A stretch of DNA of 64,000 bases from Streptosporangiaceae bacterium. Its GTDB lineage: Bacteria > Actinomycetota > Actinomycetes > Streptosporangiales > Streptosporangiaceae. Both the position numbers and the translations under genes were made by a program. Each line of letters starts with the position of its first letter. Within the stretch, counting starts at the first letter, position 1. Shown here piece by piece: positions 1 to 64,000 of this stretch. Under the pieces are notes generated by a model. It searched no databases. It was not told where the DNA came from and saw nothing but the letters and a program-made list of their open reading frames with translations. The DNA is taken from contig DASYAV010000155.1 of the NCBI GenBank assembly GCA_036501145.1, forward strand, positions 6,164-70,163. Direction: 5' to 3'.

Positions 1-1345
1 AGGTGTTGGCCCACACCACCCCGGCCCGCAGCCGCTGGGCCAGCCAGAGGATCCGGCTGCCCTTCTCCGTCCACACGCCGGCCGACAGCCCGTACGGCGT
101 GTTGTTGGCCTTCGCCACGGCCTCCTCGGGAGTGCGGAAGGTCAGCACGGACAGCACCGGGCCGAAGATTTCCTCGCGGGCGATCCGGTGCGCAGGGCTG
201 ACCCCGGTGAACAATGTCGGGGCGAACCAGAAGCCGCGCTCGGGCAGCAGACACGGCGCTGACCACCGGTGCGCCCCCTCCGCCTCGCCGGACGCGGACA
301 GTTCGGTGATCTTGTCCAGCTGCTGGCGTGAGTTGATCGCGCCGATGTCGGTGTTCTTGTCCAGTGGGTCACCGAGCCGCAGCGTGCCCAGCCGCCGCTT
401 CAGCCGGTCGAGCAGGGTATCGGCGACCGACTCGGCGACCAGCAGCCGCGACCCAGCGCAGCAGACGTGCCCCTGGTTGAAGAAGATGCCGTTCACGATG
501 CCCTCGACGGCGCCCTCCACCGGCGCGTCCTCGAACACCACGTTGGCCGCCTTGCCGCCAAGTTCCATGGTCAGCTTCTTGCCGGTGCCCGCGGCAGCGG
601 CCAGGATCTGCTTGCCCACCTCGGTGGAACCGGTGAACGCGACCTTGTCCACGTCCGGGTGGGCGACCACCGCGGCGCCGGTGTCCCCGGCGCCGGTCAC
701 GATGTTCACCACTCCGTCGGGCAGCCCGGCCTGCTGGCACACCTCGGCCAGCAGCAGCGCGGTGAGCGGGGTGGTCTCGGCGGGCTTGAGCACGCAGGTG
801 TTGCCGGCCGCGAGGGCCGGCGCCAGCTTCCAGGCCGCCATGAGCAGCGGGAAGTTCCACGGGATGACCTGCCCGGCGACGCCCAGTGGCCGCGGATCCG
901 GGCCGAAGCCGGCGTAGCCGAGTTTGTCCGCCCAGCCGGCGTAGTAGAAGAAGTGCGCACTGGCCAGCGGCACGTCGACGTCGCGCGATTCCTTGATCGG
1001 CTTGCCGTTGTCGAGGCTCTCCAGCACCGCGAACTCGCGGGCCCGCTCGGCGATGATCCGCGCAATCCGGTAGATGTACTTGGCCCGCTGGGCGCCGGGC
1101 ATCGGCCCCCAGACGTTCTCGAAGGCGGTGCGGGCGGCGCGCACCGCCCGGTCCACGTCCTGCTGGCCCGCCAGTGCCACCTCGGCCAGCGGCTCCTCGG
1201 TCGCCGGGTTGACGGTACCGAACGTCCGCCCGTCGGCGGCCGGGGCGAACTCGCCGTTCACGAACAGCCCGTAGGACGGGGCGATCGTGACGATCCCCCG
1301 CTCCTGCGGTGCGGGAGCGTACTCCCAGGAAACCGTGTCGGTCAT
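1..1345 (-). CDS. NAD(P)-dependent aldehyde dehydrogenase (C-terminal end runs off the left edge)
   Basis: Absent from the ORF track because no stop lies inside the window. My minus-strand translation from ATG at 1345 reads MTDTVSWEYAPAPQE. ALDH hallmarks seen: VIPWNFPLLMAAWKLAPALAAGNTCVLKP (rc of ~781-870), MELGGKAAN (rc ~541-580), GIFFNQGHVC catalytic-Cys motif (rc ~461-500). Confidence 0.85.
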   Translation of the reverse strand, partial: MTDTVSWEYAPAPQERGIVTIAPSYGLFVNGEFAPAADGRTFGTVNPATEEPLAEVALAGQQDVDRAVRAARTAFENVWGPMPGAQRAKYIYRIARIIAERAREFAVLESLDNGKPIKESRDVDVPLASAHFFYYAGWADKLGYAGFGPDPRPLGVAGQVIPWNFPLLMAAWKLAPALAAGNTCVLKPAETTPLTALLLAEVCQQAGLPDGVVNIVTGAGDTGAAVVAHPDVDKVAFTGSTEVGKQILAAAAGTGKKLTMELGGKAANVVFEDAPVEGAVEGIVNGIFFNQGHVCCAGSRLLVAESVADTLLDRLKRRLGTLRLGDPLDKNTDIGAINSRQQLDKITELSASGEAEGAHRWSAPCLLPERGFWFAPTLFTGVSPAHRIAREEIFGPVLSVLTFRTPEEAVAKANNTPYGLSAGVWTEKGSRILWLAQRLRAGVVWANT

Positions 1346-1450
1346 GCGCCACCTTCCGGGCCTGCTGCCGGTCTCACCATACTGTCGCACCATGCCTGTC
1401 ATGCCGGGGCTGGCGGGTGGCTGCCGCGCCGGCACTGCCAGAATGAGGTC

Positions 1451-2044
1451 ATGCGCGCCGCCTGGGTCAGGGAAACGACGGCCAGGCACTGGCGTGCCCT
1501 GATCGCCGCGACCGTCGCCGCGGCTGTCGTGGCCGTGTTCCTGGTGCTGTCCCGGCCCGCCGCGCCTGCCACGTCCTCCGGCCCGGCCGCGCTGAGCCCG
1601 GTCACCGGTTTCTCCCGGGTGACCCGGCCCGCCCCCGCCTTCGACCTGCCGCCGCTGGACGGCAGCGGCAGCGTCCGGCTCACCGCGCTGCGGGGCAGGC
1701 CGCTGGTCGTCAACTTCTGGTCCTCTTCGTGCGGGCCCTGCCAGCGGGAGTCGCCCGCCATCGCCCGCGTCGCCGCGACGCTGCGCGGCAAGGTGACCTT
1801 CGTCGGCATCGACACGGCCGACAGCAAGAGCGCGGCACGGGCCTTCGCCACCCGTACCCACATGACCTATCACCTCGCCTACGACCCGACGGCGTCGGCG
1901 GCCGGCCAGTACCGCGTCCCGGCGCTTCCCGAGACGGTCTTCCTGACCAGCTCGGGGACTCAGATTCTCGGCGTCAACCTGGGTGCGCTGACCGCCCAGC
2001 ACCTGTCGGTCATCCTGCACGACCTGTACGGCATCAGCGCCTGA
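1451..2044 (+). CDS. TlpA/ResA-like thiol-disulfide oxidoreductase (redoxin), membrane anchored
   Basis: C-terminal part of track ORF 467..2044. ATG at 1451 gives MRAAWVRE, then a TM segment, then the thioredoxin-fold motif VVNFWSSSCGPCQRE. Confidence 0.8.
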   Translation: MRAAWVRETTARHWRALIAATVAAAVVAVFLVLSRPAAPATSSGPAALSPVTGFSRVTRPAPAFDLPPLDGSGSVRLTALRGRPLVVNFWSSSCGPCQRESPAIARVAATLRGKVTFVGIDTADSKSAARAFATRTHMTYHLAYDPTASAAGQYRVPALPETVFLTSSGTQILGVNLGALTAQHLSVILHDLYGISA

Positions 2045-2078
2045 GCCGGCCAACGTGAGCCGGCCAGCCTGAGCCCGG

Positions 2079-3110
2079 TCAGATGGTGAAGTAGTCCGGG
2101 CCCGCGTACTGGCCGGTGAGCTGCTTGCTCCGCTGCATGAGCAGGTCGTTCAGCAGGCTGGAGGCGCCGATGCGGAACAGCGCCGGGGTGAGCCATTCAT
2201 CACCGGCGGTCTCCCGCACGAGCACCAGGTACCGGATCGCGTCCTTGGCGGTGCGGATCCCGCCGGCCACCTTCACCCCGACCCGCCGCCCGGTGGCCCC
2301 GGCGAAGTCGCGGGCGGCGGCCAGCATGGCGTGCGTGACCACCGGCGTGGCGGCGGGCGACACCTTGCCGGTGGACGTCTTGATGAAATCGGCGCCGGCC
2401 AGCATGGCCAGCCAGGAGGCCCGCGACACGTTGTCCAGGGTGGCCAGCTCGCCGGTCTCCAGGATGACCTTCAGGTGGGCGCGGCCGCAGGCCTCGCGAA
2501 CCGCGCGGATCTCCTCATACACCTGCCCGTAGCGGCCGGCCAGGAACGCACCCCGGTCGATCACCATGTCCACCTCGTCCGCCCCGGCGTGCACCGCGTC
2601 GGCCACATCGGCCAGCTTCACCGCCAGCGACGCCCGGCCGGACGGGAACGCGGTGGCGACCGAGGCCACCGCCACCGGGCTGCCGGCCAGTTCGCCGTGC
2701 GCCACGCCGGCCAGATCGGGGTAGACACACACCGCGGCGACCGGCGGCACCGCCGGGTCGGCCGGATCCGGGCGGAGGGCCTTGACGCACAGGTCGCGCA
2801 CCTTACCCGGGGTGTCCGCGCCTTCCAGCGTGGTCAGATCGACCATCCGGACCGCCATGGTCAGGGCCCACAGCTTGGCGTCCTTCTTGATCGACCGGGT
2901 GGCCAGGCTGGCCGTCCGCTCCTGGGTGGCGACCTGGTCGACGCCGGGCAGGCCAAGCAGCACCTGGCGCAGCGCGGTGTCGGAGATCTCGGTGCCGACG
3001 GCCCCGGCCAGCCAGGGCCGTGCGGCCACCGCCTGGATGCCGGCGGATACGGTGCTGTCCGCGGATACAGTGCTGCCCGCGGAGGTGGGGCCGCTCGGGG
3101 AAACCTGCAC
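2079..3110 (-). CDS. deoC: deoxyribose-phosphate aldolase (long actinobacterial form)
   Basis: 343-aa ORF. Class I aldolase core VDMVIDRGAF...LKVILETGEL...FIKTSTGK (Schiff-base Lys)...VKVAGGIRT. Start uncertain. Confidence 0.85.
   Translation of the reverse strand: MQVSPSGPTSAGSTVSADSTVSAGIQAVAARPWLAGAVGTEISDTALRQVLLGLPGVDQVATQERTASLATRSIKKDAKLWALTMAVRMVDLTTLEGADTPGKVRDLCVKALRPDPADPAVPPVAAVCVYPDLAGVAHGELAGSPVAVASVATAFPSGRASLAVKLADVADAVHAGADEVDMVIDRGAFLAGRYGQVYEEIRAVREACGRAHLKVILETGELATLDNVSRASWLAMLAGADFIKTSTGKVSPAATPVVTHAMLAAARDFAGATGRRVGVKVAGGIRTAKDAIRYLVLVRETAGDEWLTPALFRIGASSLLNDLLMQRSKQLTGQYAGPDYFTI
3043..3083 (-). repeat. 18-bp tandem duplication in the deoC N-terminal region
   Basis: gcggatacggtgctgtcc / gcggatacagtgctgccc. 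Encodes the STVSADSTVSAG region. Confidence 0.85.
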
Positions 3111-3119
3111 GGTCTGAGG

Positions 3120-4241
3120 CTACCTTCCCGGGTTTCTGGCGGGCCCGGGGGCGAGCCGGACGACCGCGTCGCTGGCCGCCCTGGCCACGGCGAAGCCGGG
3201 CTTGATCACCGTGTTGATGATGTGCAGCCGCTGGTCGAACGGGGCGAACGCGCTCTTCATCGCGTTGATGGTCAGCCACTCGATGTCGGACCAGCCGTAG
3301 CCGAATGTCTCCGCTAGCGTGTGGAACTCCGACGACAGGGTGACGTCGCTCATCAGCCGGTTGTCGGTGTTCACCGTGGCCCGGAAGGACAGCTGCCGGA
3401 GCAGGCCGATCGGGTGCTCGGCGATCGACGGCGCGGCGCCGGTCTGCACGTTCGACGTGGGGCACAGCTCCAGCGGGATACGCCGGTCGCGGACGTAGCT
3501 GGCCAGCCTGCCCAGGTGCACGGTGCCGTCGGTGGAGACCTGGATGTCGTCCACGATGCGGACACCGTGGCCGAGCCGTTCGGCACCGCACCACTGCAGC
3601 GCCTCCCAGATGGACGGCAGCCCGAAACCCTCGCCGGCGTGAATGGTGATGTGGAAGTTCTCCCGCGCCACGTACTGGAACGCGTCCAGGTGCCGGGACG
3701 GCGGGCTGCCGGCCTCCGCGCCCGCGATGTCGAACCCGACGACCCCTTCGTCCCGGTGACGCACCGCGAGCTCGGCGATCTCAAGCGAGCGGGCCGCCGT
3801 CCGCATCGCGGTCAGCAGGGCGTACACCGTGATGCCCCGGCCCTCGCTGCCCCGCCGGAACCCCTCCAGCACCGCCTCGACCACCTGGTCCAGGGTGAGG
3901 CCCCCGGCCACGTGCAGCTCGGGGGCGAACCGGACCTCGGCGTAGACGACCCCGTCGGCGGCGAGATCCTCGGCGGCCTCCGCGGCCACCCGCACCAGCG
4001 CCTCGCGGGTCTGCATGACCGCCACGGTGTGCTGGAACGCATCCAGGTAGTACTTCAGGTGACCGCGGTTGGCGCCGCGGGTCAGCCAGCGGCCCACCTC
4101 GGCCGGGTCGGACGACGGGAGCTTGCCGTAGCCAATCTCGCTGGCCAGCTCGACCACGGTGGACGGCCGCAGCCCGCCGTCCAGGTGGTCATGCAGCAGC
4201 ACCTTGGGCACGGCGCGGATTTCCTCCGTGGTCAGCGGCAT
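3120..4241 (-). CDS. add: adenosine deaminase
   Basis: 373 aa. [15 protein letters not shown] metal-binding N-terminus, HAGE motif, [11 protein letters not shown]-terminal motif. Confidence 0.9.
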
Positions 4242-4265
4242 CTGGCCATTATTGCCGGGCCGGTG

Positions 4266-5564
4266 TCACTCCCCTGGCCTGGGGCCGATGCGCTCCAGCA
4301 CCGGCGACGGCAGGTCCGGCGGCACCGCCCCGATCCCTATCGCCCCGGCCAGCGCCTGCCTGGCCCCGGCCATCCGGCCGGGATCGCTGCTGTGCAGTTC
4401 CAGCACTGGCTGCCCGCTGGTCACCCGCTCGCCCGGCTTGACCAGGCAGAGCACACCGGCCGCCGGGTCCACCGGGTCCTCCTTGCGGGCCCGGCCCGCG
4501 CCCAGCCGCCAGGCCGCGACACCGACCGCCCGGGCATCCAGCCGGTGCAGCCAGCCGTTGCCGTCGGCGGCGACCGTCTGCTTGTGTGCCGCTTGCGGCA
4601 GCGGCGCGTCCGGATCCCCGCCCTGCGCGGCCACCATGTCCCGGAACGTGCGCAGCGCACGCCCGTCAGCCAGCGCCGCGGCCGGGTCGCTGCCCGGCTG
4701 GCCGTCCAGCCCGGCCAGCCGGAGCATCTCGGTGGCCAGCGCGAGAGTCACCTGGACCAGGTCCTCCGGGCCCTCGCCGCGCAGCGTGGCGACCGACTCG
4801 GCCACCTCGACCGCGTTGCCGACGGCCCGGCCCAGCGGCGTGTCCATCCTGGTGAGCAGCGCGGAGGTGCGCACCCCGTGCTCGGTGCCGAGAGTGACCA
4901 TGGTCTCGGCCAGTTGCCGCGCCTGATCCAGCTCGCGCATGAAAGCGCCGTCGCCGACCTTCACGTCCAGCACCAGGGCCGAGGTGCCTTCGGCGATCTT
5001 CTTCGACATGATCGAGCTGGCGATGAGCGGGATCGACTCCACGGTGCCCGTCACGTCGCGCAGCGCGTACAGCTTGCGGTCGGCCGGCGCCAGCCCTGGC
5101 CCAGCGGCGCAGATAACACAGCCGGTCTCGCTGAGCACCGCGGCCATCTCGGCCGGCGTCAGGGCGGCCCGCCAGCCCGGGATCGCCTCCAGCTTGTCCA
5201 GGGTGCCGCCGGTGTGGCCCAGCCCGCGGCCGGACAGCTGCGGCACCGCGGCACCGCAGCTGGCCACCAGCGGCGCGAGGATCAGCGAGACCTTGTCGCC
5301 GACCCCGCCGGTGGAGTGCTTGTCCACCGTCGGCCGGGTCAGCTGGCCGAGGTCCAGCCGGTCGCCGGAGTCGACCATGGCCGCGGTCCAGGTGCGCAGC
5401 TCGCGCTGGCCGAGCCCGCGGAAGAAGACCGCCATCAGCAGCGCGGCCACCTGCTCGTCCGGGATCCCGCCGCCGGCGTAGCCGGAGATCAGCGAGCGGA
5501 TGTCCTCGTCGGCCAGCTGCCGCCCGTCCCGCTTGGCCAGGATCAGGTCGATGACGTCAGCCAC
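4266..5564 (-). CDS. deoA: thymidine/pyrimidine-nucleoside phosphorylase
   Basis: Track ORF 4266..5633. Family N-terminus VIDLILAKRDGRQLADEDI and DKHSTGGVGDK motif. I prefer GTG at 5564 (GGGAGAGGGG RBS upstream), but 5633 is possible. Confidence 0.85.
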   Translation of the reverse strand: MADVIDLILAKRDGRQLADEDIRSLISGYAGGGIPDEQVAALLMAVFFRGLGQRELRTWTAAMVDSGDRLDLGQLTRPTVDKHSTGGVGDKVSLILAPLVASCGAAVPQLSGRGLGHTGGTLDKLEAIPGWRAALTPAEMAAVLSETGCVICAAGPGLAPADRKLYALRDVTGTVESIPLIASSIMSKKIAEGTSALVLDVKVGDGAFMRELDQARQLAETMVTLGTEHGVRTSALLTRMDTPLGRAVGNAVEVAESVATLRGEGPEDLVQVTLALATEMLRLAGLDGQPGSDPAAALADGRALRTFRDMVAAQGGDPDAPLPQAAHKQTVAADGNGWLHRLDARAVGVAAWRLGAGRARKEDPVDPAAGVLCLVKPGERVTSGQPVLELHSSDPGRMAGARQALAGAIGIGAVPPDLPSPVLERIGPRPGE

Positions 5565-6045
5565 CGCCTGGCCCCTCTCCCGGCCGCGCGTCCTGGGCCT
5601 CGGGCGGCGCGTCCCGCCGCTCGGCCAGGTCACCGGCGCCGAAGGCGGCGGGCAGCAGGCGGCTCAGCTGCTGCGGGCCGTCCTCGGTGTCCACCAGCAG
5701 CGCCGGCCCGCCCGCCTCGAGCAGGAGCTGGCGGCACCGGCCGCAGGGCAGCAGCGGCCGGCCGTCCGCGGCGACCACGCTGACCGCGGCCAGCGCCGGG
5801 ATGCCATTCTCTGTGTCCGCGCCCTGGGGCGGGCCGCCTGCGTGCAAGGCGGACACCAGGCCGCATTCGGCGCACAGCGTGAGCCCGTAGGACGCGTTCT
5901 CCACGTTGCAGCCGGTCACCAGCCGGCCGCCGGTGGTCAGCCCGGCCGCGCCGACCCGCAGCCTCGAATACGGCGCGTAGGCGCGTGCTGCTGCCTCGGT
6001 GGCCGTGGCCCGCAGCCCGTCCCAGTCGATCGGCTCGCCCGCCAT
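5557..6045 (-). CDS. cdd: cytidine deaminase
   Basis: Track ORF 5557..6267 trimmed to ATG at 6045 (MAGEPIDWDG). Zinc motifs CAECG and PCGRCRQ. Confidence 0.85.
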   Translation of the reverse strand: MAGEPIDWDGLRATATEAAARAYAPYSRLRVGAAGLTTGGRLVTGCNVENASYGLTLCAECGLVSALHAGGPPQGADTENGIPALAAVSVVAADGRPLLPCGRCRQLLLEAGGPALLVDTEDGPQQLSRLLPAAFGAGDLAERRDAPPEAQDARPGEGPGGG

Positions 6046-6281
6046 CCGCGCACCTCCCGCCGGGGAGCGTAGCAGCCTGGTCTCCTTCAGGGCCGGCCCG
6101 TGACGGGGCAGGCAAAGCGAGCGATTTTCAGAACAATCGATCCGTGAGTCTCGATTTGGCAACAGCACGGTTGAAGAAGTGCCCGGTTCTTCCCCGCTGA
6201 CGTGAAACGGGTCTAGCCTGCGGGCAGCCAGCGCATAGGGCGGAACGGGACTCCGGCAGCTGGCCATTGAAGGAGGTAACG

Positions 6282-7436
6282 GTGAGAGGGACCATCAGGG
6301 TGGTCGCGGCGGTCAGTGTCGCGGCGCTGCTGGCTGCGGGGTGTGCCAGCGCCTCCAAGCCGGGTTCGTCCGGCGGCTCGTCGTCGAGCTCAGGCGGCTC
6401 CGCATCCACGGCGGGCAAATTTCTCGGGTGCATGGTGACCGACACCGGCGGCATCGACGACCGGTCGTTCAATGCCTCGTCCTGGCAAGGCATGCAGGAG
6501 GCGCAGTCCGCCGACCCGAGCAAGGTCTCGGTCAAGTACCTGCAGTCCAGTTCGACGGCAGACTACGCGCCGAACATCAGCGCGTTCATCGGCAAGAAGT
6601 GCGGGATCATCGTCACGGTCGGGTTCCTGATGGCCGGGGCCACCGGCACCGCGGCCACCAGCAACACGAGCGCGAAGTTCGCGATCGTGGACTGCGCGAT
6701 CGCGACGGTCAACTGCCCCACCACGTCCTCGGGGAAGGCCTCCAAGCCGCCGTCCAACGTGGATTCCCTGGTGTTCAACACCGTCCAGGACGGGTTCCTC
6801 GGCGGTTACCTGGCCGCGGGTATGTCGAAGACGGGGAAGGTGGCCACGTTCGGCGGGGACAAGATCCCGACGGTGACCATCTACATGGATGGCTTCTGGG
6901 ACGGGGTGCAGTACTACAACCAGCAGAACCACAAGCACGTGGCCGTGCTGGGCTGGAACGAGCAGTCGCAGAGCGGTGAGTTCACCAACAGCTTCACCAA
7001 CCTGACCATGGGGCAGACGATCACCCAGCAGTTCATCAACGAGGGTGCGGACGTCATCTTCCCGGTGGCCGGTGGTGTCGGCCTGGGTGCGGCCAAGGCC
7101 GTGCAGAACGCGGACACCGCGGCCGGCACCCAGAAGGTGAACATGGAGTGGGTGGACACCGACGGCTGCGTGAGCGCGGCGCAGTACTGCAAGTACTTCA
7201 TCACCAGCGTGGAGAAGGGTATCCAGACCGCGGTGAAGACCGCGGTCACGGCCGCCTCCAACGGCACATTCAAGGGCGGCACCTACGTCGGGACGCTGGC
7301 CAACGGCGGCGTTACCCTGGCTCCTTACCACGACTTCGCCAGCAAGGTCCCGTCCACTCTGCAGTCCCAGATCAACACCATCAAGTCCGAGATCATCAGC
7401 GGCAAGATCAAACCGGCCACGAAGAGCCCCGTGTAA
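6282..7436 (+). CDS. BMP-family (PnrA-like) nucleoside-binding ABC lipoprotein
   Basis: AGGAGG at 6271-6276, five nt before GTG 6282. Lipobox LLAAGCAS. BMP-family body (TDTGGIDDRSFN...). Confidence 0.85.
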   Translation: MRGTIRVVAAVSVAALLAAGCASASKPGSSGGSSSSSGGSASTAGKFLGCMVTDTGGIDDRSFNASSWQGMQEAQSADPSKVSVKYLQSSSTADYAPNISAFIGKKCGIIVTVGFLMAGATGTAATSNTSAKFAIVDCAIATVNCPTTSSGKASKPPSNVDSLVFNTVQDGFLGGYLAAGMSKTGKVATFGGDKIPTVTIYMDGFWDGVQYYNQQNHKHVAVLGWNEQSQSGEFTNSFTNLTMGQTITQQFINEGADVIFPVAGGVGLGAAKAVQNADTAAGTQKVNMEWVDTDGCVSAAQYCKYFITSVEKGIQTAVKTAVTAASNGTFKGGTYVGTLANGGVTLAPYHDFASKVPSTLQSQINTIKSEIISGKIKPATKSPV

Positions 7437-7547
7437 ACCCGCTCTTACCGGCTGGGCCGGGCCGCCGAGGGCGGCCCGGCCCAGCCGGAGGCATATTGGT
7501 GCCCACACGAGTTGGTGCCCGCAAGCACGGCACAGACAGGGACGGCC

Positions 7548-9256
<1,709 letters not shown>

Positions 9257-9260
<4 letters not shown>

Positions 9261-10609
9261 GCGACGACGTCAGCGACCGGCCGCCAGCGCCCGGCCAGCC
9301 CGAGCCGACGGCGGGCTCCGGGGCGGACCCGGGCACCCAGCCGGGGGCGGGCCTCACCGGGCGGGAGCCCGGCGGCCGCAGCCCGCTGCGCGGCCTGGGC
9401 CGGGCCATCCTGGACTCGATCCTGGAGGGCAGCCCGACCGTCACCACCACGCTGGCCTTCATCGCCGCCCTGGTAATCGGCGCGCTGGTCATCGCGTTCA
9501 GCAACCCGACCGTGCTGCACTACTGGAACAGCTTCTTCGCCGCGCCCGGCACGGCCATATCAAGCACCTGGGACTCGATCGCCGCCGCCTATTCGGCCAT
9601 GTTCGAGGGGGCGATCTTCAACCCACACACGATCGCCGCCGCGGCCAACGGCACCGGCTCGGTCGGCGCCATCTTCTACCCGCTGTCCCAGACCACGGCC
9701 CAGGCCACCCCGCTGATCCTCACTGGCCTGTCGGTGGCGCTGGCGTTCCGGGCCGGGCTGTTCAACATCGGTGCGGCCAGCCAGTGGATCGGCGGTGCGA
9801 TCGTCGTCACCTGGCTGGGTTTCGGGGTCAGCCTGCCGCCGGTCATCCACGTGATCGTCTGCCTGGCCGGCGGATTCGCGGGTGGTGCGGTGATGGGCTG
9901 GCTGGTCGGCGCGCTCAAGGCGCGGACCGGGGCACACGAGGTGATCGTCACGATCATGCTCAACTACGTGATGTACGACGTGCTGTCCTACCTGCTCGGC
10001 ACGCCGAAGGCGCTGCAACTGCCGCACCAGGCCGACCTGATCAGCCCGGGCATCGCCGCCAACGCTCAGCTACCGCACGTCGGCGGGCCCGCACCACAGG
10101 TCGGGGTCGGGTTCCTGATCGCGATCGCCGCCGCCATCGCCATGTGGTGGTTGCTGGCCCGCAGCACCACCGGCTTTCAGTTCCGCACCGTCGGGGCGAA
10201 CCCGAGCGCCGCCCGCACCGCGGGCATGAGCGTGGAGAAGACCTGGGTGCTGGCCATGCTGCTGGCCGGCGGCCTGGCCGGGCTCAGCGGCGCGGTGACC
10301 ACGCAGGGCGTGTTCTACAACCTCAACAGCCAGAGCTACGGCAGCTACGGCATCAACGGCATCACGGTCGCGCTGCTCGGCCGGGCGAAACCGCTCGGCA
10401 CCGTGCTGGCTGCGCTGCTGTTCGGGGCGCTGGAGGCCGGCGGCACGGTGATGGAGGCCGCCACCACGGTGCCCATCGACATCGTCGAAGTGCTGCAGGG
10501 CCTGATCGTGCTGTTCGTGGCGGCACCGCTGATGATCAGGGCGGTGTTCCGGCTGCGCGCGGCGCAGAGCACCGGCATGGAGGCCGTGGCTAAGGGGTGG
10601 AACGGATGA
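9257..10609 (+). CDS. ABC transporter permease (BMP-type system)
   Basis: ATGA overlap with the ATPase stop. Multi-TM protein with a low-complexity N-terminal extension. Confidence 0.85.
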
Positions 10610-11886
10610 CCGCGCTCGCCACCACCCTCCGGGCCCCGGTCACCATCAACCGCAGATATGTCACCGGCGCGGTGTTCGTGCTGTTCGGGCTGGTGAACAT
10701 CCTGGTGTTCGGCCAGTTCGCGCACAAAGGCGACGCCGGGTTCCAGTTCGCGCTGCCCGGGACCACCGGAAACCCACCGGTCCTGCACGTGCCCGCGGGA
10801 CCGGCCTGCTTCGTCCTGGGCGCGCTGACAATACTGATCGGCCTGGGCCGCGTGGCCTTCGAGCAGCCGGTCTGGCTCCGGCGGCTGGGCATCGGCGCGG
10901 TGCTGCTCTTCTTCACCCTCTCGCTGCTGATGTGGTCGGACGTTGGCACCTGGGCCAACGACATCCCGATCAACGTGGTGAGCCTGCTGCAGGCCACGCT
11001 GGCCGGCTCGATCCCGCTGATCCTGGGCGCCCTGGCCGGGTGCATGGGCGAACGCGCCGGAGTCATCAACATCGCGATCGAGGGCCAGCTGCTGCTCGGT
11101 GCGTTCACCGCCGCGATCGTCACCAGCACCGTCGGCGGCGTGTGGGTCGGGCTAGTCAGCGGTTCAGTGGGCGGCGGCCTGGTGGGCGCCCTGCTGGCGC
11201 TGTTCGCGATCCGCTTCTTCGTTGACCAGATCGTGCTGGGCGTAGTGCTCAACCTGCTGGTCAGCGGGTTCACCGGGTTTCTCTACGACCGGCTGATGGT
11301 GACCAACGCCAACACGTACAACAACGCCGGCACCTTCGGCCCCATCAAAATCCCGGGGCTGGGCAGCATCCCGGTCATCGGGCCGATCTTCTTCGACTCG
11401 ACGATCTTCCTGTACATCACCTACGCCGCCATCATCGCCGTCCAGGTCGGGCTGTTCAGCACCCGCTGGGGCCTGCGGGTGCGTGCGGTGGGCGAACACC
11501 CGACCGCCGCCGACACCGTCGGCATCAAGGTGCTGGGCATCAGGTACGGCAACCTCATCATGGGTGGCATGCTCGCCGGGATCGGCGGCGCCTACCTGAC
11601 GATCGGCTCGGTGGGCACGTTCAGCAAGGACATGTCATCCGGGCTGGGTTACATCGCTCTGGCGGCGATGATCTTCGGCCGGTGGCGGCCGCTCGGCGCC
11701 ACCATGGCGGCGCTGCTGTTCGGCTTCACCGGGGCGCTGCAGAGCTTCCTGGGCAGCATCACCGTGCCGATCTCGCCGTTCCTGCTGAACATGCTGCCGT
11801 ACGTGGCCACGATCATCGCCGTGGCCGGGCTGGTGGGCAGGGTCCGGGCGCCTGCCGCCGACGGCAAACCCTACTCGCGGGCATGA
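10606..11886 (+). CDS. ABC transporter permease (BMP-type system)
   Basis: ATG 10606 overlaps the upstream TGA (ATGA). The track offers GTG 10597 as an alternative. Multi-TM protein. Confidence 0.85.
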   Translation: MTALATTLRAPVTINRRYVTGAVFVLFGLVNILVFGQFAHKGDAGFQFALPGTTGNPPVLHVPAGPACFVLGALTILIGLGRVAFEQPVWLRRLGIGAVLLFFTLSLLMWSDVGTWANDIPINVVSLLQATLAGSIPLILGALAGCMGERAGVINIAIEGQLLLGAFTAAIVTSTVGGVWVGLVSGSVGGGLVGALLALFAIRFFVDQIVLGVVLNLLVSGFTGFLYDRLMVTNANTYNNAGTFGPIKIPGLGSIPVIGPIFFDSTIFLYITYAAIIAVQVGLFSTRWGLRVRAVGEHPTAADTVGIKVLGIRYGNLIMGGMLAGIGGAYLTIGSVGTFSKDMSSGLGYIALAAMIFGRWRPLGATMAALLFGFTGALQSFLGSITVPISPFLLNMLPYVATIIAVAGLVGRVRAPAADGKPYSRA

Positions 11887-11927
11887 TGCCGCCGGGCCGG
11901 CGGCCAGGCGTGTGACAGCATCGGGCC

Positions 11928-12806
11928 ATGAACACTGAGCGTGCCGCCGGGCCGACCGGCACCGAGCCTCTTGCCGCCGGGCCAGCCGGCGCCGAGCCGT
12001 TCGCGGCCGCCGCGGCGAGTGCGCGGCGGCTGGCCGCCGGAACCGGTGTGGAGCGGCACGACGTGGCCGTGGTGCTCGGCTCCGGCTGGACCCCGGCGGC
12101 GGCAGCGATCGGGCCGGTCACCGCGGAGGTGCCGGTGACCAGCCTGGGTGGTTTCCCGGCTCCGACCGTGGCCGGGCATGCCGGGCTGGTCCGCTCCGTG
12201 CGGGCGGGCAGCGTGGCGGTGCTGGTGTTCCTCGGCCGCGCGCACCTGTACGAGGGGCACTCACCGGCCACCGTGGTGCACGGCGTGCGTACGGCGATCG
12301 CCGCGGGCTGCCGGGTTATCGTGCTGACCAACGCGGCCGGCGGGATCAGCGGATACCCGGTCGGCCAGCCGGTCCTGCTCAGCGACCACCTGAACCTGAC
12401 CGGCCGGTCGCCCCTGGCCGGCCCGCCCCCGCCCGAGGGGTACCCGGGCCGGTTCGCCGACCTCACCGAGACCTATTCGCAGCGGCTGCGCGGCCTGGCC
12501 ATGAAGGCGGACTCGCAGCTTCCGGACGGCGTCTACGCCGGGCTGCCCGGCCCGCACTATGAGACGCCCGCCGAGATCCACATGCTGCAGAAGCTTGGCG
12601 CCGACATGGTCGGCATGTCCACCGTGCTGGAGGCGATCGCCGCGCGCCACCTGGGCGCCGAGGTACTGGGCATCTCGCTGGTCACCAACCCCGCGGCCGG
12701 CCTCGGCGCCGGGACGCTGGACCATGCCGAGGTGGTGTCCGCGGGCCAGGCCGCCGCGGGGCGGATGGGTGACCTGCTGGCCGCGATCCTGCCACGGGCC
12801 TGCTGA
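11928..12806 (+). CDS. punA: purine nucleoside phosphorylase
   Basis: 292 aa. VVLGSGW and [17 protein letters not shown]...SLVTNPAAG motifs of the PNP/MTAP family. Confidence 0.9.
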
Positions 12807-12807
12807 C

Positions 12808-14730
12808 ATGGCGGCTGAGACGGCGGCTGGCACGCCTGCTGACGGGGCCGCGATGCTGCCCGGCGAACTCCGGGCCAGGGTACAGGCGTGGATCGGCGAC
12901 GATCCCGACCCGGACGACCGGGATGAGCTGCGCAAGCTGCTGGCCGATGGCGGGGAGGCGGCCGTGGCGGAACTGGCGGGCCGGTTCGGTGGCAGGCTGG
13001 AGTTCGGCACCGCGGGGCTGCGCGGCGCGGTCGCGGCCGGCCCTGCCAGGATGAACCGGGCGGTCGTCCGCGGCGCCACGGCGGCGCTGGCCGGCTGGCT
13101 GGCCGCCCGGGTGCCCGGCGCCGCGCAGGCCGGGGTGGTCATCGGCGCCGACGCCAGGCACCGCTCCGCCGAGTTCGCCGACGAGGCGGCCCAAGTGCTC
13201 GCCGGGGCGGGGTTCCGTGTGCACCTGCTGCCCCGCCCGGGCCCGACGCCGCTGCTGGCGTTCTCGGTGCGGCGGCTGCCCGCGGCGGCCGGCGTCATGA
13301 TCACCGCGAGCCACAACCCGGCCGCGGACAACGGCTACAAGCTGTACCTCGCCGACGGGGCCCAGATCATCCCGCCTGCCGACGCCGAGATCGAGGCCGC
13401 GATCCGCGCCCTCGGCCCGCTGGCCGCCGTGCCGGTGGCGCCGCTGGACAGCCCGCTGATCACCAGGCACGGCGCCGAGCCGGCCGGCGCCTACCTGGAC
13501 GCGGTGACCGCCCTGCCAGGTACCAGCCCGCCCGGAGCCCCGGTACCCGGAGCGGAGGTATCCGGAGCTGAGGCCCCGGCGGGAACGGCCGCGGGGGTGC
13601 CACTGCGGGTCGTCTACACCGCCATGCACGGGGTGGCCGGCCCGCTCATGCTGGCGGCCATCGGCCGGGCGGGCTTCCCCGCCCCGCACGTGGTCGCCGC
13701 CCAGGCCGACCCGGACCCGGACTTCCGCACGGTGGCCTTCCCGAACCCGGAAGAGCCCGGCGCCCTCGACCTTGCGCTCGTCGAGGCGCGGCGGCTCGGC
13801 GCGGACCTGGTACTGGCCAGCGACCCGGACGGGGACCGGCTCGCGGTCGCGGTTCCGGATCCGGCGGCCAGCGGGGGCTGGCGGCGGCTGACCGGTGACC
13901 AGCTGGGCGCTCTGCTCGGCGGTTACCTGCTGAGTCAGACCGGTGGGCGGCCGGGTGCGGCGGAGCGCCTGGTGGCGACCACGGTTGTGTCCTCGACCCT
14001 GCTGTCGAAGATCGCCGCGGCGGCCGGCGCCCGGTACGCCGAGACCCTCACCGGCTTCAAGTGGATCGTCCGGGCTGGTGAGGGGGGCAGGCCAAGCGAA
14101 AGCGTCAGGCCAAGCGAGAGCGTCGGGGCAGGCGGGCGGGTGCCGGGCAGCCGGTTCCTGTTCGGCTACGAGGAGGCGCTCGGCTACGCCGTGGGCGAGG
14201 CGGTGCGGGACAAGGACGGCATCGGCGCGGCGCTGGCCGTGCTCGGCCTGGCCACCCGCGAGCGGCAGGCCGGGCGGTCCCTGCTGGACGCCTACGACGG
14301 CCTGGAGACCGCGCACGGCGTGCACCTGACCGCACAGCTGACCCTGCGCACCGCGGCGCCGGGCCAGATCATGGCGGCCCTGCGCGCCACTCCCCCTGAC
14401 CGCTTCGGCGGCGAGGCTGTGCTGCGCGCCGAGGACCTGGCCAAGGCCGGCCGGGAACACCGCGCCGAGGACCTGGCCCGGGCCGGCCGCGAGCACCCTG
14501 CCGGGGATGCGATTGGCGGCGCCGGTGGCCTGCCGCCCGCCGATGTGCTGGTATACCGGCTGGCCGGGGCCAGGGTCGTGGTGCGGCCGAGCGGCACCGA
14601 GCCCAAGCTGAAGGTGTACTTCGAGGTGGTCGAGCCGGCCGGGGCCGGACTGGCGCGGGCCCGCGCGGACGCCGCGACCAGGCTGGACGCGCTGCGAGCC
14701 GCGGCCGGCCAGCTGGTTCAGCCGGGCTAG
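12808..14730 (+). CDS. phospho-sugar mutase (phosphopentomutase/phosphomannomutase family)
   Basis: ATG 12808, one nt after the punA stop. Catalytic-serine loop MITASHNPAADNGYK. Carries two in-frame tandem duplications. Confidence 0.85.
   Translation: MAAETAAGTPADGAAMLPGELRARVQAWIGDDPDPDDRDELRKLLADGGEAAVAELAGRFGGRLEFGTAGLRGAVAAGPARMNRAVVRGATAALAGWLAARVPGAAQAGVVIGADARHRSAEFADEAAQVLAGAGFRVHLLPRPGPTPLLAFSVRRLPAAAGVMITASHNPAADNGYKLYLADGAQIIPPADAEIEAAIRALGPLAAVPVAPLDSPLITRHGAEPAGAYLDAVTALPGTSPPGAPVPGAEVSGAEAPAGTAAGVPLRVVYTAMHGVAGPLMLAAIGRAGFPAPHVVAAQADPDPDFRTVAFPNPEEPGALDLALVEARRLGADLVLASDPDGDRLAVAVPDPAASGGWRRLTGDQLGALLGGYLLSQTGGRPGAAERLVATTVVSSTLLSKIAAAAGARYAETLTGFKWIVRAGEGGRPSESVRPSESVGAGGRVPGSRFLFGYEEALGYAVGEAVRDKDGIGAALAVLGLATRERQAGRSLLDAYDGLETAHGVHLTAQLTLRTAAPGQIMAALRATPPDRFGGEAVLRAEDLAKAGREHRAEDLARAGREHPAGDAIGGAGGLPPADVLVYRLAGARVVVRPSGTEPKLKVYFEVVEPAGAGLARARADAATRLDALRAAAGQLVQPG
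14088..14123 (+). repeat. 18-bp tandem duplication in the mutase gene (RPSESV x2)
   Basis: caggccaagcgaaagcgt / caggccaagcgagagcgt. Confidence 0.9.
14425..14496 (+). repeat. 36-bp tandem duplication in the mutase gene (RAEDLAKAGREH / RAEDLARAGREH)
   Basis: Two adjacent 36-nt units differing at a few positions. Confidence 0.9.
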
Positions 14731-14810
14731 CGGCGGTCACCGCCGGGACGGTCACTGCCAGGACGGTCACCGCCGGACTGGGGCGCCCGCCCGGCAGCGG
14801 CTCAGCCGGG

Positions 14811-15863
14811 CTACCCGGTCACCCCGAGTTCGGCGGCCAGGCCGGCCAGTTCGCGGAGCGTGCCGTCGGCCACGGCCAGCGGGGCGGCCGGGTCCAGGTC
14901 CGCGGGCAGGGTGCGCGCGGCTCCGGGCAGCCTGCCGCCCCGGCCGGTCACCCCGGCGGCCAGCCGGTCCAGCCGGGCCTGTGCGTCGCCGGGCTGCGGG
15001 CCGAACCGGGCCGGATCCAGGGTGATCAGCAGGTGCCCGATGCCCTGCGGCTGGGCCGTGGTGTCGGCGGCGAACATGTCGGCTACCTCGGTGGACAGCC
15101 GGGGGCCGGCCAGCCCGGCGGCGAGCGCCTCCACGATCAGCGCCAGCGCGAAGCCTTTCGCCCCGCCGAGCGGGCTGAGCATCCCGGCCAGGGCGGCGTG
15201 CGCATCGGTGGTGGGCTCTCCCTGCGCGTCCAGCGCCCAGCCGGCCGGCAACGGCTCATCCCGCTGGGCCAGTGCCGCGATCTTGCCACGGGCCACGGTG
15301 CTTGTCGCCATGTCGACGATGACCGGGTGCCCGGCCGCCGGGATGCCGGCCGCGAGCGGCGACGTGGACAGCATCGGCTGGCTGGTCCCCCACGGCGGCA
15401 TCACCGCGGGCCCGTTGGAGAAGACCAGGGTCAGGCATCCGGCTTCCAGGCCGGGCAGGGTGTAGACGCCGAGGGCGCCGCAGTGCCCGGAGTTCGCCAC
15501 GCTCACCGCCGCGATGCCGTACTGCGCGCAGCGTGCGGCGGCCTCCTGGCCCGCCTGCCACAGCTGCCAGTGCCCGAGGCCGCCGCCGCCGTCCAGGGCG
15601 AGCAGCGGGCCGGTGTCGGTGACGGTGACCAGCCCGGCCTGCGGCGGATAGCCGCCCGCCAGCATCCGGCGCAGGTAGTAGGGCAGCCGCAGCAGCCCGT
15701 GGCTGCCCACCCCCCACACGTCGGCCAGCACGATGCACAGCGCGGAGGTCTCAGCCCGGTCCGCGGCCAGCCCGGCCGCCGCCAGCAGCCGGGCCGCCAG
15801 CCGCCGGGCGCCAGCAACGGTAAGCCCGTCACCGGTGGGGAGGCCGACAGTTTCCCCGGTCAC
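14811..15863 (-). CDS. Ldh_2-family (malate/L-lactate/sulfolactate dehydrogenase type 2) oxidoreductase
   Basis: 350 aa. GSHGLLRLPYY, VANSGHCGALG, STSPLAAGIP, DMATSTVARGKI and GGAKGFALA motifs typical of PF02615-type enzymes. Confidence 0.8.
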   Translation of the reverse strand: MTGETVGLPTGDGLTVAGARRLAARLLAAAGLAADRAETSALCIVLADVWGVGSHGLLRLPYYLRRMLAGGYPPQAGLVTVTDTGPLLALDGGGGLGHWQLWQAGQEAAARCAQYGIAAVSVANSGHCGALGVYTLPGLEAGCLTLVFSNGPAVMPPWGTSQPMLSTSPLAAGIPAAGHPVIVDMATSTVARGKIAALAQRDEPLPAGWALDAQGEPTTDAHAALAGMLSPLGGAKGFALALIVEALAAGLAGPRLSTEVADMFAADTTAQPQGIGHLLITLDPARFGPQPGDAQARLDRLAAGVTGRGGRLPGAARTLPADLDPAAPLAVADGTLRELAGLAAELGVTG

Positions 15864-16894
15864 GGCGCTGCCACCGGGACGGTGACCGCGTTGGACGGGC
15901 TGCCCCCGTCAAGCACGGCCGCGATGTCGGCCGCGAGCACCTGCAGGATCCGCTGCTGGCTCTGCTCGGTCATCCCGGCCACGTGCGGGGTCAGGACCAC
16001 GTTGTCCAGCCGTTCCAGGACCCCGGGGTGCGGCGGCTCCTGCTCCCGCACGTCCAGGCCGGCCCCGCCGAGGTGGCCGGACTCCAGCACCGCGGCCAGG
16101 GCTTCCTCGTCCACGACCGATCCCCGGCCGACGTTGATGAACAGCGCTCCCCGGCGCATCCGGGCCAGCAGGTCCGCGTCCACGAAGTGGCGGGTGCCCG
16201 CGGTGGCAGGCAGGTGGCAGGACAGGATCTCGGCCTCGCCGAGGACTCCGTCGAGTGACGCGAGCCGGATCCCGGCCGCGGCCAGTTCCGTGTCGCGGCC
16301 GCCGGCGAAGGGATCATAGGCGAGCACCCGAGCGCCGACCGCCGTGGCCAGCCGGCCGCAGGCCAGCCCGGTCGCGCCCGCGCCGAGCAGCCCCCAGACG
16401 GCGCCGCTGAGCTCCCGGCCCGGCACCCGGTCCCAGCCGCCGGACCGGCACTCGCGGTCCAGCGGCACCAGCCGCCGGGCCAGCGCCAGGGCCAGGCCAA
16501 GTGTGTGCTCGGCCACGCTGACCGCGTTGGCGCCCAGCGGCGCGATCACCGCCACTCCCCTGGCCTGCGCCGCGGCGACGTCGATGTTGTCCAGCCCGAC
16601 CCCGGCGCGGGCGACGACCCGCAGCCGCGGGCATGCCTCCAGCAGCCCCCGGTCGACCTGGCTGCGGTTGCGCACCACCAGGGCACGGGCCCGGCTGGCG
16701 GCCGCGGCCAGCCCGGCCGGGCTCTGCCACGCGGAAGGCTCCCGCAGCACCGACCGGCTCCGGGCCAGTTCCTCCAGCGGCGGGCCCCAGATGTCTTCGG
16801 TGATGGCCACGTCCACCGGTCCCGGCGGCCCCGCTGCCTGCCCGGCTCGCTGTGCCGGCCCTGGCTCGCGCTGGCCGGGCTCGGCCTGCATCAA
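15860..16894 (-). CDS. D-isomer-specific 2-hydroxyacid dehydrogenase (PGDH/glycerate dehydrogenase-like)
   Basis: GLLGAGATGLACG NAD fold, INVGRGSVVDEEAL, LDV...EPP...TPHVAG. 4-nt overlaps at both ends. Confidence 0.85.
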   Translation of the reverse strand: MMQAEPGQREPGPAQRAGQAAGPPGPVDVAITEDIWGPPLEELARSRSVLREPSAWQSPAGLAAAASRARALVVRNRSQVDRGLLEACPRLRVVARAGVGLDNIDVAAAQARGVAVIAPLGANAVSVAEHTLGLALALARRLVPLDRECRSGGWDRVPGRELSGAVWGLLGAGATGLACGRLATAVGARVLAYDPFAGGRDTELAAAGIRLASLDGVLGEAEILSCHLPATAGTRHFVDADLLARMRRGALFINVGRGSVVDEEALAAVLESGHLGGAGLDVREQEPPHPGVLERLDNVVLTPHVAGMTEQSQQRILQVLAADIAAVLDGGSPSNAVTVPVAAP

Positions 16895-18051
16895 GCGCTC
16901 TGGTACAGCCGGGTGAGCACGAACTCCCGGTGCCCGATGGCCTCGGCGCAGGTGATCCTGCCGTTGACGGTGCGGTCGCAGAGGTCCATCAGCCGGTCGC
17001 CCGCCTCGGCCAGGTCATACTCGCGGCTCAGCAGGCCGGAGCAGTCGAGATCGATGTGCTCGGCCATGGTCTGGGCGGTCAGCGGGTTCGCCGACAGTTT
17101 GATGACCGGTTCGAGCGGGTGCCCGATCACGTTGCCCTGGCCGGTCGGGAACAGGTGCAGCACGGCACCGGCCGAGGCCATCAGCGTGATGCACTCGGCC
17201 GCGGCCGATGAGGTGTCCATGAAGTACAGGCCGGGCCCGGAGGCCGGCACCTCGGCGGCTTCCAGCGCTCCGATCACCGGCTTGCTGCCGGTCTTGGCGA
17301 TGTTGCCCATCGCCTTCTCCTCGATGGTGGACAGGCCGCCGCGGATGTTGCCCTGGGTGGGCTGCGAACCGAGCATGTCCGCCCCGGCCCGGGCGATCAT
17401 CTCCATGTAGCTGTCGTAGATGCCCTGGAACTTCTGCCGGATCTCGTCGCTGGCGCACCGCTGCGCGATCAGGTGCTCCCCGCCGGTCAGTTCGCTCGTC
17501 TCGCCGAACAGCACGGTGCCGCCGGCCTCTACCCAGCGGTCCACCGCCTGCGAGGTGGTGGGGCACGAGCCGAGCCCGCTGGTGGTGTCGGACTCCCCGC
17601 ACTTGATCGACAGCATGATCTCGCTGCGGTCCACGGGCTCCCGGGTCCGCTCGGAGTCGTCCTGCAGGAACTGCGCCGCCACCCGGGCCGCGCGCTCGAT
17701 CGTGCGCAGGTCGCCGTGCCGCTCGATGGAGAAGCCCACCACCCGCTGGCCGGTCTTGGCGATGTCGTTCACCAGCCGGTCGGTCCAGTTCGGCTCGATG
17801 CCGATGACGATGGCCGAGGCGACGTTCGGGTTGGCCGCGTTGCCCGCCAGCGTGCGGAAGGTGAGGTCGAGGTCGGCGCCGAACTGGAGCCGGCCGTAGG
17901 CGTGCGGGAGCGCCAGCGTGCCCGGGACCAGCCTGGCGACGGCCTCGGCGGCGGCGTTCGACAGGTCGTCGACCGGCAGGATGACGGTGTGGTTCCTGAT
18001 CCCGACCGCGCCGTTCTCCCGGCGGAACCCGGTCAGCGTGCGCTGGTTCAC
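16891..18051 (-). CDS. UxaA/GarD-family dehydratase, large subunit (SuyB-like architecture)
   Basis: 386 aa. N-terminus GFRRENGAVGIRNHTVILP. Altronate-dehydratase C-terminal domain features. Confidence 0.85.
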   Translation of the reverse strand: MNQRTLTGFRRENGAVGIRNHTVILPVDDLSNAAAEAVARLVPGTLALPHAYGRLQFGADLDLTFRTLAGNAANPNVASAIVIGIEPNWTDRLVNDIAKTGQRVVGFSIERHGDLRTIERAARVAAQFLQDDSERTREPVDRSEIMLSIKCGESDTTSGLGSCPTTSQAVDRWVEAGGTVLFGETSELTGGEHLIAQRCASDEIRQKFQGIYDSYMEMIARAGADMLGSQPTQGNIRGGLSTIEEKAMGNIAKTGSKPVIGALEAAEVPASGPGLYFMDTSSAAAECITLMASAGAVLHLFPTGQGNVIGHPLEPVIKLSANPLTAQTMAEHIDLDCSGLLSREYDLAEAGDRLMDLCDRTVNGRITCAEAIGHREFVLTRLYQSA

Positions 18052-18332
18052 AGGCGGGCGCTCCTCACGTTGTGGACGTGCACGTGCTCGCCGGTGGCGA
18101 TGTCCTTGCTGGCGATGGCCACCCGCTGCCCGTACTCGATGACGTCCTGCCCCGCGGCGATGTCGGTGAGGGCCAGCTTGTGGCCGAGCGGCACCGGCTC
18201 GGTCAGCCGCACGCTGAGCGTGTCCGTGCCGCTCAGGTAGCTGCCCTGTACCGGTCCTGGGTCGAGGTCCCGCACCGCGACACCGACAAGGTCACCCTTC
18301 CGGTGGGCCAGGAACCCGGGCGCTTCGGGCAT
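18048..18332 (-). CDS. SAF-domain small subunit of UxaA-family dehydratase (SuyA-like architecture)
   Basis: 94 aa, AGGAGAA RBS. Ends GEHVHVHNVRSARL as UxaA N-terminal domains do. 4-nt overlap with the large subunit. Confidence 0.8.
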   Translation of the reverse strand: MPEAPGFLAHRKGDLVGVAVRDLDPGPVQGSYLSGTDTLSVRLTEPVPLGHKLALTDIAAGQDVIEYGQRVAIASKDIATGEHVHVHNVRSARL

Positions 18333-18370
18333 CAGCTTCTCCTGTTTTGTGGGTAGAGCGTCCTGTGGAT

Positions 18371-18386
18371 AGAGGTCTTACCACTG
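18371..18386. promoter_or_regulatory. predicted FadR/GntR-type operator, site 1 (AGAGGTCTTACCACTG), upstream of the SAF/UxaA operon
   Basis: 39 nt upstream of start 18332. Its reverse complement CAGTGGTAAGACCTCT matches the 16-bp consensus. A TATCCT -10-like hexamer sits 6 nt upstream in gene sense. Confidence 0.6.
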
Positions 18387-18497
18387 TGCTGGAGGATAGC
18401 GCAGGCCAGTTCGGCCCGGCAAGGCGGGGCCGGCTCCCCGGGTGGCCGTAATCCGGCAGGTCTGGTGCCCGCGCGCCGCGCGGCTGCCGCGGCCTTC

Positions 18498-19664
18498 TCA
18501 CCACTCGGCCAGCCGCCCGTCACCGAGCCGCCAGACGGGGTCGGGCAGCTCCCAGCCGCTCGCGGCGCCGCGGACAGCCTCCGCGTCGATGCCGATCCCG
18601 AGACCGGGGCCGGCGGGCCGCCGCAGGCTGCCGCCCACCGGGGTGAGCGGGTCCGGGTCGGTCAGGTAGTCGAACATCTCCGCGGCGGGCAGGCCGGCAT
18701 ACCCCCGGTTGTAGTGCAGGCCGAGGCTTTGCTCCTGGATGACCACGTTGCCCGCGCAGCAGCCCACCTGCAGCGAGGCGGCCAGCGCGATCGGGCCGTT
18801 GGGGCAGTGCGGCGCGACGGCCACGTCATAAGCCTCGGCCATCCGGCAGAGCTTCTCCAGGCCGAACAGCCCGGTGAAGCAGACATCGGGCTGGATGATA
18901 TCGACGGCACGGCGCTCGAGCAGGCGGGCGAAGCTCTCCCCGGTGAGCAGGCGCTCGCCGGTGGCCAGCGGCGTGGCCCCGGCCACCCTGGCCAGTTCGG
19001 GGAGCAGATCCTCCTGCCCGGGGGGAACCGGCTCTTCCACCCAGAGCAGGCGGAACTGCTCGAGCTCGCGCAGCAGCGCCTTGGCCATGGCGCGGTGCAC
19101 CCGGCCGTGGAAGTCCAGCGCGACATCGACGGTGGTGCCGAACGCGTCCCGCACCGCGCCGACCCTGGCCACCACGGCGTCGATCTTCGCCGGCCGGTCG
19201 AGCAGGTCCAGCTCCGCGGTCGCGTTCATCTTCACCGCGGAGTAGCCCTGCTCGGTGCGGGCTTTGACCTGGCTCACCACGTCATCCGGCCGGTCCCCGG
19301 CCACCCAGGCGTAGACCCGCACGGTGTCCCGCACGGCGCCGCCGAGGAACTCGTGCGCGGCCAGGCCATGCCGCCTGCCCTTGATGTCCCACAGCGCCTG
19401 CTCGATCGCGGCCGCGGCGGTCGCGAGCACGGGGCCGTCGCGGAAGAACCCGCCGCGCCGCATCCGCTGCCACAGATCCTCGATGCGGCTGGCGTCCTGG
19501 CCAATCACGTTGCGCGCCAGGTCGGCCACCGCGCCCTCGACCGCCGCCGCCCGCTTCGGCACGATGGCCTCGCCCCAGCCGGTCAGCCCGTCGTCGGTCC
19601 GCACCTCGGCGAAAATCCACCGCGGCGGCACCCGGTGCGTCGTCACCGACGCGATGGTGCCCAT
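18498..19664 (-). CDS. enolase-superfamily sugar-acid dehydratase, D-galactonate dehydratase (DgoD)-like
   Basis: 388 aa. N-terminus VTTHRVPPRWIFAEVRTDDGLTGWGEA...IEQALWDIKG matches my recollection of the DgoD N-terminus (from memory; I ran no alignment). Confidence 0.85.
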   Translation of the reverse strand: MGTIASVTTHRVPPRWIFAEVRTDDGLTGWGEAIVPKRAAAVEGAVADLARNVIGQDASRIEDLWQRMRRGGFFRDGPVLATAAAAIEQALWDIKGRRHGLAAHEFLGGAVRDTVRVYAWVAGDRPDDVVSQVKARTEQGYSAVKMNATAELDLLDRPAKIDAVVARVGAVRDAFGTTVDVALDFHGRVHRAMAKALLRELEQFRLLWVEEPVPPGQEDLLPELARVAGATPLATGERLLTGESFARLLERRAVDIIQPDVCFTGLFGLEKLCRMAEAYDVAVAPHCPNGPIALAASLQVGCCAGNVVIQEQSLGLHYNRGYAGLPAAEMFDYLTDPDPLTPVGGSLRRPAGPGLGIGIDAEAVRGAASGWELPDPVWRLGDGRLAEW

Positions 19665-20755
19665 CAGTGGAGCGCGCGGCCGGAGTCCGGGTCGAACACG
19701 TGCAGGCGGGCCGGATCCAGGGTGAATGCGATCTTCTCGCCGACGCCGACCTTGTGCTCCCGGGCCATCTTGGCCGTCACGATCGCGTCGCCCACCTTGA
19801 CGATGACGTGCTGCTCGGAGCCGAGCGGCTCGATCACCTCGACGCTCCCCTCGACCGCCGCCGCGCCTGACGGGGCCGCGGCGGACAGCTTCAGGTGCTC
19901 GGGCCGGATCCCGGCGACGGCCCGCTTGGCGCCGGCAGGCAGCGCCGCGGCGACCTCCCGCGGCAGCCGGAGGCTGACGCCGGTGCCGCGCAGTTCGGCC
20001 GCGGAGTCCGCCGGGACCACCTCGCAGTCGAGGAATCCCATCGGGGGAGTGCCGATGAAGCTGGCGACGAACCTGTTGACGGGCTTGTCGTAGAGCTCAT
20101 CGGGCGTCCCGACCTGCTGCAGCACACCGTCGTGCACCACGGCGATGCGGTCGCCCATCGTCATCGCCTCCACCTGGTCGTGTGTCACGTACACGGCGGT
20201 CGCGGTCACGCTGCGGTGCACCCGGAGGATCTCGGCCCGCATCTGGATCCTGAGGTGGGCGTCCAGGTTGGACAGCGGCTCGTCCAGCAGGAAAACCGCG
20301 GGGTCACGGACGATCGCCCGGCCGAGTGCGACCCGCTGCCGCTGGCCACCGGAAAGCTGACGCGGCTTGCGGTCGAGCAGGTGCTCGATGCCGAGCAGGC
20401 CGGCCGTGTGCCGCACCTGCTGGTCGATGCCGGCCTTCGGCAGGCCGCGCTTGCGCAGCCCGAACGCCATGTTCTGGTAGACGGTCATGTGCGGGTACAG
20501 GCCGTAGTTCTGGAACACCATGGCGATGTCACGCTCGCCCACGTCGACGTCGCTGACCCGCCGGTCACCGAAGTAGATCTCGCCGTCGGTGAGCATCTCC
20601 AGCCCGGCGATGAGGCGCAGCAGGGTCGTCTTGCCCGAGCCGGACGGCCCGACGAGGACGAGGAACTCGTGGTCGGCGATCTCCAGGTCGGTCTCGCGGA
20701 GCGCGTAGGTGTCGCCGTAGCGCTTCGTCACGCCCTTCAGCGCGATGCTGGCCAT
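19664..20755 (-). CDS. sugar ABC transporter ATP-binding protein (MalK/MsiK/UgpC type)
   Basis: ATG 20755 (MASIALKGVTKRYG). Walker A GPSGSGKTT, LSGGQRQRVALGRA. TGATG junction with the SDR gene. Confidence 0.9.
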   Translation of the reverse strand: MASIALKGVTKRYGDTYALRETDLEIADHEFLVLVGPSGSGKTTLLRLIAGLEMLTDGEIYFGDRRVSDVDVGERDIAMVFQNYGLYPHMTVYQNMAFGLRKRGLPKAGIDQQVRHTAGLLGIEHLLDRKPRQLSGGQRQRVALGRAIVRDPAVFLLDEPLSNLDAHLRIQMRAEILRVHRSVTATAVYVTHDQVEAMTMGDRIAVVHDGVLQQVGTPDELYDKPVNRFVASFIGTPPMGFLDCEVVPADSAAELRGTGVSLRLPREVAAALPAGAKRAVAGIRPEHLKLSAAAPSGAAAVEGSVEVIEPLGSEQHVIVKVGDAIVTAKMAREHKVGVGEKIAFTLDPARLHVFDPDSGRALH

Positions 20756-21615
20756 CAGCGTGCCTCCCCGGCCGGTTCGTGCCATAGCTGGCCGCCCACC
20801 CGGGCGGCGAGCGGATCGGGAAACCGGCTGAGTGCCCGGCCGCCGTCCACCCGCAGCACCGCGCCGGTGATGAACGAGGCCTGCGGTGCGGCGAGGAACG
20901 CGACCGCCTCGGCAACCTCAGCCGGTGAGCCGGTCCGGCGCAGCAGCGTGGCCGGCGGCCTGTCCTCGTCCTGGCCGGCGCCGGGCTCCTCGGCGAAGCC
21001 CTTGGTGTCGATGACCCCGGGGGCCACGGCGTTGACCCGCACTCCCAGCGGGGACAGTTCGCCGGCCATCGCCAAGGTCAGGCTGGTCAGCCCGCCCTTG
21101 CTGGCTACGTAGGGCACATGCGTGGCCAGCGGCAGGTCCGCCTGGATGCTGGTGATATTGACGATCGAGCCGGTGCCGCGCGGCACCATGTCCCGGGCGG
21201 CGTCCCGGCCGAGCAGCGCGGCCGCGGCGATGTTGGTGTTCAGCACCGCGGCCAGGTCGGTGGCCGACATGTCCAGGAAGGACACCCGGGGGCCGAGGTA
21301 GGCCGCGTTGTTGACCAGCACGTCGACCCGTCCCCAGCGGCGCAGCACCCGGCCCACCAGCCCCGCGCACTGGCCAAGGTCGGACAGATCGGCCTGCTCG
21401 AAGCAGGCCTGCCCGCCGCGGGCGGATATCCCGTCCGCCGCTGCCTGGCCGGTCACCGGGTCGATGTCCACCAGTGCGACCCGCGCCCGGCCGGCCGCGA
21501 GGCGCTCGGCGACAGCGCGGCCGATGCCGCGCCCCGCGCCGGTGACCAGGGCGACCTGCCCGCTGAAGGGGGCCGTGTCCGCGGCTGCGGCCGGCTCCTG
21601 CGCGACGCCGGGCAC
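20755..21615 (-). CDS. SDR-family oxidoreductase (candidate sugar 1-dehydrogenase)
   Basis: 3' part of fused track ORF 20755..22398. GTG 21615. TGAGRGIG cofactor motif and YVASKGG catalytic YxxxK. Confidence 0.85.
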   Translation of the reverse strand: MPGVAQEPAAAADTAPFSGQVALVTGAGRGIGRAVAERLAAGRARVALVDIDPVTGQAAADGISARGGQACFEQADLSDLGQCAGLVGRVLRRWGRVDVLVNNAAYLGPRVSFLDMSATDLAAVLNTNIAAAALLGRDAARDMVPRGTGSIVNITSIQADLPLATHVPYVASKGGLTSLTLAMAGELSPLGVRVNAVAPGVIDTKGFAEEPGAGQDEDRPPATLLRRTGSPAEVAEAVAFLAAPQASFITGAVLRVDGGRALSRFPDPLAARVGGQLWHEPAGEAR

Positions 21616-21617
21616 CG

Positions 21618-22520
21618 CTAGCTCCCCGCCAGCGCGCCGGCCGTCAGCCCGCGCACCATCGATCGCTGGACCAGGAAAAACGCCACGATCAGCGGCAAGC
21701 TGGTGATGAGCGAGGCGGCCATCATGCCGCCCCAGTCGGTCTTGAAGGTGCCGCTGAAGCTCTGCAGCAGGCCAGGCGGCAGGGTCTGCCGGTTGTTGCT
21801 GCTGGTGAGGGTCAGCGGGTACAGCAGGTTGTTCCAGGTTTCCATGAAGACGAAGACTCCCGTCGTCACCAGGCCCGGGATCGACAGCGGCACGACGACC
21901 CGCACCAGGATGCCCAGCCTGGAGTAGCCGTCCACCCGTGCGGCCTCCTCGATCTCGCGGGGCACGCCGTCGAAGAAGCCCTTCATCAGCCACGCCCCGA
22001 ACGGGATCGCGAACGTGGTGTAGCCGATGACCAGGCCAAGGTAGGTATTGAGCAGGTGCACGTGCAGCAGCAGCAGGTACAGCGGGCCGATGATGACGAC
22101 GAGCGGGATCATCTGGGTGGCCAGCACCGCGACGCTCGAGATCCCGTTCAGCCGGTAGCCCCCGCGGGAGAAGCTGTACCCGGCCAGCGTGGAGATCGCC
22201 ACCACGACCACTGCCGTGGCGACCGACGTGACGATGCTGTTGATCAGGTAGTTGCCGAACGGCAGCGAGCTGCCGAAAAGCTCCCTGAAGTTGGCGCCGG
22301 TGATCGTATGCGGCCACACGGTCGGGCTCAGGTTGGTGGCTTCCTGCGGGGTCTTCAGCGCGGTGGACAGCATCCAGTAGATCGGCCACAGCGTCCACAC
22401 CGCGAACAACCCGACGATCACGATCACCACCGAGCGGCGCACCAGCCGCCGCCTGGCCCGGCGCGGGCCGGTGGCCGTGGTGGGCTCCGGGCCCGCCGTC
22501 GTGACTGTGCTCACACTCAT
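21618..22520 (-). CDS. carbohydrate ABC transporter permease (MalG-like)
   Basis: ATG 22520 (MSVSTV) in an ATGA overlap with the upstream permease stop. Six-TM CUT1 permease pattern. Confidence 0.85.
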   Translation of the reverse strand: MSVSTVTTAGPEPTTATGPRRARRRLVRRSVVIVIVGLFAVWTLWPIYWMLSTALKTPQEATNLSPTVWPHTITGANFRELFGSSLPFGNYLINSIVTSVATAVVVVAISTLAGYSFSRGGYRLNGISSVAVLATQMIPLVVIIGPLYLLLLHVHLLNTYLGLVIGYTTFAIPFGAWLMKGFFDGVPREIEEAARVDGYSRLGILVRVVVPLSIPGLVTTGVFVFMETWNNLLYPLTLTSSNNRQTLPPGLLQSFSGTFKTDWGGMMAASLITSLPLIVAFFLVQRSMVRGLTAGALAGS

Positions 22521-23416
22521 GCGGTTCTCCTCCGCAGCACCCGGATAAATAGCGATGCCACGATAAGCAGCAGCACCAGCCACACCACGCCGATCGCCGA
22601 GGCGTAGCCCAGCTTGAAGCTGGTGAAGGCGAGTTCGTAGACGTAGACCACCAGCGTGGTCGTCCCGTTCGCCGGGCCGCCGCCGGTCATCGCCCAGATC
22701 AGCGGGAAGTCGTTGAAATTCTGGATGATCATCAGCAGCGCGCCGACCAGGGCGGCGTTGCGCAGGTAGGGCAGCTTGATCCGGACGATCATGGACCAGG
22801 CGCCGGCCCGGTCGATCCTGGCCGCCTCGATCACCTCGTCGGGCACGGCGCCAAGCGCCGCCGTGAACAGCAGCAGGAAGAAGGGCGCCCTGGTCCAGAC
22901 GTTCGCCATGATGACCGCGGCCATCGCCCACGGCGGCGAGGTGAGCCACGGGATGGGCGTGTGGATGATCCCGATCTTCTCCAGCAGCACATTGGTGATG
23001 CCACCGGGGTTGGTGAACATGAACTGGAACAGGAAGGCGACCACGATGACCGGCATCGCCCACGGGGTGAGCAGCACCGCGCGGATGAACCGCCACGGGC
23101 CGCGCAGCCGCTCCAGCGCGAGGGCGAGCACCAGCCCCACCAGCAGACCGGCCACCACGGCAATGCCGGTGTAGATCGCGGTATTCTGCAGCGCTTGCCA
23201 GAACACCGGGTCGTGGACGAGCAGGCGGTAGTTGGCCGCGCCCACGAAGTCGTTCACCGGGAACTGCAGGTTGTAGTTGGACAGCGAGATGATGACCGCG
23301 TCGACGATCGGGTAGCCGACGACGACCGCCAGGATGATCAGGGCAGGCGCGGTCATCCAGTCAAACCACCGGTTGCCCCGGCGTCGCCGGGGCAACCGGC
23401 TGCGAGCCATCCGCAC
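22517..23416 (-). CDS. carbohydrate ABC transporter permease (MalF-like)
   Basis: 299 aa, multi-TM, with the EAA-loop region EAARIDRAGAW. Confidence 0.85.
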   Translation of the reverse strand: MRMARSRLPRRRRGNRWFDWMTAPALIILAVVVGYPIVDAVIISLSNYNLQFPVNDFVGAANYRLLVHDPVFWQALQNTAIYTGIAVVAGLLVGLVLALALERLRGPWRFIRAVLLTPWAMPVIVVAFLFQFMFTNPGGITNVLLEKIGIIHTPIPWLTSPPWAMAAVIMANVWTRAPFFLLLFTAALGAVPDEVIEAARIDRAGAWSMIVRIKLPYLRNAALVGALLMIIQNFNDFPLIWAMTGGGPANGTTTLVVYVYELAFTSFKLGYASAIGVVWLVLLLIVASLFIRVLRRRTA

Positions 23417-23424
23417 CAGCTACC

Positions 23425-24798
23425 TCATCCGCCCAGGTCGGTCTGGAGCTTCGACTGGAGGCCCGAGGCGATGGAGGCGACCGGTGCCGAGGTCGTCATC
23501 GCCTGCTGGATAGCCGCCATCACGTCGAGGTAGACGCTGCTGTAGTACGGGCCCCAGCCCGGGGTGATCTCGGTCGGGATGATGTTCTTGATGAACGACT
23601 GCGAAATCGGGTTGTCCAGCGCGCTGGCGACGGCACCGACCGGATGGGCCAGCGGCGGCACCGAGCCCTCGTACTTGATCGTGTAGTTGAGGACCGCGTC
23701 CTGGTTCGTGACCAGGAAGTTCATGAACTGCCACGCGGCACTCTTGTTGGACGCGTTCTTGAACATCACCAGCTGGTGGCCGCTGGGTGTGGTGACGGAC
23801 TGCTGGCCCGCCGTGGCGGTCGGCAGCTTCGCCACACCCCAGGTGCTGTAGAACTTGCTGTCGCTCATATGGTTGGTGGCCTGCACGACGCCCTTGACGT
23901 ACGGGCCGTCCACGGTGAACGCCACCTGATTGGACGCGGCCGGCTGCCGGAAGTAGCCGCCCTTCTGCCCCTCGGGGGTGTACCCGTCCTTGTCGATCGT
24001 GTGCATGAAGGTCAGGTAGCTCCGCATCGCCGCAGTGTCCGCGGTCGCCGTCTTGCCGGTGAAGGGCACGCCGCCGAAGTTCTTCATGATCGGCCAGTTC
24101 TGGTCCAGGCCGTACTCACGGCTGGTGCTGTCGGTCCCGAAGTCGATGACCTTCGGCTCCTTGGCGTGGATGACCTTGCAGTCGGCCAGCAGCTGGGTCC
24201 AGGTGGTGGGCGGGACCGGCTTCAGCCCGGCCGCCTTCATGACCGTCTTGTTGTACCAGAGCCCGAACGGCCCGGTGGTCCAGGGGATCGCCACCTTCTG
24301 CCCGTTGATCGTGCCCGCGCTCAGCTCGTTCGGGATGATGGACGACTGCCACGAGCTTGTCTCGTAGCTGTTCAGCGGCTGCAGCGTACCGGTCTCGGCG
24401 ACGTCGTGGGTGTACTGGCCCTGCAGTTCGGCGACGTCGGGCGTGTTGCCCGACTTGGCCTCCAGCACGAGCTGATGGTCGATGTCGGTGTAGGAGATCG
24501 GCTCGCTCTTGACGGTGATGCCCGGGTGGAGCGCCTCGAACTTCTTGATCATCGCCGCGATCCCGGGTGCGGTGTTGGATTCAGCCGCGGCCCAGTTCCC
24601 AAACGTGATCACATTCTTGCTGCCGCTGCTGCCGCCGCCACCCGAGCTGCACGCGGCCGCGGCCAGGAGCAGCGCCGCCCCGGCCGCGCCGACCGCGAGT
24701 GGACGCCAGCGCGCCTCGCGGCCTCGAGGACGCCCCGGTGCCTGGGTGGTGCGCCCGTGCCTGCGATGCCGTTCCAGCTGCTGACCAGGATTCCACAT
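23425..24798 (-). CDS. extracellular solute-binding lipoprotein (CUT1 family) for oligosaccharide
   Basis: ATG 24798 preceded by GAGGGAA. Lipobox LLLAAAACSSGG. Family-1 SBP body. Confidence 0.85.
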   Translation of the reverse strand: MWNPGQQLERHRRHGRTTQAPGRPRGREARWRPLAVGAAGAALLLAAAACSSGGGGSSGSKNVITFGNWAAAESNTAPGIAAMIKKFEALHPGITVKSEPISYTDIDHQLVLEAKSGNTPDVAELQGQYTHDVAETGTLQPLNSYETSSWQSSIIPNELSAGTINGQKVAIPWTTGPFGLWYNKTVMKAAGLKPVPPTTWTQLLADCKVIHAKEPKVIDFGTDSTSREYGLDQNWPIMKNFGGVPFTGKTATADTAAMRSYLTFMHTIDKDGYTPEGQKGGYFRQPAASNQVAFTVDGPYVKGVVQATNHMSDSKFYSTWGVAKLPTATAGQQSVTTPSGHQLVMFKNASNKSAAWQFMNFLVTNQDAVLNYTIKYEGSVPPLAHPVGAVASALDNPISQSFIKNIIPTEITPGWGPYYSSVYLDVMAAIQQAMTTSAPVASIASGLQSKLQTDLGG

Positions 24799-24830
24799 TG
24801 CCGTTCCCTCGCCGTCTAGCGTGTCGACCA

Positions 24831-24846
24831 CAGTGGTCTGACCTCT
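24831..24846. promoter_or_regulatory. predicted operator, site 2 (CAGTGGTCTGACCTCT), upstream of the SBP/ABC operon
   Basis: 33 nt upstream of ATG 24798. Downstream of TTGACA (rc of 24888-24893), an 18-nt spacer and CACAGT. Confidence 0.65.
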
Positions 24847-24912
24847 GATCTCCTCTGTGCTGTACTGTGCCGCGCCTGGTGTGCCGGTGTCAACCAGGAC
24901 CGACGCGGCGGG

Positions 24913-27810
24913 CTACCCGGCCCCGATAGCGAAAAAGTGCATGCCCGTGACACGGCCCGATCCCGCGGACCCTCCCGACGGGAGGGTGACGGCCTGGACC
25001 GTCTTGCCCGCCGTCAGCGGGGCCGAAGCGTAGAAAACATAGACCGTGTGGTCATACTGCCCCCTGGGCCGGCCGCCGATCCCCTGTGAGTTCTCATACG
25101 GGAGCGTGGCGGCAACCTGGTCCGCCGATCCCGGCGGGGCGTTGAAGAACCCGTAGAGCGTCAGGGTGTAGCTGCTGGTGGACCCGTCGGTGTAATACAC
25201 CGTGCCGCTGCCCGTCGCGGTGGGCTCGCTGCTGCTCGCGCCCAGGAACCCCAGCGTTGTCCCGCTGCCGGAGACCTGCACCGTCTGGCCCTGCGCGAGC
25301 ACGTTGTCGGGCTGCCCGGCGGGCACGTCCGGCCAGGTAAAGCTGACGCCGCCGTCGGTGACGCTGGCCCCGGGGGCGAGCCCGGCCGCGGCGAGGGCCT
25401 GCCCGGAGTAGCTGTTGCCCACACCATCGAAATTGGCCGAGTCGACGTCGGAGTCGTCGCTGATACCCGCGTTGCCGAACGCCTGCTGCATCGTGGTGGG
25501 CACGAGGAGGCTGGCGGTGGCCTCATCCACCGTGAGCCCGCCGGCGCTCGCCGACGCGGTGAGCTGGTAGGAGCCGGGCGGCGCCTGGCCCGGTGGCAGC
25601 ACCTGGTAGCTCCTGGTCACGCTCTGGCCGGGCCGCAGCACGTAGCGCCAGGAACCCGCCGGTGACACCGTCCAGCCATCCGGGCCGGTCAGCGAGAGAT
25701 CCCCGGCGACGGTCCCGTGGCTCTGGTTGGACAGCGTAGCGGTGGCTGCCGCCGGGCTGCCGGGGACCGCGATGGGCCCCGCCTGCAGCGCCAGGCTGGG
25801 CCGCGACGTCACCTCGTGCCCGGTGAGCTGCAGCAGCGTGACCGAATGCGCCGGGAAGGTGTAGCTGAACGCCCCGGCGCCGGTGGCGGCCGAGCTGCTG
25901 GCCAGGGTAACTGCGTCCGGCTGGTCAGGCGAGTTGTAGGACAGGGAACTGGCGGCGTTCAGGGTCCGGGCCGTGACCAGGCCGCTGTGCTGGTAGGCGA
26001 CGGGGTTGACCGCCGCGGTCACCGCGCCGGACGGGCTGCGGTTGATGCCCAGCAGGTACTCGTGCTGCGCGGTACGGACGGCCAGCACGCTGAGCGTGGG
26101 CACGGACTGGCCGCCGACCGTGGTCAGCACCGGGTTGCCCGGTGTCTGCACCGGTAGCACGCTGCCGCCGGCCAGCGGCGCGAACAGGCCGTACACCTGG
26201 CCGGTCGCCTCCAGGACGGAGCCAGGCCCCGGTGTTCCTATCGCACCCGTCGTGGCGAACGGCGCCGCGCCGGGCAGCCCGGCACAGCACTGCGAGGCGG
26301 GCGGGATCTCCGCGGTCAGCAGCTGCCGGTCGGCGACCGGGATGCCCATGCTGATCCACTCGGCGAGCTGGCTGGCATTCAGCAGCGCCGCGTCAAGGGA
26401 ATCGTGGTAGTAGGGATAACCGTCCGGGTTCGAGCTCAGCAGCTGGCCGTACTCGGTCAGCGCCAGCGGAACCTGCCGCTTGGCGTACTGGCTGATCGTG
26501 GCCTCCAGCTGCGCGGCGGCCTGGGCCTCGTCCGCCGGGGCGGCCATGATCTGCTCCTGGTAGGAGCCGATCGGCACGTCGTTGGCCACCGTGCCCGTCG
26601 ACACATAGGGGTGGTACTGCAGGCAGTCGTAGGGAAGCGTGCTGCCCATCGACTCGATGAAGTCGTCCGAGGTGTCCGCCGAGCAGATCCTGATGCCCGG
26701 GTTCGCTGCCTTCATGGCCCGGTAGAACCCGAGGAATCCATCGTGCGGGCCGGAGACGTAGCTGACGGTGATCTGAGCGCCCTGTGGCGGGATCGCGCCG
26801 TGTGTCCCGTCGCCGAAGGTTATCTCCCCCGACGCGGGGTCCAGCGTGTACACTTGGTCGCCGGGCCCGGCGCCGGCCAGGCTGGCGACCTGAGTCCAGG
26901 CCGAGCCGGCCACGCTGACGGTGGCCGTCCCCGGCGCCACCGGCGGGTACTGGGCGTAGAAGGTCTCCCCCGGCGCGCCCGCGGACTGCGCGGCGGCCGG
27001 TGTCCGGTCGGCGTACTGGACGGCCGGCTGGCTGCTGAAGCTGGTGGAGCCGCCGTAGATGTACAGGCAGGTGGCGACGTTCTGGCACGCTCCCGGTGGC
27101 CCACCCACCGTGACGGGGGTCCCGGACCTCCAGTACAGGCTGAGGTCTTCCTCGTTGCCGACCTCCCAGTAGGGCACGTTGTACGGGGCGCGGTGACCGT
27201 TGCTCACCCGCATGTCGGCCCACTTGCTCGTGCCGGGCTTGCCGGTCATGTAGGAGACGAAGTCCGCCGCTTCCTGGGCGGTGCCGGTGGCGAAGTCGGC
27301 CGTCACGACGCCCTGCGCGCCGGTCGCGTCGAGCAGCTGGCCGAACTCGTCAGGCCCGACCGTGCCGGAGCTGGGACCCTGGGCCGGCCCGAACGCGTTC
27401 GGTGTGCGCTGCGACTGGGGTCCTACGGCGCGCATCCAGTGGAAGACCTCCGCGGTGATGCCCCCCGGATAGCGCAGCGAGCCGGGACCCACCCCGTCCT
27501 TCAGCTGATGCAGGAATCCCGGGTAGAACCCGCCGGCCTGCCCGTCGTAACTTCCCATCCCGCCGAAAGGCCACAGGTAGTCGTGGCCGAGGACGGCCTG
27601 GCCGACCGTGCCCTGCGTGGAGCCCGCGCCGACCACGATCGAGGTGGCCGGCTGCTGGCTGCCCGCCGTCTCCAGCGCGGCGCCGGGGGCGGCGCGGAAC
27701 GCCGCCGTGCCGGCCACCGCGGCCAGCAGCACGGCACAGGTGATGAGCGGGTAGGCACGGCCGCGGCGGTCGCGGGAACCGTACCGCGCGATTCCACCCG
27801 ATCGGGGCAT
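24913..27810 (-). CDS. secreted clan GH-A glycoside hydrolase (GH51 arabinofuranosidase-like TIM barrel) + NEW3-like domain + shared C-terminal module
   Basis: ATG 27810 with GAGGAG RBS; the track start 27894 lies inside the predicted -35. Signal peptide. PGGITAEVFHW...PYWEVGNEEDL catalytic-acid region. Family assignment is tentative. Confidence 0.7.
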   Translation of the reverse strand: MPRSGGIARYGSRDRRGRAYPLITCAVLLAAVAGTAAFRAAPGAALETAGSQQPATSIVVGAGSTQGTVGQAVLGHDYLWPFGGMGSYDGQAGGFYPGFLHQLKDGVGPGSLRYPGGITAEVFHWMRAVGPQSQRTPNAFGPAQGPSSGTVGPDEFGQLLDATGAQGVVTADFATGTAQEAADFVSYMTGKPGTSKWADMRVSNGHRAPYNVPYWEVGNEEDLSLYWRSGTPVTVGGPPGACQNVATCLYIYGGSTSFSSQPAVQYADRTPAAAQSAGAPGETFYAQYPPVAPGTATVSVAGSAWTQVASLAGAGPGDQVYTLDPASGEITFGDGTHGAIPPQGAQITVSYVSGPHDGFLGFYRAMKAANPGIRICSADTSDDFIESMGSTLPYDCLQYHPYVSTGTVANDVPIGSYQEQIMAAPADEAQAAAQLEATISQYAKRQVPLALTEYGQLLSSNPDGYPYYHDSLDAALLNASQLAEWISMGIPVADRQLLTAEIPPASQCCAGLPGAAPFATTGAIGTPGPGSVLEATGQVYGLFAPLAGGSVLPVQTPGNPVLTTVGGQSVPTLSVLAVRTAQHEYLLGINRSPSGAVTAAVNPVAYQHSGLVTARTLNAASSLSYNSPDQPDAVTLASSSAATGAGAFSYTFPAHSVTLLQLTGHEVTSRPSLALQAGPIAVPGSPAAATATLSNQSHGTVAGDLSLTGPDGWTVSPAGSWRYVLRPGQSVTRSYQVLPPGQAPPGSYQLTASASAGGLTVDEATASLLVPTTMQQAFGNAGISDDSDVDSANFDGVGNSYSGQALAAAGLAPGASVTDGGVSFTWPDVPAGQPDNVLAQGQTVQVSGSGTTLGFLGASSSEPTATGSGTVYYTDGSTSSYTLTLYGFFNAPPGSADQVAATLPYENSQGIGGRPRGQYDHTVYVFYASAPLTAGKTVQAVTLPSGGSAGSGRVTGMHFFAIGAG

Positions 27811-27834
27811 GCCGTCTCCTCTCGCCCGTGTGTC

Positions 27835-27850
27835 CGGTGGTCTGACCTCT
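27835..27850. promoter_or_regulatory. predicted operator, site 3 (CGGTGGTCTGACCTCT), upstream of the GH51-like hydrolase
   Basis: 25 nt upstream of ATG 27810. Downstream of TTGACA (rc of 27889-27894), an 18-nt spacer and AAGAGT. Confidence 0.65.
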
Positions 27851-27941
27851 GAACTCTTGGGAACACTCTTCCTGGCTCGGCGGCGGCCTGTCAATCACCT
27901 ACCGGAAGAAGACGGGTAGGCACTGCGATCGCAAGCAGGTA

Positions 27942-27957
27942 AAGTGGTTTGACCATT
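27942..27957. promoter_or_regulatory. predicted operator, site 4 (AAGTGGTTTGACCATT), upstream of the GntR gene itself
   Basis: 42 nt upstream of ATG 27999. Contains the perfect TGGT-N3-ACCA arrangement. Confidence 0.6.
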
Positions 27958-27998
27958 AACCGCTGGACCTGCCGGACAGCCGGGGCGAGGGGGCCGCC

Positions 27999-28841
27999 AT
28001 GGGCGACGACGAGATTTACCCGGCCGGAAAGACACCCGACGGCATTCACCCGGCCGGAAAGACACCCGACGGCAAGCTCTGGACGCCGCTGCGCCAGGGC
28101 ACCGTGTCGGACCTGATCGCACGCCGCATTCTCGAGGTGATCCGCAGCGAGCAGCTGCGTCCCGGGGACCGGCTGCCACCGGAGCGTGAGCTGGCCGCGA
28201 TGCTGGGCACCTCCCGGCCGTCGCTACGGGAGGCGCTGCAGGCGATCAAGGCCCGCGGCTGGGTGGACATCCGGCACGGTTCCGGCGTCTTCGTCGCCGA
28301 CCCGGCCACCACCCGCAGCCTGCGGGAGGCGCTGCTCGCCGAGGAGGTGAGCCTGCGCGAGCTGTTCGACATGCGCGAGGTGCTCGAACTGCCCGCTGCC
28401 GCCTGGGCGGCCAAGAGCGCCGGGAGCGCCAAGCTGGCCGCCGTGCAGCAGGCCTACGACGCGCTGATGGCCGGGGCCGGCAGCGGAGGCGGCGGCAACA
28501 GCGGGGGCGACAGCGGGGAGGCCGTCGACTGGCCGCGGCTGCAGGAACTCGACGCCGCTTTCCACCTGCGCATCGTCGAGGCGGCAGGAAACCGCTTCCT
28601 GGCCAGGACCCAGGGTGTGCTGCAGGAGATCCTCGCCACCGGGATGGACACCACGCTGCGGCTGCCCGGCAGGCTCGGCAAGTCCCGCGGCGAACACGCC
28701 CGCATCCTGGCCGCGGTCATGTCGGGCAACCCGGCCGCGGCGCGGCGGGCCGCGCTCACCCACATCAACAGCGCACGCAAGGCGGCGCTGAGCAGGCTGC
28801 ACGAGCAGCCAGGCGGCCAGCCCGAACAACCCGGTGGCTAG
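27999..28841 (+). CDS. GntR-family transcriptional regulator, FadR subfamily (FCD domain)
   Basis: wHTH ARRILEVIRSEQLRPGDRLPPERELAAMLGTSRPSLREALQ followed by a helical FCD-type C-terminal domain. The N-terminus contains a 10-aa tandem duplication. Confidence 0.85.
   Translation: MGDDEIYPAGKTPDGIHPAGKTPDGKLWTPLRQGTVSDLIARRILEVIRSEQLRPGDRLPPERELAAMLGTSRPSLREALQAIKARGWVDIRHGSGVFVADPATTRSLREALLAEEVSLRELFDMREVLELPAAAWAAKSAGSAKLAAVQQAYDALMAGAGSGGGGNSGGDSGEAVDWPRLQELDAAFHLRIVEAAGNRFLARTQGVLQEILATGMDTTLRLPGRLGKSRGEHARILAAVMSGNPAAARRAALTHINSARKAALSRLHEQPGGQPEQPGG
28015..28074 (+). repeat. 30-bp tandem duplication (2 copies, 29/30 identical) at the 5' end of the GntR gene
   Basis: tt(t/c)ACCCGGCCGGAAAGACACCCGACGGCA twice. 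Encodes IYPAGKTPDG and IHPAGKTPDG. Confidence 0.9.
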
Positions 28842-30364
28842 GGCGAACCGGACGCGCCGGGCAGCGGCCCGCCCGGCGCTTTCTCGCTGATCGAGCTGGC
28901 CGCCTTGCGCACCATGGACAGCGGGCTGGCCACCTCCTCCAGCGATTTGCCCTCGGCGTTGACACCGAGGAAGGCCGCGACCAGGCCGCCCACGATCATC
29001 GCGCCCGCTCCGATCAGATAGCCGACGTAGAGCTTGTTCGGGTCGCTGCCGTCGCCGATCAGGTGACCGTACAGGTGCGAGCCGAGCGAGCCGAAGCCCT
29101 GGGCGATGGCGAAGAACACCGCGATGGCCTGTGCCCGCACCTCGAGCGGGAAGACCTCGCTGGCGGTCAGGTAACCGGCGCTCGCGCCGGCCGAGGCGAA
29201 GAAGAAGATCACCGCCCAGCACAGCGTCTGCGTGGTCGCGTTCAGCGTGCCGGCTTTGAACAGCTGGGCGGTGATCACCAGCAGCACCCCGGACAGGATG
29301 TAGGTGCCGGCGATCATCTTCTTCCGTCCGATCGTGTCGAACAGGCGCCCAATGGTCAGCGGCCCGAGCAGGTTCCCGGCCGCGAAGGCGAGCAGGTAGT
29401 ACGGCGTGTCGGCCGCGGGCACGTGGAAGAAGATGGTCAGCACCAGGCCGTAGGTGAAGAAGATCGCGTTATAGAGGAACGACTGCGTGATCATCAGCGC
29501 GGCGACCAGGGTGCTGCGGGACGGATAGTGCAGGCACAGCACCTTGATGAGTGCCAGGTAACCGGTCTGCGCGGCCGGGACGATCTCGATCGCCTTGCTC
29601 TCATCGAGCGGCGGAAGGCTCTTGCCGCCCTTCGTGGCCTCGGCCTCGATCTGCGCGATGGATGCCTCGGCCTCCTTGGCCCTGCCGTGCATGACCTGCC
29701 AGCGGGGGCTCTCCGGAAGGTTACGCCGGACGTAGATGACGCATAGCCCCAGCACCGGGCCGATCAGGAAGGCTAGCCGCCACCCCAGGCCGGCCGACAC
29801 GTTGTGCAGCAGGATCAGCGTGCCGATGGTCCCTAGGATCGACCCCGCCCAGTAGGTCCCGTTCACCGCGATGTCGATGCGGCCCCGGTACCGCGCCGGG
29901 ATCATCTCGTCGATCGCCGAGTTGATCGCCGCATACTCGCCGCCGATGCCCGCGCCCGCGATGATCCGCGTGATGTAGAGGTAGACCACCCAGCCGCCCG
30001 CGCCCGCCTGCGTGGCGGCGGTGAGGCCGCTGCCCACCAGGTAGACACCGAGCGTGATCATGAACAGATTCCGCCTGCCGAGCTTGTCGGACAGCCGGCC
30101 GAACACCAGGGCCCCGATGATCTGGCCGATCAGGTACCAGGTGGCGATGTCCGCGACGCCCGACGCGGACATGCCGAGCGCGTTGGGATTTGTCAGCTGA
30201 GCGGTAAGGGAACTGGCCACGGTGATCTCGAGGCCGTCCAGGACCCAGGCCACGCCGAGCGCCATCACCATCTTGGTGTGGAACGGCGACCAGCCCAGCC
30301 GGTCGATGCGTGCCGGTACCAGGCTCCTGATAACCGGGCTCGAGGTCTCCGACGCGGCTGCCAT
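28838..30364 (-). CDS. MFS transporter (sugar-porter / metabolite:H+ symporter type)
   Basis: ATG 30364 with GGAGG RBS. 12-TM pattern and GRLSDKLGRRN loop motif. Confidence 0.85.
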   Translation of the reverse strand: MAAASETSSPVIRSLVPARIDRLGWSPFHTKMVMALGVAWVLDGLEITVASSLTAQLTNPNALGMSASGVADIATWYLIGQIIGALVFGRLSDKLGRRNLFMITLGVYLVGSGLTAATQAGAGGWVVYLYITRIIAGAGIGGEYAAINSAIDEMIPARYRGRIDIAVNGTYWAGSILGTIGTLILLHNVSAGLGWRLAFLIGPVLGLCVIYVRRNLPESPRWQVMHGRAKEAEASIAQIEAEATKGGKSLPPLDESKAIEIVPAAQTGYLALIKVLCLHYPSRSTLVAALMITQSFLYNAIFFTYGLVLTIFFHVPAADTPYYLLAFAAGNLLGPLTIGRLFDTIGRKKMIAGTYILSGVLLVITAQLFKAGTLNATTQTLCWAVIFFFASAGASAGYLTASEVFPLEVRAQAIAVFFAIAQGFGSLGSHLYGHLIGDGSDPNKLYVGYLIGAGAMIVGGLVAAFLGVNAEGKSLEEVASPLSMVRKAASSISEKAPGGPLPGASGSP

Positions 30365-30370
30365 AGCCCT

Positions 30371-30404
30371 ACCTCCGGATCGCTGCGGGTGAACCTCCGG
30401 ATCG
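30371..30404. repeat. 12-nt direct repeat ACCTCCGGATCG (period 22) duplicating the MFS ribosome-binding region
   Basis: Copies at 30371-30382 and 30393-30404. In MFS sense each reads CGATCCGGAGGT and so contains GGAGG. Only the proximal copy is followed by an ATG. Confidence 0.75.
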
Positions 30405-30500
30405 TTTCTGTGAACCTGTCCTACCCATTTCTGCTGGGTCATTCGCACTTTCCGGCCCGGCGCCGGCATTCTGCCGGGTCGTGGCCTGGCCGACCGAGAG

Positions 30501-30516
30501 CTTTGGTAAGACCTCT
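30501..30516. promoter_or_regulatory. predicted operator, site 5 (CTTTGGTAAGACCTCT), in the MFS / GH3 divergent region
   Basis: 83 nt upstream of the GH3 ATG 30599 and 137 nt from the MFS ATG 30364. Overlaps a TTGTCA-N18-TAGGCT promoter-like arrangement. Confidence 0.55.
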
Positions 30517-30598
30517 TGTCACCTGGCCACCATCAAAATTAGGCTGGCCGGCAGGCCCGCGCCCCCGCGGGCAGCCGTACCTGGACAGGACAGTGACG

Positions 30599-33500
30599 AT
30601 GGCATCGCGCACGCTCCATGGAAGGCGGGGCATCGGCCTCGCAACCGCGGCAGTTCTGCTGATCCCGCTCTGCGCGGTGGCCACCGGCCCGCCCGCGGCG
30701 GCTCAGGCAGCCCAGGCAACCGCCCGGGCGTCCGCCCACAGACCGGCACGGCCGGCCGGGCGGACGGCGGCCACCGCGGACCCGTCGTGCCCGTGGCTGC
30801 ATTCGGCCGCGCCGCCGGCGCAGCGGGCCGCGGAGCTGCTCAGCCAGATGACACTCGACGAGAAACTCGGCATGCTCGGGCTGGCCAACAGCTCCGACGG
30901 GTACGAGAACGTCACCACCGCCGTCCCGTCGCTGTGCATCCCGCGGCTCGTCCTGCAGGACGGGCCGGCCGGGATCACCGCCGGGCCGGCCGGATCGCAC
31001 ACCCAGCTGCCCGCCCCGATCGACGTCGGCGCCAGCTTCGACACCGCCCTGGCGCGCGAGTACGGCGAGATCCAGGGCAGCGAGGCGGCGGCCAAGGGCA
31101 TCGACGCCGTGCAGGGCCCGGACGTCAACATCGCCCGGGTGCCCCAGGGCGGCCGGGACACCGAGGGTTACGGCGAAGACCCGTATCTGTCCGGCCAGCT
31201 CGGCACGGCCGACGCCCAGGGCATCCACAGCCAGGGCGCGATGGCGATGGTCAAGCACTTCGACGACTACAACCAGGAAGCCGGCCGCAACACGCCACAG
31301 GACAACGAGATCGTCTCGGCCAGGACGCTGCATGAGATCTACATGCCTGCCTTCCAGGACGTGCTGCAGGACGGCCACGCGGCCTCGGTGATGTGCTCCT
31401 ACGCCATGATCAACGGCGTGTTCTCCTGCCAGGATCCGCAACTGCTCACCGATGTGCTGCGTGACCAGTGGGGCTTTCAGGGATTCATCCGCTCCGACCT
31501 GGGCGCGGTGCACGACACCGTGCAGGCCTTCACCGCGGGCATCGGCCAGGTCAAGCCCGATGCGACCGGCGCCGTGACGGCGGCGGTGAGCGACGGCCAG
31601 ATCCCCATGGCCACCGTCAACGCCGCGGTCAGCAGCGTGCTCACCGCCATGTTCGGCTACGGCGTGTTCAACCGGGCACCAGCCGGCACCGCCAGCACCG
31701 GCGCCTCGACGCCCGCGCACCAGGCCGGGGCGACCGCCCTGGCCGAGCAGGGCAGCGTGCTGCTGCAGAACACCGGCCAGACCCTCCCGCTCAGCACGGC
31801 CGCGGCCGGATCCATCGCCGTCATCGGCGCCGACGGGGGCAGCGCCGCCGAGACGGCCATGACCTCCGGCAGCAGCGCCTACGTCAGCGCGGCCAGCGTG
31901 GTCACGCCCTACCAGGGCATCTCGGCCGCCGCCGGGCCAGGCGTCACGGTCAGCTACAACGACGGGAGCAGCCTGACCTCGGCCGCGGCCGCAGCGGCCG
32001 CCGCGAAGACCGCGGTCGTCTTCGTCAATGATCCGGCCGGCGAAGGGGCCGACCTGAAGTCGCTGAGCCTCCCGGGCAGCCAGGACCAGCTCGTCGAGGC
32101 CGTGGCCGCGGCCAACCCGGACACGGTCGTGGTGATCAACAGCGGCAACCCGGTGCTGATGCCGTGGCTCAGCCAGGTCAAGGCGGTCATCGAGGCCTGG
32201 TACCCGGGCCAGCAGGACGGCAGCGCCATCGCGGCGCTGCTGTTCGGCACCGTGGACCCGTCCGGCAAGCTGCCGGTGACCTTCCCGCAGAGCGCGGCGG
32301 ACACCCCGACGAGCAGCCCTCAGCAGTACCCCGGCCAGGACGGCCAGATCGACTACTCCGAAGGGCTCGATGTCGGGTACCGCGGATACGACGCCGACGG
32401 CATCACGCCACTGTTCCCGTTCGGGTACGGCCTGTCGTACACCACGTTCGGCTTCAGCGGCCTGAGCGTCACACCCGGCGCCACAACCTCGCTGGGCCGG
32501 ATCCAGGTCGCGGCGACCGTGACCAACACCGGCAGCCGGGCCGGGGCGGACGTGGCCCAGCTCTACCTCGGCGACCCGGCCTCCGCCGGGGAACCGCCAC
32601 GCCAGCTCAGGGGCTTCCAGAAGGTCGCCCTGGCCCCCGGCCAGTCCGCCCGGGTGCACTTCACCCTCACCCCCGCCGACCTGTCCTCCTGGGACAGCGG
32701 CAGCCAGGCCTGGCAGGTGCCGGCCGGCGGCTACCAGGTGTATGTGGGTGACTCCTCGGCCCTGGCCGGCCTGCCGCTGCGCGGCGGCTTCGAGGTGACG
32801 GGCACCACCGGCACCCGGCACGCCACCGTCACCGCCCCCGGCCAGGCCGAGGCGGGCAAGCCGTTCACCGTCACCGGCACGCTGTCCGGCGGCGGGAACC
32901 TCACGGTCGCGGGCGCCAGGCTGGCCCTCACCGCGCCGCCCGGCTGGCGGGTCACCCCGGGCAGGCCGGTCACCGCCGGCACCCTGGGCCCGGGCCAGGC
33001 GCTCACCGGGTCCTGGCAGGTCACCGCCCCGGCCACCGCCCAGGACAACACCGGCCAGCTCACCGCCACCGCCACTTATCAGGGACCGGGAGGCACCGCC
33101 ACCAGCACGAGCGGCGCCCAGATCACCGTGGCCCCGCTGGTCACCACCACCGTCAGCCCGCAGCCCATCCTGACCCAGCCCGGCCAGGGCGTCACCGCCA
33201 CCGTGACGAACACCGACTCCAGCGGCTACCCGGTCCGGGTGGCCTGGGCCGCCAGCCCACCCGCCGGATCCGGGATCACCGTCAGCCCCGGCTCCGGCAC
33301 CGCCACCCTGGCCCCCGGCGGCACCGCCAGCGCACAGGTCTCGGTGAGCGCCAGCACCCCCGGCAGCAGTCTCCTCCCGGTCACCACCACGGTGACCGCA
33401 GACGGCGCCACCTTGCCAGGCTCGGGGGCCTATCCGCAGGTCACCGTGCCCTACCCGACGACGGCCGCGGCGTTCGGCAACACCGGGATCACCGATGACT

Positions 33501-34021
33501 CCGATCACACCCCGGGGAACTTCGACGGGTACGGCAACAGCTACTCCGCCGAGGCGCTGGCCAACGCCGGCATCGTCCCGGGCTCGCCGGTCACCGCGGG
33601 TGGTGTCACGTACAGCTGGCCGGGTGTGCCCGCCGGGCAGAACGACAACGTCGTGGCCAGCGGGCAGACCATCGCGGTGCCCGGGTCTGGGAGCACGCTC
33701 GGGTTCCTCGGCGCGGCGGACAACGGGGACGCCTCGGGAACCGGGACCATCGTCTACACCGACGGCAGCACGCAGCAGTACACCATCGGGTTCGCCAACT
33801 GGATCGACAGCACACCGATCGACGGCGACACCCTCGTCGCCACCACGGCGTACTTCAACCGCACCACCCCGGGGTCGGCCCGCACCCCCAGCGTGTTCGC
33901 CGCCTCGGTCCCGCTGCAGGCCGGCAAGACCGTCGCCTATGTGACGCTGCCCGACGTCAGCGGCAGCACGGTGAGCAGCAGCACGGTGTCCATGCACATC
34001 TTCGCGATCGGCACCGGATGA
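30599..34021 (+). CDS. secreted GH3 beta-glucosidase/xylosidase-type hydrolase + Fn3-like + two NEW3-like domains + shared C-terminal module
   Basis: ATG 30599 (MASRTLHGRRGIGLATAAVLL signal). GH3 motifs SQMTLDEKLGML and GFIRSDLGAV (nucleophile region). Confidence 0.9.
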   Translation: MASRTLHGRRGIGLATAAVLLIPLCAVATGPPAAAQAAQATARASAHRPARPAGRTAATADPSCPWLHSAAPPAQRAAELLSQMTLDEKLGMLGLANSSDGYENVTTAVPSLCIPRLVLQDGPAGITAGPAGSHTQLPAPIDVGASFDTALAREYGEIQGSEAAAKGIDAVQGPDVNIARVPQGGRDTEGYGEDPYLSGQLGTADAQGIHSQGAMAMVKHFDDYNQEAGRNTPQDNEIVSARTLHEIYMPAFQDVLQDGHAASVMCSYAMINGVFSCQDPQLLTDVLRDQWGFQGFIRSDLGAVHDTVQAFTAGIGQVKPDATGAVTAAVSDGQIPMATVNAAVSSVLTAMFGYGVFNRAPAGTASTGASTPAHQAGATALAEQGSVLLQNTGQTLPLSTAAAGSIAVIGADGGSAAETAMTSGSSAYVSAASVVTPYQGISAAAGPGVTVSYNDGSSLTSAAAAAAAAKTAVVFVNDPAGEGADLKSLSLPGSQDQLVEAVAAANPDTVVVINSGNPVLMPWLSQVKAVIEAWYPGQQDGSAIAALLFGTVDPSGKLPVTFPQSAADTPTSSPQQYPGQDGQIDYSEGLDVGYRGYDADGITPLFPFGYGLSYTTFGFSGLSVTPGATTSLGRIQVAATVTNTGSRAGADVAQLYLGDPASAGEPPRQLRGFQKVALAPGQSARVHFTLTPADLSSWDSGSQAWQVPAGGYQVYVGDSSALAGLPLRGGFEVTGTTGTRHATVTAPGQAEAGKPFTVTGTLSGGGNLTVAGARLALTAPPGWRVTPGRPVTAGTLGPGQALTGSWQVTAPATAQDNTGQLTATATYQGPGGTATSTSGAQITVAPLVTTTVSPQPILTQPGQGVTATVTNTDSSGYPVRVAWAASPPAGSGITVSPGSGTATLAPGGTASAQVSVSASTPGSSLLPVTTTVTADGATLPGSGAYPQVTVPYPTTAAAFGNTGITDDSDHTPGNFDGYGNSYSAEALANAGIVPGSPVTAGGVTYSWPGVPAGQNDNVVASGQTIAVPGSGSTLGFLGAADNGDASGTGTIVYTDGSTQQYTIGFANWIDSTPIDGDTLVATTAYFNRTTPGSARTPSVFAASVPLQAGKTVAYVTLPDVSGSTVSSSTVSMHIFAIGTG

Positions 34022-34129
34022 GCCGGGGTGGGGCTAGCACCAGGGCCGGCCGGGGGGGTAGCGGGATTCCCCTGGTAGGGCCGCCGCACGTACCGTCGGG
34101 CAGGGACAGGCGCGACAGACGGAGGCGGC

Positions 34130-34597
34130 ATGCAGACCAACCACCGCAACGAGATCGCCGCCTCGCTGGCCGCACAGCAGAGCCTCGGCTCCGGCTACGA
34201 CGAGGCACTGGCCGAAGGCCTGGTGGAGCGGATCGGCGAGGAGATCGACCAGCGGATCGAGGCCCGGGTCGACCAGCGGATCACCGGGGAGGCCGACAGC
34301 CCGCCAGGCAGCGGGCCGCACCTGGACTGCCGGCATGCCCGCCGGGTGCAGCGCCGCGCCACGCGGCAGGCCGAGCGGGCCGAGCGGGCCGGGCGGCCGT
34401 CGGTCACGCTGGCGCTCGGCTCGCTGGCGGGCGCCATCCTGGCCAGCCTCACGGTGCTGCTCACCAGCGAGACCAACGTCGCCACGAGCAACGGGTTCAC
34501 CAAGACCGGGCCGACCGGCTCGGCGCTGTTCCTCACCGCGCTCATCTGGATCGTCATCGGGGTCATCAACGTCGTGCACGCCCGCAGGCGGCTCTGA
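34130..34597 (+). CDS. hypothetical membrane protein (helical N-domain, two C-terminal TM segments)
   Basis: GGAGG RBS before ATG 34130. High GC3. No family I can name. Confidence 0.55.
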   Translation: MQTNHRNEIAASLAAQQSLGSGYDEALAEGLVERIGEEIDQRIEARVDQRITGEADSPPGSGPHLDCRHARRVQRRATRQAERAERAGRPSVTLALGSLAGAILASLTVLLTSETNVATSNGFTKTGPTGSALFLTALIWIVIGVINVVHARRRL

Positions 34598-34640
34598 GCA
34601 CCGCGGGCGGCTCTGCACACCGCGGGCGGCTCGCCGCATC
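34581..34640 (+). repeat. three imperfect 20-nt tandem units straddling the stop of the 34130..34597 gene
   Basis: cccgcaggcggctctgagca / ccgcgggcggctctgcacac / cgcgggcggctcgccgcatc. Confidence 0.75.
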
Positions 34641-34766
34641 GCCGGCGGTGCTGACCACCGCGAGGCGGCGACGGAGCCGCCGGATAGCATCGGCATCGCT
34701 AGGACGGGCGCGGCCGGCGGCATCCGCCCGGCCCGCACGACCCCCGGTCCAGACGAGAGGACAGCG

Positions 34767-35690
34767 ATGACCACGGGCGCGACGTTTGTCCCGGCCGGCG
34801 TGATGGTGGCGCTGGCGACCCCGGTGCACGCCGACGGGAAGCTCGACGGCGGCGGGCTCGAGCGCCTGGTCAGCCGGGTGATCTCCGGCGGCGTCGACGG
34901 GATAAGCCCGCTCGGCTCCACCGGCGAGGGAGCCCGGTTCACCCGCGCCCAGCGGGTGGAGGTCTGCCGCCGGGTGCGTGAGCTGACCCCGCCCGGCATG
35001 CCGGTCATCCCGGGCCTGCCCCTGGTCACGCCGGCCGAAGGGCCCGCCGAACTGGACGCGCTGGCCGAGGCCGGCGCCACCGCGGCGCTGGTGGCGCCGC
35101 CCTACTACTACCCGCTGTCCGACGACGGCGTGCTGCGGGTCTACGAGACGCTCGCCGAGAGCTCCCCCATCCCGCTGGTGCTCTACAACATCCCGGTGTT
35201 CACCAAGATCAGCATCGCGCCCGCGGTGGTCGGGCGGCTGGCCGCCCACCCGGCCATCGCCGGGATCAAGGATTCCAGCCGCGACATGGACTACCAGGCC
35301 AAGGTCATCGAGGCGACGGCGGGCGCCGAGTTCCGCGTGCTCACCGGGGCCGACACCCTGCTGGTCGTCGGCCTCACCCTGGGCGCGGCCGGCATCATCG
35401 GGGCCAGCGCCAACCTGGTGCCCGAGCTGACCGCCGGGGTGTACCGGGCCTTCACGGCCGGCGACCTGGCCACGGCAAAGAGCGTGCAGCAGCGACTGTC
35501 CCGGATCACCAGCGCCTGCCGGGTGGGCTACCCGCCGGCCGGCTGGAAGGCGGCCCTGCAGATCGCCGGCGTGTGCGGCCCCGACCTGGTCCCGCCCGGC
35601 ACCCGGCTGCCGGCCGACCAGCACGCCCGGCTCGCTGAGCAGCTGACCGCCGAGGGCCTGGCAGCCGCCCAGGCCGGGGCCGGCCGGTGA
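34767..35690 (+). CDS. DapA/NAL-family class I aldolase (candidate 2-keto-3-deoxy-sugar-acid aldolase)
   Basis: ATG 34767. GSTGEG, YNIP and Schiff-base lysine in IAGIKDSS. Confidence 0.85.
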   Translation: MTTGATFVPAGVMVALATPVHADGKLDGGGLERLVSRVISGGVDGISPLGSTGEGARFTRAQRVEVCRRVRELTPPGMPVIPGLPLVTPAEGPAELDALAEAGATAALVAPPYYYPLSDDGVLRVYETLAESSPIPLVLYNIPVFTKISIAPAVVGRLAAHPAIAGIKDSSRDMDYQAKVIEATAGAEFRVLTGADTLLVVGLTLGAAGIIGASANLVPELTAGVYRAFTAGDLATAKSVQQRLSRITSACRVGYPPAGWKAALQIAGVCGPDLVPPGTRLPADQHARLAEQLTAEGLAAAQAGAGR

Positions 35691-36577
35691 CCGGTACCGC
35701 TGCCCCGCAACCGGTCACCGCGCCGGCACAGCTGGCCGAGAGCCCGATCTGGGACGCCGGCACGCGGACGCTGCTGTGGGTGGACATCCCGCCCGGGGAC
35801 GTGCACCGGTTCGACCCGGCCACCGGCCAGGACACCGCGACGCACGTGGGCGTGCCGGTCGGGGCGGTGGCGGCGCGCCGCGGCGGCGGGCTCATCCTCG
35901 CCGCGGGGCTCGGCTTCGCCACCCTGGACGAGGCGTCAGGGACGGTGGACTGGCTGTGGTCCGGCGGGCTCGGGGACAGGATGAACGACGGCAAGTGCGA
36001 CCCGGCGGGCCGGTTCCTGGCCGGCACGCTCACCCACGCCCGCGACCCGGGCGCGTGCGCGCTGTACCGGCTGGACCCGGCCGTGCAGGAAGGCAGCCCG
36101 CCGCGGGTCAGCGTCCTGCTGAACGGCGTGACGCTGTCCAACGGCCTGGGCTGGAGCCCGGCGGGCGACGTGATGTACTTCGCCGACACCCCGCTGGAGC
36201 GGGTTGACGTGCTGGACTACGATCCAGGCACCGGCGAGGCCAGCGGCCGCCGCCTGTTCGTGGACCTGCACGACGTGCCGGGCAGGCCGGACGGGCTGAC
36301 GGTGGACAGCGAAGGGGCGGTCTGGATCGCCATGTCCCGCGGCGGCGCGGTGCGCCGGTACACGCCGGACGGACGGCTGGACCGGGTGATCGAGTTCCCG
36401 GTTCGGCTGGTCACCAGCGTCAGCTTCGGCGGCGACGGCCTCGGCGACCTGTACGTGACCACCTCGCGGGAGAACCTGGCCGACAGTGACCTGGCCAGCC
36501 AGCCGCTGGCCGGTTCGGTCTTCGTAGTCCCCGGCACCGGGGTGCGCGGCCTGCCCGCCTGCAGCTACGCGGGCTGA
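35687..36577 (+). CDS. SMP-30/gluconolactonase/LRE-family lactonase
   Basis: GTGA overlap with the aldolase gene. AESPIWD, SNGLGWSP, PDGLTVD and LYVTTS beta-propeller motifs. Confidence 0.85.
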   Translation: MTGTAAPQPVTAPAQLAESPIWDAGTRTLLWVDIPPGDVHRFDPATGQDTATHVGVPVGAVAARRGGGLILAAGLGFATLDEASGTVDWLWSGGLGDRMNDGKCDPAGRFLAGTLTHARDPGACALYRLDPAVQEGSPPRVSVLLNGVTLSNGLGWSPAGDVMYFADTPLERVDVLDYDPGTGEASGRRLFVDLHDVPGRPDGLTVDSEGAVWIAMSRGGAVRRYTPDGRLDRVIEFPVRLVTSVSFGGDGLGDLYVTTSRENLADSDLASQPLAGSVFVVPGTGVRGLPACSYAG

Positions 36578-36722
36578 GCCCACCGGCCGCTGACTCCGCC
36601 GCGGCCCGCTCCCCGGCGCCGCGGCTCGGGATGGCCGCCGGGAGAACTTCCTCACCCTAAGTAATCTAACCCGGTCATATATTGACCCTTCACGCCTCCC
36701 CGACTTATCGTCTTGTTTCGGT

Positions 36723-36738
36723 CAGTGGTCTGACCTCA
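36723..36738. promoter_or_regulatory. predicted operator, site 6 (CAGTGGTCTGACCTCA), upstream of GH2
   Basis: 43 nt upstream of GTG 36781. Downstream of TTGACC (36682-36687), an 18-nt spacer and TATCGT. Confidence 0.65.
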
Positions 36739-36780
36739 GAGCACCTCCCCGAGCCGCGCTCAAGACGAGAGGGCAAGCAG

Positions 36781-39700
36781 GTGGCCAACCCCCCGCACGG
36801 AACAGCAGCCCGCCCATCAGCCACGCGCCAGACATCAAAGATCGCCGACGTTTCCAGGCGCGGTTTCCTGCGCGCCGCCGCGGGCGCCGGGACCGGGCTG
36901 GCCGCCTGGTCGCTGCTGGGCAGCGCGAGCCCGGCGCTGGCCGCCACCTTCGGCGGCCGCCGCGCGGCGGCCGCGAACGGCCCGGCCAGCCTCACTGCCG
37001 CGCTGAACGCCGACTGGCTGTTCGGCGGCGTCGCGACGTCAGGCAGCAGCGACCCGGGATTCAACGACTCCGGCTTCGCCCGTGTCACGGTGCCGCACGT
37101 GGTCACCCCGCTGTCCTGGCGGGACTGGAACCCGGCCGCCTGGCAGCAGGTGTGGATCTACCGCCGCCACTTCGACCTGCCGCCCGGCATGGCGAAACTG
37201 CGCGCCTTCGCCACCTTCCAGGGGGCGATGACCACCGCGACCCCGACCTTCAACGGAACGCAGCTCAGCCAGCACCAGGGCGGCTACCTGCCGTTCGGCT
37301 ACGAGCTGACCAGCCAGTTGCAGGCGCGGGGCAATGTGCTCGCCGTCGCGCTCGACGCCACCTGGCAGAACGTGCCGCCCGACGGCAACCCGGGCGGCGC
37401 CACGTCGGTGGACTACCTCGAGCCCGGCGGCCTGTACCGCGAGGTGGCCCTGCAGTTCGTCCCCCAGGTTTTCATCGCGGACGTGTTCGCCAGCCCCACC
37501 CAGGTGCTCTCCTCCTCGCCCGGGGTGTCGGTGCAAGCCACGGTGGACGCGGCCGTGGTGCCCAGCGCCCCGGTCAGCGCGGTGGCCAGGCTGCAGTCCG
37601 GCGGCCGCACCCTGGCCACCGTGTCGGCGCCGGTGCAGATCAGCCAGGCCGGCCAGGTCACGGTGAACCTCCAGCTGACCCAGCTGGGTTCCATCGAGCT
37701 GTGGGACAACGACAATCCCAGCCTGTACAACGTGGTGGTCACGCTGACCATCGGCGGCCAGCCGGTGCACGACTTCACCCGCCGGATCGGGTTCCGCGAG
37801 GCGGTGTTCCAGTCTGACGGGTTCTTCCTCAACGGCAACCGGGTGAAGCTGTTCGGCCTGAACCGGCACCAGATCTTCCCCTACGCCGGGATGGGCATGC
37901 CGGCCCGCGTCCAGGCCCGCGACGCGCAGCTGCTCAAGCAGCTCAACTGCAACATGGTCCGCTGCTCGCACTACCCGCAGTCCCCCGACTTCCTGGACGC
38001 CTGCGACGAGCTGGGCATCATGCTGTGGGAGGAGACCCCCGGCTGGGGCTACCTCGGCAACGCCGCCTGGCAGCAGATCTTCCTGGCGAACGTGCACGAC
38101 ATGGTGGTCCGCGACCGCAGCAGGCCCTCGGTGATCATCTGGGGCGTGCAGCCCAACGAGGCACCCAGGAACGAGACCCTCTACGACCAGTCCAAGGGGA
38201 TCGCCAACCAGCTCGACGGCACCCGTCCCACCTCGGGCACCGAGACCGCCTACAACACCACGGACTGGGACCAGGACGTCTTCGCCTACGACGACTACCA
38301 CAGCAGCAACGGCAACGCCGTGCTGGAACCACCGCTGCCCGGCGTGCCCGCCTACCTGGTCACCGAGGCCGTCGGGGCGCTGGACGGGGCGCCTTTCTAC
38401 CGCTGGATCGACACCCAGGACGTCCAGCAACTGCAGGCGAAGATGCACGCCCAGGTGCACGACATCGCGGCCTCGCAGGACGCCTACTGCGGGCTGCTCG
38501 GCTGGTGCGGCATCGACTACGACTCGCTCAACGGCAACATCTACACCGACGTCAAGTGGCCGGGCGTCACCGACACGTTCCGCTTGATGAAGCCGGGCGC
38601 CGCGTTCTACCTGTCCCAGCGCGACCCGGCCACCGGGCCGGTCATCGAGCCGTCCTTCTACTGGGACTTCAACCCGTACTCCCCCGTCACCGTGCTCGGC
38701 GGCACCGCGACGATCTGGTCGAACTGCGACACGATCAAGGTGTACCTGAACGGCGCGCCGCAGGCCACGCTGAGCCCGGACACCACCGGCTACCCAAACC
38801 TGGACTACCCGCCGTTCCAGTTCGACGTCAGCCAGATCGACGGCTCGGACCTGCCCGAACTGCGGCTCGACGGCTACATCGGCTCCCGGCTGGTGCTTTC
38901 GCGGTCGTTCGCCGCCAGCACCGCGGGCGACCGGCTCGAGCTGACCGTGGACGACACCCATCTCGTCGCCGACGGCTCGGACGCGACCCGGGTGGCCTTC
39001 CGCGCCGTGGACCGGTTCGGCGCCCCGCGCCCCTACGTCAGCGGAGACGTCACCGTGTCGGTGCAGGGGCCGGCGGTGTGGCTGGGCCAGGTGCTCAACC
39101 TGGCCAGCTCGGCCGACCCGGTGCAGGTCCAGCCGGGACAGCAGAGCGCGGTGGGCCTCACCCTGGTCAACGGGGGCTTCCCGTTCGCCGCCAACGGCGG
39201 CGTCGGCGGTGTCTACCTGCGGACCCTGCCGGGCCAGCCCGGCGAGATCACCGTCACCGTCAGCCACCCGGCGCTGGGCCGTGCGACGGCGCGCATCACC
39301 GCCACCGCGCCACCGCCGTCTCCGCCCTGGCTCGACCCGCCCGGTGGGCAGCAGCCCACCCCGGAGCAGGCGATGACCTTCACCGGTATCAGCCTGGCGC
39401 TGGACGTGCCGTCCGGGTGGTCGGCCAGTGCGACCTCCCCCACCAGCTTCACCAGCCTCGCCCCCGGCGCGAAAGCCACCGCCACCTGGAACGTCACCGC
39501 GCCGTCATCGGGCACCCAGGGCGGCACGGTCACCGCGTCGGCCAGTTTCACACTGGACGGCAGCCAGGTCAGCCAGGGCACCGACGTGCCCATCTCGCTG
39601 GTGACCAGCCTGGCCGACGCGTTCAGCAACACCGGCATCAGCGACGACTCAGACGTCACGTCGGCCAACTTCGACGGCGTCGGCAACAGCTTCTCCGCGC

Positions 39701-40197
39701 AGGCGCTGGCCCAGGCCGGGCTGACCCCCGGCGGCTCGTTCAGCTCCGGCGGGATCAGCTTCACCTGGCCCAACGTCCCCTCCGGCAGCCCGGACAACGT
39801 GCTGTCCGAGGGGCAGACGATCCTGGTCAGCGGGTCGGGGACCCAGCTGGGCTTCGTCGGCGCGGGCAGCCCCAGCAACGAGGGCGGCACCGGCACCATC
39901 TACTACACCGACGGGAGCACCAGCAGCTACATGGTGACCCTGGACAACTACTTCACCCCGCCCGCCGACCTCACGAACCAGATCGTGGCGCAGATGCCCT
40001 ACTGCAACGACTCCAACCCGGCCACCGAGGGCCACGGCCAGCCTGGGCAGCGCCAGCAGACCGTCTACATCTATTGCGCCACGGTGCCGATCGCGCTGGG
40101 CAAGACCGTGCGGGCGGTCACCCTGCCGGCCGGCGGCAGCGCGCCGGGCGGTGGCCGGGTCACCGGCATGCACGTGTTCGCGCTAGGCGTCGGCTGA
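36781..40197 (+). CDS. secreted GH2 glycoside hydrolase (beta-galactosidase type) + NEW3-like domain + shared C-terminal module
   Basis: GTG 36781 chosen (start uncertain; track start 36682 is in AT-rich promoter DNA). Tat motif SRRGFLRAAAGAG. GH2 TIM-barrel region NRHQ...VRCSHYPQSPDFLDACDELGIMLWEE. Confidence 0.85.
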   Translation: MANPPHGTAARPSATRQTSKIADVSRRGFLRAAAGAGTGLAAWSLLGSASPALAATFGGRRAAAANGPASLTAALNADWLFGGVATSGSSDPGFNDSGFARVTVPHVVTPLSWRDWNPAAWQQVWIYRRHFDLPPGMAKLRAFATFQGAMTTATPTFNGTQLSQHQGGYLPFGYELTSQLQARGNVLAVALDATWQNVPPDGNPGGATSVDYLEPGGLYREVALQFVPQVFIADVFASPTQVLSSSPGVSVQATVDAAVVPSAPVSAVARLQSGGRTLATVSAPVQISQAGQVTVNLQLTQLGSIELWDNDNPSLYNVVVTLTIGGQPVHDFTRRIGFREAVFQSDGFFLNGNRVKLFGLNRHQIFPYAGMGMPARVQARDAQLLKQLNCNMVRCSHYPQSPDFLDACDELGIMLWEETPGWGYLGNAAWQQIFLANVHDMVVRDRSRPSVIIWGVQPNEAPRNETLYDQSKGIANQLDGTRPTSGTETAYNTTDWDQDVFAYDDYHSSNGNAVLEPPLPGVPAYLVTEAVGALDGAPFYRWIDTQDVQQLQAKMHAQVHDIAASQDAYCGLLGWCGIDYDSLNGNIYTDVKWPGVTDTFRLMKPGAAFYLSQRDPATGPVIEPSFYWDFNPYSPVTVLGGTATIWSNCDTIKVYLNGAPQATLSPDTTGYPNLDYPPFQFDVSQIDGSDLPELRLDGYIGSRLVLSRSFAASTAGDRLELTVDDTHLVADGSDATRVAFRAVDRFGAPRPYVSGDVTVSVQGPAVWLGQVLNLASSADPVQVQPGQQSAVGLTLVNGGFPFAANGGVGGVYLRTLPGQPGEITVTVSHPALGRATARITATAPPPSPPWLDPPGGQQPTPEQAMTFTGISLALDVPSGWSASATSPTSFTSLAPGAKATATWNVTAPSSGTQGGTVTASASFTLDGSQVSQGTDVPISLVTSLADAFSNTGISDDSDVTSANFDGVGNSFSAQALAQAGLTPGGSFSSGGISFTWPNVPSGSPDNVLSEGQTILVSGSGTQLGFVGAGSPSNEGGTGTIYYTDGSTSSYMVTLDNYFTPPADLTNQIVAQMPYCNDSNPATEGHGQPGQRQQTVYIYCATVPIALGKTVRAVTLPAGGSAPGGGRVTGMHVFALGVG

Positions 40198-41070
40198 GGC
40201 CTGCCGCACCGGCGCGGAACCGTCCTCCTGGGCGTGCGTGCGGGCCAGCGACCGGGACAGCTCCACACAGCCGACCCCGACGAGCAGCACGGCGATGATC
40301 TGAATCGCCAGCCAGCCGCCGGTGCGCAGGTCCTCGCCGAACACCGTCACCCCGTAGGACACGCTGATCAGCGCGTCACCCAGGGTGAGCGGCGGCTGCG
40401 CCGCGACCAGCGACCCGGCCTGCAGCGCGTTCTGCAGCAGGAACAGCGCCCCCACGCCGGCCGCCGCGGTGCCGTACAGCTCCCAGGAGGAGAAGAACGC
40501 ACCGGCGCCCTGGCTCAGCGCGGCCATGGCCCCCTTCATCAGCGCCGCGGTCAGCGCGTAACCGCAGGCCGCCGCCAGCGCAAACGCCGCGGCGCGGAAG
40601 TCGCCGCGCAGCCGGATCCCGGCGATGATCAGCACCGCCTCGAACACCGCGGTCACGATCAGGGTGGCCGCCCACACCCGCAGCGGGGCCCGGTCCACCC
40701 CGCCCGACGGCGCCGCGGCGGCCAGCCCGGCACCCAGGCTGACTGTGACCAGGACCACCGCGTACCACGTGGTCTTGGGCACCGGACGGCCGACCAGCCT
40801 GCTCGCCAGCAGCAGGGTGAACGGCAGCTCGATGATGAAGATCGGCTGCACCAGGGCGACCGGCCCGTTGGCCAGCGCGGTGGCCTGGCACACCGCGGCG
40901 ATGATGATCAGCGCGATGCCCGCCAGCCACACCTTGCGCTTGACCAGGTAGGCCAGCAGCGACAGGTGCAGCGCCCGCGACGCCGGCGCCTCGCTGGCCG
41001 CCATCCGCTGGCACACCGACGCCGCCCCGTTGGCAAGCGCCGTCAGCAGGGCGAACAGGACCGAGACCAC
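40183..41070 (-). CDS. polytopic membrane protein, DMT-like transporter
   Basis: 295 aa, about 9-10 TM segments. 3' end overlaps the GH2 stop by 15 nt (convergent). Confidence 0.6.
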   Translation of the reverse strand: MVSVLFALLTALANGAASVCQRMAASEAPASRALHLSLLAYLVKRKVWLAGIALIIIAAVCQATALANGPVALVQPIFIIELPFTLLLASRLVGRPVPKTTWYAVVLVTVSLGAGLAAAAPSGGVDRAPLRVWAATLIVTAVFEAVLIIAGIRLRGDFRAAAFALAAACGYALTAALMKGAMAALSQGAGAFFSSWELYGTAAAGVGALFLLQNALQAGSLVAAQPPLTLGDALISVSYGVTVFGEDLRTGGWLAIQIIAVLLVGVGCVELSRSLARTHAQEDGSAPVRQASADA

Positions 41071-41079
41071 CGCGGCATC

Positions 41080-42303
41080 CTACCTTTCCGCCGGCTCCGG
41101 TGCAGCGGGCGAGGCGCGCAGCAGCACCGCGTCCCGCGCGGCCAGCCAGCCCGCGGCCAGCTCGGCCGCGCACAGCACGAGCAGCAACGCGATGGGCACG
41201 TCCCAGCCGCCGGTCGCGTCGTGCAGCAGCCCGACCGCGAGCGGGCCGGTGGTGGCCAGCAGGTAGCCGCCCCCCTGGGCCAGCGCGGACAGCGACGCCG
41301 CGGTCATCGGGTCGGGCGCCCGGATCACGGTGAACAAGATGGCCAGGCTCAGCGACGCGCCCTGGCTCAGGCCGAGCAGCAGCACCCACGCCCAAGCTCC
41401 GCCGAGCGGCGCGTACAGCACCCCGGCGATGCCCGCCGCGGTGGCCATCACGGTGGGCACCACCAGCACCCGCTGGCTGGCCATCCGGTGCGCGATGACC
41501 GGGATGAGCAGCGCGGTCACCGCGTTGCCGAAGTTCATCAGCGCGCTCAGGTCACCGGCCCGCGACACGTCCATGCCGCGGTCCTGCAGCAGCGTGGGCA
41601 GCCAGGACAGTGCCGCGTAGTAGGTCAGGCTCTGCAGGCCCATGAACGCGGTCACCTGCCAGGTCAGCGCCTGCCTGGCGATCGGGAGCCGGGCCGTGTT
41701 CCCGGCGGCCGGGGCCCCGGGGCCCGCCACCGGTTCGGGCTGGGTGCGGTACCGCCGCTGCGGCAGCCAGACCGCGAACGCGATCACCGCGGGCACCGCC
41801 CACAGCCACAGCGTGAACCGGACCGGCCCGCCGAGCCAGCCGGCCTGGCCGGTGTCCCGGTACAGCGGCACCGCCAGCAGCGAGCCGAGCACCGAGCCCA
41901 CGGCCAGGCACAGCAGGTAAGCGCCGATCAGCAGGCCGGCCCGGCTGGGCTGGCGCCGCTTGACCAGGCTGGGCAGCAGCACGTTCATCAGCGCGATCGC
42001 GGCCATGCCGAGCACGGTTCCCGGGTACAGCAGCCAGCTCGGCAGCGCGCCGCGCAGCGCCAGCCCGGCGGCCAGCAGGGCCAGCGCGCCGAGCAGCACC
42101 CGTTCCTCGCCGAACCGGCGGCTCAGCGGCGCCGCCACACCGGAGAACACGCCGAAACACAGCACCGGGATGGTGGCCAGCACGGTCACCCCGGCCGGGG
42201 ACAGGTGCAGCCGGGGAGCCAGTTCGCTGAACACCGGCGGCAGGCTGGTGATCGCGGCCCGCAGGTTGAACGCGAGCACCATGATCCCGGCCACCAGCAG
42301 CAC
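41080..42303 (-). CDS. MFS transporter (CynX/NimT-like)
   Basis: 407 aa with a 12-TM pattern. Confidence 0.75.
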   Translation of the reverse strand: MLLVAGIMVLAFNLRAAITSLPPVFSELAPRLHLSPAGVTVLATIPVLCFGVFSGVAAPLSRRFGEERVLLGALALLAAGLALRGALPSWLLYPGTVLGMAAIALMNVLLPSLVKRRQPSRAGLLIGAYLLCLAVGSVLGSLLAVPLYRDTGQAGWLGGPVRFTLWLWAVPAVIAFAVWLPQRRYRTQPEPVAGPGAPAAGNTARLPIARQALTWQVTAFMGLQSLTYYAALSWLPTLLQDRGMDVSRAGDLSALMNFGNAVTALLIPVIAHRMASQRVLVVPTVMATAAGIAGVLYAPLGGAWAWVLLLGLSQGASLSLAILFTVIRAPDPMTAASLSALAQGGGYLLATTGPLAVGLLHDATGGWDVPIALLLVLCAAELAAGWLAARDAVLLRASPAAPEPAER

Positions 42304-42369
42304 GACGCCGGCCCGGCGCGCCGGATGCGGGCCAGTGCTCGCTGGCCCGCCGAGCGAGCTCTGCCGCGT

Positions 42370-42403
42370 GCTCAGTTCCTGGCCGCCATGTTCTGCTGCT
42401 GGC

Positions 42404-42416
<13 letters not shown>
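42370..42416. repeat. 15-nt direct repeat GCTCAGTTCCTGGCC (period 32) duplicating the acnA stop region
   Basis: Copies at 42370-42384 and 42402-42416. The second copy contains the acnA stop codon. Confidence 0.8.
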
Positions 42417-45136
<2,720 letters not shown>

Positions 45137-45183
45137 CTCGCACCGACCTCCTCGTAGATACGCCGACACCAAGCATCATATAT

Positions 45184-45195
45184 CTTGACGTCAAG
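45184..45195. promoter_or_regulatory. perfect 12-bp palindrome CTTGACGTCAAG upstream of acnA
   Basis: 48-59 nt upstream of ATG 45136, inside an AT-rich patch. Confidence 0.4.
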
Positions 45196-45267
45196 CTATC
45201 TGCCGGGGGTGGCACGGATGGCTGCGGACCCGGGGGCGCGGGCCGGCGGACGGGGGCGCTCAGCCAG

Positions 45268-49191
<3,924 letters not shown>

Positions 49192-49195
<4 letters not shown>

Positions 49196-49932
49196 CGGTT
49201 CAGCAACTCCCCCAGGTCATCAACCACGATGTCCGCGCCGTGCTCGGCCAGCTCGGCCGCCTGGCCGGTCCGGTTGACCCCCACCACCAGGCCGAACTGC
49301 CCGGCCCGCCCGGCCTCCACGCCGGCCAGCGCGTCCTCGAACACCACCGCGTGCTCGCGGGCCACGCCGAGTGCGGCCGCCCCGGCCAGGAACGTGTCCG
49401 GCGCGGGCTTGCCGGCCAGGCCGCGTTCCTTGGCCACCACACCGTCGATCCGCGCGTCGAACAGGCCGGCCAGCCCGGCCACCTGCAGTACTTGAACGGT
49501 GTTCGCGCTGGATGATACGACCGCGGTGCGCAGCCCGGCTGCGCGGACCGCCTTGATGTACGTCACCGAGCCGTCGTAGACCTGCACGCCGTGCTTGTCG
49601 ATCATCTCCAGCACGAGCGCGTTCTTCCGGTTGCTCAGCCCGTTCACGGTCTGCGCGGTCGGCGGGTCGTCCGGGCTGCCCTCGGGCAGGTCGATGCCGC
49701 GGGCCTTCAGGAACGACCTGGTGCCGTCCAGCCGCGGCTTGCCGTCCACGTAGCGGTCGTACTCGTGCACCTTGTCGAAGGGCACGAACTCGGTGCCGTG
49801 CTGCGCGGCCCACTCGCGGAGGAATTCGTCGAACATTTCCTTCCAGGCCGCCGCGTGCACGAGCGCTGTCTTGGTCACCACGCCGTCCAGGTCAAACAGG
49901 CAGGCCTGAGCCGTGTCGGGAAGTCCCAGCAT
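49192..49932 (-). CDS. beta-phosphoglucomutase-family HAD hydrolase
   Basis: DxDG motif in CLFDLDGVVTKT. HAD motifs further downstream. Confidence 0.85.
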
Positions 49933-50042
49933 GTGGATTGTCTCTCCGCCTTGTATCGCCGGCCGGCGTCCCTGGCCAGCGTGATTCAGACAAGTGTGCC
50001 CGAGCCAGCAGGGCGCTGGGGCCGTCTAGGCCATCCCGTTAC

Positions 50043-50459
50043 TCAGTGTTCGCGCTGCCACCCGGACACGGGTGGTGGCGGGGCCGGTGGTGGCGCTCCG
50101 GGTGGCGGCGGGGCCGGTGGTGGCGGGCCCGCCTCGGGCTGGGGCCGGTCGGCCAGCCAGGCCTGGTGCTCGGGAGAGGTCAGCGGCTGGAGCATCCGGC
50201 GGACCCGGCCGGCCGGCCCCGGCGGCGTCCAGCGGACGCTGCCCGCGGCCAGCACGAACATGCACAGCCCGCAGAGCAGTGCGGCCGTCATCAGCACTTC
50301 CCCGATGCCCGCGATCGCGGCCCAGTGGCCGTGATAGCCCGCCTGGCCGACCGTGCCGATTACCCAGAGGATGACGCCCACGGTGAGCGGGGCGGCGCCG
50401 GCGACCGCGATCAGGGCCAGCAGCTGCGCCTGCCGGGCGACCGGTACGTTGCGGGGCAC
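50043..50459 (-). CDS. hypothetical membrane protein with proline-rich C-terminal tail
   Basis: 138 aa, 3 TM segments, tail PPPPAPPPPGAPPPAPPPP encoded by a 30-bp tandem repeat. Confidence 0.45.
   Translation of the reverse strand: MPRNVPVARQAQLLALIAVAGAAPLTVGVILWVIGTVGQAGYHGHWAAIAGIGEVLMTAALLCGLCMFVLAAGSVRWTPPGPAGRVRRMLQPLTSPEHQAWLADRPQPEAGPPPPAPPPPGAPPPAPPPPVSGWQREH
50071..50130 (-). repeat. 30-bp tandem duplication encoding the proline-rich tail
   Basis: ggtggtggcggggccggtggtggcgctccg / ggtggcggcggggccggtggtggcgggccc. Confidence 0.85.
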
Positions 50460-50469
50460 GGGTCTCAGC

Positions 50470-50910
50470 CTATGTTCCGCCCGCGGCGGCCCAGCCGGAC
50501 CAGCGCGCGACCGCGATGCTGATCACCGGGCCGGCCGGCGGCTCGGCGGTGTACTGCGGGTACCGCCGGGCCAGCAGTGCGATGGGCCCGGCCATGTCGG
50601 CCGGGCGGGCCAGGATCTCGGCCTGCCCGTCGGCCCGCGCCCACCACAGCAGCGGCCAGTCCTCGTCGTAGTGGTCGGCGAGCAGGCTCACCCGGGGGTC
50701 GGCCCGGATGTTGGCCAGCCTGCGCAGGTCCCGGCTGGCCTTGGGTTTGCTGTCCACCACGGTGCACAGGCGGTCGCCGTCCAGGGCGAACGTCACCGGC
50801 ACGAGGTGCGGCGGCCCTGGCCCGGCGGCGGTCGCCAGCCCGGTGGTCGCCAGAACTGCTACCCGGGCCGTGCCGAACCGCCGCCGCGCTTCGCCGCTGG
50901 ACAGCCGCAG
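50470..50910 (-). CDS. PPOX-class (TIGR03668-like) F420-dependent oxidoreductase, probable CTG start
   Basis: The body RLSSGEARRRFGTARVAVLATT...PHLVPVTFAL...DHYDEDWPLLWWARADG matches the family from its first residues. The only in-frame start near the family N-terminus is CTG at 50910, preceded by GGAGGGGAG. Confidence 0.65.
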   Translation of the reverse strand: MRLSSGEARRRFGTARVAVLATTGLATAAGPGPPHLVPVTFALDGDRLCTVVDSKPKASRDLRRLANIRADPRVSLLADHYDEDWPLLWWARADGQAEILARPADMAGPIALLARRYPQYTAEPPAGPVISIAVARWSGWAAAGGT

Positions 50911-50957
50911 TGCCGCTCCCCTCCGCTCCCGGCCGGGCTTCGGCCGTGGGTTCCGCG

Positions 50958-51890
50958 TCAGCTCACCTGTGGCATAACCTCCGCGGCGATCAGCTCGACG
51001 TGGTCGAGGTCGTCCAGATCCATCACCTGCAGGTACATGCTGTCCGCTCCGGCCGCGCCAAACTGGCCGATCCGGTCCACCACTTCCGCCGGGGTGCCGG
51101 CCACCGCGGTCTCCCGCAGGTCGGCGAGCGGGCGGCCGATCGCGGCGGCGCGCCGCTCGAGTTCGCCGGCGTTGGCGCCGCAGCAGACCGTGTGTGCCAC
51201 CGAGTAGCGCAGCGACGCGGCGTCCCGGCCGGCCTCCGCGCACGCCTCGCGCACCCGGCCGAACGCCGCCGCGCAGTCGGCGACGCTGCCGAACGGCACG
51301 TTGTACTCGTCGGCGTAGGCCGCGGTCAGCCGCGGGGTGCGGCGTGCGCCGGTCCCGCCGATCAGCACCGGCGGCCGGGGCCGCTGGGTGGGCTTGGGCA
51401 GGGCCGGGGAGTCGGAGACCCGGTAGTGCCTGCCGCGGAAGCTGAACTTCTCACCGGCCGGCGTGCCCCACATCCCGGTGATGACCGCGAGCTGTTCCTC
51501 GAGCATGCCGAACCGCTCCACGGTCGGCGGGAACGGCAGGCCGTAGGCGGTGTGCTCGGCGTCGAACCAGCCGGTGCCAAGGCCCAGCTCCACCCGGCCG
51601 CCGCTCATCTGGTCCACCTGGGCCACGCTCACCGCCAGCGGGCCCGGCCAGCGGAACGTCACCGGGCTCATCAGCGTGCCGAGCCGGATCCGGGTGGTCT
51701 CCAGGGCCAGCCCGGCCAGCGTGATCCACGCGTCGGTCGGCCCGGGCAGGCCGCTGCCCTCACCCATCAGCAGGTAGTGGTCGGACCGGAAGAACGCGTC
51801 GAATCCCAGCTGCTCGGCCGCCTGGGCCAGCCGCCGCAGCGTGCCGTAATCCGCGCCCTGCTGTGGCTCGGTGAATACCCGTAGTCGCAT
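50958..51890 (-). CDS. LLM-class (luciferase-like) F420-dependent oxidoreductase
   Basis: MRLRVFTEPQQGADYGTLRRLAQAAEQLGFDAFFRSDH is a family-typical N-terminus. Confidence 0.85.
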   Translation of the reverse strand: MRLRVFTEPQQGADYGTLRRLAQAAEQLGFDAFFRSDHYLLMGEGSGLPGPTDAWITLAGLALETTRIRLGTLMSPVTFRWPGPLAVSVAQVDQMSGGRVELGLGTGWFDAEHTAYGLPFPPTVERFGMLEEQLAVITGMWGTPAGEKFSFRGRHYRVSDSPALPKPTQRPRPPVLIGGTGARRTPRLTAAYADEYNVPFGSVADCAAAFGRVREACAEAGRDAASLRYSVAHTVCCGANAGELERRAAAIGRPLADLRETAVAGTPAEVVDRIGQFGAAGADSMYLQVMDLDDLDHVELIAAEVMPQVS

Positions 51891-51947
51891 GGATCACACG
51901 GTACTCAGGCTGACCGCGGGCCGGTCAGGGCCCCAGCCGGCCGGGCG

Positions 51948-52100
51948 CTACCCGGCGGAAGCGGCCGGGATGTGCAGCGTCAGGTGCGCCAGGCTGGCCG
52001 GGGTCGCGGGCAGCCAGCGCAAGCCGATCTGCCGGCCGGTGGCGGCCGTCGGCCCGATCAGGAACCGCTCGAGTTCCGCCGCGTCGCCGTCCGGCCGCAT
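51948..52100 (-). CDS. small hypothetical ORF (50 aa), below the track length cut-off
   Basis: My translation: MRPDGDAAELERFLIGPTAATGRQIGLRWLPATPASLAHLTLHIPAASAG. GAGGAG RBS 7 nt upstream. Nearly every third position is G/C. Confidence 0.3.
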   Translation of the reverse strand: MRPDGDAAELERFLIGPTAATGRQIGLRWLPATPASLAHLTLHIPAASAG

Positions 52101-52159
52101 GCCTGGCTCCTCTCGCCCTCACCAGGCAAGTACGCGCGACCCGGGCGGGTGGTTGCCAG

Positions 52160-53584
52160 CTACCCGGGGATCAGGGTGGCCAGGCACTCGACGTGGTGCG
52201 TCATCGGGAAGGCATCGAAGCCGCGCAGGTCCGCCAGCTGCCAGCCGAGCCCGGCGAACAGCGCGATGTCGCGGGCCAGCGTGGCCGGGTCACAGGAGAC
52301 GTAGGCGACCCGGCGCAGCCCGCTGGCCGGCCCGGCGAGCAACTCGACGAGCCCGGCGGTGGCCCCGGCCCGCGGCGGGTCGAGCACGGCCAGCCCGGCG
52401 CCGCCGGGCCCGTGCCGCCCGAGCACCTCCGCGGCGTCCCCACGGTGCACCCTGACCTGCGGGAACCCGGCCAGATTCTTGCGTGCGTCGCGGACCGCGG
52501 CGGCCTGCGACTCGATCGCGGTGACCTTCCCCCCGACGCCCACCGCGGCGGCCAGCGCCCCGGCGAACAGGCCCGCGCCGCAGTACAGGTCGAGCGCCAC
52601 GTCGCCGGGCTCGGGCCGCAGCGCGGCCAGCACCGCGCCGGTCAGCACTTCGGCCGCGGCCGGGTGCACCTGCCAGAACACTCCCGGGCTGACCCGCCAG
52701 GCCCGGCCGACGGCGTGCTGGGTGAGCGGGCGCGGGCCTGGCTGGCCGGCCCTCTGCTGGCCGGCCCTCCGCTGGCCAGCCCTGCCCCGGGCGGTGACGA
52801 GCACCGACCGTTCACCCGACCCGGGCGAGACGGTCACCTCGACGCCGCGGGCGCCCGGCCAGCGGCTGCCCGGCACGTCCGCCTCGCGCACCAGCGGGTG
52901 CGCGATCAGGCAGTCGTCGACGGCGACGACCTCGCGGGACCGGTGCCGGCGCAGGCCCGCGGTGCCGTCCGGGCGGACCGCGAAACCGACCCGGGTGCGC
53001 CAGCCCAGGCCCGCGCCCCCGGTGCCCGCGTCCCCGGTGCCAGTACCCGCGGAGCCAGGGCCCCCGGGGCCGGCGGGCTCGGGCAGCGCGGCCACCTCGA
53101 CGTCGCGGTCGATCCCGGCGATGCGGCGCAGTTGCTCGCTGATGACCTGTGCCTTGATCGCGCGCTGCGCGGCCGGGCTGGCGTGCTGCAGGTCGCACCC
53201 GCCGCAGCCGCCCGGGTGCGCGTACCGGCAGGGCGGCTCGACCCGGCCGGGCGAGGCGTCCAGCACCTCGATCGCGTCGGCCCGGGCGAACCGGGCCGTG
53301 CTGCTGGTCACCCGGGCCCGGACCCGCTCGCCGGGCAGCGCGTGCCGGACGAACACCACCTTGCCCGGCCCGGCGCCGTCACCGGGTTCGCCCTCCCCGG
53401 TGCTGCCCGGTGCCGTGCTGCCCAGCACTGTGTTGCCCGGCGCTGTGCTGCCCAGTGCTGTGCTGCCCAGTGCCGCGGCGTCCGGCTGGCCGGCCGCCCT
53501 GGCCACGCACCACCCGCCGTGGGCAGGACCGGCCACGGTCAGCTCGAGTACGCTGCCCGGGGCGCAGCCGTTCAATGTCTCCAT
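52160..53584 (-). CDS. class I SAM-dependent RNA (uracil-5)-methyltransferase, TrmA/RumA family
   Basis: TRAM-like N-terminus, Cys cluster CRYAHPGGCGGCDLQH, C-terminus YVSCDPATLARD. The start could be 53614. Confidence 0.85.
   Translation of the reverse strand: METLNGCAPGSVLELTVAGPAHGGWCVARAAGQPDAAALGSTALGSTAPGNTVLGSTAPGSTGEGEPGDGAGPGKVVFVRHALPGERVRARVTSSTARFARADAIEVLDASPGRVEPPCRYAHPGGCGGCDLQHASPAAQRAIKAQVISEQLRRIAGIDRDVEVAALPEPAGPGGPGSAGTGTGDAGTGGAGLGWRTRVGFAVRPDGTAGLRRHRSREVVAVDDCLIAHPLVREADVPGSRWPGARGVEVTVSPGSGERSVLVTARGRAGQRRAGQQRAGQPGPRPLTQHAVGRAWRVSPGVFWQVHPAAAEVLTGAVLAALRPEPGDVALDLYCGAGLFAGALAAAVGVGGKVTAIESQAAAVRDARKNLAGFPQVRVHRGDAAEVLGRHGPGGAGLAVLDPPRAGATAGLVELLAGPASGLRRVAYVSCDPATLARDIALFAGLGWQLADLRGFDAFPMTHHVECLATLIPG
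53400..53474 (-). repeat. 15-bp tandem repeat, 5 units, in the methyltransferase N-terminal region
   Basis: Units of the form gtgctgcccagtgct. Encodes ALGST ALGST APGNT VLGST APGST. Confidence 0.9.
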
Positions 53585-53731
53585 GGTTTCCCCGAACACC
53601 CGCTTGCCGTCCACGGGTGTGCAGCGTATGCCATGTCAGAAGGCAATTCCGCAGTTCACCATCCCCGGTCTTTAGCCGTGGGGCAGGAGGGAATACCGTT
53701 GGCGGGCAGCGGAATCGCCGGAGGGACGGCC

Positions 53732-54397
53732 GTGCATATCGTGATCATGGGTTGTGGCCGCGTGGGGTCAACGCTCGCCCACATCCTGGAGGACCAGGGC
53801 CACTCGGTGGCCGTCATCGACCAGGACGCTGAGGCCTTCCGCAAGCTCCGGTCCGGCTTCAAGGGCCGGAAGATCACCGGCTCCGGCTTCGAGCGGGACG
53901 TGCTCATCGAGGCCGGCATCGAGGAGGCCGACGCGTTCGCCGCGGTCAGCAGCGGCGACAACTCCAACATCATCTCGGCCCGGGTGGTGCGGGAGTCGTT
54001 CGGCATCGAGCGGGTCGCGGCCCGGATCTACGACCCGCGGCGTGCCGAGGTGTACCAGCGGCTCGGCATTCCCACCGTGGCCACGGTCCGGTGGACCGCC
54101 GACCAGATGCTGCGCACGCTGTTGCCGGACGGCGCGGAGTCGCTGTGGCGGGATCCGACCGGGAAGATCGTGCTGGCCGAGGTGGCCTACGCCGACGGCT
54201 GGCTCGGCGAGAAGGTCAAGCTGCTCGAGCAGTCGGCCGCGGTGAGGATCGCGTTCATCTCCCGGCTCGGCCAGGCGCTGCTGCCGGAACCGGGCTCCGT
54301 GCTCCAGGAGGGCGACGTGGTGCATGTGATAGCGCTCGAGAGTGACCTGGAGCGGATCGCCGCGGCGTTCGCCCGGCACGGTGAGGGAGGGCACTGA
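53732..54397 (+). CDS. trkA: Trk-system potassium uptake protein TrkA (CeoB-like)
   Basis: GGAGGGA RBS then GTG 53732. IMGCGRVGSTLA Rossmann motif. Confidence 0.9.
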   Translation: MHIVIMGCGRVGSTLAHILEDQGHSVAVIDQDAEAFRKLRSGFKGRKITGSGFERDVLIEAGIEEADAFAAVSSGDNSNIISARVVRESFGIERVAARIYDPRRAEVYQRLGIPTVATVRWTADQMLRTLLPDGAESLWRDPTGKIVLAEVAYADGWLGEKVKLLEQSAAVRIAFISRLGQALLPEPGSVLQEGDVVHVIALESDLERIAAAFARHGEGGH

Positions 54398-55065
54398 TGC
54401 GGGTCGCGATCGCCGGGGCCGGGGCGGTCGGCAGGTCGATCGCCAGCGAACTGCTGGAGAACGGGCACGAGGTCCTGCTCATCGACAAGAACCCGCGGGC
54501 CATCAAGGTGGACAGTGTGCCGCGGGCGGAGTGGCTGCTGGCCGATGCGTGCGAGATCACCTCGCTGGACGACGCCGGGCTCGAACGGTGCAACGTGGTG
54601 ATCTGCGCGACCGGGGACGACAAGGTGAACCTGGTTGTCTCGCTGCTGGCGAAGACCGAGTACGGCGTGCCGCGGGTGGTCGCCCGGGTGAATGACCCGG
54701 CGAACGAGTGGCTGTTCAACGAGTCCTGGGGCATCGACGTGGCGGTGTCCACGCCGCGGCTGCTGTCCGCGCTCGTCGAGGAGGCGGTCAGCGTCGGCGA
54801 CCTGGTCCGGCTGATGACGTTCCGGCAGAGCGACGCCAACCTGGTGGAGCTGACCATGCCGTCGGACGCGCCGCTGGCCGGGCAGCGGGTCGGTGACGTG
54901 GACTGGCCGGTGGACACCGCGCTGGTCGCCATCCTGCGGGAAGGCCGGGTCATCGTGCCGCACGACGACGACCCGCTCGAGGCCGGCGACGAACTGCTGT
55001 TCGTCACCAACGAGGACGTCGAAGAGCAACTCGGCACGCTGCTGTCCAGCTCGCACGCGCCGTAG
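54397..55065 (+). CDS. trkA: Trk-system potassium uptake protein TrkA (CeoC-like)
   Basis: Overlapping stop/start at 54397. IAGAGAVGRSIA Rossmann motif. Confidence 0.9.
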   Translation: MRVAIAGAGAVGRSIASELLENGHEVLLIDKNPRAIKVDSVPRAEWLLADACEITSLDDAGLERCNVVICATGDDKVNLVVSLLAKTEYGVPRVVARVNDPANEWLFNESWGIDVAVSTPRLLSALVEEAVSVGDLVRLMTFRQSDANLVELTMPSDAPLAGQRVGDVDWPVDTALVAILREGRVIVPHDDDPLEAGDELLFVTNEDVEEQLGTLLSSSHAP

Positions 55066-55123
55066 GGCGGCGTTCCGGCCAGGCGAGCAGACCGTAGGGC
55101 ATCTCTCCGGCCGGCAAGCAGAG

Positions 55124-55392
55124 TCAGTCGAGCTGGTATCGCGGGTTGAAGATCGTCCTGCGGCCGCGGTGCGTCCCGAGCACACCCTCGACGCTCAGCG
55201 GGCGGCCGGGTTCGATCCCGGCGATCCGCCGCTGCCCCATCCACACCAGCCGGATCCGGCCCAGCCGTCGTCCATCTCGGCCACCAGCGAATCCGACGAG
55301 CCCACACTCCGGCACCGGACCGAGGCCAGGTTGCCGTCCACTCGTATCACCGGCCGGCCGATCGCCCCCGGAACCGGTATCTCCCGCGCCAT
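55124..55392 (-). pseudogene. OB-fold domain protein of the dut neighbourhood, reading frame broken by a 1-nt shift
   Basis: The N-terminal half is in the frame of ORF 55195..55392 (MAREIPVPGAIGRPVIRVDGNLASVRCRSVGSSDSLVAEMDDG). The C-terminal half is in the frame of ORF 55124..55402 (IRLVWMGQRRIAGIEPGRPLSVEGVLGTHRGRRTIFNPRYQLD). The switch lies around 55250-55275. Confidence 0.55.
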
Positions 55393-55435
55393 GACGGAAC
55401 ATTAGCGGCCCGCGGGCACGACTGCGTGCTGGTTT

Positions 55436-55450
55436 GTTAACACACTGTTA
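55436..55450. promoter_or_regulatory. palindrome TTAACA-cac-TGTTAA upstream of the OB-fold gene
   Basis: Read directly. Its core TAAC-N5-GTTA fits the published BldD-box pattern TNAC(N)5GTNA. Confidence 0.3.
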
Positions 55451-55489
55451 AGGCGCCGGCCACTTTCTCCGCCGCCGCTCGCGTGCCTG

Positions 55490-56317
55490 TCAGCGGGTCT
55501 CGGTGATCTCCGGGCCGCGCTCGAACGGGTTCGGGTACTCCGCGCCCTGCGCCGCCTCGGCCTCGGCCATCTGCTCGGCCATCGCCTGCCGCATCTCCGG
55601 CGGAAGCTGGATCTCCAGCAGGCCGCGTGGCGGAACCGGATGGTCGCCGCGCACCACCACGATGCCGGCCAGCACGTCCTCCAGCGGCTTGGCCAGTTCG
55701 GGGCTGGCGGCCGCCGGGCCGCTGATCTTCGCCGACAGCATCCACCGGGGGCCGTCGACGCCGATGAAGCGGGCGGGCTGCGGGCCGGTCAGCCCGCTGC
55801 CCGGCTCGGGCTGCTCCTGGGCGTGTATCTCGGTGCCGAACGGGCCCTCGGTCTCCCAGGACTGGCCGCCCGCCCCGGCGATCGCATCCACGATGCCGCC
55901 CCGCTCTTCGTCCCACAGCCCGCCGCTCTTCGGCGCGGCGAGCGCCCGCACCTGGAGCCTGCCGTGCGCGCTGGTCACGCCGACCGCGACGATCTGGCTC
56001 TGGTCGTCGGTGAGCTCCAGCTGAATCTGCTGGTCAGGGTGCACCGGGACGTGCAGGCTGCCCAGGTCGACCCGCTGCTGCTCGGGATAGCCGACGTCGG
56101 CGTCGGCGTCCCATGGCCCGCCGGCGGCCTCGCCGCCCGCCGCAGGCTGCTGACCGGGCTGACCGGGCTGACCGTCGTCTTCCCAGTCCTCCGCGGGCCA
56201 GTCTTCCGCGGCCAGGTCGCCGGGCTCCTGGACCCGCCGCGCGTGCCTGCCCCCGGCCGCTCTCGCTTGGCCGGGCGCTGGCTGGCCCTCGTCCCCGTCA
56301 CGCCGTCGCCGGAACAC
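55490..56317 (-). CDS. DUF3710-family protein
   Basis: MFRRRR start, acidic N-terminal region, conserved body ending NPFERGPEITETR. Sits next to dut, as in other actinobacteria. Confidence 0.8.
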   Translation of the reverse strand: MFRRRRDGDEGQPAPGQARAAGGRHARRVQEPGDLAAEDWPAEDWEDDGQPGQPGQQPAAGGEAAGGPWDADADVGYPEQQRVDLGSLHVPVHPDQQIQLELTDDQSQIVAVGVTSAHGRLQVRALAAPKSGGLWDEERGGIVDAIAGAGGQSWETEGPFGTEIHAQEQPEPGSGLTGPQPARFIGVDGPRWMLSAKISGPAAASPELAKPLEDVLAGIVVVRGDHPVPPRGLLEIQLPPEMRQAMAEQMAEAEAAQGAEYPNPFERGPEITETR

Positions 56318-56370
56318 GTCCCGCGCTCCCCACTCTCGCTGCTGTCACTGTGTGCCTGCTGTGCTCGATC

Positions 56371-56398
56371 GCTGCTGTTCGTCCGCTGCTGTTCGTCC
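56371..56398. repeat. 14-nt tandem duplication (gctgctgttcgtcc x2) in the dut / DUF3710 intergenic gap
   Basis: Read directly. The unit is not a multiple of three and the region is non-coding. Confidence 0.8.
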
Positions 56399-56457
56399 GC
56401 TGGTGCTTGTTACCTGGGCGCCCGGGTACCTGGCTGCTGGCTGCCGTCTGCTGCCTG

Positions 56458-56973
56458 TCACCCGGTGGGCTGTCCCGCTGCTGCGCCGGCCCCGGCGTGG
56501 CCGCCGGTCGAGCCGAACCCGCCCGCCCCGCGCGCCGATCCGGGCAGCGCGTCGACCTCGTGGAAGACGGCGCGCTCCACCTGCTGGATGACCAGTTGCG
56601 CGATGCGGTCACCGCGCAGGAAGCGGACCGTCTGGGAGGTGTCGGTGTTGAGCATCGTGACCTTGATCTCGCCCCGGTATCCGGCATCCACGGTTCCGGG
56701 CGCGTTCACCAGCGTAACCCCATATTTGGCCGCCAGGCCCGAGCGCGGGTGCACGAAGGCGGCGTAGCCGGCCGGCAGCGCGATCGCCATGCCGGTGGGC
56801 ACCACCGCGCGCTGGCCCGGGGCCAGCTCGACGTCGGCGGCCGCGACAAGGTCGGCCCCGGCGTCCCCCGGGTGGGCATACCCGGGCAGCGGCAGACCCG
56901 GATCCAGGCGCGTTATGAGCACATCTGGCCCGGCATCGCCCTGGCCCGCGGCCCCAGTCTTCATCGCGGTCAC
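56458..56973 (-). CDS. dut: dUTP diphosphatase
   Basis: GDAGADL, HPRSGLA, GTVDAGYRGEI and RIAQLV motifs, with a GFGSTG C-terminal arm. Confidence 0.9.
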   Translation of the reverse strand: MTAMKTGAAGQGDAGPDVLITRLDPGLPLPGYAHPGDAGADLVAAADVELAPGQRAVVPTGMAIALPAGYAAFVHPRSGLAAKYGVTLVNAPGTVDAGYRGEIKVTMLNTDTSQTVRFLRGDRIAQLVIQQVERAVFHEVDALPGSARGAGGFGSTGGHAGAGAAAGQPTG

Positions 56974-56982
56974 CCGCAGACC

Positions 56983-58308
56983 TTACATCGGTACGTGCTC
57001 GTCACCGAGCGGTTCGCGGCCCGCCGCGTCGTCCGCGCCGTCCACGTCGTCCGGGCCATCCGGACCGGCCGGGCCGGCCGCCCCGGTGCCGTCCGGCTCG
57101 GCGGCTCCTGCGGCGTCCGGCGCCCGGCGCAGCTCCGGCCAGGCACGGGCGGCCGCTGCCGCGGTGGGCACCGCGACCACGGCACCGGGCACCCCGGCCA
57201 GCACACCGCCCACGGCCAGCACCAGGATGACGGCCAGCGGATGCAGCCGGATGATCCGCCCGACTATCTGCGGCTGCAGCAGGTGGCCGTCGAGCTGGTC
57301 CTCGACCAGGAACACCACGAGCAGGATCACCGCCGCGACCACGCCCTTGGTGCCCAGTGTGATCAGGATGGACAGCACCCCGGCGAACAGAATGCCGATC
57401 AGCGGCACGAACGCCGCCAGGAACACCACGGCGGCCAGCGGGATCACCAGCGGGACGCCGAGTATCCACAGCGTGAGCCCGATGATCACGGAGTGGGTCG
57501 CGGCGATCAGCACGGTGCCCCTGACGTAGTGCACGAGGACCTGCCAGGCGGCGTTTCCCGCCCGGTTCACCCGGTCGCCGGTGTCCGCGGACATGAAGCC
57601 GGTCAGCCAGTGCCAGATCCGGTCGCCGTCCTTGATCAGGAAAAAGCTGACGAACAGGGTCAGGATCGTCCCGGCGGCGATCTCGGTGATGTATTTGCCG
57701 CCGGTCAGCACGGTCCCGGCGACCAGTGACTTGTGCGACGCGATCTCGTTCTCCGCGCTCTGCAGCAGCTGCTGCAGCCGGGCCTGCTTGATGTGGAACG
57801 GCGGCCCGGCCAGCCAGCTCTGCAGTTTGTGGCCGGTGTGCGTGAGGTCAGATTGCAGCGTCGGGAATTCCTGGCTGGCCCGCACGCCGATGAGCGCACC
57901 CAGCCCGGCGATCACCGCGATGGCCGCCAGCAGCGCACACCAGGTGGCCAGCATGGCGGGCAGGCCGGCCCGCTTGAGCCGGCCGGTCAGCGGCTGCAGC
58001 AGCGCGGTGAGCAGCAGCGCCGCCACGCACGGCAGCACCACGATCCGCAGCGCGCTGGCCACCCGGGCCAGCACATACACCAGCAGCCCGACGATGAGCA
58101 GCCGCCAGGCCCAGCCCGCCGTGAGCTGCAGCAGCGCGGGCACCTGCCGGTGTGACGCGGATCCGTCGTCCGGCCGCTCCGGCCGCCGGGCCCCTTCGCC
58201 GGACGCACCGGCGGACGCGTCACCCGCGGACGCGTCACCCGCCGCGTCACCGGGCGCGGCGGGCGTACGCCGCCATCCTTGCTTGGCGAGCCGGATCCCC
58301 CAGGGCAT
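56983..58308 (-). CDS. AI-2E family (PerM/UPF0118) transporter
   Basis: 3' part of fused track ORF 56983..58743. ATG 58308 (start uncertain). Eight-TM pattern with low-complexity termini. Confidence 0.8.
   Translation of the reverse strand: MPWGIRLAKQGWRRTPAAPGDAAGDASAGDASAGASGEGARRPERPDDGSASHRQVPALLQLTAGWAWRLLIVGLLVYVLARVASALRIVVLPCVAALLLTALLQPLTGRLKRAGLPAMLATWCALLAAIAVIAGLGALIGVRASQEFPTLQSDLTHTGHKLQSWLAGPPFHIKQARLQQLLQSAENEIASHKSLVAGTVLTGGKYITEIAAGTILTLFVSFFLIKDGDRIWHWLTGFMSADTGDRVNRAGNAAWQVLVHYVRGTVLIAATHSVIIGLTLWILGVPLVIPLAAVVFLAAFVPLIGILFAGVLSILITLGTKGVVAAVILLVVFLVEDQLDGHLLQPQIVGRIIRLHPLAVILVLAVGGVLAGVPGAVVAVPTAAAAARAWPELRRAPDAAGAAEPDGTGAAGPAGPDGPDDVDGADDAAGREPLGDEHVPM
58211..58251 (-). 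repeat. 15-bp tandem repeat, about 2.7 units, in the AI-2E transporter N-terminal region (GDASA repeats)
   Basis: gcggacgcgtcaccc x2 plus the partial unit gccgcgtcacc. Confidence 0.85.
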
Positions 58309-58338
58309 GTCCCCATCCAACCAACTACCGTTGTCTCC

Positions 58339-58803
58339 ATGCGTGACTACCACGAACGGCTGCGTGTACCCATCGCGTGGTGGTTCATCAGTGTGATGTG
58401 CGTGCTCATCCTCGGCACTGAGCTGTTCGCCGGGTTCAGCCTGATCGTGGGTGTACTGGTGTACATCGTGCTCGCCCTGATCTGCGCCAGCACCCTGCTG
58501 CACTGGGGCGGCGCGGTGGTGAGCGTGCACGGCGGCCAGCTTCGGGCGGCCAAGGCCCGGCTGCCGCTGGGCAGCACCGGCGAGGTGCAGCCGCTGGATG
58601 AGACGCAGACCAGGGCGATGCGCGGGCCACGCGCGGATCCGGATGCGTACCTGCTGATCAGGCCGTATCTCAAGCAGTCGGTGTACGTGGAGCTGATCGG
58701 GGCAGATGCCGCCTGGCCGTATCTTCTGATCTGCACCCGGCACCCGCTGGAACTGGCCGAGGCGATCGCGAAGTCACGGGCGGAACTCGCCGCCCACGGC
58801 TAG
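58339..58803 (+). CDS. DUF3093-family membrane protein
   Basis: ATG 58339 (MRDYHERLRVPIAWW). Two TM segments then a conserved soluble domain. Confidence 0.75.
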   Translation: MRDYHERLRVPIAWWFISVMCVLILGTELFAGFSLIVGVLVYIVLALICASTLLHWGGAVVSVHGGQLRAAKARLPLGSTGEVQPLDETQTRAMRGPRADPDAYLLIRPYLKQSVYVELIGADAAWPYLLICTRHPLELAEAIAKSRAELAAHG

Positions 58804-58909
58804 CCTTGACGATCTCACCTGACCGGGGCCGGGCGGGATCAGCGGGGAACATCGGCAGAGCGACCAGACCGCGCCACCGGGAGCGCGGCGGGATCGAGGA
58901 GGCAGTCTG

Positions 58910-59209
58910 ATGGCAGACAAGCGCGGCGACTTCGCCAGCCGCGCGGTGGGCGGAGTGGCCGGCGGTGTGGCCGGCTTCGTCACGCGCAAGGCGATGACCA
59001 CGGTGTGGAAGAAGTTCACCGGCAAAGAGCCGCCCTCTCATCCAGAGGACCCCGAGGTCGCGCTGGCCGAGGCGATTGGCTGGGCCGTGGTGATGGCAGT
59101 GGCGATGTCGGTGGCCAGGCTGCTCGCCACCCGGCTGGCCGCCAAGCGGCTGCAGGGCCCGCCCTGCGAAAAGACCGAGGAACCCGCGACGGACGTCGCC
59201 AAAGCCTGA
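58910..59209 (+). CDS. DUF4235-family small membrane-associated protein
   Basis: GAGGAGG RBS. GGVAGGVAGFVTRKAMTTVWKK pattern. Confidence 0.7.
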   Translation: MADKRGDFASRAVGGVAGGVAGFVTRKAMTTVWKKFTGKEPPSHPEDPEVALAEAIGWAVVMAVAMSVARLLATRLAAKRLQGPPCEKTEEPATDVAKA

Positions 59210-59324
59210 GCCGGCCGGCGCCGGCGACTGACCGGCCCGGCGCCCCGCGGCTGACGGCCGTGGGCCGAACCGCCGCTGGCTGTCTGGTGCCAGGCCGGGC
59301 CGCTGGCCCTCGCGCGCCCTCTAG

Positions 59325-59356
59325 GTTAAGATACATCGCAACTTAACTGCGTTAAG
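59325..59356. promoter_or_regulatory. GTTAAG / CTTAAC-tgc-GTTAAG inverted-repeat set upstream of the DUF1707 gene
   Basis: Three copies of the hexamer in alternating orientation at 59325-59330, 59342-59347 and 59351-59356, 37 nt or more upstream of ATG 59393. Confidence 0.3.
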
Positions 59357-59392
59357 GGTATCTTTCCGGCCAGGAAAACAAGGAGGGCAGTC

Positions 59393-60001
59393 ATGACGGC
59401 CATGCCGCCGGAACGCCAGGAACCCCCGGCCATGCGCGCCTCGGACACCGACAGGGAGCAGGCCGCGCAGCGGCTGCAGGCCGCGTTCGCCGAAGGCCGC
59501 CTGGATGACACCGAGTTCGATACCCGGATGCGCTCGGCGCTGACCGCGGTGACACACAGCGACCTCGGCAAGCTCACCGCGGACCTGCCCGAGGCCGCGC
59601 CGCGCGGCGGCGGGCCGGTACAGCTGCCCCCGCCGGGAAAGTTCGCGGTCGCCTACAAGAGCTCGGTGCGGCGCGGCGGCCGCTGGCGGGTGCCGCGGCG
59701 GTTCACCCCGGTGGTCTACAAGGGCAGCGGCTGGATCGACCTGCGCGCCGCCGAGCTGACCGAGCAGGTGACGACGGTGCGGGCCATCGCCTACAAGTCA
59801 CGGATGGACATCCTCGTGCCGCCCGGCGTCCGGGTGGAGATGGATGGCTTCGGGGTGTCGAAGGGCTGGTCGGCCGACGAGGAGTGGGAAAGCCAGCTGC
59901 CACAGGACGCGCCGGTGGTGCACGTGCGCGGCATCGCCTACAAAGGCGTCATCGAGGTCAGCACCCGCCCCTCGGGGAGCAGCCGGGAGATCGGCAGGTA
60001 A
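59393..60001 (+). CDS. DUF1707 (SHOCT-like) domain protein
   Basis: AAGGAGGG RBS. MRASDTDREQAAQRLQAAFAEGRLDDTEFDTRM is the DUF1707 signature. Confidence 0.75.
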   Translation: MTAMPPERQEPPAMRASDTDREQAAQRLQAAFAEGRLDDTEFDTRMRSALTAVTHSDLGKLTADLPEAAPRGGGPVQLPPPGKFAVAYKSSVRRGGRWRVPRRFTPVVYKGSGWIDLRAAELTEQVTTVRAIAYKSRMDILVPPGVRVEMDGFGVSKGWSADEEWESQLPQDAPVVHVRGIAYKGVIEVSTRPSGSSREIGR

Positions 60002-60013
60002 CCGGGCGGCCAG

Positions 60014-60505
60014 TCAGCCGACCTCGTGGCCGTACATGGCGCCGAGCGGGTCGGCGATCAGCTCGACCCTGGCGCCGTCGGGGTCGTTGAAGTACAGCGA
60101 CGTGCCGCTCTCCTCCTGGTAGCCCACGCCGGCCGCGTACAGCTTGTCGCGCAGCCGTTCCCACCGCTCCGGCTCCACCGAGATCGCGATGTGGTGCAGC
60201 CCGCCGAGCACCTCGTCGTACGGGCCGAGGTCCAGCCCGGGGAAGTCGAAGAAGGCGAGCAGATTGCCGTGGCCCAGGTCGAAGAAGAAGTGGTTGGAGC
60301 CGGCGTAGTCGCGGTTCTCGAAGATCTCGGTGAGCGGGAACTCCAGCAGGTCCTGATAGAACTTGATGGTCCGCTCGACATCGGCGGACAGCAGCGCGAC
60401 GTGGTGCACCCCACGGGCGGAGCTGGCCGGCCGGTTCTCGCGCACGTACTGTGACCGCAGCCGGTCACGCTCGGCCGTGATGGCGGCCAGGTCGATGTCA
60501 GTCAT
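60014..60505 (-). CDS. VOC-family (glyoxalase/bleomycin-resistance/dioxygenase) protein
   Basis: 163 aa. GVHHVALLSADVERTIKFY and HHIAISV motifs. Confidence 0.8.
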   Translation of the reverse strand: MTDIDLAAITAERDRLRSQYVRENRPASSARGVHHVALLSADVERTIKFYQDLLEFPLTEIFENRDYAGSNHFFFDLGHGNLLAFFDFPGLDLGPYDEVLGGLHHIAISVEPERWERLRDKLYAAGVGYQEESGTSLYFNDPDGARVELIADPLGAMYGHEVG

Positions 60506-60540
60506 GGTCCTCGTCTCCAGACTTCGCGGCGGTTCACGTC

Positions 60541-61038
60541 TCAGGTCGGCGAGCCCGCCGCCGCCCCGGTGGCCTGCTCACCCCAGCGGGCCAGCGCGTT
60601 CTCCAGGTCGAGCGGCGCGATCATGTCGCCCTTGGCCAGTTCACTCTCCCAGTCCTGGGCCGGGACCCGCCACATCACCTCGAACTCGATGCCGTCCGGA
60701 TCCTTGGCGTACAGCGACTTCGACACGCGGTGGTCGCTCGCGCCGACCAGCGCACCGCCGGCGGTCAGCCGGTCCTGGATCTCGGTCAATTCACCGAGCG
60801 TGCCCACCTCCCAGGCCAGGTGGTAGAGCCCGACCTTCTGCTCGGCCGCGGGCCGGGACGGGCCGACCTGGAACAGGCCCAGGTCGTGGTCGTTCGATGA
60901 GCCTGGTGCCCGCAGGAAGGCCGCCCGCCCGGGTATGTCGGTACGCATCTCGAAGCCGAACATCTGCTGGTAGAAAGCGGTGGACCGGGTCACGTCGCTG
61001 ACGTAGAGCACCGCGTGGTTGAGCCGGCGAACGGCCAT
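60541..61038 (-). CDS. VOC-family protein
   Basis: ATG 61038, six nt after GAGGAG. LNHAVLYVSDVTRSTAFY and LYHLAWEV motifs. Confidence 0.8.
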   Translation of the reverse strand: MAVRRLNHAVLYVSDVTRSTAFYQQMFGFEMRTDIPGRAAFLRAPGSSNDHDLGLFQVGPSRPAAEQKVGLYHLAWEVGTLGELTEIQDRLTAGGALVGASDHRVSKSLYAKDPDGIEFEVMWRVPAQDWESELAKGDMIAPLDLENALARWGEQATGAAAGSPT

Positions 61039-61119
61039 GGCCATCTCCTCGTTCCGGGAGCCATTGTGCTGCTGAGAGCTTTGTAGGGGAAATGCCCGCA
61101 CCGGGCACTTCGATTCCCG

Positions 61120-62430
61120 CTACGGAACAAGCGGGCCGGTGTAGACGGCCCGCGGGCGCAGCGGGGTGGCACGTGCGTACTCCTCGAGGGCGTGCGCGAT
61201 CCACCCGGCGGTGCGTGCCACCGCGAAGATGGCCTCACCGGCCCCGCTGATCAGCCCGGCCACGTCGGCCAGCGCGGCCAGGGCCAGGTCGATGTTCGGC
61301 TCGGGCAGCGCGCGCTCGCGCATCTCGGCCAGCACCGCGTCGGCCACCACCAGCCGGGGCGAGCCGGCCGCACCGCGGCGGACCAGGCCGAGCAGGCAGA
61401 CCGCCCGCGGGTCGCCGGTGCGGTACACGAAATGGCCGAAGCCGGGCACCCGGCCGGTGAGCCGCAGCAGGTCGCCGACCACCCGCGAGGCGTCACCGGG
61501 GGTGGCCGCGGCCGCCAGCATGCCCTCGGCGCCGAGCGAGGCGCCCCCGTGCAGCGGCCCGCCCAGCGCACCCAGCCCGGTGGCTACCACGGCGTACGGA
61601 TCCGCGCGGACCGACGCGGCCACCCGGGCGGCGAACGTGGACGCGGCCAGTTCGTGGTCGGCGAGCAGCACCAGCGCGGCGCGGAGGGCGGTGAGCAGGC
61701 CTGGTGTCGCCGGGGCCGGGCAGAGCTTGGGCCACAGCCGGCCGGCGATGCCCTCGCCGGCGGGCGGCGCGCCGCCCGCGGGGCCGGCGGTGTGTGGGGC
61801 GCCGGGGTCAGTGGGGTGGCTGGCGGCCGGGCCGGCCGGATGGCTGGTGGCGCCGGTGGGTGCCGCGGGCGGCAGGCTGTCCACCATGCCGGCGATCAGC
61901 GCGCGGCCGGCCGCCACCACGGCCGGGCTGTCCAGATGCAGCCGGAGCGGGTCGGCCGCGGCCAGCGCGGGCACGATGACCTGCAGCCGCTCCAGTGGCA
62001 GCGCCCTGCCGGGCAGCGCGGCCTGGGCGGCGGCTCCCACGGCCACCGCCTCGGGGCTGGCATGCCACGGCTGCACGTCCGCATCCCCCGGGCCGCCGGG
62101 CGCGGGGAGGGCGCCGGTCCAGAGCAGGGCGGCGACGTCTTCCAGGGTGTGGGTGGCAGCGAGGGAGGTCACCTCGCGGCCGCGGAAACTGAGCCGGTCG
62201 TCGGTGATCTCCGTCAGCGCGGACTCGATGACCAGTTCGGTGGTGCCGGGGGCGCGGCGGGGGCGGCCGCGGCGGGCGAGCCGCTCGATCTCGCCGGAGT
62301 CGAACAGGCTGCCCCGGCCGTCCGCTGACCGCCTGCGCACCAGCACGCCCCGGCTCACGTACGCGTACAGGGTGGCCCGCTTGATGCCAAGCCGCTGCGC
62401 CGCGGCGTCGGCGGTGATCCAGTCCGTCAT
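61120..62430 (-). CDS. fusion protein: N-terminal excisionase/MerR-type HTH + citrate-synthase-family domain
   Basis: N-terminus ITADAAAQRLGIKRATLYAYVSRGVL (HTH_17-like). Citrate-synthase motifs LLADHELAAST, GPLHGGA, VPGFGHFVYRTGDPRA, PNID and ARTAGWIAHALEE. Pro/Gly-rich insert near residue 200. Confidence 0.8.
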   Translation of the reverse strand: MTDWITADAAAQRLGIKRATLYAYVSRGVLVRRRSADGRGSLFDSGEIERLARRGRPRRAPGTTELVIESALTEITDDRLSFRGREVTSLAATHTLEDVAALLWTGALPAPGGPGDADVQPWHASPEAVAVGAAAQAALPGRALPLERLQVIVPALAAADPLRLHLDSPAVVAAGRALIAGMVDSLPPAAPTGATSHPAGPAASHPTDPGAPHTAGPAGGAPPAGEGIAGRLWPKLCPAPATPGLLTALRAALVLLADHELAASTFAARVAASVRADPYAVVATGLGALGGPLHGGASLGAEGMLAAAATPGDASRVVGDLLRLTGRVPGFGHFVYRTGDPRAVCLLGLVRRGAAGSPRLVVADAVLAEMRERALPEPNIDLALAALADVAGLISGAGEAIFAVARTAGWIAHALEEYARATPLRPRAVYTGPLVP

Positions 62431-62447
62431 CGTGCCTTCGTTGTCGT

Positions 62448-62467
62448 AGATTGATTTTAATCAATCT
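62448..62467. promoter_or_regulatory. perfect 9-2-9 AT-rich palindrome AGATTGATT-tt-AATCAATCT in a divergent promoter
   Basis: Read directly. Lies between the HTH-citrate-synthase start (62430) and the HMGL-like synthase start (62502). Confidence 0.55.
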
Positions 62468-62501
62468 TGATCCATGCTGCCGCAATGTGTCAACGTGAGG
62501 T

Positions 62502-63734
62502 GTGCCTACCATCCACTTTCTCGATGTGACCAACCGCGACGGCGTGCAGACCGCACGGACCGGACTGTCCAAGTTCGGCAAGACGATGCTGAACTTCTAC
62601 CTGGCCAGGCTGGGCGTGGCCCAGTCCGAGATCGGGTTCCCCTACCTGTTCCACGAGGTGCCCTACGTGCGGGCCAACGTGGCGCTGGCCCAGGCCGGCG
62701 CGTTCGGCGCGCTGCGGCTGTCCGGCTGGTGCCGGGCGATCACCGCGGACGTGACGGATTCGGCGCCGCTGGGACTGCGGCACTACAACCTGTCCATCTC
62801 GACCTCGGACCAGATGATCGCGCACAAGTTCCGCGGCAAGCTGGACCACGCCGCGATCATCACCGAGATGACCGCCGCCGTAACCGCGGCCCGGGCCGCC
62901 GGCGCGCAGACAATCGGCGTCAACGCCGAGGACGGCTCGCGCACCGACGACAAGTTCCTGCTCGACTTCGCCACTGCCGCCCGCGACGCCGGCGCCGACC
63001 GGGTCCGGTACTGCGACACCATCGGCGGCGACTCCCCGGCCCGGATCCGGGAGCGGTTCGCCCGGCTGGCCAGCGTGACCGGCATCCCGGTCGAGACGCA
63101 CTGCCACAACGACCTGGGCATGGCGGTGGCCAACTCGGTCTCCGGCGCGCTCGGCGACCTGGACGCCGGGCAGGACGCCTGGGTCAACACCTGCATCAAC
63201 GGGATCGGCGAGCGGTCGGGCAATGCCGACCTGCTGTCGTGCATCCTGGCCTTCTCGCACGCCATCGGCGTCGCCGGCGCCGCCCCCATCGGGGACAAGC
63301 TCGACCTGTCCTGGGCACGCCGGTTCGGGCTGTGGGCCAGCTACGCGTTCGGCCAGCCGCTGCCGCAGAACCAGCCCGGCACGGGAGTCAACGCGTTCGC
63401 CCACGAGTCCGGCATCCACGCGGACGGCGCGCTCAAGGACCGGAACAACTACGAGCTGTACGACGACGAGGCGCTCGGCCCGTTCCCGGCCGACTGGTTC
63501 GCGACCCGCGGCCGGGTCGTGCTGACCGGCGAATACGGCGGCATGGCCGGGTTCCGGCACGTCATGGACGGCCTCGGCATCGAGGTGGCGGCCGACGACG
63601 CGGACCTGGTCTTCCAGCTCGTGCAGCTGTGCGCCTCGGCCACCGGCAAGCCGCTCACCGACGATGAGCTCCGCCTTATCGCCGGCTACCCGCGCGAGCT
63701 TTCGCTCCTGTTCCCGGGCCAGCTCAGCTCGTGA
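62502..63734 (+). CDS. HMGL-like (DRE-TIM) 2-oxoacid:acyl-CoA condensing enzyme, homocitrate/isopropylmalate/citramalate synthase family
   Basis: LDVTNRDGVQ, ETHCHNDLGMAVANS and CINGIGERSGNADL motifs. GTG start has a poor RBS, so the start is uncertain. Confidence 0.8.
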   Translation: MPTIHFLDVTNRDGVQTARTGLSKFGKTMLNFYLARLGVAQSEIGFPYLFHEVPYVRANVALAQAGAFGALRLSGWCRAITADVTDSAPLGLRHYNLSISTSDQMIAHKFRGKLDHAAIITEMTAAVTAARAAGAQTIGVNAEDGSRTDDKFLLDFATAARDAGADRVRYCDTIGGDSPARIRERFARLASVTGIPVETHCHNDLGMAVANSVSGALGDLDAGQDAWVNTCINGIGERSGNADLLSCILAFSHAIGVAGAAPIGDKLDLSWARRFGLWASYAFGQPLPQNQPGTGVNAFAHESGIHADGALKDRNNYELYDDEALGPFPADWFATRGRVVLTGEYGGMAGFRHVMDGLGIEVAADDADLVFQLVQLCASATGKPLTDDELRLIAGYPRELSLLFPGQLSS

Positions 63735-63755
63735 GCCGGCCGCGGCCGCGTCCGG

Positions 63756-63950
63756 CTAGCCGCCGATCGAGCGGCGGCGGTTGGACCGGATGCGGCTGCG
63801 CTGGGACGGGCTCAGCATGGCCCAGCCGGCCACCGGGACGCCGATGGCGACCGCCAGCAGCACGAGCGGAACCCAGAACGGGATGGGCAGGATGAACAAG
63901 ATGAGCGCGATGACGCCGAGCGTGATGCCGGCTTTCGTCCCGGGCCTCAT
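63756..63950 (-). CDS. small hypothetical membrane protein (two TM segments, basic tail)
   Basis: 64-aa ORF, hydrophobic core, RSRIRSNRRRS tail. Confidence 0.4.
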   Translation of the reverse strand: MRPGTKAGITLGVIALILFILPIPFWVPLVLLAVAIGVPVAGWAMLSPSQRSRIRSNRRRSIGG

Positions 63951-64000
63951 GTAAGGCTCCCTCCGCGGAGAACCTGGGGTGCTCTCCTGCTGTGACGCGA

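Follow-up and report, generated by a model that had tools for sequence, protein, structure and literature searches.

A probable sulfolactate mineralisation module at the end of a putative FadR-type sulfo-sugar regulon in a soil actinobacterium

In the 64,000-nucleotide stretch analysed here (the window), four overlapping minus-strand genes at 14811-18332 probably constitute a suyA-suyB-slcC-comC module for sulfolactate mineralisation, which, judged from sequence, would form the final stage of a FadR-controlled, kinase-free sulfo-sugar Entner-Doudoroff regulon. Gene content, gene order, clade membership, residue pattern, synteny and the shared operator were observed directly. Modules that invert the configuration of sulfolactate and cleave it to pyruvate and sulfite are already known, and sulfo-sugar loci of this kind were first described in 2025 in proteobacteria; new here are the actinobacterial host phylum, the DHDPS-type aldolase, the shared operator and the co-regulated secreted GH2, GH3 and GH51-like enzymes. 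The initial annotation had noted the likeness to SuyAB and ComC, which holds, and had weighed two routes, one through glycerate, toward which it leaned, and one of the sulfo-ED or sulfolactate type. The latter is supported by the SuyB-clade placement and its cysteine loss, the SlcC families, the gene order of Paracoccus wurundjeri, synteny with sfcKJIHGF and a regulon that includes TauE or YeiH genes in relatives; for the former nothing specific was found, and the SuyB clade and sulfonate context argue against it.

Organization of the operon

Open reading frames at the positions first reported, Pfam families and 4-nt stop/start overlaps at all three junctions bear out the translationally coupled operon described previously, with its 94-aa SAF, 386-aa UxaA-type, D-2-hydroxyacid dehydrogenase and Ldh_2 products (Table 1). 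The suyB/slcC junction reads TTGATG, and slcC may start at the TTG at 16894, at the ATG at 16891 (a 1-nt overlap) or possibly further in, since the first ~26 residues are of low complexity and alignments with homologues begin only near residue 27. Ten or more further actinobacterial loci contain the same four genes together, mostly in this order and rearranged in some, so the arrangement is not a matter of chance. A consensus scan found no sigma-70-like promoter and no intrinsic terminator.

Table 1. Features of the locus, with positions in the window and the basis of each assignment
Feature	Position	Strand	Basis
comC-like Ldh_2 dehydrogenase (350 aa), putative (R)-sulfolactate dehydrogenase / sulfopyruvate reductase	14811..15863	-	PF02615, 291 bits
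slcC-like D-2-hydroxyacid dehydrogenase (344 aa), putative (S)-sulfolactate dehydrogenase	15860..16894	-	Pfam 2-Hacid_dh (PF00389) and 2-Hacid_dh_C (PF02826)
suyB, predicted large UxaA-type subunit of sulfolactate sulfo-lyase (386 aa)	16891..18051	-	Pfam GD_AH_second (107 bits) and GD_AH_C (267 bits)
suyA, predicted small SAF-domain subunit of sulfolactate sulfo-lyase (94 aa)	18048..18332	-	Pfam SAF, 26 bits (cutoff 21)
FadR-type operator before suyA, AGAGGTCTTACCACT	18371..18385	.	39-53 nt upstream of the SAF start
Operon syntenic with sfcKJIHGF	18498..24831	-	Pfam; order and identity to the S. mexicanum cluster
Enolase-type dehydratase	18498-19664	-	Pfam, sfcKJIHGF-type operon
ATPase	19664-20785	-	Pfam, sfcKJIHGF-type operon
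SDR	20755-21615	-	Pfam, sfcKJIHGF-type operon
Permease	21618-22520	-	Pfam, sfcKJIHGF-type operon
Permease	22517-23416	-	Pfam, sfcKJIHGF-type operon
SBP	23425-24831	-	Pfam, sfcKJIHGF-type operon
Secreted GH51-like glycosidase, same putative regulon	24913..27894	-	Pfam; operator sites 27943 (upstream gap) and 27836 (just within the listed ORF)
FadR-family (GntR+FCD) regulator of the putative regulon	27999..28841	+	Pfam; 47-71% identical to suyA-adjacent regulators in other actinobacteria
GH3 glycosidase, same putative regulon, start uncertain	30278..34021	+	Pfam; operator site 30502
DHDPS-family (PF00701) aldolase	about 34785-35690, start uncertain	+	Pfam; 54% identical to Arthrobacter pYA7-1a gene
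SMP-30 lactonase	35687-36577	+	Pfam; 51% identical to Arthrobacter pYA7-1a gene
GH2 beta-galactosidase-type glycosidase, same putative regulon, start uncertain	36682..40197	+	Pfam; operator-like site 36724, just within the listed ORF

Sulfo-lyase subunits and dehydrogenases

The phylogenetic placement proposed with the initial annotation puts the large subunit inside the SuyB clade (SH-aLRT 100, stem 1.27) and not with UxaA/GarD. This clade also contains the Cupriavidus pinatubonensis (hpsN-hpsO-suyAB), Paracoccus versutus (suyAB followed by a 'sulfate exporter') and Desulfovibrio lyases, and the SAF gene lies directly upstream of the large-subunit gene throughout it. The large subunit is 59.6%, 56.6% and 59.2% identical to its counterparts in Cupriavidus (hpsNO-suyAB), Paracoccus versutus (suyAB-suyZ) and S. 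mexicanum, respectively, and SuyA is 60–68% identical to its closest actinobacterial counterparts and 38% identical to S. mexicanum SuyA. Four cysteines are conserved in UxaA/GarD enzymes and not in SuyAB (Watanabe et al., PMC6336799). In our alignment, 85 of 85 SuyB-clade rows have L/I, R and I at three of the four positions where the outgroup (GarD, a UxaA-family protein and an L-fucose-type split enzyme) shares a cysteine; the window protein carries L30, R54 and I85. On the strength of 57–60% identity and genomic context, the pair is assigned as the SuyA and SuyB subunits of a predicted sulfolactate lyase.

The initial annotation had also suggested that the two dehydrogenases act together as a racemase, and the Pfam families of SlcC and ComC are both present. 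The slcC-like protein belongs to PF00389+PF02826 and occupies the same operon position as in P. wurundjeri; validated Chromohalobacter salexigens SlcC has these domains and ComC is PF02615 (PMC12421959). It is 40.6% identical to the product of an S. mexicanum hydroxyacid-dehydrogenase gene ~1.2 kb from suyB, and its nearest solved structures are 3-phosphoglycerate dehydrogenases. For the Ldh_2 protein, which is 68% identical to its Rhodococcus jostii RHA1 counterpart, L-sulfolactate dehydrogenase is both the best NCBIfam match (NF040650, 166 bits, well under the cutoff of 500) and a structural match (PDB 2x06, E 5e-35). Proteobacterial Ldh-family proteins on plasmids reach ~42% identity at most; this value and the sub-cutoff NF040650 score count against the sulfolactate assignment.

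A shared operator and the upstream sugar genes

As the initial annotation had proposed, the operon lies behind an operator. Six sites of the AGAGGTCTTACCACT type are spread across the locus, and 5 of the 11 strict matches in the 7.6-Mb genome fall within it. The same motif precedes suyA in all 10 actinobacterial loci examined, and it also heads TauE or SSF-TauE genes in actinobacterial relatives. By this shared operator sequence, the suy module, sugar operon and glycosidases belong to one predicted FadR-controlled regulon.

Proteins of the upstream operon are 42–61% identical to those of the S. mexicanum ITTG R7 cluster, in the same order; that cluster is itself a bioinformatic prediction in PMC12421959, not an experimental result. 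Related genes also occur on Arthrobacter plasmid pYA7-1a, where an SDR, an enolase (64%), a DHDPS (54%) and an SMP-30 protein (51%) are followed by a GabD-type aldehyde dehydrogenase and TauE. The secreted GH2, GH3 and GH51-like enzymes are possible sulfoglycosidases. GH3 genes flank the same sugar operon in loci L102 and L103, and relatives of the GH2 enzyme are found behind the operator in genome G001 (51% identical) and in the S. mexicanum cluster (30%).

Sulfolactaldehyde oxidation and sulfite export

Neither a sulfolactaldehyde dehydrogenase nor a sulfite exporter of TauE or YeiH type is encoded in the locus; for the dehydrogenase, the closest match in the genome (87.5% complete) reaches 43% identity. 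These gaps, together with the missing GH31 sulfoquinovosidase, had been raised against a sulfo-sugar route. The objections lose their force in that the published sulfofucose organism likewise has no GH31 sulfoquinovosidase and no recognisable sulfolactaldehyde dehydrogenase and carries TauE elsewhere in its genome (PMC12421959); six TauE genes lie elsewhere in the present genome. An aldehyde dehydrogenase is embedded in suy operons of relatives: in a Jatrophihabitantaceae MAG it separates suyB from slcC, and in locus L005 it directly follows suyB. TauE adjoins the module in Rhodococcus jostii RHA1, Pseudonocardia acaciae, Amycolatopsis taiwanensis, Sciscionella marina and Prauserella rugosa, and RHA1 and Prauserella also have a YeiH-type gene near it, for which three further loci (L010, L012 and L072) give weaker matches. 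The YeiH-type gene of P. versutus is annotated 'putative sulfate exporter'.

Proposed pathway

The substrates and activities of this scheme are those that we infer. An ABC importer, an SDR sugar dehydrogenase, the SMP-30 lactonase, an SfcF-type enolase-superfamily dehydratase and the DHDPS-type aldolase would convert the sugar, with no kinase, to pyruvate and (S)-sulfolactaldehyde. The substrate would most likely be 6-deoxy-6-sulfo-D-galactose (sulfofucose) or a close 6-sulfohexose. No gene of the locus accounts for the oxidation of sulfolactaldehyde to sulfolactate or for sulfite export. The SlcC-type enzyme would then oxidise (S)-3-sulfolactate to 3-sulfopyruvate, the ComC-type enzyme would reduce this to (R)-3-sulfolactate, and the SuyA/SuyB heteromer would eliminate sulfite from it to leave pyruvate.

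Alternative explanations

A genuine sulfolactate module could merely have been joined, under one regulator, to non-phosphorylative De Ley-Doudoroff-like catabolism of ordinary D-galactose and L-arabinose from arabinogalactan. The GH2 enzyme is nearest to a beta-galactosidase (Paracoccus 32d, 5ldr), the GH51-like enzyme has arabinofuranosidase-type Pfam domains, the dehydratase is still ~50% identical to DgoD, and in L102 the sugar operon has no suy genes within 10 kb. We nevertheless consider this unlikely. The same operator and regulator type jointly control suyAB and TauE or YeiH-type transporter genes in other actinobacteria, in the case of TauE also in genomes without any sugar genes, so that co-regulation implies a metabolite in common; one contig of G001 carries the suy operon, GH2, GH3 and sugar operon, with these operators in front of them. 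The dehydratase falls with those of S. mexicanum and Arthrobacter, a 99/100 branch separating them from the sampled classical DgoD genes, all four of which form a separate clade and three of which are accompanied by DgoK/DgoA-type genes. Its nearest plasmid homologue is clustered with GabD and TauE, five genes upstream of them, and a sugar whose C6 is blocked has to be degraded without a kinase. Taken by themselves, the GH2 and GH51-like enzymes would fit ordinary galactan or arabinogalactan use equally well.

The glycerate route, in which D-glycerate is racemised via hydroxypyruvate and L-glycerate dehydrated to pyruvate to complete an ATP-independent hexose route, appears very improbable. 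Its chemistry is formally analogous to sulfolactate elimination, and the aldehyde dehydrogenase in relatives' operons could in principle yield glycerate from glyceraldehyde. However, the large subunit bears the SuyB residue signature within that clade, such a route leaves the TauE/YeiH-type genes, which belong to the same regulon in five or six genomes, without a function, in several carriers the module is accompanied by a transporter alone, sugar genes being absent, and the locus shows synteny with a sulfosugar pathway that has been demonstrated. Least probable of all, and only barely credible, is the reading of the pair as a generic heteromeric sugar-acid dehydratase (L-fuconate, altronate or galactarate type) that would provide the sugar route with a second enzyme of this kind. 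Heteromeric L-fuconate dehydratases do exist in the superfamily (PMC6336799), the Bacillus sp. S3 fucose cluster being an example, and public annotations label relatives of the pair 'galactarate dehydratase'. Yet the next-best UxaA-family proteins, split or fused UxaA/GarD, are at most 39% identical to the window protein, the L-fuconate, altronate and galactarate types fall outside the SuyB clade with their cysteines kept, and the NCBIfam galactarate dehydratase profile scores only 154 bits against a cutoff of 731.

Comparison with known systems

A sulfolactate module at the end of a sulfo-sugar route most closely resembles the tandem sulfofucolytic Entner-Doudoroff and SlcC/ComC/SuyAB pathway of Paracoccus wurundjeri strain Merri (Stewart et al., mBio 2025, PMC12421959), identities for this comparison having been measured against the S. 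mexicanum cluster listed there. Families and order of suyA-suyB-slcC-comC agree, as does the order of SBP, two permeases, SDR, ATPase and enolase-type dehydratase (sfcKJIHGF); an SMP-30 lactonase and a GntR+FCD regulator are common to both clusters, and neither contains a recognisable sulfolactaldehyde dehydrogenase or TauE. In contrast, the candidates in PMC12421959 occur only in Proteobacteria, and the published aldolase is HpcH/HpaI (PF03328) rather than of the DHDPS family. In the window, the aldolase and lactonase lie in a separate operon with a GH3, and the regulon includes three secreted glycosidases.

The sulfolactate pathway of C. salexigens (SlcC, ComC and SuyAB; Denger and Cook 2010, as cited in PMC12421959) shares all four families, a likeness by protein family rather than sequence identity, and uses dehydrogenases of opposite stereospecificity as a racemase feeding an (R)-specific lyase. 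Its transporter and regulator types differ from the FadR type and ABC sugar importer found here. Paracoccus pantotrophus/P. versutus and Cupriavidus pinatubonensis SuyAB share the subunit split and clade (large subunit 56.6–59.6%), and the Paracoccus cluster has a divergent GntR-family regulator, but in these clusters (R)-sulfolactate is fed from cysteate or dihydroxypropanesulfonate, no SlcC/ComC pair adjoins the lyase and, in Paracoccus, a YeiH-type exporter lies directly downstream. GarD/UxaA and heteromeric L-fuconate dehydratases share the superfamily fold (PDB 6u7l GarD, E 3e-33), with identities of 30–39%. The sulfo-ED pathway of Pseudomonas putida SQ1 (Felux et al. 2015, as tabulated in PMC12421959) likewise leads through an SDR dehydrogenase, SMP-30 lactonase, dehydratase and aldolase to sulfolactaldehyde, whereas in SQ1 the dehydratase is IlvD/EDD, the aldolase belongs to PF03328, a GabD-type dehydrogenase is used and sulfolactate is excreted. 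The window has no IlvD/EDD gene; one accompanies suyAB in the related actinobacterial loci L004 and L005.

The four-gene module and its large subunit

The window, with a G+C content of about 72%, carries a minus-strand module of suyA-, suyB-, slcC- and comC-like genes (see the table). The initial annotation had described it as a translationally coupled operon. The four open reading frames, their families and the 4-nt overlaps at their junctions, including suyA/suyB, stand, while coupling at the suyB/slcC start is uncertain. This junction reads TTGATG, so that translation could equally begin at the ATG, leaving an overlap of 1 nt, and the annotated slcC-type 5' end (window 16817-16894) encodes about 26 low-complexity Pro/Gly/Ala/Gln-rich residues absent from homologues. 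Thus, the true slcC-type start, and with it the coupling to suyB, is uncertain. No promoter or terminator consensus was matched in a scan of 14600-18600, and none of the module proteins reached an equivalog cutoff in an NCBIfam search. In sequencing-run searches, the DNA recurred in soil metagenomes from several studies, with no RNA run among those listed.

Homologues of the large subunit at 77-94% identity were abundant in actinobacterial genomes and soil metagenomes, and relatives at about 60% were found in Desulfovibrionales, Acidobacteria, Alphaproteobacteria and others. Against plasmid records, the matches fell into an upper band of 56-80% identity (Rhodococcus, Cupriavidus pinatubonensis, Sinorhizobium mexicanum, Methylobacterium and several Paracoccus) and a lower band of at most 39% holding all remaining proteins. 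The window SuyB was 56.6-59.6% identical to SuyB from studied sulfonate clusters, for which plasmid records of P. versutus, C. pinatubonensis and S. mexicanum served as stand-ins for P. pantotrophus NKNCYSA, C. salexigens and P. wurundjeri. The suyB neighborhood in Cupriavidus comprises LacI, hpsN, hpsO, MFS, dehydrogenase, small-subunit and large-subunit genes, and that in P. versutus a GntR gene, both subunits and a "putative sulfate exporter family transporter". Phylogenetic placement of the pair against SuyAB, UxaA and GarD, proposed in the initial annotation, grouped the large subunit with SuyB: in a maximum-likelihood tree, it lay within a 30-row clade with the studied SuyB proteins (SH-aLRT 100, stem 1.27). 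Outside this clade were the split enzymes of Variovorax, Bacillus (L-fucose cluster) and E. albertii, the Haloferax paralogues, Ralstonia GarD and a Rhizobium altronate-dehydratase-family protein.

The existence of a heteromeric L-fuconate dehydratase means that the subunit split alone is not diagnostic of SuyAB (PMC6336799). The UxaA/GarD superfamily has four conserved cysteines, with sulfolactate sulfo-lyase as the exception (Watanabe et al., PMC6336799). In our alignment, three outgroup-shared cysteines were replaced by L/I, R and I in all 85 of the 85 SuyB-clade sequences; the window protein has L, R and I at positions 30, 54 and 85 and retains C151. We have good confidence that the module would carry out sulfolactate inversion and a sulfite-releasing lyase reaction. 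The public annotations "UxaA family hydrolase", "galactarate dehydratase" and "galactonate dehydratase" would thereby be corrected for these genes.

Variovorax sp. PBL-E5 plasmid 3 (L096, 4526-9289) carries another split UxaA pair, distantly related (39% identity) and outside the SuyB clade. It is accompanied by the same partners, namely a hydroxyacid dehydrogenase and an oxidoreductase of the Ldh family, along with a GntR regulator and a TTT binding protein, and it likewise lacks the three cysteines.

Features of the window locus and of related loci
Feature	Coordinates	Strand	Family or remark
suyA, SAF subunit	18332-18048	-	94 aa; Pfam SAF
suyB, UxaA-type subunit	18051-16891	-	386 aa; Pfam GD_AH_second + GD_AH_C
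slcC-like D-2-hydroxyacid dehydrogenase	16894-15860	-	Pfam 2-Hacid_dh + 2-Hacid_dh_C (PF00389+PF02826)
comC-like dehydrogenase	15863-14811	-	Pfam Ldh_2 (PF02615)
Enolase-superfamily dehydratase	18498-19664	-	Pfam PF13378/PF02746
MalK-type ATPase	19664-20785	-	Pfam
SDR	20755-21615	-	Pfam
Two permeases	between SBP and SDR	-	Pfam
SBP	23425-24831	-	Pfam
MFS sugar transporter, DHDPS-family protein, SMP-30 lactonase			Pfam; further locus genes
GntR+FCD regulator (FadR-type)	27999-28841		Pfam
GH2, beta-galactosidase-type	36682-40197		Candidate sulfofucosidase or simply galactosidase
GH51-like enzyme and GH3			Pfam; in locus
suyAB joined to IlvD/EDD, SDR and DHDPS-family aldolase genes	L004 11143-14790; L005 5237-8583		
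suy-embedded aldehyde dehydrogenase	L106 7436-8857		Between suyB and slcC
suy-embedded aldehyde dehydrogenase	L005 3948-5408		Directly after suyB
L004, Streptosporangiaceae MAG; L005, actinobacterial MAG; L106, Jatrophihabitantaceae MAG.

The two dehydrogenases

In stereochemical nomenclature, (S)-sulfolactate corresponds to the D form and (R)-sulfolactate to the L form, in agreement with a pair of D-specific and L-specific (Ldh_2) enzymes. The validated SlcC of C. salexigens combines PF00389 and PF02826, and ComC is a PF02615 protein (supplement of Stewart et al., mBio, PMC12421959). The module of P. wurundjeri, ordered regulator, SuyA, SuyB, SlcC and ComC (PMC12421959), shares its families and gene order with the window. 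The slcC-type product is 40.6% identical to that of a hydroxyacid-dehydrogenase gene near suyB in S. mexicanum, and all of its NCBIfam matches were below cutoff. Its closest solved structures are 3-phosphoglycerate dehydrogenases, a likeness that would fit a substrate bearing a negatively charged group at C3. For the comC-type product, the top NCBIfam model was L-sulfolactate dehydrogenase NF040650 (166 bits, below the cutoff of 500), and identity to proteobacterial Ldh-family proteins on plasmids reached about 42% at most; the putative ComC assignment is the weakest link.

A conserved regulator, operator and transporter

A putative operator, the 15-bp near-palindrome wGwGGTnnnACCwCw, occurs at six sites in the locus (18371, 24832, 27836, 27943, 30502 and 36724). 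Four of the six lie in promoter gaps, and those at 27836 and 36724 lie slightly inside the GH51-like and GH2 open reading frames as listed, at the 5' end of each. The strict form has 11 matches in the 7.6-Mb genome. This locus accounts for five, and the other six have no TauE, aldehyde dehydrogenase or transporter homologue next to them. The motif also stands 30-50 bp upstream of suyA in all 10 of the actinobacterial loci examined, and regulators of the relatives' loci are 47-71% identical to that of the window. The modules of Rhodococcus jostii RHA1 (pRHL1) and Pseudonocardia acaciae are each found with a divergent regulator of the FadR type and with TauE; RHA1 has further genes for a YeiH-type protein and for two dehydrogenases, one of the beta-hydroxyacid type and one acting on aldehydes. 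TauE homologues, often with an SSF transporter, flank it in Amycolatopsis taiwanensis, Sciscionella marina and Prauserella rugosa, and in these five the motif heads the TauE or SSF-TauE genes. Given the motif shared by suyA and TauE and the related regulators, the regulator, putative operator, four-gene module and TauE-type transporter form one conserved regulon, a testable lead on sulfolactate regulation. The window locus itself is without TauE; the genome has six TauE genes elsewhere, TauE being near-ubiquitous.

Considered as an exporter was a 295-aa membrane protein in the window (40183-41070, minus strand), DMT-like by Atlas and with no Pfam hit, which together with an MFS transporter (41080-42303, minus strand) is convergent to the GH2 gene; among the operator sites found, none was near either gene.

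The upstream sugar operon

P. wurundjeri degrades sulfofucose to pyruvate and (S)-sulfolactaldehyde with four enzymes, the SDR SfcH, the SMP-30-type lactonase SfcD, the enolase-superfamily dehydratase SfcF and the aldolase SfcE; (S)-sulfolactaldehyde is proposed to be converted to sulfolactate, which passes through SlcC/ComC and SuyAB to sulfite (PMC12421959). In that organism, the sulfolactaldehyde dehydrogenase could not be identified and TauE lies in a separate cluster; no sulfofucosidase is known, Sfc candidate clusters were found in Proteobacteria only, and full sulfosugar breakdown to sulfite within one organism is called unusual (PMC12421959). The P. wurundjeri operon (SfcK, J, I, H, G, F, E, D; PMC12421959) and the window have in common the order SBP, permease, permease, SDR, ATPase, dehydratase. 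The same six-gene order is found in the plasmid cluster of S. mexicanum ITTG R7 (named in PMC12421959), where identities to the window are, in that order, 42, 56, 57, 52, 59 and 60.6%, and SuyA/SuyB (59%) lie 8 kb from the dehydratase gene.

The top plasmid match of the dehydratase was from Arthrobacter sp. YA7-1 pYA7-1a (64%). For a sugar whose C6 carries a sulfonate, the route has to do without a kinase. Among four classical DgoD proteins sampled (Deinococcus, Haloferax volcanii, Paracoccus yeei and Aminobacter), the genes of the first three adjoin those for 2-dehydro-3-deoxygalactonokinase and KDPGal aldolase, and a branch with 99/100 support separates the clade of four from the window, S. 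mexicanum and Arthrobacter dehydratases. SfcE is a PF03328 (HpcH/HpaI) aldolase, whereas the window regulon has a DHDPS-family protein (PF00701); the same replacement is seen in pYA7-1a and in two further compared loci (L102 and L103) and is a testable lead. PDB searches with the SBP, SDR and aldolase found no sulfosugar-specific solved relative. The neighboring operon probably encodes a sulfosugar route.

This Arthrobacter dehydratase gene belongs to a complete-looking sulfosugar ED cluster on the conjugative plasmid pYA7-1a (L085, 10969-22194), which has no suyAB. The cluster begins with SBP and permease genes, continues with SDR, dehydratase, DHDPS-family and SMP-30 genes, and ends with a PfkB kinase, a second aldolase, a succinate-semialdehyde-type (GabD-type) dehydrogenase and TauE.

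Variants in related Actinobacteria

L004 encodes FadR, suyA, suyB, IlvD/EDD dehydratase, SDR and DHDPS-family proteins; close by are genes of the comC and slcC types and one for a binding protein of the sulfonate type (NMT1). L005 has FadR, suyA, suyB, an aldehyde dehydrogenase, IlvD/EDD, SDR and DHDPS. These IlvD/EDD loci appear to follow the same tandem plan in a sulfoquinovose-type form, and L102 and L103 contain both dehydratase types. On a single contig, the Jatrophihabitantaceae MAG carries suyA, suyB, aldehyde dehydrogenase, slcC, comC and FadR together with GH2, GH3, IlvD/EDD, SMP-30, DHDPS and an SBP-to-dehydratase operon. The aldehyde dehydrogenases embedded in L106 and L005 are 57-58% identical to the product of the RHA1 gene near TauE and are good candidates for the sulfolactaldehyde dehydrogenase that the 2025 study could not identify, which is a further testable lead. 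A search of the window's own genome, an 87.5%-complete MAG, yielded no close orthologue (best match 43%).

Proposed route and alternatives

Most likely, a 6-sulfohexose would be imported and then oxidized and hydrolyzed to its acid form; dehydration and cleavage would follow, giving pyruvate and (S)-sulfolactaldehyde. A dehydrogenase for which the locus shows no gene would convert the latter to (S)-sulfolactate, the slcC- and comC-type enzymes would invert sulfolactate through sulfopyruvate, and SuyAB would release sulfite and a second pyruvate. Observed here are which genes are present and in what order, the clade of the large subunit, its residue pattern and the operator; all substrates are inferred. 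The sulfo-ED-like or sulfolactate route offered earlier as one of two hypotheses is thus supported: the SuyB clade, the TauE-linked relatives and the sfc-like operon order all point to a sulfonate or sulfosugar route.

Ordinary use of galactan or arabinogalactan, with the sulfolactate unit merely co-located, would accord with the beta-galactosidase-like GH2 enzyme; we consider it unlikely. The other initial hypothesis, racemization of glycerate and its dehydration to pyruvate, found nothing specific in its favor, and the TauE-linked regulon of the relatives counts against it, since TauE would be of no use there; we regard it as highly improbable. A generic sugar-acid dehydratase, also with no specific support, has the slightest chance of all. 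A GarD/UxaA hexarate or hexuronate dehydratase would be one fused polypeptide scoring above the cutoff of the galactarate dehydratase model; here the genes are split, the large subunit scored 154 bits on that model (TIGR03248) against a cutoff of 731, and it lies in a different region of the tree.

Secreted glycosidases and wider occurrence

The secreted GH2, GH3 and GH51-like enzymes all bear the same C-terminal accessory module. A GH2 gene also lies near the sfc-like operon in S. mexicanum (L084 27157-29355, 30% identity) and is found behind an operator in the Jatrophihabitantaceae MAG (L106 14313-17510, 51%), where it accompanies the operon as well. We tentatively suggest, as a possibility well short of an expectation, that the regulon may be an extracellular-to-cytoplasmic system for sulfonated glycans, in which at least one of these secreted enzymes would free a 6-sulfohexose (for instance sulfofucose) from a glycoconjugate of soil or plant origin and the relatives' embedded aldehyde dehydrogenase would be the missing type. 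If so, the sulfofucosidase still missing in the 2025 study would be supplied, and a natural sulfofucose-type glycan in soil would be indicated. The glycosidases are a testable lead and could be the first enzymes that release this sugar.

Sulfosugars and sulfolactate count among the major currencies in which sulfur is cycled. Our comparisons suggest that soil Actinobacteria, namely Streptosporangiales-like MAGs, a Jatrophihabitantaceae MAG and an Arthrobacter plasmid, carry the same tandem logic. Four points are new here: an SfcF-type route in this host phylum, an aldolase of the DHDPS type, the conserved regulator with its operator, and secreted glycosidases that are co-regulated.

Separately, in an uncultured Actinomycetota MAG (L006), a sulfatase gene (8250-9587) lies between the FadR-type regulator and suyA, which hints that some such regulons may handle sulfated as well as sulfonated substrates.

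Follow-up and report, generated by a model that had tools for sequence, protein, structure and literature searches.

Six FadR-type sites and a local GntR-family regulator predicted to repress an 18-gene sugar and sugar-acid utilization locus in a Streptosporangiaceae-like actinomycete

Genes and candidate operators of the locus

Between 14811 and 40197, the window (the whole 64-kb stretch of DNA analysed here) carries genes for glycoside hydrolases, transporters and sugar-acid enzymes, a GntR-family regulator gene and six copies of a 16-bp near-palindrome (Table 1). Judged from their sequences, these 18 genes most likely form a sugar/sugar-acid utilization locus repressed by the local FadR-family regulator. 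The six 16-mers were found at the coordinates and on the strands given by a sequence-only reading, which had also placed all of them outside genes; indeed, all six are non-coding, in a window that is ~91.6% coding and ~8% non-coding. The spacing of 25-85 nt to the next start codon claimed there holds as well, with 24-82 nt measured from the site edge, and the start codons used agree with the JGI gene calls of the source metagenome contig (for the MFS gene, JGI gives 30364 and a product of 508 aa).

Table 1 Candidate operators and genes of the locus, in window coordinates
Feature	Position	Strand	Remarks
Operator 1, CAGTGGTAAGACCTCT	18371..18386	-	ahead of SAF/UxaA operon; 38 nt before ATG 18332
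Operator 2, CAGTGGTCTGACCTCT	24831..24846	+	ahead of SBP/ABC operon; 32 nt before ATG 24798
Operator 3, CGGTGGTCTGACCTCT	27835..27850	+	ahead of GH51-like gene; 24 nt before ATG 27810
Operator 4, AAGTGGTTTGACCATT	27942..27957	+	regulator's own site; 41 nt before ATG 27999
Operator 5, CTTTGGTAAGACCTCT	30501..30516	+	between divergent MFS and GH3 genes
Operator 6, CAGTGGTCTGACCTCA	36723..36738	+	ahead of GH2; 42 nt before GTG 36781
Core operon	14811..18332	-	Pfam, NCBIfam; neighbouring start and stop codons overlap
SAF small subunit	18048-18332	-	94 aa, separate gene
UxaA/GarD large subunit (GD_AH)	16891-18051	-	386 aa
D-2-hydroxyacid dehydrogenase	15860-16894	-	
Ldh_2 dehydrogenase	14811-15863	-	
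SBP-ABC operon	18498..24798	-	Pfam, JGI gene calls agree
SBP	23425-24798	-	
Two permeases	22517-23356, 21618-22520	-	
SDR dehydrogenase	20755-21615	-	
MalK-like ATPase	19664-20755	-	
D-galactonate dehydratase	18498-19664	-	NCBIfam 477 bits vs cut-off 311
Secreted GH51-like hydrolase	24913..27810	-	NPCBM-associated domain; Pfam
FadR-subfamily GntR regulator	27999..28841	+	280 aa; Pfam GntR + FCD
MFS sugar transporter	28838..30469	-	Pfam Sugar_tr 1.6e-43; start 30469, 30445 or 30364
GH3 unit	30599..36577	+	Pfam
GH3	30599-34021	+	
Membrane protein	34130-34597	+	155 aa
DHDPS-family aldolase/dehydratase	34767-35690	+	
SMP-30 lactonase	35687-36577	+	
Secreted GH2 beta-galactosidase-like enzyme	36781..40197	+	Pfam; Tat-type signal SRRGFL

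The GH51-like protein shows weak matches to GH51 arabinofuranosidase structures and has a signal peptide right after its ATG, and the closest structure to the GH2 protein is a beta-D-galactosidase (5euv/5ldr, 313 bits). The GH3, membrane protein, aldolase and lactonase genes probably make up a single transcription unit with operator 5 at its head. Neither a site nor a terminator-like hairpin occurs in the two internal gaps of this unit; PWM scans of the window did not return even a weak site before 34130 or 34767, as had been claimed. Considered as a possible structured RNA, the leader upstream of 34130 gave fold z-scores of only -1.9, 0.0 and -2.0, with an inverted repeat that is perfect only in the homologous locus L001.

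Sequence, promoter setting and conservation of the motif

The sites share the consensus mAGTGGT-MWG-ACCTCT with the half-site AGWGGT, and GGT-N3-ACC is present in 6/6. Operators of the FadR subfamily are defined as palindromes with a TKGT box, an ACMA box and 3 nt separating GT from AC, and the six sites have this architecture. The TGGT-N3-ACCA form attributed to them earlier is likewise upheld, since the motif is the TGGT-N3-ACC(A/T) documented for FadR, PdhR and LldR. With up to three mismatches allowed, the consensus matched the window 5 times against 0.5 expected, and 0/100 shuffles reached 5. Scored with a PWM derived from them, the six sites reached 24-28 bits, while the best unrelated match on both strands of the 64-kb window was 9.5 bits, and no match of equal quality lay in coding DNA, in line with the proposed confinement to promoter gaps. 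A symmetrised 17-bp PWM made from 52 sites of foreign genomes recovered exactly the six (19.9-26.5 bits), although this test is not fully independent because the 52 sites had been picked with the window PWM; its next match in the window, in coding DNA, scored 9.0 bits, and shuffled windows gave up to 15.6 bits. Among the 52 orthologous sites, G5, G6, T7, A11, C12 and C13 are nearly invariant. Comparison of the six sites revealed no common sequence outside the core TGGTnnGACC, and the motif is therefore a discrete element rather than part of a longer dispersed repeat. An RNA element was ruled out, as Rfam gave no family match within 14000-41000 and the loop of the palindrome is too small for a hairpin.

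Promoters are given here as consensus matches only. At operator 1, the promoter TTGCCG-18-TATCCT (18422-18393, minus strand) stops 6 nt upstream of the site, and TTGACC-18-TATCGT (36682-36711, mechanical scan) lies 11 nt upstream of operator 6. On the minus strand, TTGACA (24893-24888)-18-CACAGT (24869-24864), read by eye, precedes operator 2, and TTGACA (27894-27889)-18-AAGAGT (27870-27865) precedes operator 3. Operator 4 overlaps the -10 hexamer of TAGGCA (27917-27922)-17-TAAAGT (27940-27945). Moreover, 17 of 19 SAF-upstream regions contain TTGnnn-17/18-TAnnnT with its end 0-10 nt ahead of the operator, whereas shuffles average 0.13. As placed by such matches, an operator falling around +1 to +25 or, at the regulator's own gene, across the -10 hexamer has the geometry of a repressor site. 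Operator 5 lies 31 nt from the MFS ATG 30469 (136 nt with the JGI start 30364) and 82 nt from the GH3 ATG 30599. It abuts TTGTCA (30516-30521)-18-TAGGCT (30540-30545), ending one base inside the -35 hexamer and centred near -43, a placement at the GH3 gene that is ambiguous between repression and activation.

Footprinting on orthologous loci, suggested earlier as a check, revealed strong conservation of the sites. Of 31 orthologous loci in other actinomycete genera, belonging to several orders, 24 carry a site scoring 17 bits or more in the 300 nt before the regulator gene; the remaining 7 have no strong site directly upstream. Site density in these upstream stretches is 3.38 per kb, 68-fold higher than the 0.05 per kb in the rest of those loci (shuffles, 0.04 loci). 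The core operon SAF/UxaA-2-HADH-Ldh_2 is syntenic with a divergent regulator gene in about 20-22 genomes, and the motif also tracks regulon genes that have been rearranged, namely HADH-Ldh_2 in L022 and the DHDPS gene in L009, as well as SAF (L025, L029 and L030) and acid transporters (L002, L003, L007 and L008). In L052, a relative from a metagenome, five of the sites persist at equivalent positions, operators 2 and 3 among them; operator 4 with its promoter is conserved in both L052 and L001. At the GH3-type site, L052 has a homologous operator-TTGCCA-17-TAGGCT arrangement, and the arrangement of the GH3 unit is the same, but with a different hydrolase gene first; beyond its lactonase gene lies a 16-mer identical to operator 6. 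Hydrolases and transporters occur in the regulon only in close relatives. More distant metagenome homologues of the GH51-like gene (L053-L068) have neither sites nor regulon genes and are thus uninformative. On this comparative evidence, the predicted ancestral regulon is the regulator gene plus the SAF/UxaA-2-HADH-Ldh_2 operon, to which particular lineages appear to have added the hydrolases, the MFS gene and the ABC operon that includes D-galactonate dehydratase.

The regulator and its relatives

The assignment of the regulator to the FadR subfamily was borne out by Pfam, with matches to GntR (PF00392, E = 2e-19, aa 40-99) and FCD (PF07729, E = 1.6e-23, aa 121-257). The winged helix-turn-helix spans about aa 40-99, behind a non-conserved N-terminal extension. 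An all-helical C-terminal FCD domain for effector binding and oligomerization marks this subfamily, in place of the UTRA domain of HutC or the aminotransferase domain of MocR; no UTRA match was found by Pfam. A HutC/DasR-type operator, whose DasR representative, the dre box, resembles the window motif, was rejected since the regulator has FCD rather than UTRA, and since GT and AC are 3 nt apart rather than 4. Most called genes of the window were scanned with Pfam, and no further transcription factor came up, in agreement with the claim that this is the only regulator in the locus. Its best match in the genome collection is 83% identical and comes from a Streptosporangiaceae MAG, and its closest solved structures are E. 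coli PdhR and NanR and C. glutamicum LldR.

Scores against the NCBIfam equivalogs stay below the cut-offs for NanR (98.5 vs 260), GlcC (96.6 vs 301), LldR (93.5 vs 311), PdhR (84.9 vs 330) and FadR (42 vs 189 bits), and below those for UxuR and ExuR; the regulator therefore belongs to an unnamed orthologous group. Residues R35, R45, R49 and G66 of FadR, which are reported to be indispensable for DNA binding (PMC2602784), correspond to R63, R73, R77 and G94 of the regulator, as read from the alignment offset of 28 (query 42-100 vs FadR 14-72) and the query sequence rather than from a printed FadR alignment. The recognition helix SRPSLREAL is nearly identical to SRPSLREAI of E. coli PdhR. PenR of Rhodococcus jostii (PMC11998424), which has another operon and another proposed operator, GTATAC, was rejected as a counterpart of the regulon in the window.

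Among solved structures, the best sequence match is the pyruvate-sensing E. coli PdhR, to whose structure 9jpj the regulator aligns over its full length. PdhR is autoregulated and its box is AATTGGTnnnACCAATT with an essential GGTnnnACC; however, it is a global regulator of central metabolism with AATT-flanked boxes, whereas the window sites have AG(T/A) and CTCT flanks and local catabolic targets. LldR (CGL2915) of C. glutamicum, whose structure 2di3 is among the sequence matches, is likewise an actinobacterial GntR+FCD protein and represses the cgl2917-lldD operon from the high-affinity operator TtgTGGTCTGACCAtgA at -4 to +13. This operator and the window consensus have the 11-bp core GTGGTCTGACC in common, and the predicted geometry in the window is similarly start-proximal. 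Nevertheless, the regulator is not an LldR orthologue by its NCBIfam score, and LldR senses L-lactate and runs small lactate/fructose operons, in contrast to a 25-kb glycan and sugar-acid locus with six operators. Catalogued sites of gammaproteobacterial FadR (AAGTGGTAAGACCTCTT and TTGTGGTCTGACCTCTA) match window sites nearly word for word, but FadR binds acyl-CoA and regulates fatty-acid genes, and only its wHTH aligns with the regulator (query 42-100).

In function, the nearest analogue is E. coli DgoR, a D-galactonate-responsive FadR-family repressor of the dgo operon, which contains D-galactonate dehydratase. DgoR, which is listed among regulators with a GT-N3-AC motif and has a TTGTA-type repeat as its operator, is absent from the NCBIfam hits of the regulator. 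Unlike the regulator in the window, it controls a single phosphorylative operon without hydrolases and without a SAF/UxaA module.

Proposed switch and the conserved acid module

Taken together, the motif, its placement and its conservation make it likely that the six sites are operators of the local FadR-subfamily dimer and that this dimer represses seven units with 18 genes from 14811 to 40197. Without effector, the dimer would bind the six near-palindromes and repress its own gene, SAF/UxaA-2-HADH-Ldh_2, SBP-ABC-SDR-galactonate dehydratase, the GH51-like gene, the MFS gene, GH3-membrane-aldolase-lactonase and GH2, by covering the start of transcription or the early transcribed region or, at its own promoter, the -10 hexamer. 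Release would come from a small carboxylic acid derived from or feeding the pathway, which on binding to the FCD domain would take the protein off the DNA; D-galactonate or another sugar acid, a C3-C4 hydroxy acid and a 2-keto-3-deoxy acid are candidates. That the protein binds the sites, that it acts as a repressor and what kind of effector it answers to is what we infer here, and co-repression, which the sequence-only reading had already proposed, we infer from promoter geometry. The regulatory principle is textbook FadR, PdhR or LldR biology, and the predicted switch is of an ordinary bacterial kind, though well supported.

Operator 5 raises the question of dual action, in which the regulator would repress most units but activate GH3-aldolase-lactonase, and possibly MFS, from near -43. 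E. coli FadR activates fabA from a matching position, and the site departs from the start-proximal placement seen at the other promoters, with its overlap of the -35 hexamer of a TTGYCA-17/18-TAGGCT promoter conserved between the window and L052. Nevertheless, overlap with a -35 hexamer is a standard position for repressors too, and the site also faces the divergent MFS gene. Moreover, an activator released by its effector would shut off a catabolic operon upon arrival of the substrate, which makes little physiological sense, and we consider dual action unlikely. It is highly improbable that the sites are read by another TGGT-N3-ACCA-binding FadR-family paralogue encoded elsewhere, such as a PdhR or LldR homologue, while the local regulator has a different target. 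Several FadR-family regulators do share the GGTnnnACC core, and the view covers 64 kb of a genome that may encode such paralogues outside it; against this, the motif stands beside the gene of this very orthologue in most of the orthologous loci and follows its neighbouring genes, and the scanned genes of the window include no second transcription factor. Chance recurrence, a promoter element or a dispersed repeat, suggested by a motif AT-richer than the 72% G+C genome (and so somewhat favoured in intergenic DNA) and by a TTGACC resembling a -35 hexamer within one site, is effectively refuted by the shuffles, by the score gap (20-28 bits vs 9 bits for the next match), by dyad symmetry, cross-genus conservation and the empty Rfam result, by the separate -35 and -10 hexamers beside the sites and by the sharing of the core only.

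For the repression model, these data provide a testable map of six operators, seven units and 18 genes in an uncultured Streptosporangiaceae-like actinomycete. Through the regulon, an oxidative D-galactonate route would be connected to two transporters and three secreted glycoside hydrolases. The map also draws attention to a module conserved beside regulator orthologues, in which a split UxaA/GarD dehydratase is joined by a D-2-hydroxyacid dehydrogenase and an Ldh_2 dehydrogenase. A broader reading, which we offer only tentatively and regard as rather doubtful, joins an uncharacterised and widespread actinobacterial orthologous group, a new acid module and a regulon grown by cassette duplication. 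Ancestrally, the target would be a dehydratase of the UxaA/GarD type, heteromeric and cysteine-containing, along with two 2-hydroxyacid dehydrogenases of opposite stereospecificity, a pairing that would resemble the two-dehydrogenase 'racemase' accompanying SuyAB. Duplicated promoter-operator cassettes would have enlarged the regulon in the lineage of the window, and under a single effector the acid module would be linked both to secreted galactan/arabinogalactan hydrolases and to a galactose route that is oxidative and non-phosphorylative. Regulator, operator and effector could help to find the substrate of the module or could be turned into an inducible expression part for use in actinomycetes.

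The core enzyme is heteromeric like SuyAB, with small and large subunits encoded by separate genes, and SuyAB is the sole heteromeric member listed (PMC6336799). SuyAB is distinguished by lacking the four conserved Fe-ligand cysteines of UxaA/GarD dehydratases. In the large subunit, the 15 orthologues compared share four invariant cysteines, and all but one of them have a fifth (14 of 15); these cysteines, as candidates for the four published Fe-ligand positions, argue against SuyAB. A sulfoquinovose/sulfolactate pathway was rejected for L012, as its GH31 protein matches the YicI type at ~340-360 bits compared with ~141 bits for YihQ sulfoquinovosidase; the invariant cysteines also counted against it. 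That pathway had come into view through the split, SuyAB-like enzyme, a GH31 gene in Saccharopolyspora-type loci and the best NCBIfam match of the Ldh_2 protein, L-sulfolactate dehydrogenase, at 166 bits against a cut-off of 500.

Six putative operators and their predicted regulator

The observation of the sequence-only reading was confirmed: all six of its 16-mers, hereafter operators 1-6, were found in the window (72% G+C) letter for letter. With up to three mismatches allowed, their consensus matched five times in the 64 kb against 0.5 expected, and at least five matches were reached in none of 100 dinucleotide-preserving shuffles. A position weight matrix (PWM) built from the six sites scored them at 24-28 bits and the best unrelated position on both strands of the 64 kb at 9.5 bits. 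Because this matrix scores the same sites that trained it, a second, symmetrised 17-bp PWM was made from 52 sites, all in other genomes. It recovered precisely those six positions in the window at 19.9-26.5 bits, a test that is only partly independent because the window PWM, at a threshold of 17 bits, had been used to choose the 52 sites. The next match, in coding DNA, scored 9.0 bits, and shuffled windows reached up to 15.6 bits; the proposed PWM scan, run here on the window, revealed no coding match near the site scores. As had been claimed, every copy is non-coding, in a window of which ~91.6% is coding in our gene map. Sites and start codons are separated by 24-82 nt; for MFS the distance is 31 or 136 nt, according to which start is taken. 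Beyond the core TGGTnnGACC, comparison of the flanks showed no sequence common to the six sites, and an Rfam search of the locus gave no family match.

FadR-subfamily operators are defined by palindromic TKGT/ACMA boxes, with a GT-to-AC spacing of 3 nt for DgoR, ExuR, FadR, GlcC, LldR and PdhR, and the reported FadR sites include AAGTGGTAAGACCTCTT and TTGTGGTCTGACCTCTA (PMC4494728 and its supplement). In the PdhR box AATTGGTnnnACCAATT, GGTnnnACC is essential (PMC7660256); the Corynebacterium glutamicum LldR target TtgTGGTCTGACCAtgA is bound at -4 to +13 (PMC2602784), and a prediction of 2007 placed TGGTAAGACCA in front of a FadR-like gene of Mycobacterium smegmatis (PMC2018728). As the motif accords with these FadR-subfamily, PdhR, LldR and FadR sites, its earlier label "FadR-type" is accurate.

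The regulator contains GntR and FCD domains and therefore belongs to the FadR subfamily. Its best solved-structure matches are Escherichia coli PdhR, NanR and C. glutamicum LldR, and its recognition helix (SRPSLREAL) is very nearly the same as in PdhR (SRPSLREAI). The four FadR residues reported to be indispensable for DNA binding, R35, R45, R49 and G66, correspond by alignment offset to R63, R73, R77 and G94. The protein fell below every equivalog cut-off in NCBIfam and was thus assigned to an orthologous group without a name. No second transcription factor turned up when most called genes of the window were searched with Pfam, in agreement with the view that this is the only regulator in the locus. 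Inside its gene, a 30-bp tandem duplication (28007-28074; 2.3 copies, 92% identity) encodes YPAGKTPDGI/HPAGKTPDGK within an N-terminal extension of roughly 27 aa, which is not conserved among orthologues.

These data support the interpretation as a local GntR regulon, with binding and repression predicted. It adds a hitherto unnamed member to the local FadR-type regulons, a class that is very well known. Binding by the regulator, the sign of regulation and the effector are all three what we infer.

Predicted promoters and genes without a site

When the SAF-upstream regions of 19 genomes were aligned by anchoring on the operator, TTGnnn-17/18-TAnnnT ending 0-10 nt before the operator was present in 17 (shuffles: mean 0.13, maximum 2), followed by a ribosome-binding site shortly downstream of the operator. 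The operator would therefore extend over approximately the start of transcription plus the first 20 nt. In the window, a mechanical scan located TTGACC-18-TATCGT, which is followed after 11 nt by operator 6 (GH2), and TTGACA-18-CACAGT and TTGACA-18-AAGAGT were recognized by eye 17 nt upstream of operator 2 (SBP) and 14 nt upstream of operator 3 (GH51-like), respectively. At the regulator gene, operator 4 overlaps the -10 of TAGGCA-17-TAAAGT, an arrangement kept in the metagenome relative L052 and the related locus L001. At these four predicted promoters the operator geometry is of the repressor type, like that of LldR.

At GH3, operator 5 directly adjoins the -35 of TTGTCA-18-TAGGCT, a promoter conserved in L052 as TTGCCA-17-TAGGCT, and has its centre near -43. 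This placement would suit occlusion of the -35, and it also resembles that from which E. coli FadR activates fabA. Repression is considered more likely because the GH3 unit is a catabolic operon.

Three operator regions (24831-24893, 27835-27894 and L001 11284-11343) have one extended minus-strand layout, consisting of TTGACA, 17-18 nt, nAnAGT, 14-17 nt and the operator, with a GAnCTC flank in common. This shared layout suggests that the regulon may have grown by duplication of whole promoter-operator cassettes.

The sequence-only reading saw no site before 34130 or 34767 and proposed that the aldolase and lactonase genes may be read through from GH3 or controlled differently. Our PWM scans indeed showed not even a weak site before either, and a scan of both gaps found no terminator-like hairpin. 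Read-through from a site-headed upstream hydrolase gene is favoured, because in L052, as in the window, a gene of this kind stands ahead of the genes for the 155-aa protein, the aldolase and the lactonase. Different control may also apply, since the 108-nt leader that precedes 34130 shows conservation of its own across four relatives, at a mean identity of 66% (coordinates: 34022-34129 in the window, 11332-11457 in L001, 2442-2587 on the minus strand in L052, and about 11100-11265 in the related locus L031). The leader might act as an internal promoter, as a second operator or control element, or as an RNA hairpin. Its inverted repeat GCTAGCACC-N12-GGTGCTAGC pairs perfectly in L001, contains a single G.U pair in L052 and has decayed in the window; the leader had no Rfam match and weak fold z-scores. 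In L001, the three genes lie directly after a perfect site, whose target there is uncertain because its flank resembles leftward SBP and GH51-type promoters.

The 155-aa protein, without a Pfam or NCBIfam match, is acidic and helical in its N-terminal part and is predicted to end in two transmembrane helices; it is conserved at 50-66% identity in L001, L031 and L052, where it is likewise encoded upstream of the aldolase and lactonase genes. The 169-nt gap between its gene and the DHDPS-family gene holds a 19-bp tandem repeat (34582-34669; 4.6 copies, consensus CCGCGGGCGGCTCTGAGCA).

Conservation in related loci

A search with the regulator protein against one genome per species gave 48 loci, of which ~31 look orthologous (44-83% identity; Streptosporangiaceae, Pseudonocardia, Prauserella, Amycolatopsis, Saccharopolyspora, Sciscionella, Rhodococcus, Arthrobacter and others). 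Pseudonocardia acaciae, Prauserella flavalba and Rhodococcus opacus 1CP are cultured strains with the orthologous locus. Phylogenetic footprinting, which had been proposed as a check, showed that the sites are kept: for 24 of the 31, the 300 nt ahead of the regulator gene contain a site scoring 17 bits or more (shuffled upstream regions: mean 0.04 loci), and the site density is 3.38/kb upstream of regulator genes versus 0.05/kb in the remaining locus DNA.

The SAF-UxaA(-2-HADH-Ldh_2) operon is divergent from the regulator gene in ~22 loci, and the two together are the conserved core. In the window, 9.6 kb now separate them, and the operon's operator is retained. The motif also tracks rearranged genes, occurring before HADH-Ldh_2 (L022), a DHDPS gene (L009) and SAF (L025, L029, L030), and before acid transporters of three families, SDF (L003, L005, L006, L010), GntP (L007) and SSF (L002, L008). 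Carboxylic acids are the usual effectors of FCD domains (PMC4494728), and the presence of the motif before such diverse acid transporters suggests a carboxylic acid as effector here.

Because hydrolases and the ABC operon are absent from most genome loci, metagenomes were also scanned, with the GH51-like protein as query. In L052 (regulator 84% identity, GH51-like protein 75%), sites are retained before SBP, the GH51-like gene and the regulator; a site-headed GtaA-type hydrolase gene, in the place of GH3, precedes the genes for the 155-aa protein, the aldolase and the lactonase, and a fifth site past the lactonase gene is identical to the window GH2 operator.

In Saccharopolyspora-type loci, the motif lies between GH31 and MFS genes, and the operon contains GH31, an IlvD/Edd dehydratase, SDR, a KDPG-type aldolase and a lactonase, which is a different oxidative sugar route with the same motif. 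In L012 (10769-18652; also L013-L015 and L017, Saccharopolyspora and Amycolatopsis echigonensis), the regulator orthologue adjoins this YicI-like GH31 operon, with MFS divergent from GH31 and a 23-27-bit site between them. In two Actinomadura loci (L026 6304-7235, L029 12117-13048; regulator identity only 45-48%), the motif variant TAGAGGTTTGACCTCT / TAGTGGTTTGACCTCT precedes a class-I fumarase/tartrate-dehydratase-type gene, which hints at a C4 hydroxy-acid link.

Gene products and the core enzyme module

Genes were mapped by GC3 frame analysis with Pfam and NCBIfam searches, and cross-checked against the stored gene calls of the 177-kb contig Ga0376652_0000117 from JGI metagenome 3300036780, in which the window sits. 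Both gave the same starts for SAF, SBP, GH51-like, GH3, the 155-aa gene, the DHDPS gene and GH2.

Genes of the predicted regulon, with the lowest coordinate of each operator
Product	Position	Strand	Remarks
Ldh_2 dehydrogenase	14811-15863	minus	
D-2-hydroxyacid dehydrogenase	15860-16894	minus	
UxaA/GarD large subunit	16891-18051	minus	386 aa
SAF small subunit	18048-18332	minus	94 aa; operator 1 (18371) next in map order
D-galactonate dehydratase	18498-19664	minus	477 bits vs curated cut-off 311
MalK-like ATPase	19664-20755	minus	
SDR dehydrogenase	20755-21615	minus	
Two permeases	21618-23356	minus	
SBP (solute-binding protein)	23425-24798	minus	operator 2 (24831) next in map order
GH51-like hydrolase	24913-27810	minus	operator 3 (27835) next in map order
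Regulator	27999-28841	plus	operator 4 (27942) before it
MFS transporter	28838-30469	minus	
GH3	30599-34021	plus	operator 5 (30501) before it
155-aa protein	34130-34597	plus	
DHDPS-family enzyme	34767-35690	plus	
SMP-30-type lactonase	35687-36577	plus	operator 6 (36723) next in map order
GH2	36781-40197	plus	

The GH51-like protein and GH3 carry signal peptides, and GH2 a Tat-type signal. Among solved structures, the closest in sequence to GH2 is a beta-galactosidase and the closest to GH3 are beta-glucosidases, and the GH51-like protein has only weak matches to arabinofuranosidases. The gene set fits an oxidative, non-phosphorylative sugar route, in which sugar set free by the hydrolases would be oxidised to a lactone by the SDR dehydrogenase, the lactone ring opened by the lactonase to an aldonic acid, this acid converted to a 2-keto-3-deoxy acid by the D-galactonate dehydratase, and the product cleaved or dehydrated by the DHDPS-family enzyme.

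The most interesting loose end is the uncharacterised SAF/UxaA + 2-HADH + Ldh_2 core enzyme module. SuyAB is the sole known heteromeric enzyme of the UxaA/GarD superfamily and is without the conserved cysteines (PMC6336799). The core dehydratase is, like SuyAB, split into two subunits; across 15 orthologues, four cysteines of its large subunit never vary and a fifth occurs in 14. The split dehydratase always occurs with the D-2-hydroxyacid and Ldh_2 dehydrogenases (14811-18332; ~20 orthologous loci, such as L002 6475-9857).

Downstream of the regulon, the site-free region 40183-50025 encodes a 298-aa protein without a Pfam match, an MFS transporter, an aconitase, a glyoxalase/dioxygenase-fold protein, a GH65 phosphorylase and a HAD hydrolase. 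The phosphorylase and the HAD hydrolase look like a pairing of a kojibiose- or trehalose-type phosphorylase with a beta-phosphoglucomutase.

Follow-up and report, generated by a model that had tools for sequence, protein, structure and literature searches.

The gene considered here joins a helix-turn-helix (HTH) domain to a citrate synthase (CS) body with its catalytic signature intact, which raises the question of whether the product is an enzyme, a ligand-sensing regulator, or both. It lies in a 64,000-nucleotide stretch of contig DASYAV010000155.1 from a Streptosporangiaceae bacterium (hereafter, the window); the contig ends 645 nt beyond the window. We consider the fusion protein to be probably a one-component regulator, using the CS fold as a metabolite sensor and controlling its own gene and a divergent synthase gene; DNA binding and ligand response are inferred from sequence comparison. 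The fusion gene, its parts and its downstream neighbour are as follows.

60541..61101, minus strand: glyoxalase/VOC-family gene, directly 3' of the fusion gene on the same strand (Pfam Glyoxalase, 58.8 bits)
61120..62430, minus strand: HTH-citrate-synthase fusion gene, 436 aa (open reading frame and translation, Pfam, AlphaFold2 model)
61150..62232, minus strand: complete citrate-synthase fold, residues 67-427 (Pfam, PDB sequence and fold matches, residue tables)
61753..61869, minus strand: Pro/Gly/Ala-rich variable insert with SHP repeats, about residues 188-226 (length variation, low pLDDT)
62254..62274, minus strand: basic linker RRGRPRR, residues 53-59, AT-hook-like in this clade
62269..62430, minus strand: winged HTH, residues 1-54, with recognition region ...GIKRATLYAYVSRG... 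(DSSP of the AlphaFold2 model)

The 436-residue reading frame and its motifs, as given in the original prediction, were borne out by the open reading frame call, the translation, Pfam and an AlphaFold2 model. Pfam Citrate_synt matches residues 67-427 with 201.6 bits, covering profile positions 7-357 of 357. The model was calculated from an alignment of 127 diverse homologues and has a complete CS body (mean pLDDT 91.5, pTM 0.85); it supersedes a poor earlier model based on 32 close homologues (pLDDT 61.7). In Foldseek searches the CS body resembles solved structures of full-length citrate and methylcitrate (PrpC) synthases, with target-normalised TM scores of 0.74-0.82. The Pro/Gly-rich insert with SHP repeats, also predicted, is real. 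Because its length varies from 0 to >100 residues between homologues and its pLDDT is only 51-62, the insert is, as far as the model can tell, a disordered loop. The glyoxalase/VOC gene belongs to a cluster of neighbouring genes represented in 21 loci, usually immediately after the fusion gene, and is possibly co-transcribed with it.

The N-terminal domain has the β-α-α-β-β-α topology of a winged helix (strands 4-6, 32-34 and 41-44; helices 7-14, 18-26 and 45-54; pLDDT 90-96). Its Pfam scores at residues 4-55 are below the gathering thresholds (HTH_17, 23.3 bits against a cut-off of 27; MerR_1, 20.2 bits against 21.6), which counts against a regulator. Together with the public annotation of the fusion proteins as citrate synthase, these scores could indicate an ordinary enzyme whose N-terminal extension is a functionless vestige. 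Such a remnant would have decayed, but the HTH is confidently folded in the model and its residues are conserved more strongly, across class-level divergence, than any other part of the protein. It is present in all of 127 diverse representatives at 50% identity, with its residues 99-100% conserved: Leu14, Tyr22 and Tyr24 are invariant, and Ser26, Arg27 and Gly28 each occur in 126 of the 127. Precomputed annotation assigns PF12728 to most fusion homologues. We therefore give the vestigial extension almost no credence. In the linker that follows the HTH, Arg54-Gly55-Arg56-Pro57-Arg58 is invariant across the 32 close homologues; family-wide it is conserved only as a basic patch, and it has low pLDDT in the model. 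A role in minor-groove contacts is an inference.

The CS body keeps H259, H294, H333, R342, D381, R406 and R427, with Ala262 in place of the Asn found in CS enzymes. The predicted catalytic motifs GPLHGGA (H294), GFGHFVYRTGDPRA (H333 and R342) and PNID (D381) were all found, as was the R..GW.AH helix, in the form ARTAGWIAH (R406). The His/His/Asp triad of the pig enzyme (His274, His320, Asp375) is intact as H294, H333 and D381; this weighs against the regulator reading, as an enzymatic role is not excluded. The protein could instead be a trigger enzyme, that is, an active citrate or 2-methylcitrate synthase whose HTH autoregulates in the manner of PutA and BirA, with turnover rather than mere binding setting the affinity for DNA. 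Besides the triad, this explanation can draw on the presence of all oxaloacetate-binding arginines, on a CS fold complete down to the small domain, and on the retention of triad residues in 81-93% of the diverse representatives (H294 in 118/127, 93%; H333 in 103/127, 81%; D381 in 112/127, 88%).

Several observations speak against turnover. The Asn of DHE.NAST (pig Asn242), present in every enzyme-type CS that we compared, occurs in none of the 127 fusion representatives and is Ala in 107, a replacement that we count as universal in the family; a literature search on the role of pig Asn242 found nothing. The His320 equivalent is lost in approximately 19% of the representative clusters, in which the HTH and the binding arginines are kept. 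Across the 127 representatives, ligand-binding residues (R342 in 127, R406 in 125, H259 in 124) and the key HTH residues are both better conserved than the catalytic residues. The fusion CS domain scores 201 bits against the Pfam CS profile, compared with 346-372 bits for the partner CS enzymes described below, and it falls far below the cut-offs of all 21 NCBIfam citrate and methylcitrate synthase models (the highest score is 156 bits, where the cut-off is 332). Most of the surveyed loci also have a separate gene for a dedicated condensing enzyme next to the fusion gene. The conservation pattern, as read from these alignments, favours ligand binding and DNA binding over catalysis, and we regard the trigger enzyme as unlikely, though not excluded.

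Regulation by a CS paralogue has been described before: Caulobacter crescentus CitA acts in regulation independently of catalysis, without an HTH (Berge et al., bioRxiv 10.1101/799742, PMC7083601). In Caulobacter, citB and citC lie side by side; E. coli gltA is complemented by CitB but not by CitC, and no HTH is mentioned on either protein (PMC7083601). The failure of CitC would argue further against a trigger enzyme, but its membership of the fusion family is unverified.

Divergent from the fusion gene, across a spacer of 71 nt (62431-62501), is the predicted second condensing enzyme, now verified by Pfam matches; it and the two conserved elements of the spacer are listed here.

62448..62471, no strand assigned: composite operator, ATCAAGATTGATTAAAATCAATCT on the HTH-CS strand, with three half-sites (TCAAG/ATTGA, 6 nt, TCAA); no binding data
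62488..62496, no strand assigned: conserved box, read on the HTH-CS strand as TTGACA and on the HMGL strand as TGTCAACGT, 5 nt upstream of the HMGL start codon
62502..63734, plus strand: HMGL-like Claisen-condensing enzyme, 410 aa (Pfam HMGL-like, 142 bits, and HCS_D2), without a LeuA regulatory domain

The original prediction had named conserved synteny with this divergent gene as a test of a regulatory link, and the locus passed it. At 42 of 80 fusion-family loci, an HMGL orthologue (75-90% identity) lies immediately upstream in divergent orientation, and among related genomes it is present in 14 of the 15 that have the fusion, compared with none of the 25 that lack it. Where the HMGL gene is missing, a stand-alone CS, again a Claisen-type synthase, nearly always occupies the partner position; it is also the divergent partner in the basal lineages. 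Mapped onto the tree of fusion proteins, the partner changed at least twice, from CS to HMGL and back to CS, with an SH-aLRT support of 99 for both clades. The exchange took place within otherwise identical flanks, suggesting functional equivalence between the partners and a citrate-type activity of the HMGL enzyme. We presume that the HMGL-like gene is a regulated target of the fusion protein.

The best NCBIfam match of the HMGL-like protein is the NifV homocitrate synthase model, at 243 bits against a cut-off of 463, and its gene stands outside any leu, lys or nif context. A role in a phosphonate or other biosynthetic cluster was rejected: the gene is monocistronic, with a small membrane ORF on the opposite strand directly downstream. 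Some of its homologues carry the name citrate (Re)-synthase in JGI annotation, an automatic label. Re-citrate synthase (EC 2.3.3.3) is known from Clostridium kluyveri, Syntrophus aciditrophicus and Heliomicrobium, and the known enzymes come from anaerobes and are oxygen-sensitive (PMC12016533, citing Li et al. 2007). The HMGL neighbour resembles them in several respects: it has the HMGL fold, is related to homocitrate and isopropylmalate synthases, lacks the LeuA regulatory domain, stands alone, and is of a kind routinely labelled homocitrate synthase. It differs in coming from aerobic-type soil actinomycetes. The partner swap and the automatic labels suggest, with no more than sequence behind them, that the gene encodes a citrate-type, possibly Re-citrate, synthase.

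A perfect palindrome had been predicted between the two genes. The 9-2-9 palindrome exists (62448-62467), but the conserved element is larger, extending to 62471 and comprising three half-sites. The 16-nt core of this AT-rich operator, ATTGAT-N4-ATCAAT, occurs just once without mismatches in the 7.6-Mb assembly. By chance, 0.09 copies with up to two mismatches would be expected in the window; a copy with two mismatches lies between a second, paralogous HMGL/HTH-CS pair on another contig (C164) of the same genome. The composite pattern (TCAAyrTTGA, 4-6 nt, TCAA) precedes the fusion gene in 69 of 70 loci, which range from Acidimicrobiia to Streptomyces, and is kept whether the partner gene encodes HMGL, CS, CBS-CS or DUF2332. 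Each of five 8-11-Mb genomes contains one to three copies, always including the fusion locus; the reversed pattern, used as a control in the same genomes, gave no matches. Two large genomes have additional operator-like sites, which do not adjoin a CS gene and may be chance matches or further targets.

The AT-rich element could also belong to another factor or be a shared promoter, with the HTH put to some other use, such as unspecific tethering to the nucleoid. AT-rich boxes are to be expected in any promoter of a GC-rich genome, and MtrA has been shown by EMSA to bind the spacer of the homologous divergent pair SCO5831/SCO5832 (citA3/citA4) of Streptomyces coelicolor; the papers naming this pair treat the two genes as putative citrate synthases only and mention no DNA-binding domain (PMC12323332, PMC9739823). 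Like the locus described here, that pair is a divergent citrate-synthase-like pair in an actinomycete; the partner there has the CS fold, here the HMGL fold. In the Streptomyces loci that we examined, an HTH-CS gene faces a stand-alone CS gene, with the same type of operator (GTCAATATTGATTGAATCAATG) in the spacer. MtrA binding tells against the fusion protein having the spacer to itself, yet the site published for MtrA lies next to the element and differs from it in sequence. Moreover, the element tracks the fusion gene and not the partner, and it is nearly unique in each genome, unlike the site of a global regulator.

The HTH itself provides a further link. At all 11 loci where residue 18 is Arg (in a Lys-Arg pair), the operator has the variant TCAAG, which occurs at none of the 73 loci with another residue at this position. 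We count this covariation, which is read from alignments alone, as evidence connecting the HTH to the element and against the site belonging to another factor. It derives from only two independent origins, a weakness of the regulator reading, and a wider search for covariation was uninformative because recognition helix and operator are both nearly invariant, with useful variation at position 18 only. Taken with the element's near-uniqueness, these data make another factor's site, or a mere shared promoter, quite improbable in our estimation.

What the spacer contains in the way of promoters is less clear. The box at 62488-62496 is conserved at a fixed position in many spacers. On the fusion-gene strand, we infer that its TTGACA is the -35 element of the fusion-gene promoter; on the HMGL strand, the same box is inferred to be the extended -10 element of a leaderless transcript. 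A neutral scan of 62300-62650 for sigma-70 promoters and terminators found nothing, and so the hexamers remain inference; the absence of a canonical promoter counts against the regulator reading and has been allowed for as a point in favour of a shared promoter. In one metatranscriptome, 62179-62443 is covered by a 267-nt contig at 97% identity, and 62523-62645 has a perfect match of 123 nt. Because contigs of this kind cannot show transcription, start sites or strand, this hints only weakly at expression of both genes in relatives. DNA of the locus was also found in soil metagenomes. The plasmid collection yielded two actinobacterial records only, with the site unannotated in both.

For the one-component regulator that we favour, the following mechanism is proposed. 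CS proteins are obligate dimers, so that the paired CS bodies would hold two N-terminal winged HTHs against the palindromic operator, which lies within the 71-nt spacer. The CS fold would bind a citrate-type ligand (citrate, or oxaloacetate alone or together with acetyl-CoA) by means of the equivalents of His238, Arg329, Arg401 and Arg421 that it retains. The open-to-closed domain movement typical of the CS fold could then shift the placement of the HTHs and alter DNA binding, an allosteric mechanism that is inferred. The targets would be the protein's own gene and that of the divergent alternative citrate-type synthase, which has the HMGL fold and is possibly Re-type. By our inference, the operator covers the -10 and start of the promoter driving the fusion gene as well as the -35 of the partner promoter, and on this ground we lean slightly towards repression relieved by ligand; the sign of regulation is itself inferred. 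That the CS fold acts as a sensor controlling DNA binding, as originally proposed, is supported by synteny, by the near-unique, family-wide operator and by residue conservation, which is to say by comparison and not by experiment: neither DNA binding nor a ligand response has experimental evidence behind it.

The design has parallels among enzyme-derived one-component regulators and trigger enzymes such as MocR/GabR (a winged HTH with an aminotransferase fold), PutA and BirA; catalysis is kept in PutA and BirA and lost in GabR. In all of them a DNA-binding domain and a complete metabolite-binding enzyme fold share one polypeptide, and the fusion protein is proposed to resemble them in regulating itself and an adjacent pathway gene through a nearby palindromic site. 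The criterion for such a regulator, namely a DNA-binding and an enzyme-fold domain in one chain with a conserved candidate site at its own locus, is met. What differs is the sensor fold, a citrate synthase, and the HTH, which is of the MerR/excisionase (HTH_17) type. Like MerR-family regulators, the fusion protein carries a winged HTH of this superfamily at its N-terminus and is associated with divergent promoters and an AT-rich palindrome. Classical MerR proteins dimerise through a C-terminal coiled-coil helix and bind an operator inside a 19-20-bp promoter spacer, whereas the fusion protein has no such helix; a disordered basic linker leads to the CS body, which presumably mediates dimerisation. 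Its operator is next to the conserved TTGACA box rather than flanked by a pair of promoter boxes, and hence outside a long -35/-10 spacer. Our literature searches found no description of a CS fold as a regulator module and no paper describing this large HTH-CS family as regulators, in agreement with the earlier statement that no member of the fusion architecture has been characterised.

The family comprises at least 150 clusters at 50% identity; a 90%-clustered collection contains >7,000 matches, of which an unknown share are ordinary citrate synthases. The cluster members listed for divergent representatives include no taxa outside Actinomycetota and Acidimicrobiia. The ESM Atlas contains a 386-member cluster of look-alikes from Pseudomonadota, with HTH_17 flagged in 17% of the members, which is a lead only. 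In its widest form, our proposal is that thousands of "citrate synthases" of Actinomycetota, and of other phyla if the unchecked leads hold, constitute an undescribed transcription factor family switched by closure of the CS domain on oxaloacetate, acetyl-CoA or citrate, and that the HMGL partner is a Re-type citrate synthase in aerobic soil actinomycetes, from which none has been reported. We put this forward tentatively, as possible but on balance doubtful.

If it is true, a large block of "citrate synthase" annotations would be functionally wrong, and metabolic reconstructions that count the fusion genes as TCA enzymes would be misled. An enzyme fold from central metabolism would join the small set recruited as allosteric modules of transcription factors, and a natural biosensor for oxaloacetate, acetyl-CoA or citrate would come with a defined 24-nt operator. 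The carriers include the antibiotic producers Nonomuraea and Actinomadura, with the CS-paired form in Streptomyces, and the partner swap opens an experimental route to an alternative citrate synthase, possibly of the Re type, in aerobic actinomycetes.

The divergent gene pair is separated by a 71-nt spacer containing a composite AT-rich element, the putative operator. The features of the locus are:

60014-60505, minus strand: glyoxalase/VOC-family gene, downstream of the fusion gene
60541-61101, minus strand: glyoxalase/VOC-family gene, directly following the fusion gene
61120..62430, minus strand: HTH-citrate synthase (HTH-CS) fusion gene, encoding P0001 (436 aa; ORF and translation)
62448-62471: predicted operator with three half-sites (fusion strand: TCAAyrTTGA, 4-6 nt, TCAA)
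62502..63734, plus strand: HMGL-like Claisen-condensing enzyme gene (HMGL-like and HCS_D2 domains, no LeuA regulatory domain)
63756-63998, minus strand: small membrane ORF (77-80 aa)
L005:4283-4807, plus strand, just beyond the window end, and L026:5635-6213, minus strand: HhH-GPD-like gene, a weak match (22-25 bits, under the Pfam cut-off)

The ORF, Pfam and a structural model bear out the original prediction of a 436-residue fusion of an HTH to a full CS domain. Pfam matches a complete CS domain to residues 67-427 of P0001 (201.6 bits, profile positions 7-357 of 357), and residues 4-55 give weak matches to HTH_17 (23.3 bits) and MerR_1 (20.2 bits), both just below their gathering scores. None of the NCBIfam citrate, methylcitrate and citryl-CoA-lyase models came near its curated cut-off on P0001 (the best reached 156 vs 332 bits), which places P0001 outside every named enzyme subfamily, as a divergent CS-fold protein. 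A model built from 32 close homologues was poor; a confident one (mean pLDDT 91.5, pTM 0.85) was obtained from an alignment of 127 representatives at 50% identity. The predicted structure has a winged HTH (beta-alpha-alpha-beta-beta-alpha) at residues 1-54, a basic linker (RRGRPRR) of low confidence at residues 51-70, and a complete CS body in the remainder (TM 0.74-0.82 and 22-28% identity to solved citrate and 2-methylcitrate synthases). Besides the linker, confidence is low only in residues 111-120 and 190-225, two Pro/Gly-rich stretches whose length ranges from zero to >100 residues across homologues. The insert with SHP repeats noted earlier is present, within residues 190-225, but the low confidence and length variation indicate disordered loops rather than functional repeats.

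Judged by homologue searches, the fusion is not rare. In a 90%-clustered collection, 7,547 of 8,000 candidates scored were significant matches, an unknown share of them ordinary CS; the best 120 are 64-91% identical, most carrying PF12728 and PF00285. The best 150 matches of an exhaustive 50%-representative search all had E < 1e-63 and nearly all are 380-500 aa long, and the HTH is present in 127/127 full-length representatives aligned. Fusion loci occur in Streptosporangiaceae, Nonomuraea, Actinomadura, Thermoactinospora, Nocardia, Micromonosporaceae, Streptomyces and Acidimicrobiia, where the proteins go by the name citrate synthase, and occasionally by that of helix-turn-helix domain-containing protein. 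The ESM Atlas shows no more than a large Pseudomonadota cluster of look-alikes, with HTH_17 flagged in 17% of members.

Within the HTH, L14, Y22 and Y24 are invariant among the 127 representatives, and S26, R27 and G28 are each found in 126. The residues that bind oxaloacetate/citrate in CS enzymes are similarly retained (R342 in 127/127, R406 in 125/127, H259 in 124/127), whereas catalytic residues are kept less: H333 in 103/127 (Gln in 16), D381 in 112/127 (Glu in 9, Gly in 5) and H294 in 118/127. None of the 127 has the Asn of the DHE.NAST motif (Ala in 107), which every enzyme-type CS compared does have (PDB matches, stand-alone partners and the other CS of this genome). The Pfam CS profile gives 346-372 bits for stand-alone partner CS proteins vs 201 bits for the fusion. 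This pattern would be expected of a ligand-binding module no longer selected for catalysis. It does not prove inactivity here: the catalytic triad of P0001 itself is intact, and the main rival explanation is a trigger enzyme, still catalytically active and also regulating, which we consider unlikely. We think it probable that P0001 is instead a one-component regulator with the CS fold as its sensor, controlling the gene of an alternative citrate-type synthase as well as its own. The proposal that the CS fold senses a ligand and controls DNA binding has strong comparative support, with DNA binding and ligand both inferred.

The 39 orthologous spacers that we compared (53-290 nt) are GC-rich and cannot be aligned apart from one AT-rich element and a TTGACA box ~18 nt away. 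The perfect palindrome noted between the divergent genes does exist (9-2-9, 62448-62467). A pattern search located the operator 5' of the fusion gene in 69/70 loci, mismatch-free in 60, including Streptomyces, Nocardia and Acidimicrobiia and independently of the partner gene. Its 16-nt core has a single perfect copy in the 7.6-Mb assembly of this genome (G000), that of the window. Five 8-11-Mb genomes of other genera contain 1-3 copies each of the composite operator, one always within the fusion locus; a reversed control pattern gave 0 matches in the same five genomes. Conservation across classes, association with one gene and near-uniqueness per genome are together the hallmark of a site recognised by a transcription factor that acts locally and regulates itself, a putative assignment without binding data. 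Near-invariance of the recognition region as well as of the operator core leaves little to correlate, with the sole exception of the position after Lys17. This residue is Arg in the present genus and one Acidimicrobiales lineage; elsewhere it is Pro, Gln, Ala, Thr or Val. Half-site 1 reads TCAAG in 11/11 loci with Arg vs 0/73 with another residue. The pairing of Arg with G resembles a direct base contact but, with only two independent origins, is suggestive and no more.

In most loci the operator keeps a constant distance of 36-38 nt to the HMGL start codon, and it lies 1-179 nt from the fusion start. Read in the HMGL direction, the TTGACA box of the fusion strand is TGTCAACGT, which stops 5-6 nt short of the HMGL start codon and may serve a leaderless HMGL transcript as its extended -10, with the outer operator half-site, TTGATC (62467-62472), as the -35. 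On the fusion strand, TTGACA + 18 nt + CAAGAT would place both the -10 and the transcription start of the fusion gene within the operator. Bound fusion protein would then repress its own gene, and would either repress the partner or, from a class-II-like position, activate it. The spacer showed no canonical sigma-70 promoter in a neutral consensus scan, so these promoter roles are not established and remain inference only. In one Acidimicrobiaceae HTH-CS spacer (L100:7700-7990), three tandem ~70-nt repeats (…CAACACCCCGACCCGCGTGTGCGCACC…) lie between operator and gene start. In S. coelicolor, MtrA binds TTGACTTAACTGTCCA in the spacer between SCO5831 and SCO5832 (citA3/citA4), two putative citrate synthases (PMC12323332, PMC9739823); in the Streptomyces loci fetched, TTGACTTAACTGTCCA corresponds to a conserved box adjoining, not within, the operator.

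ORFs and Pfam confirm that the fusion gene is divergent from an HMGL-like synthase gene. The best named match of the latter is NifV-type homocitrate synthase (243 bits vs a cut-off of 463), and its nearest solved structures are homocitrate and isopropylmalate synthases (~115 bits). The arrangement is conserved, with an HMGL orthologue directly upstream and divergent in 42/80 loci; these orthologues are 75-90% identical, better conserved than the fusion itself. Among 40 related genomes, the orthologue occurs in 14/15 with the fusion (adjacent and divergent in 13/14) and 0/25 without it; kinship inflates these counts and several genomes are incomplete. At a few loci the HMGL gene is frameshifted or not directly adjacent. 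In G001, a complete genome of the same genus, the match to the orthologue is split into two overlapping segments that differ in reading frame (G001:C18:149745-150991; query residues 1-273 and 272-409), owing either to a frameshift pseudogene or to an error in sequencing.

The divergent partner is a stand-alone CS-family protein in 24/80 loci: CitA-like in Streptomyces, Acidimicrobiia, Micromonosporaceae and 5/6 close Streptosporangiaceae MAGs, and GltA-type in one MAG. Also among these partners, in some Acidimicrobiia/Acidimicrobiales, is a CS with an N-terminal CBS-domain pair (L079:6378-7934(-), L074, L097; CBS 87 bits, Citrate_synt 364 bits), a second kind of regulatory-domain fusion to CS at the same locus. 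The Nocardia partner is a DUF2332 protein and no synthase (326 bits; L066:6872-7981(-), L070), with the operator still present, and the partner in L060 is a methylguanine-DNA methyltransferase-like gene. All CitA-like partners (L028, L093 and others) have Glu (NVE) in place of the catalytic Asp (NVD) of classical citrate synthases, as does the only ordinary CS of G000 (C151:11602-12615, L001); no GltA-type CS was found in the G000 assembly (87.5% complete).

On a fusion-protein tree with Acidimicrobiia as the root, the ancestral partner is CS. A single switch to HMGL defines a clade of 49-51 rows (support 99); nested inside it, six MAGs forming a clade of their own (support 99) reverted to a CS partner, a minimum of two changes in total. 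The genes flanking the reverted loci are the same as at HMGL loci. Thus, with regulator and operator retained, the target gene alternates at one position between two unrelated folds, both of which catalyse condensation of acetyl-CoA with a 2-oxo acid. On the simplest reading, the partners share one job, the HMGL protein being a citrate-type synthase functionally equivalent to the CS partners. Re-citrate synthases are HMGL-fold relatives of homocitrate synthase, habitually annotated as such and so far found only in anaerobes (PMC12016533). Some close homologues of the HMGL partner are labelled citrate (Re)-synthase by automatic annotation (JGI). That the partner is a Re-citrate synthase is an inference, made without comparison to characterised Re-citrate synthase sequences.

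G000 contains a second, paralogous divergent pair outside the window, at a contig end (C164:203065-204861; L112:11063-12862). Its HMGL-like protein is 81% identical to that of the window, and its HTH-CS protein 61% over residues 1-139, where the contig end cuts it. Between the two genes lies an operator variant, GTTGATTATGATCAAC, one of the 2-mismatch core copies in G000. After the HMGL gene of this pair come, on the same strand, a TauD-family dioxygenase gene and an HhH-GPD-like gene. Across fusion loci, the weakly matching HhH-GPD-like gene listed above and the small membrane ORF are kept beside the partner, HMGL or CS, in ~25 and 11 loci, respectively. The glyoxalase/VOC gene at 60541-61101 is a member of a cluster of neighbouring genes present at 21 loci, where it usually comes right after the fusion gene, and may therefore be co-transcribed with the regulator.

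A literature search found no paper describing the HTH-CS architecture as a regulator. A proteomics paper refers to SCO5831 as a "citrate synthase-like protein". In Caulobacter, of the adjacent citB and citC, CitB complements E. coli gltA and CitC does not, with no HTH mentioned (PMC7083601). An HTH-CS regulator would fall among the enzyme-derived transcription factors, a known kind.
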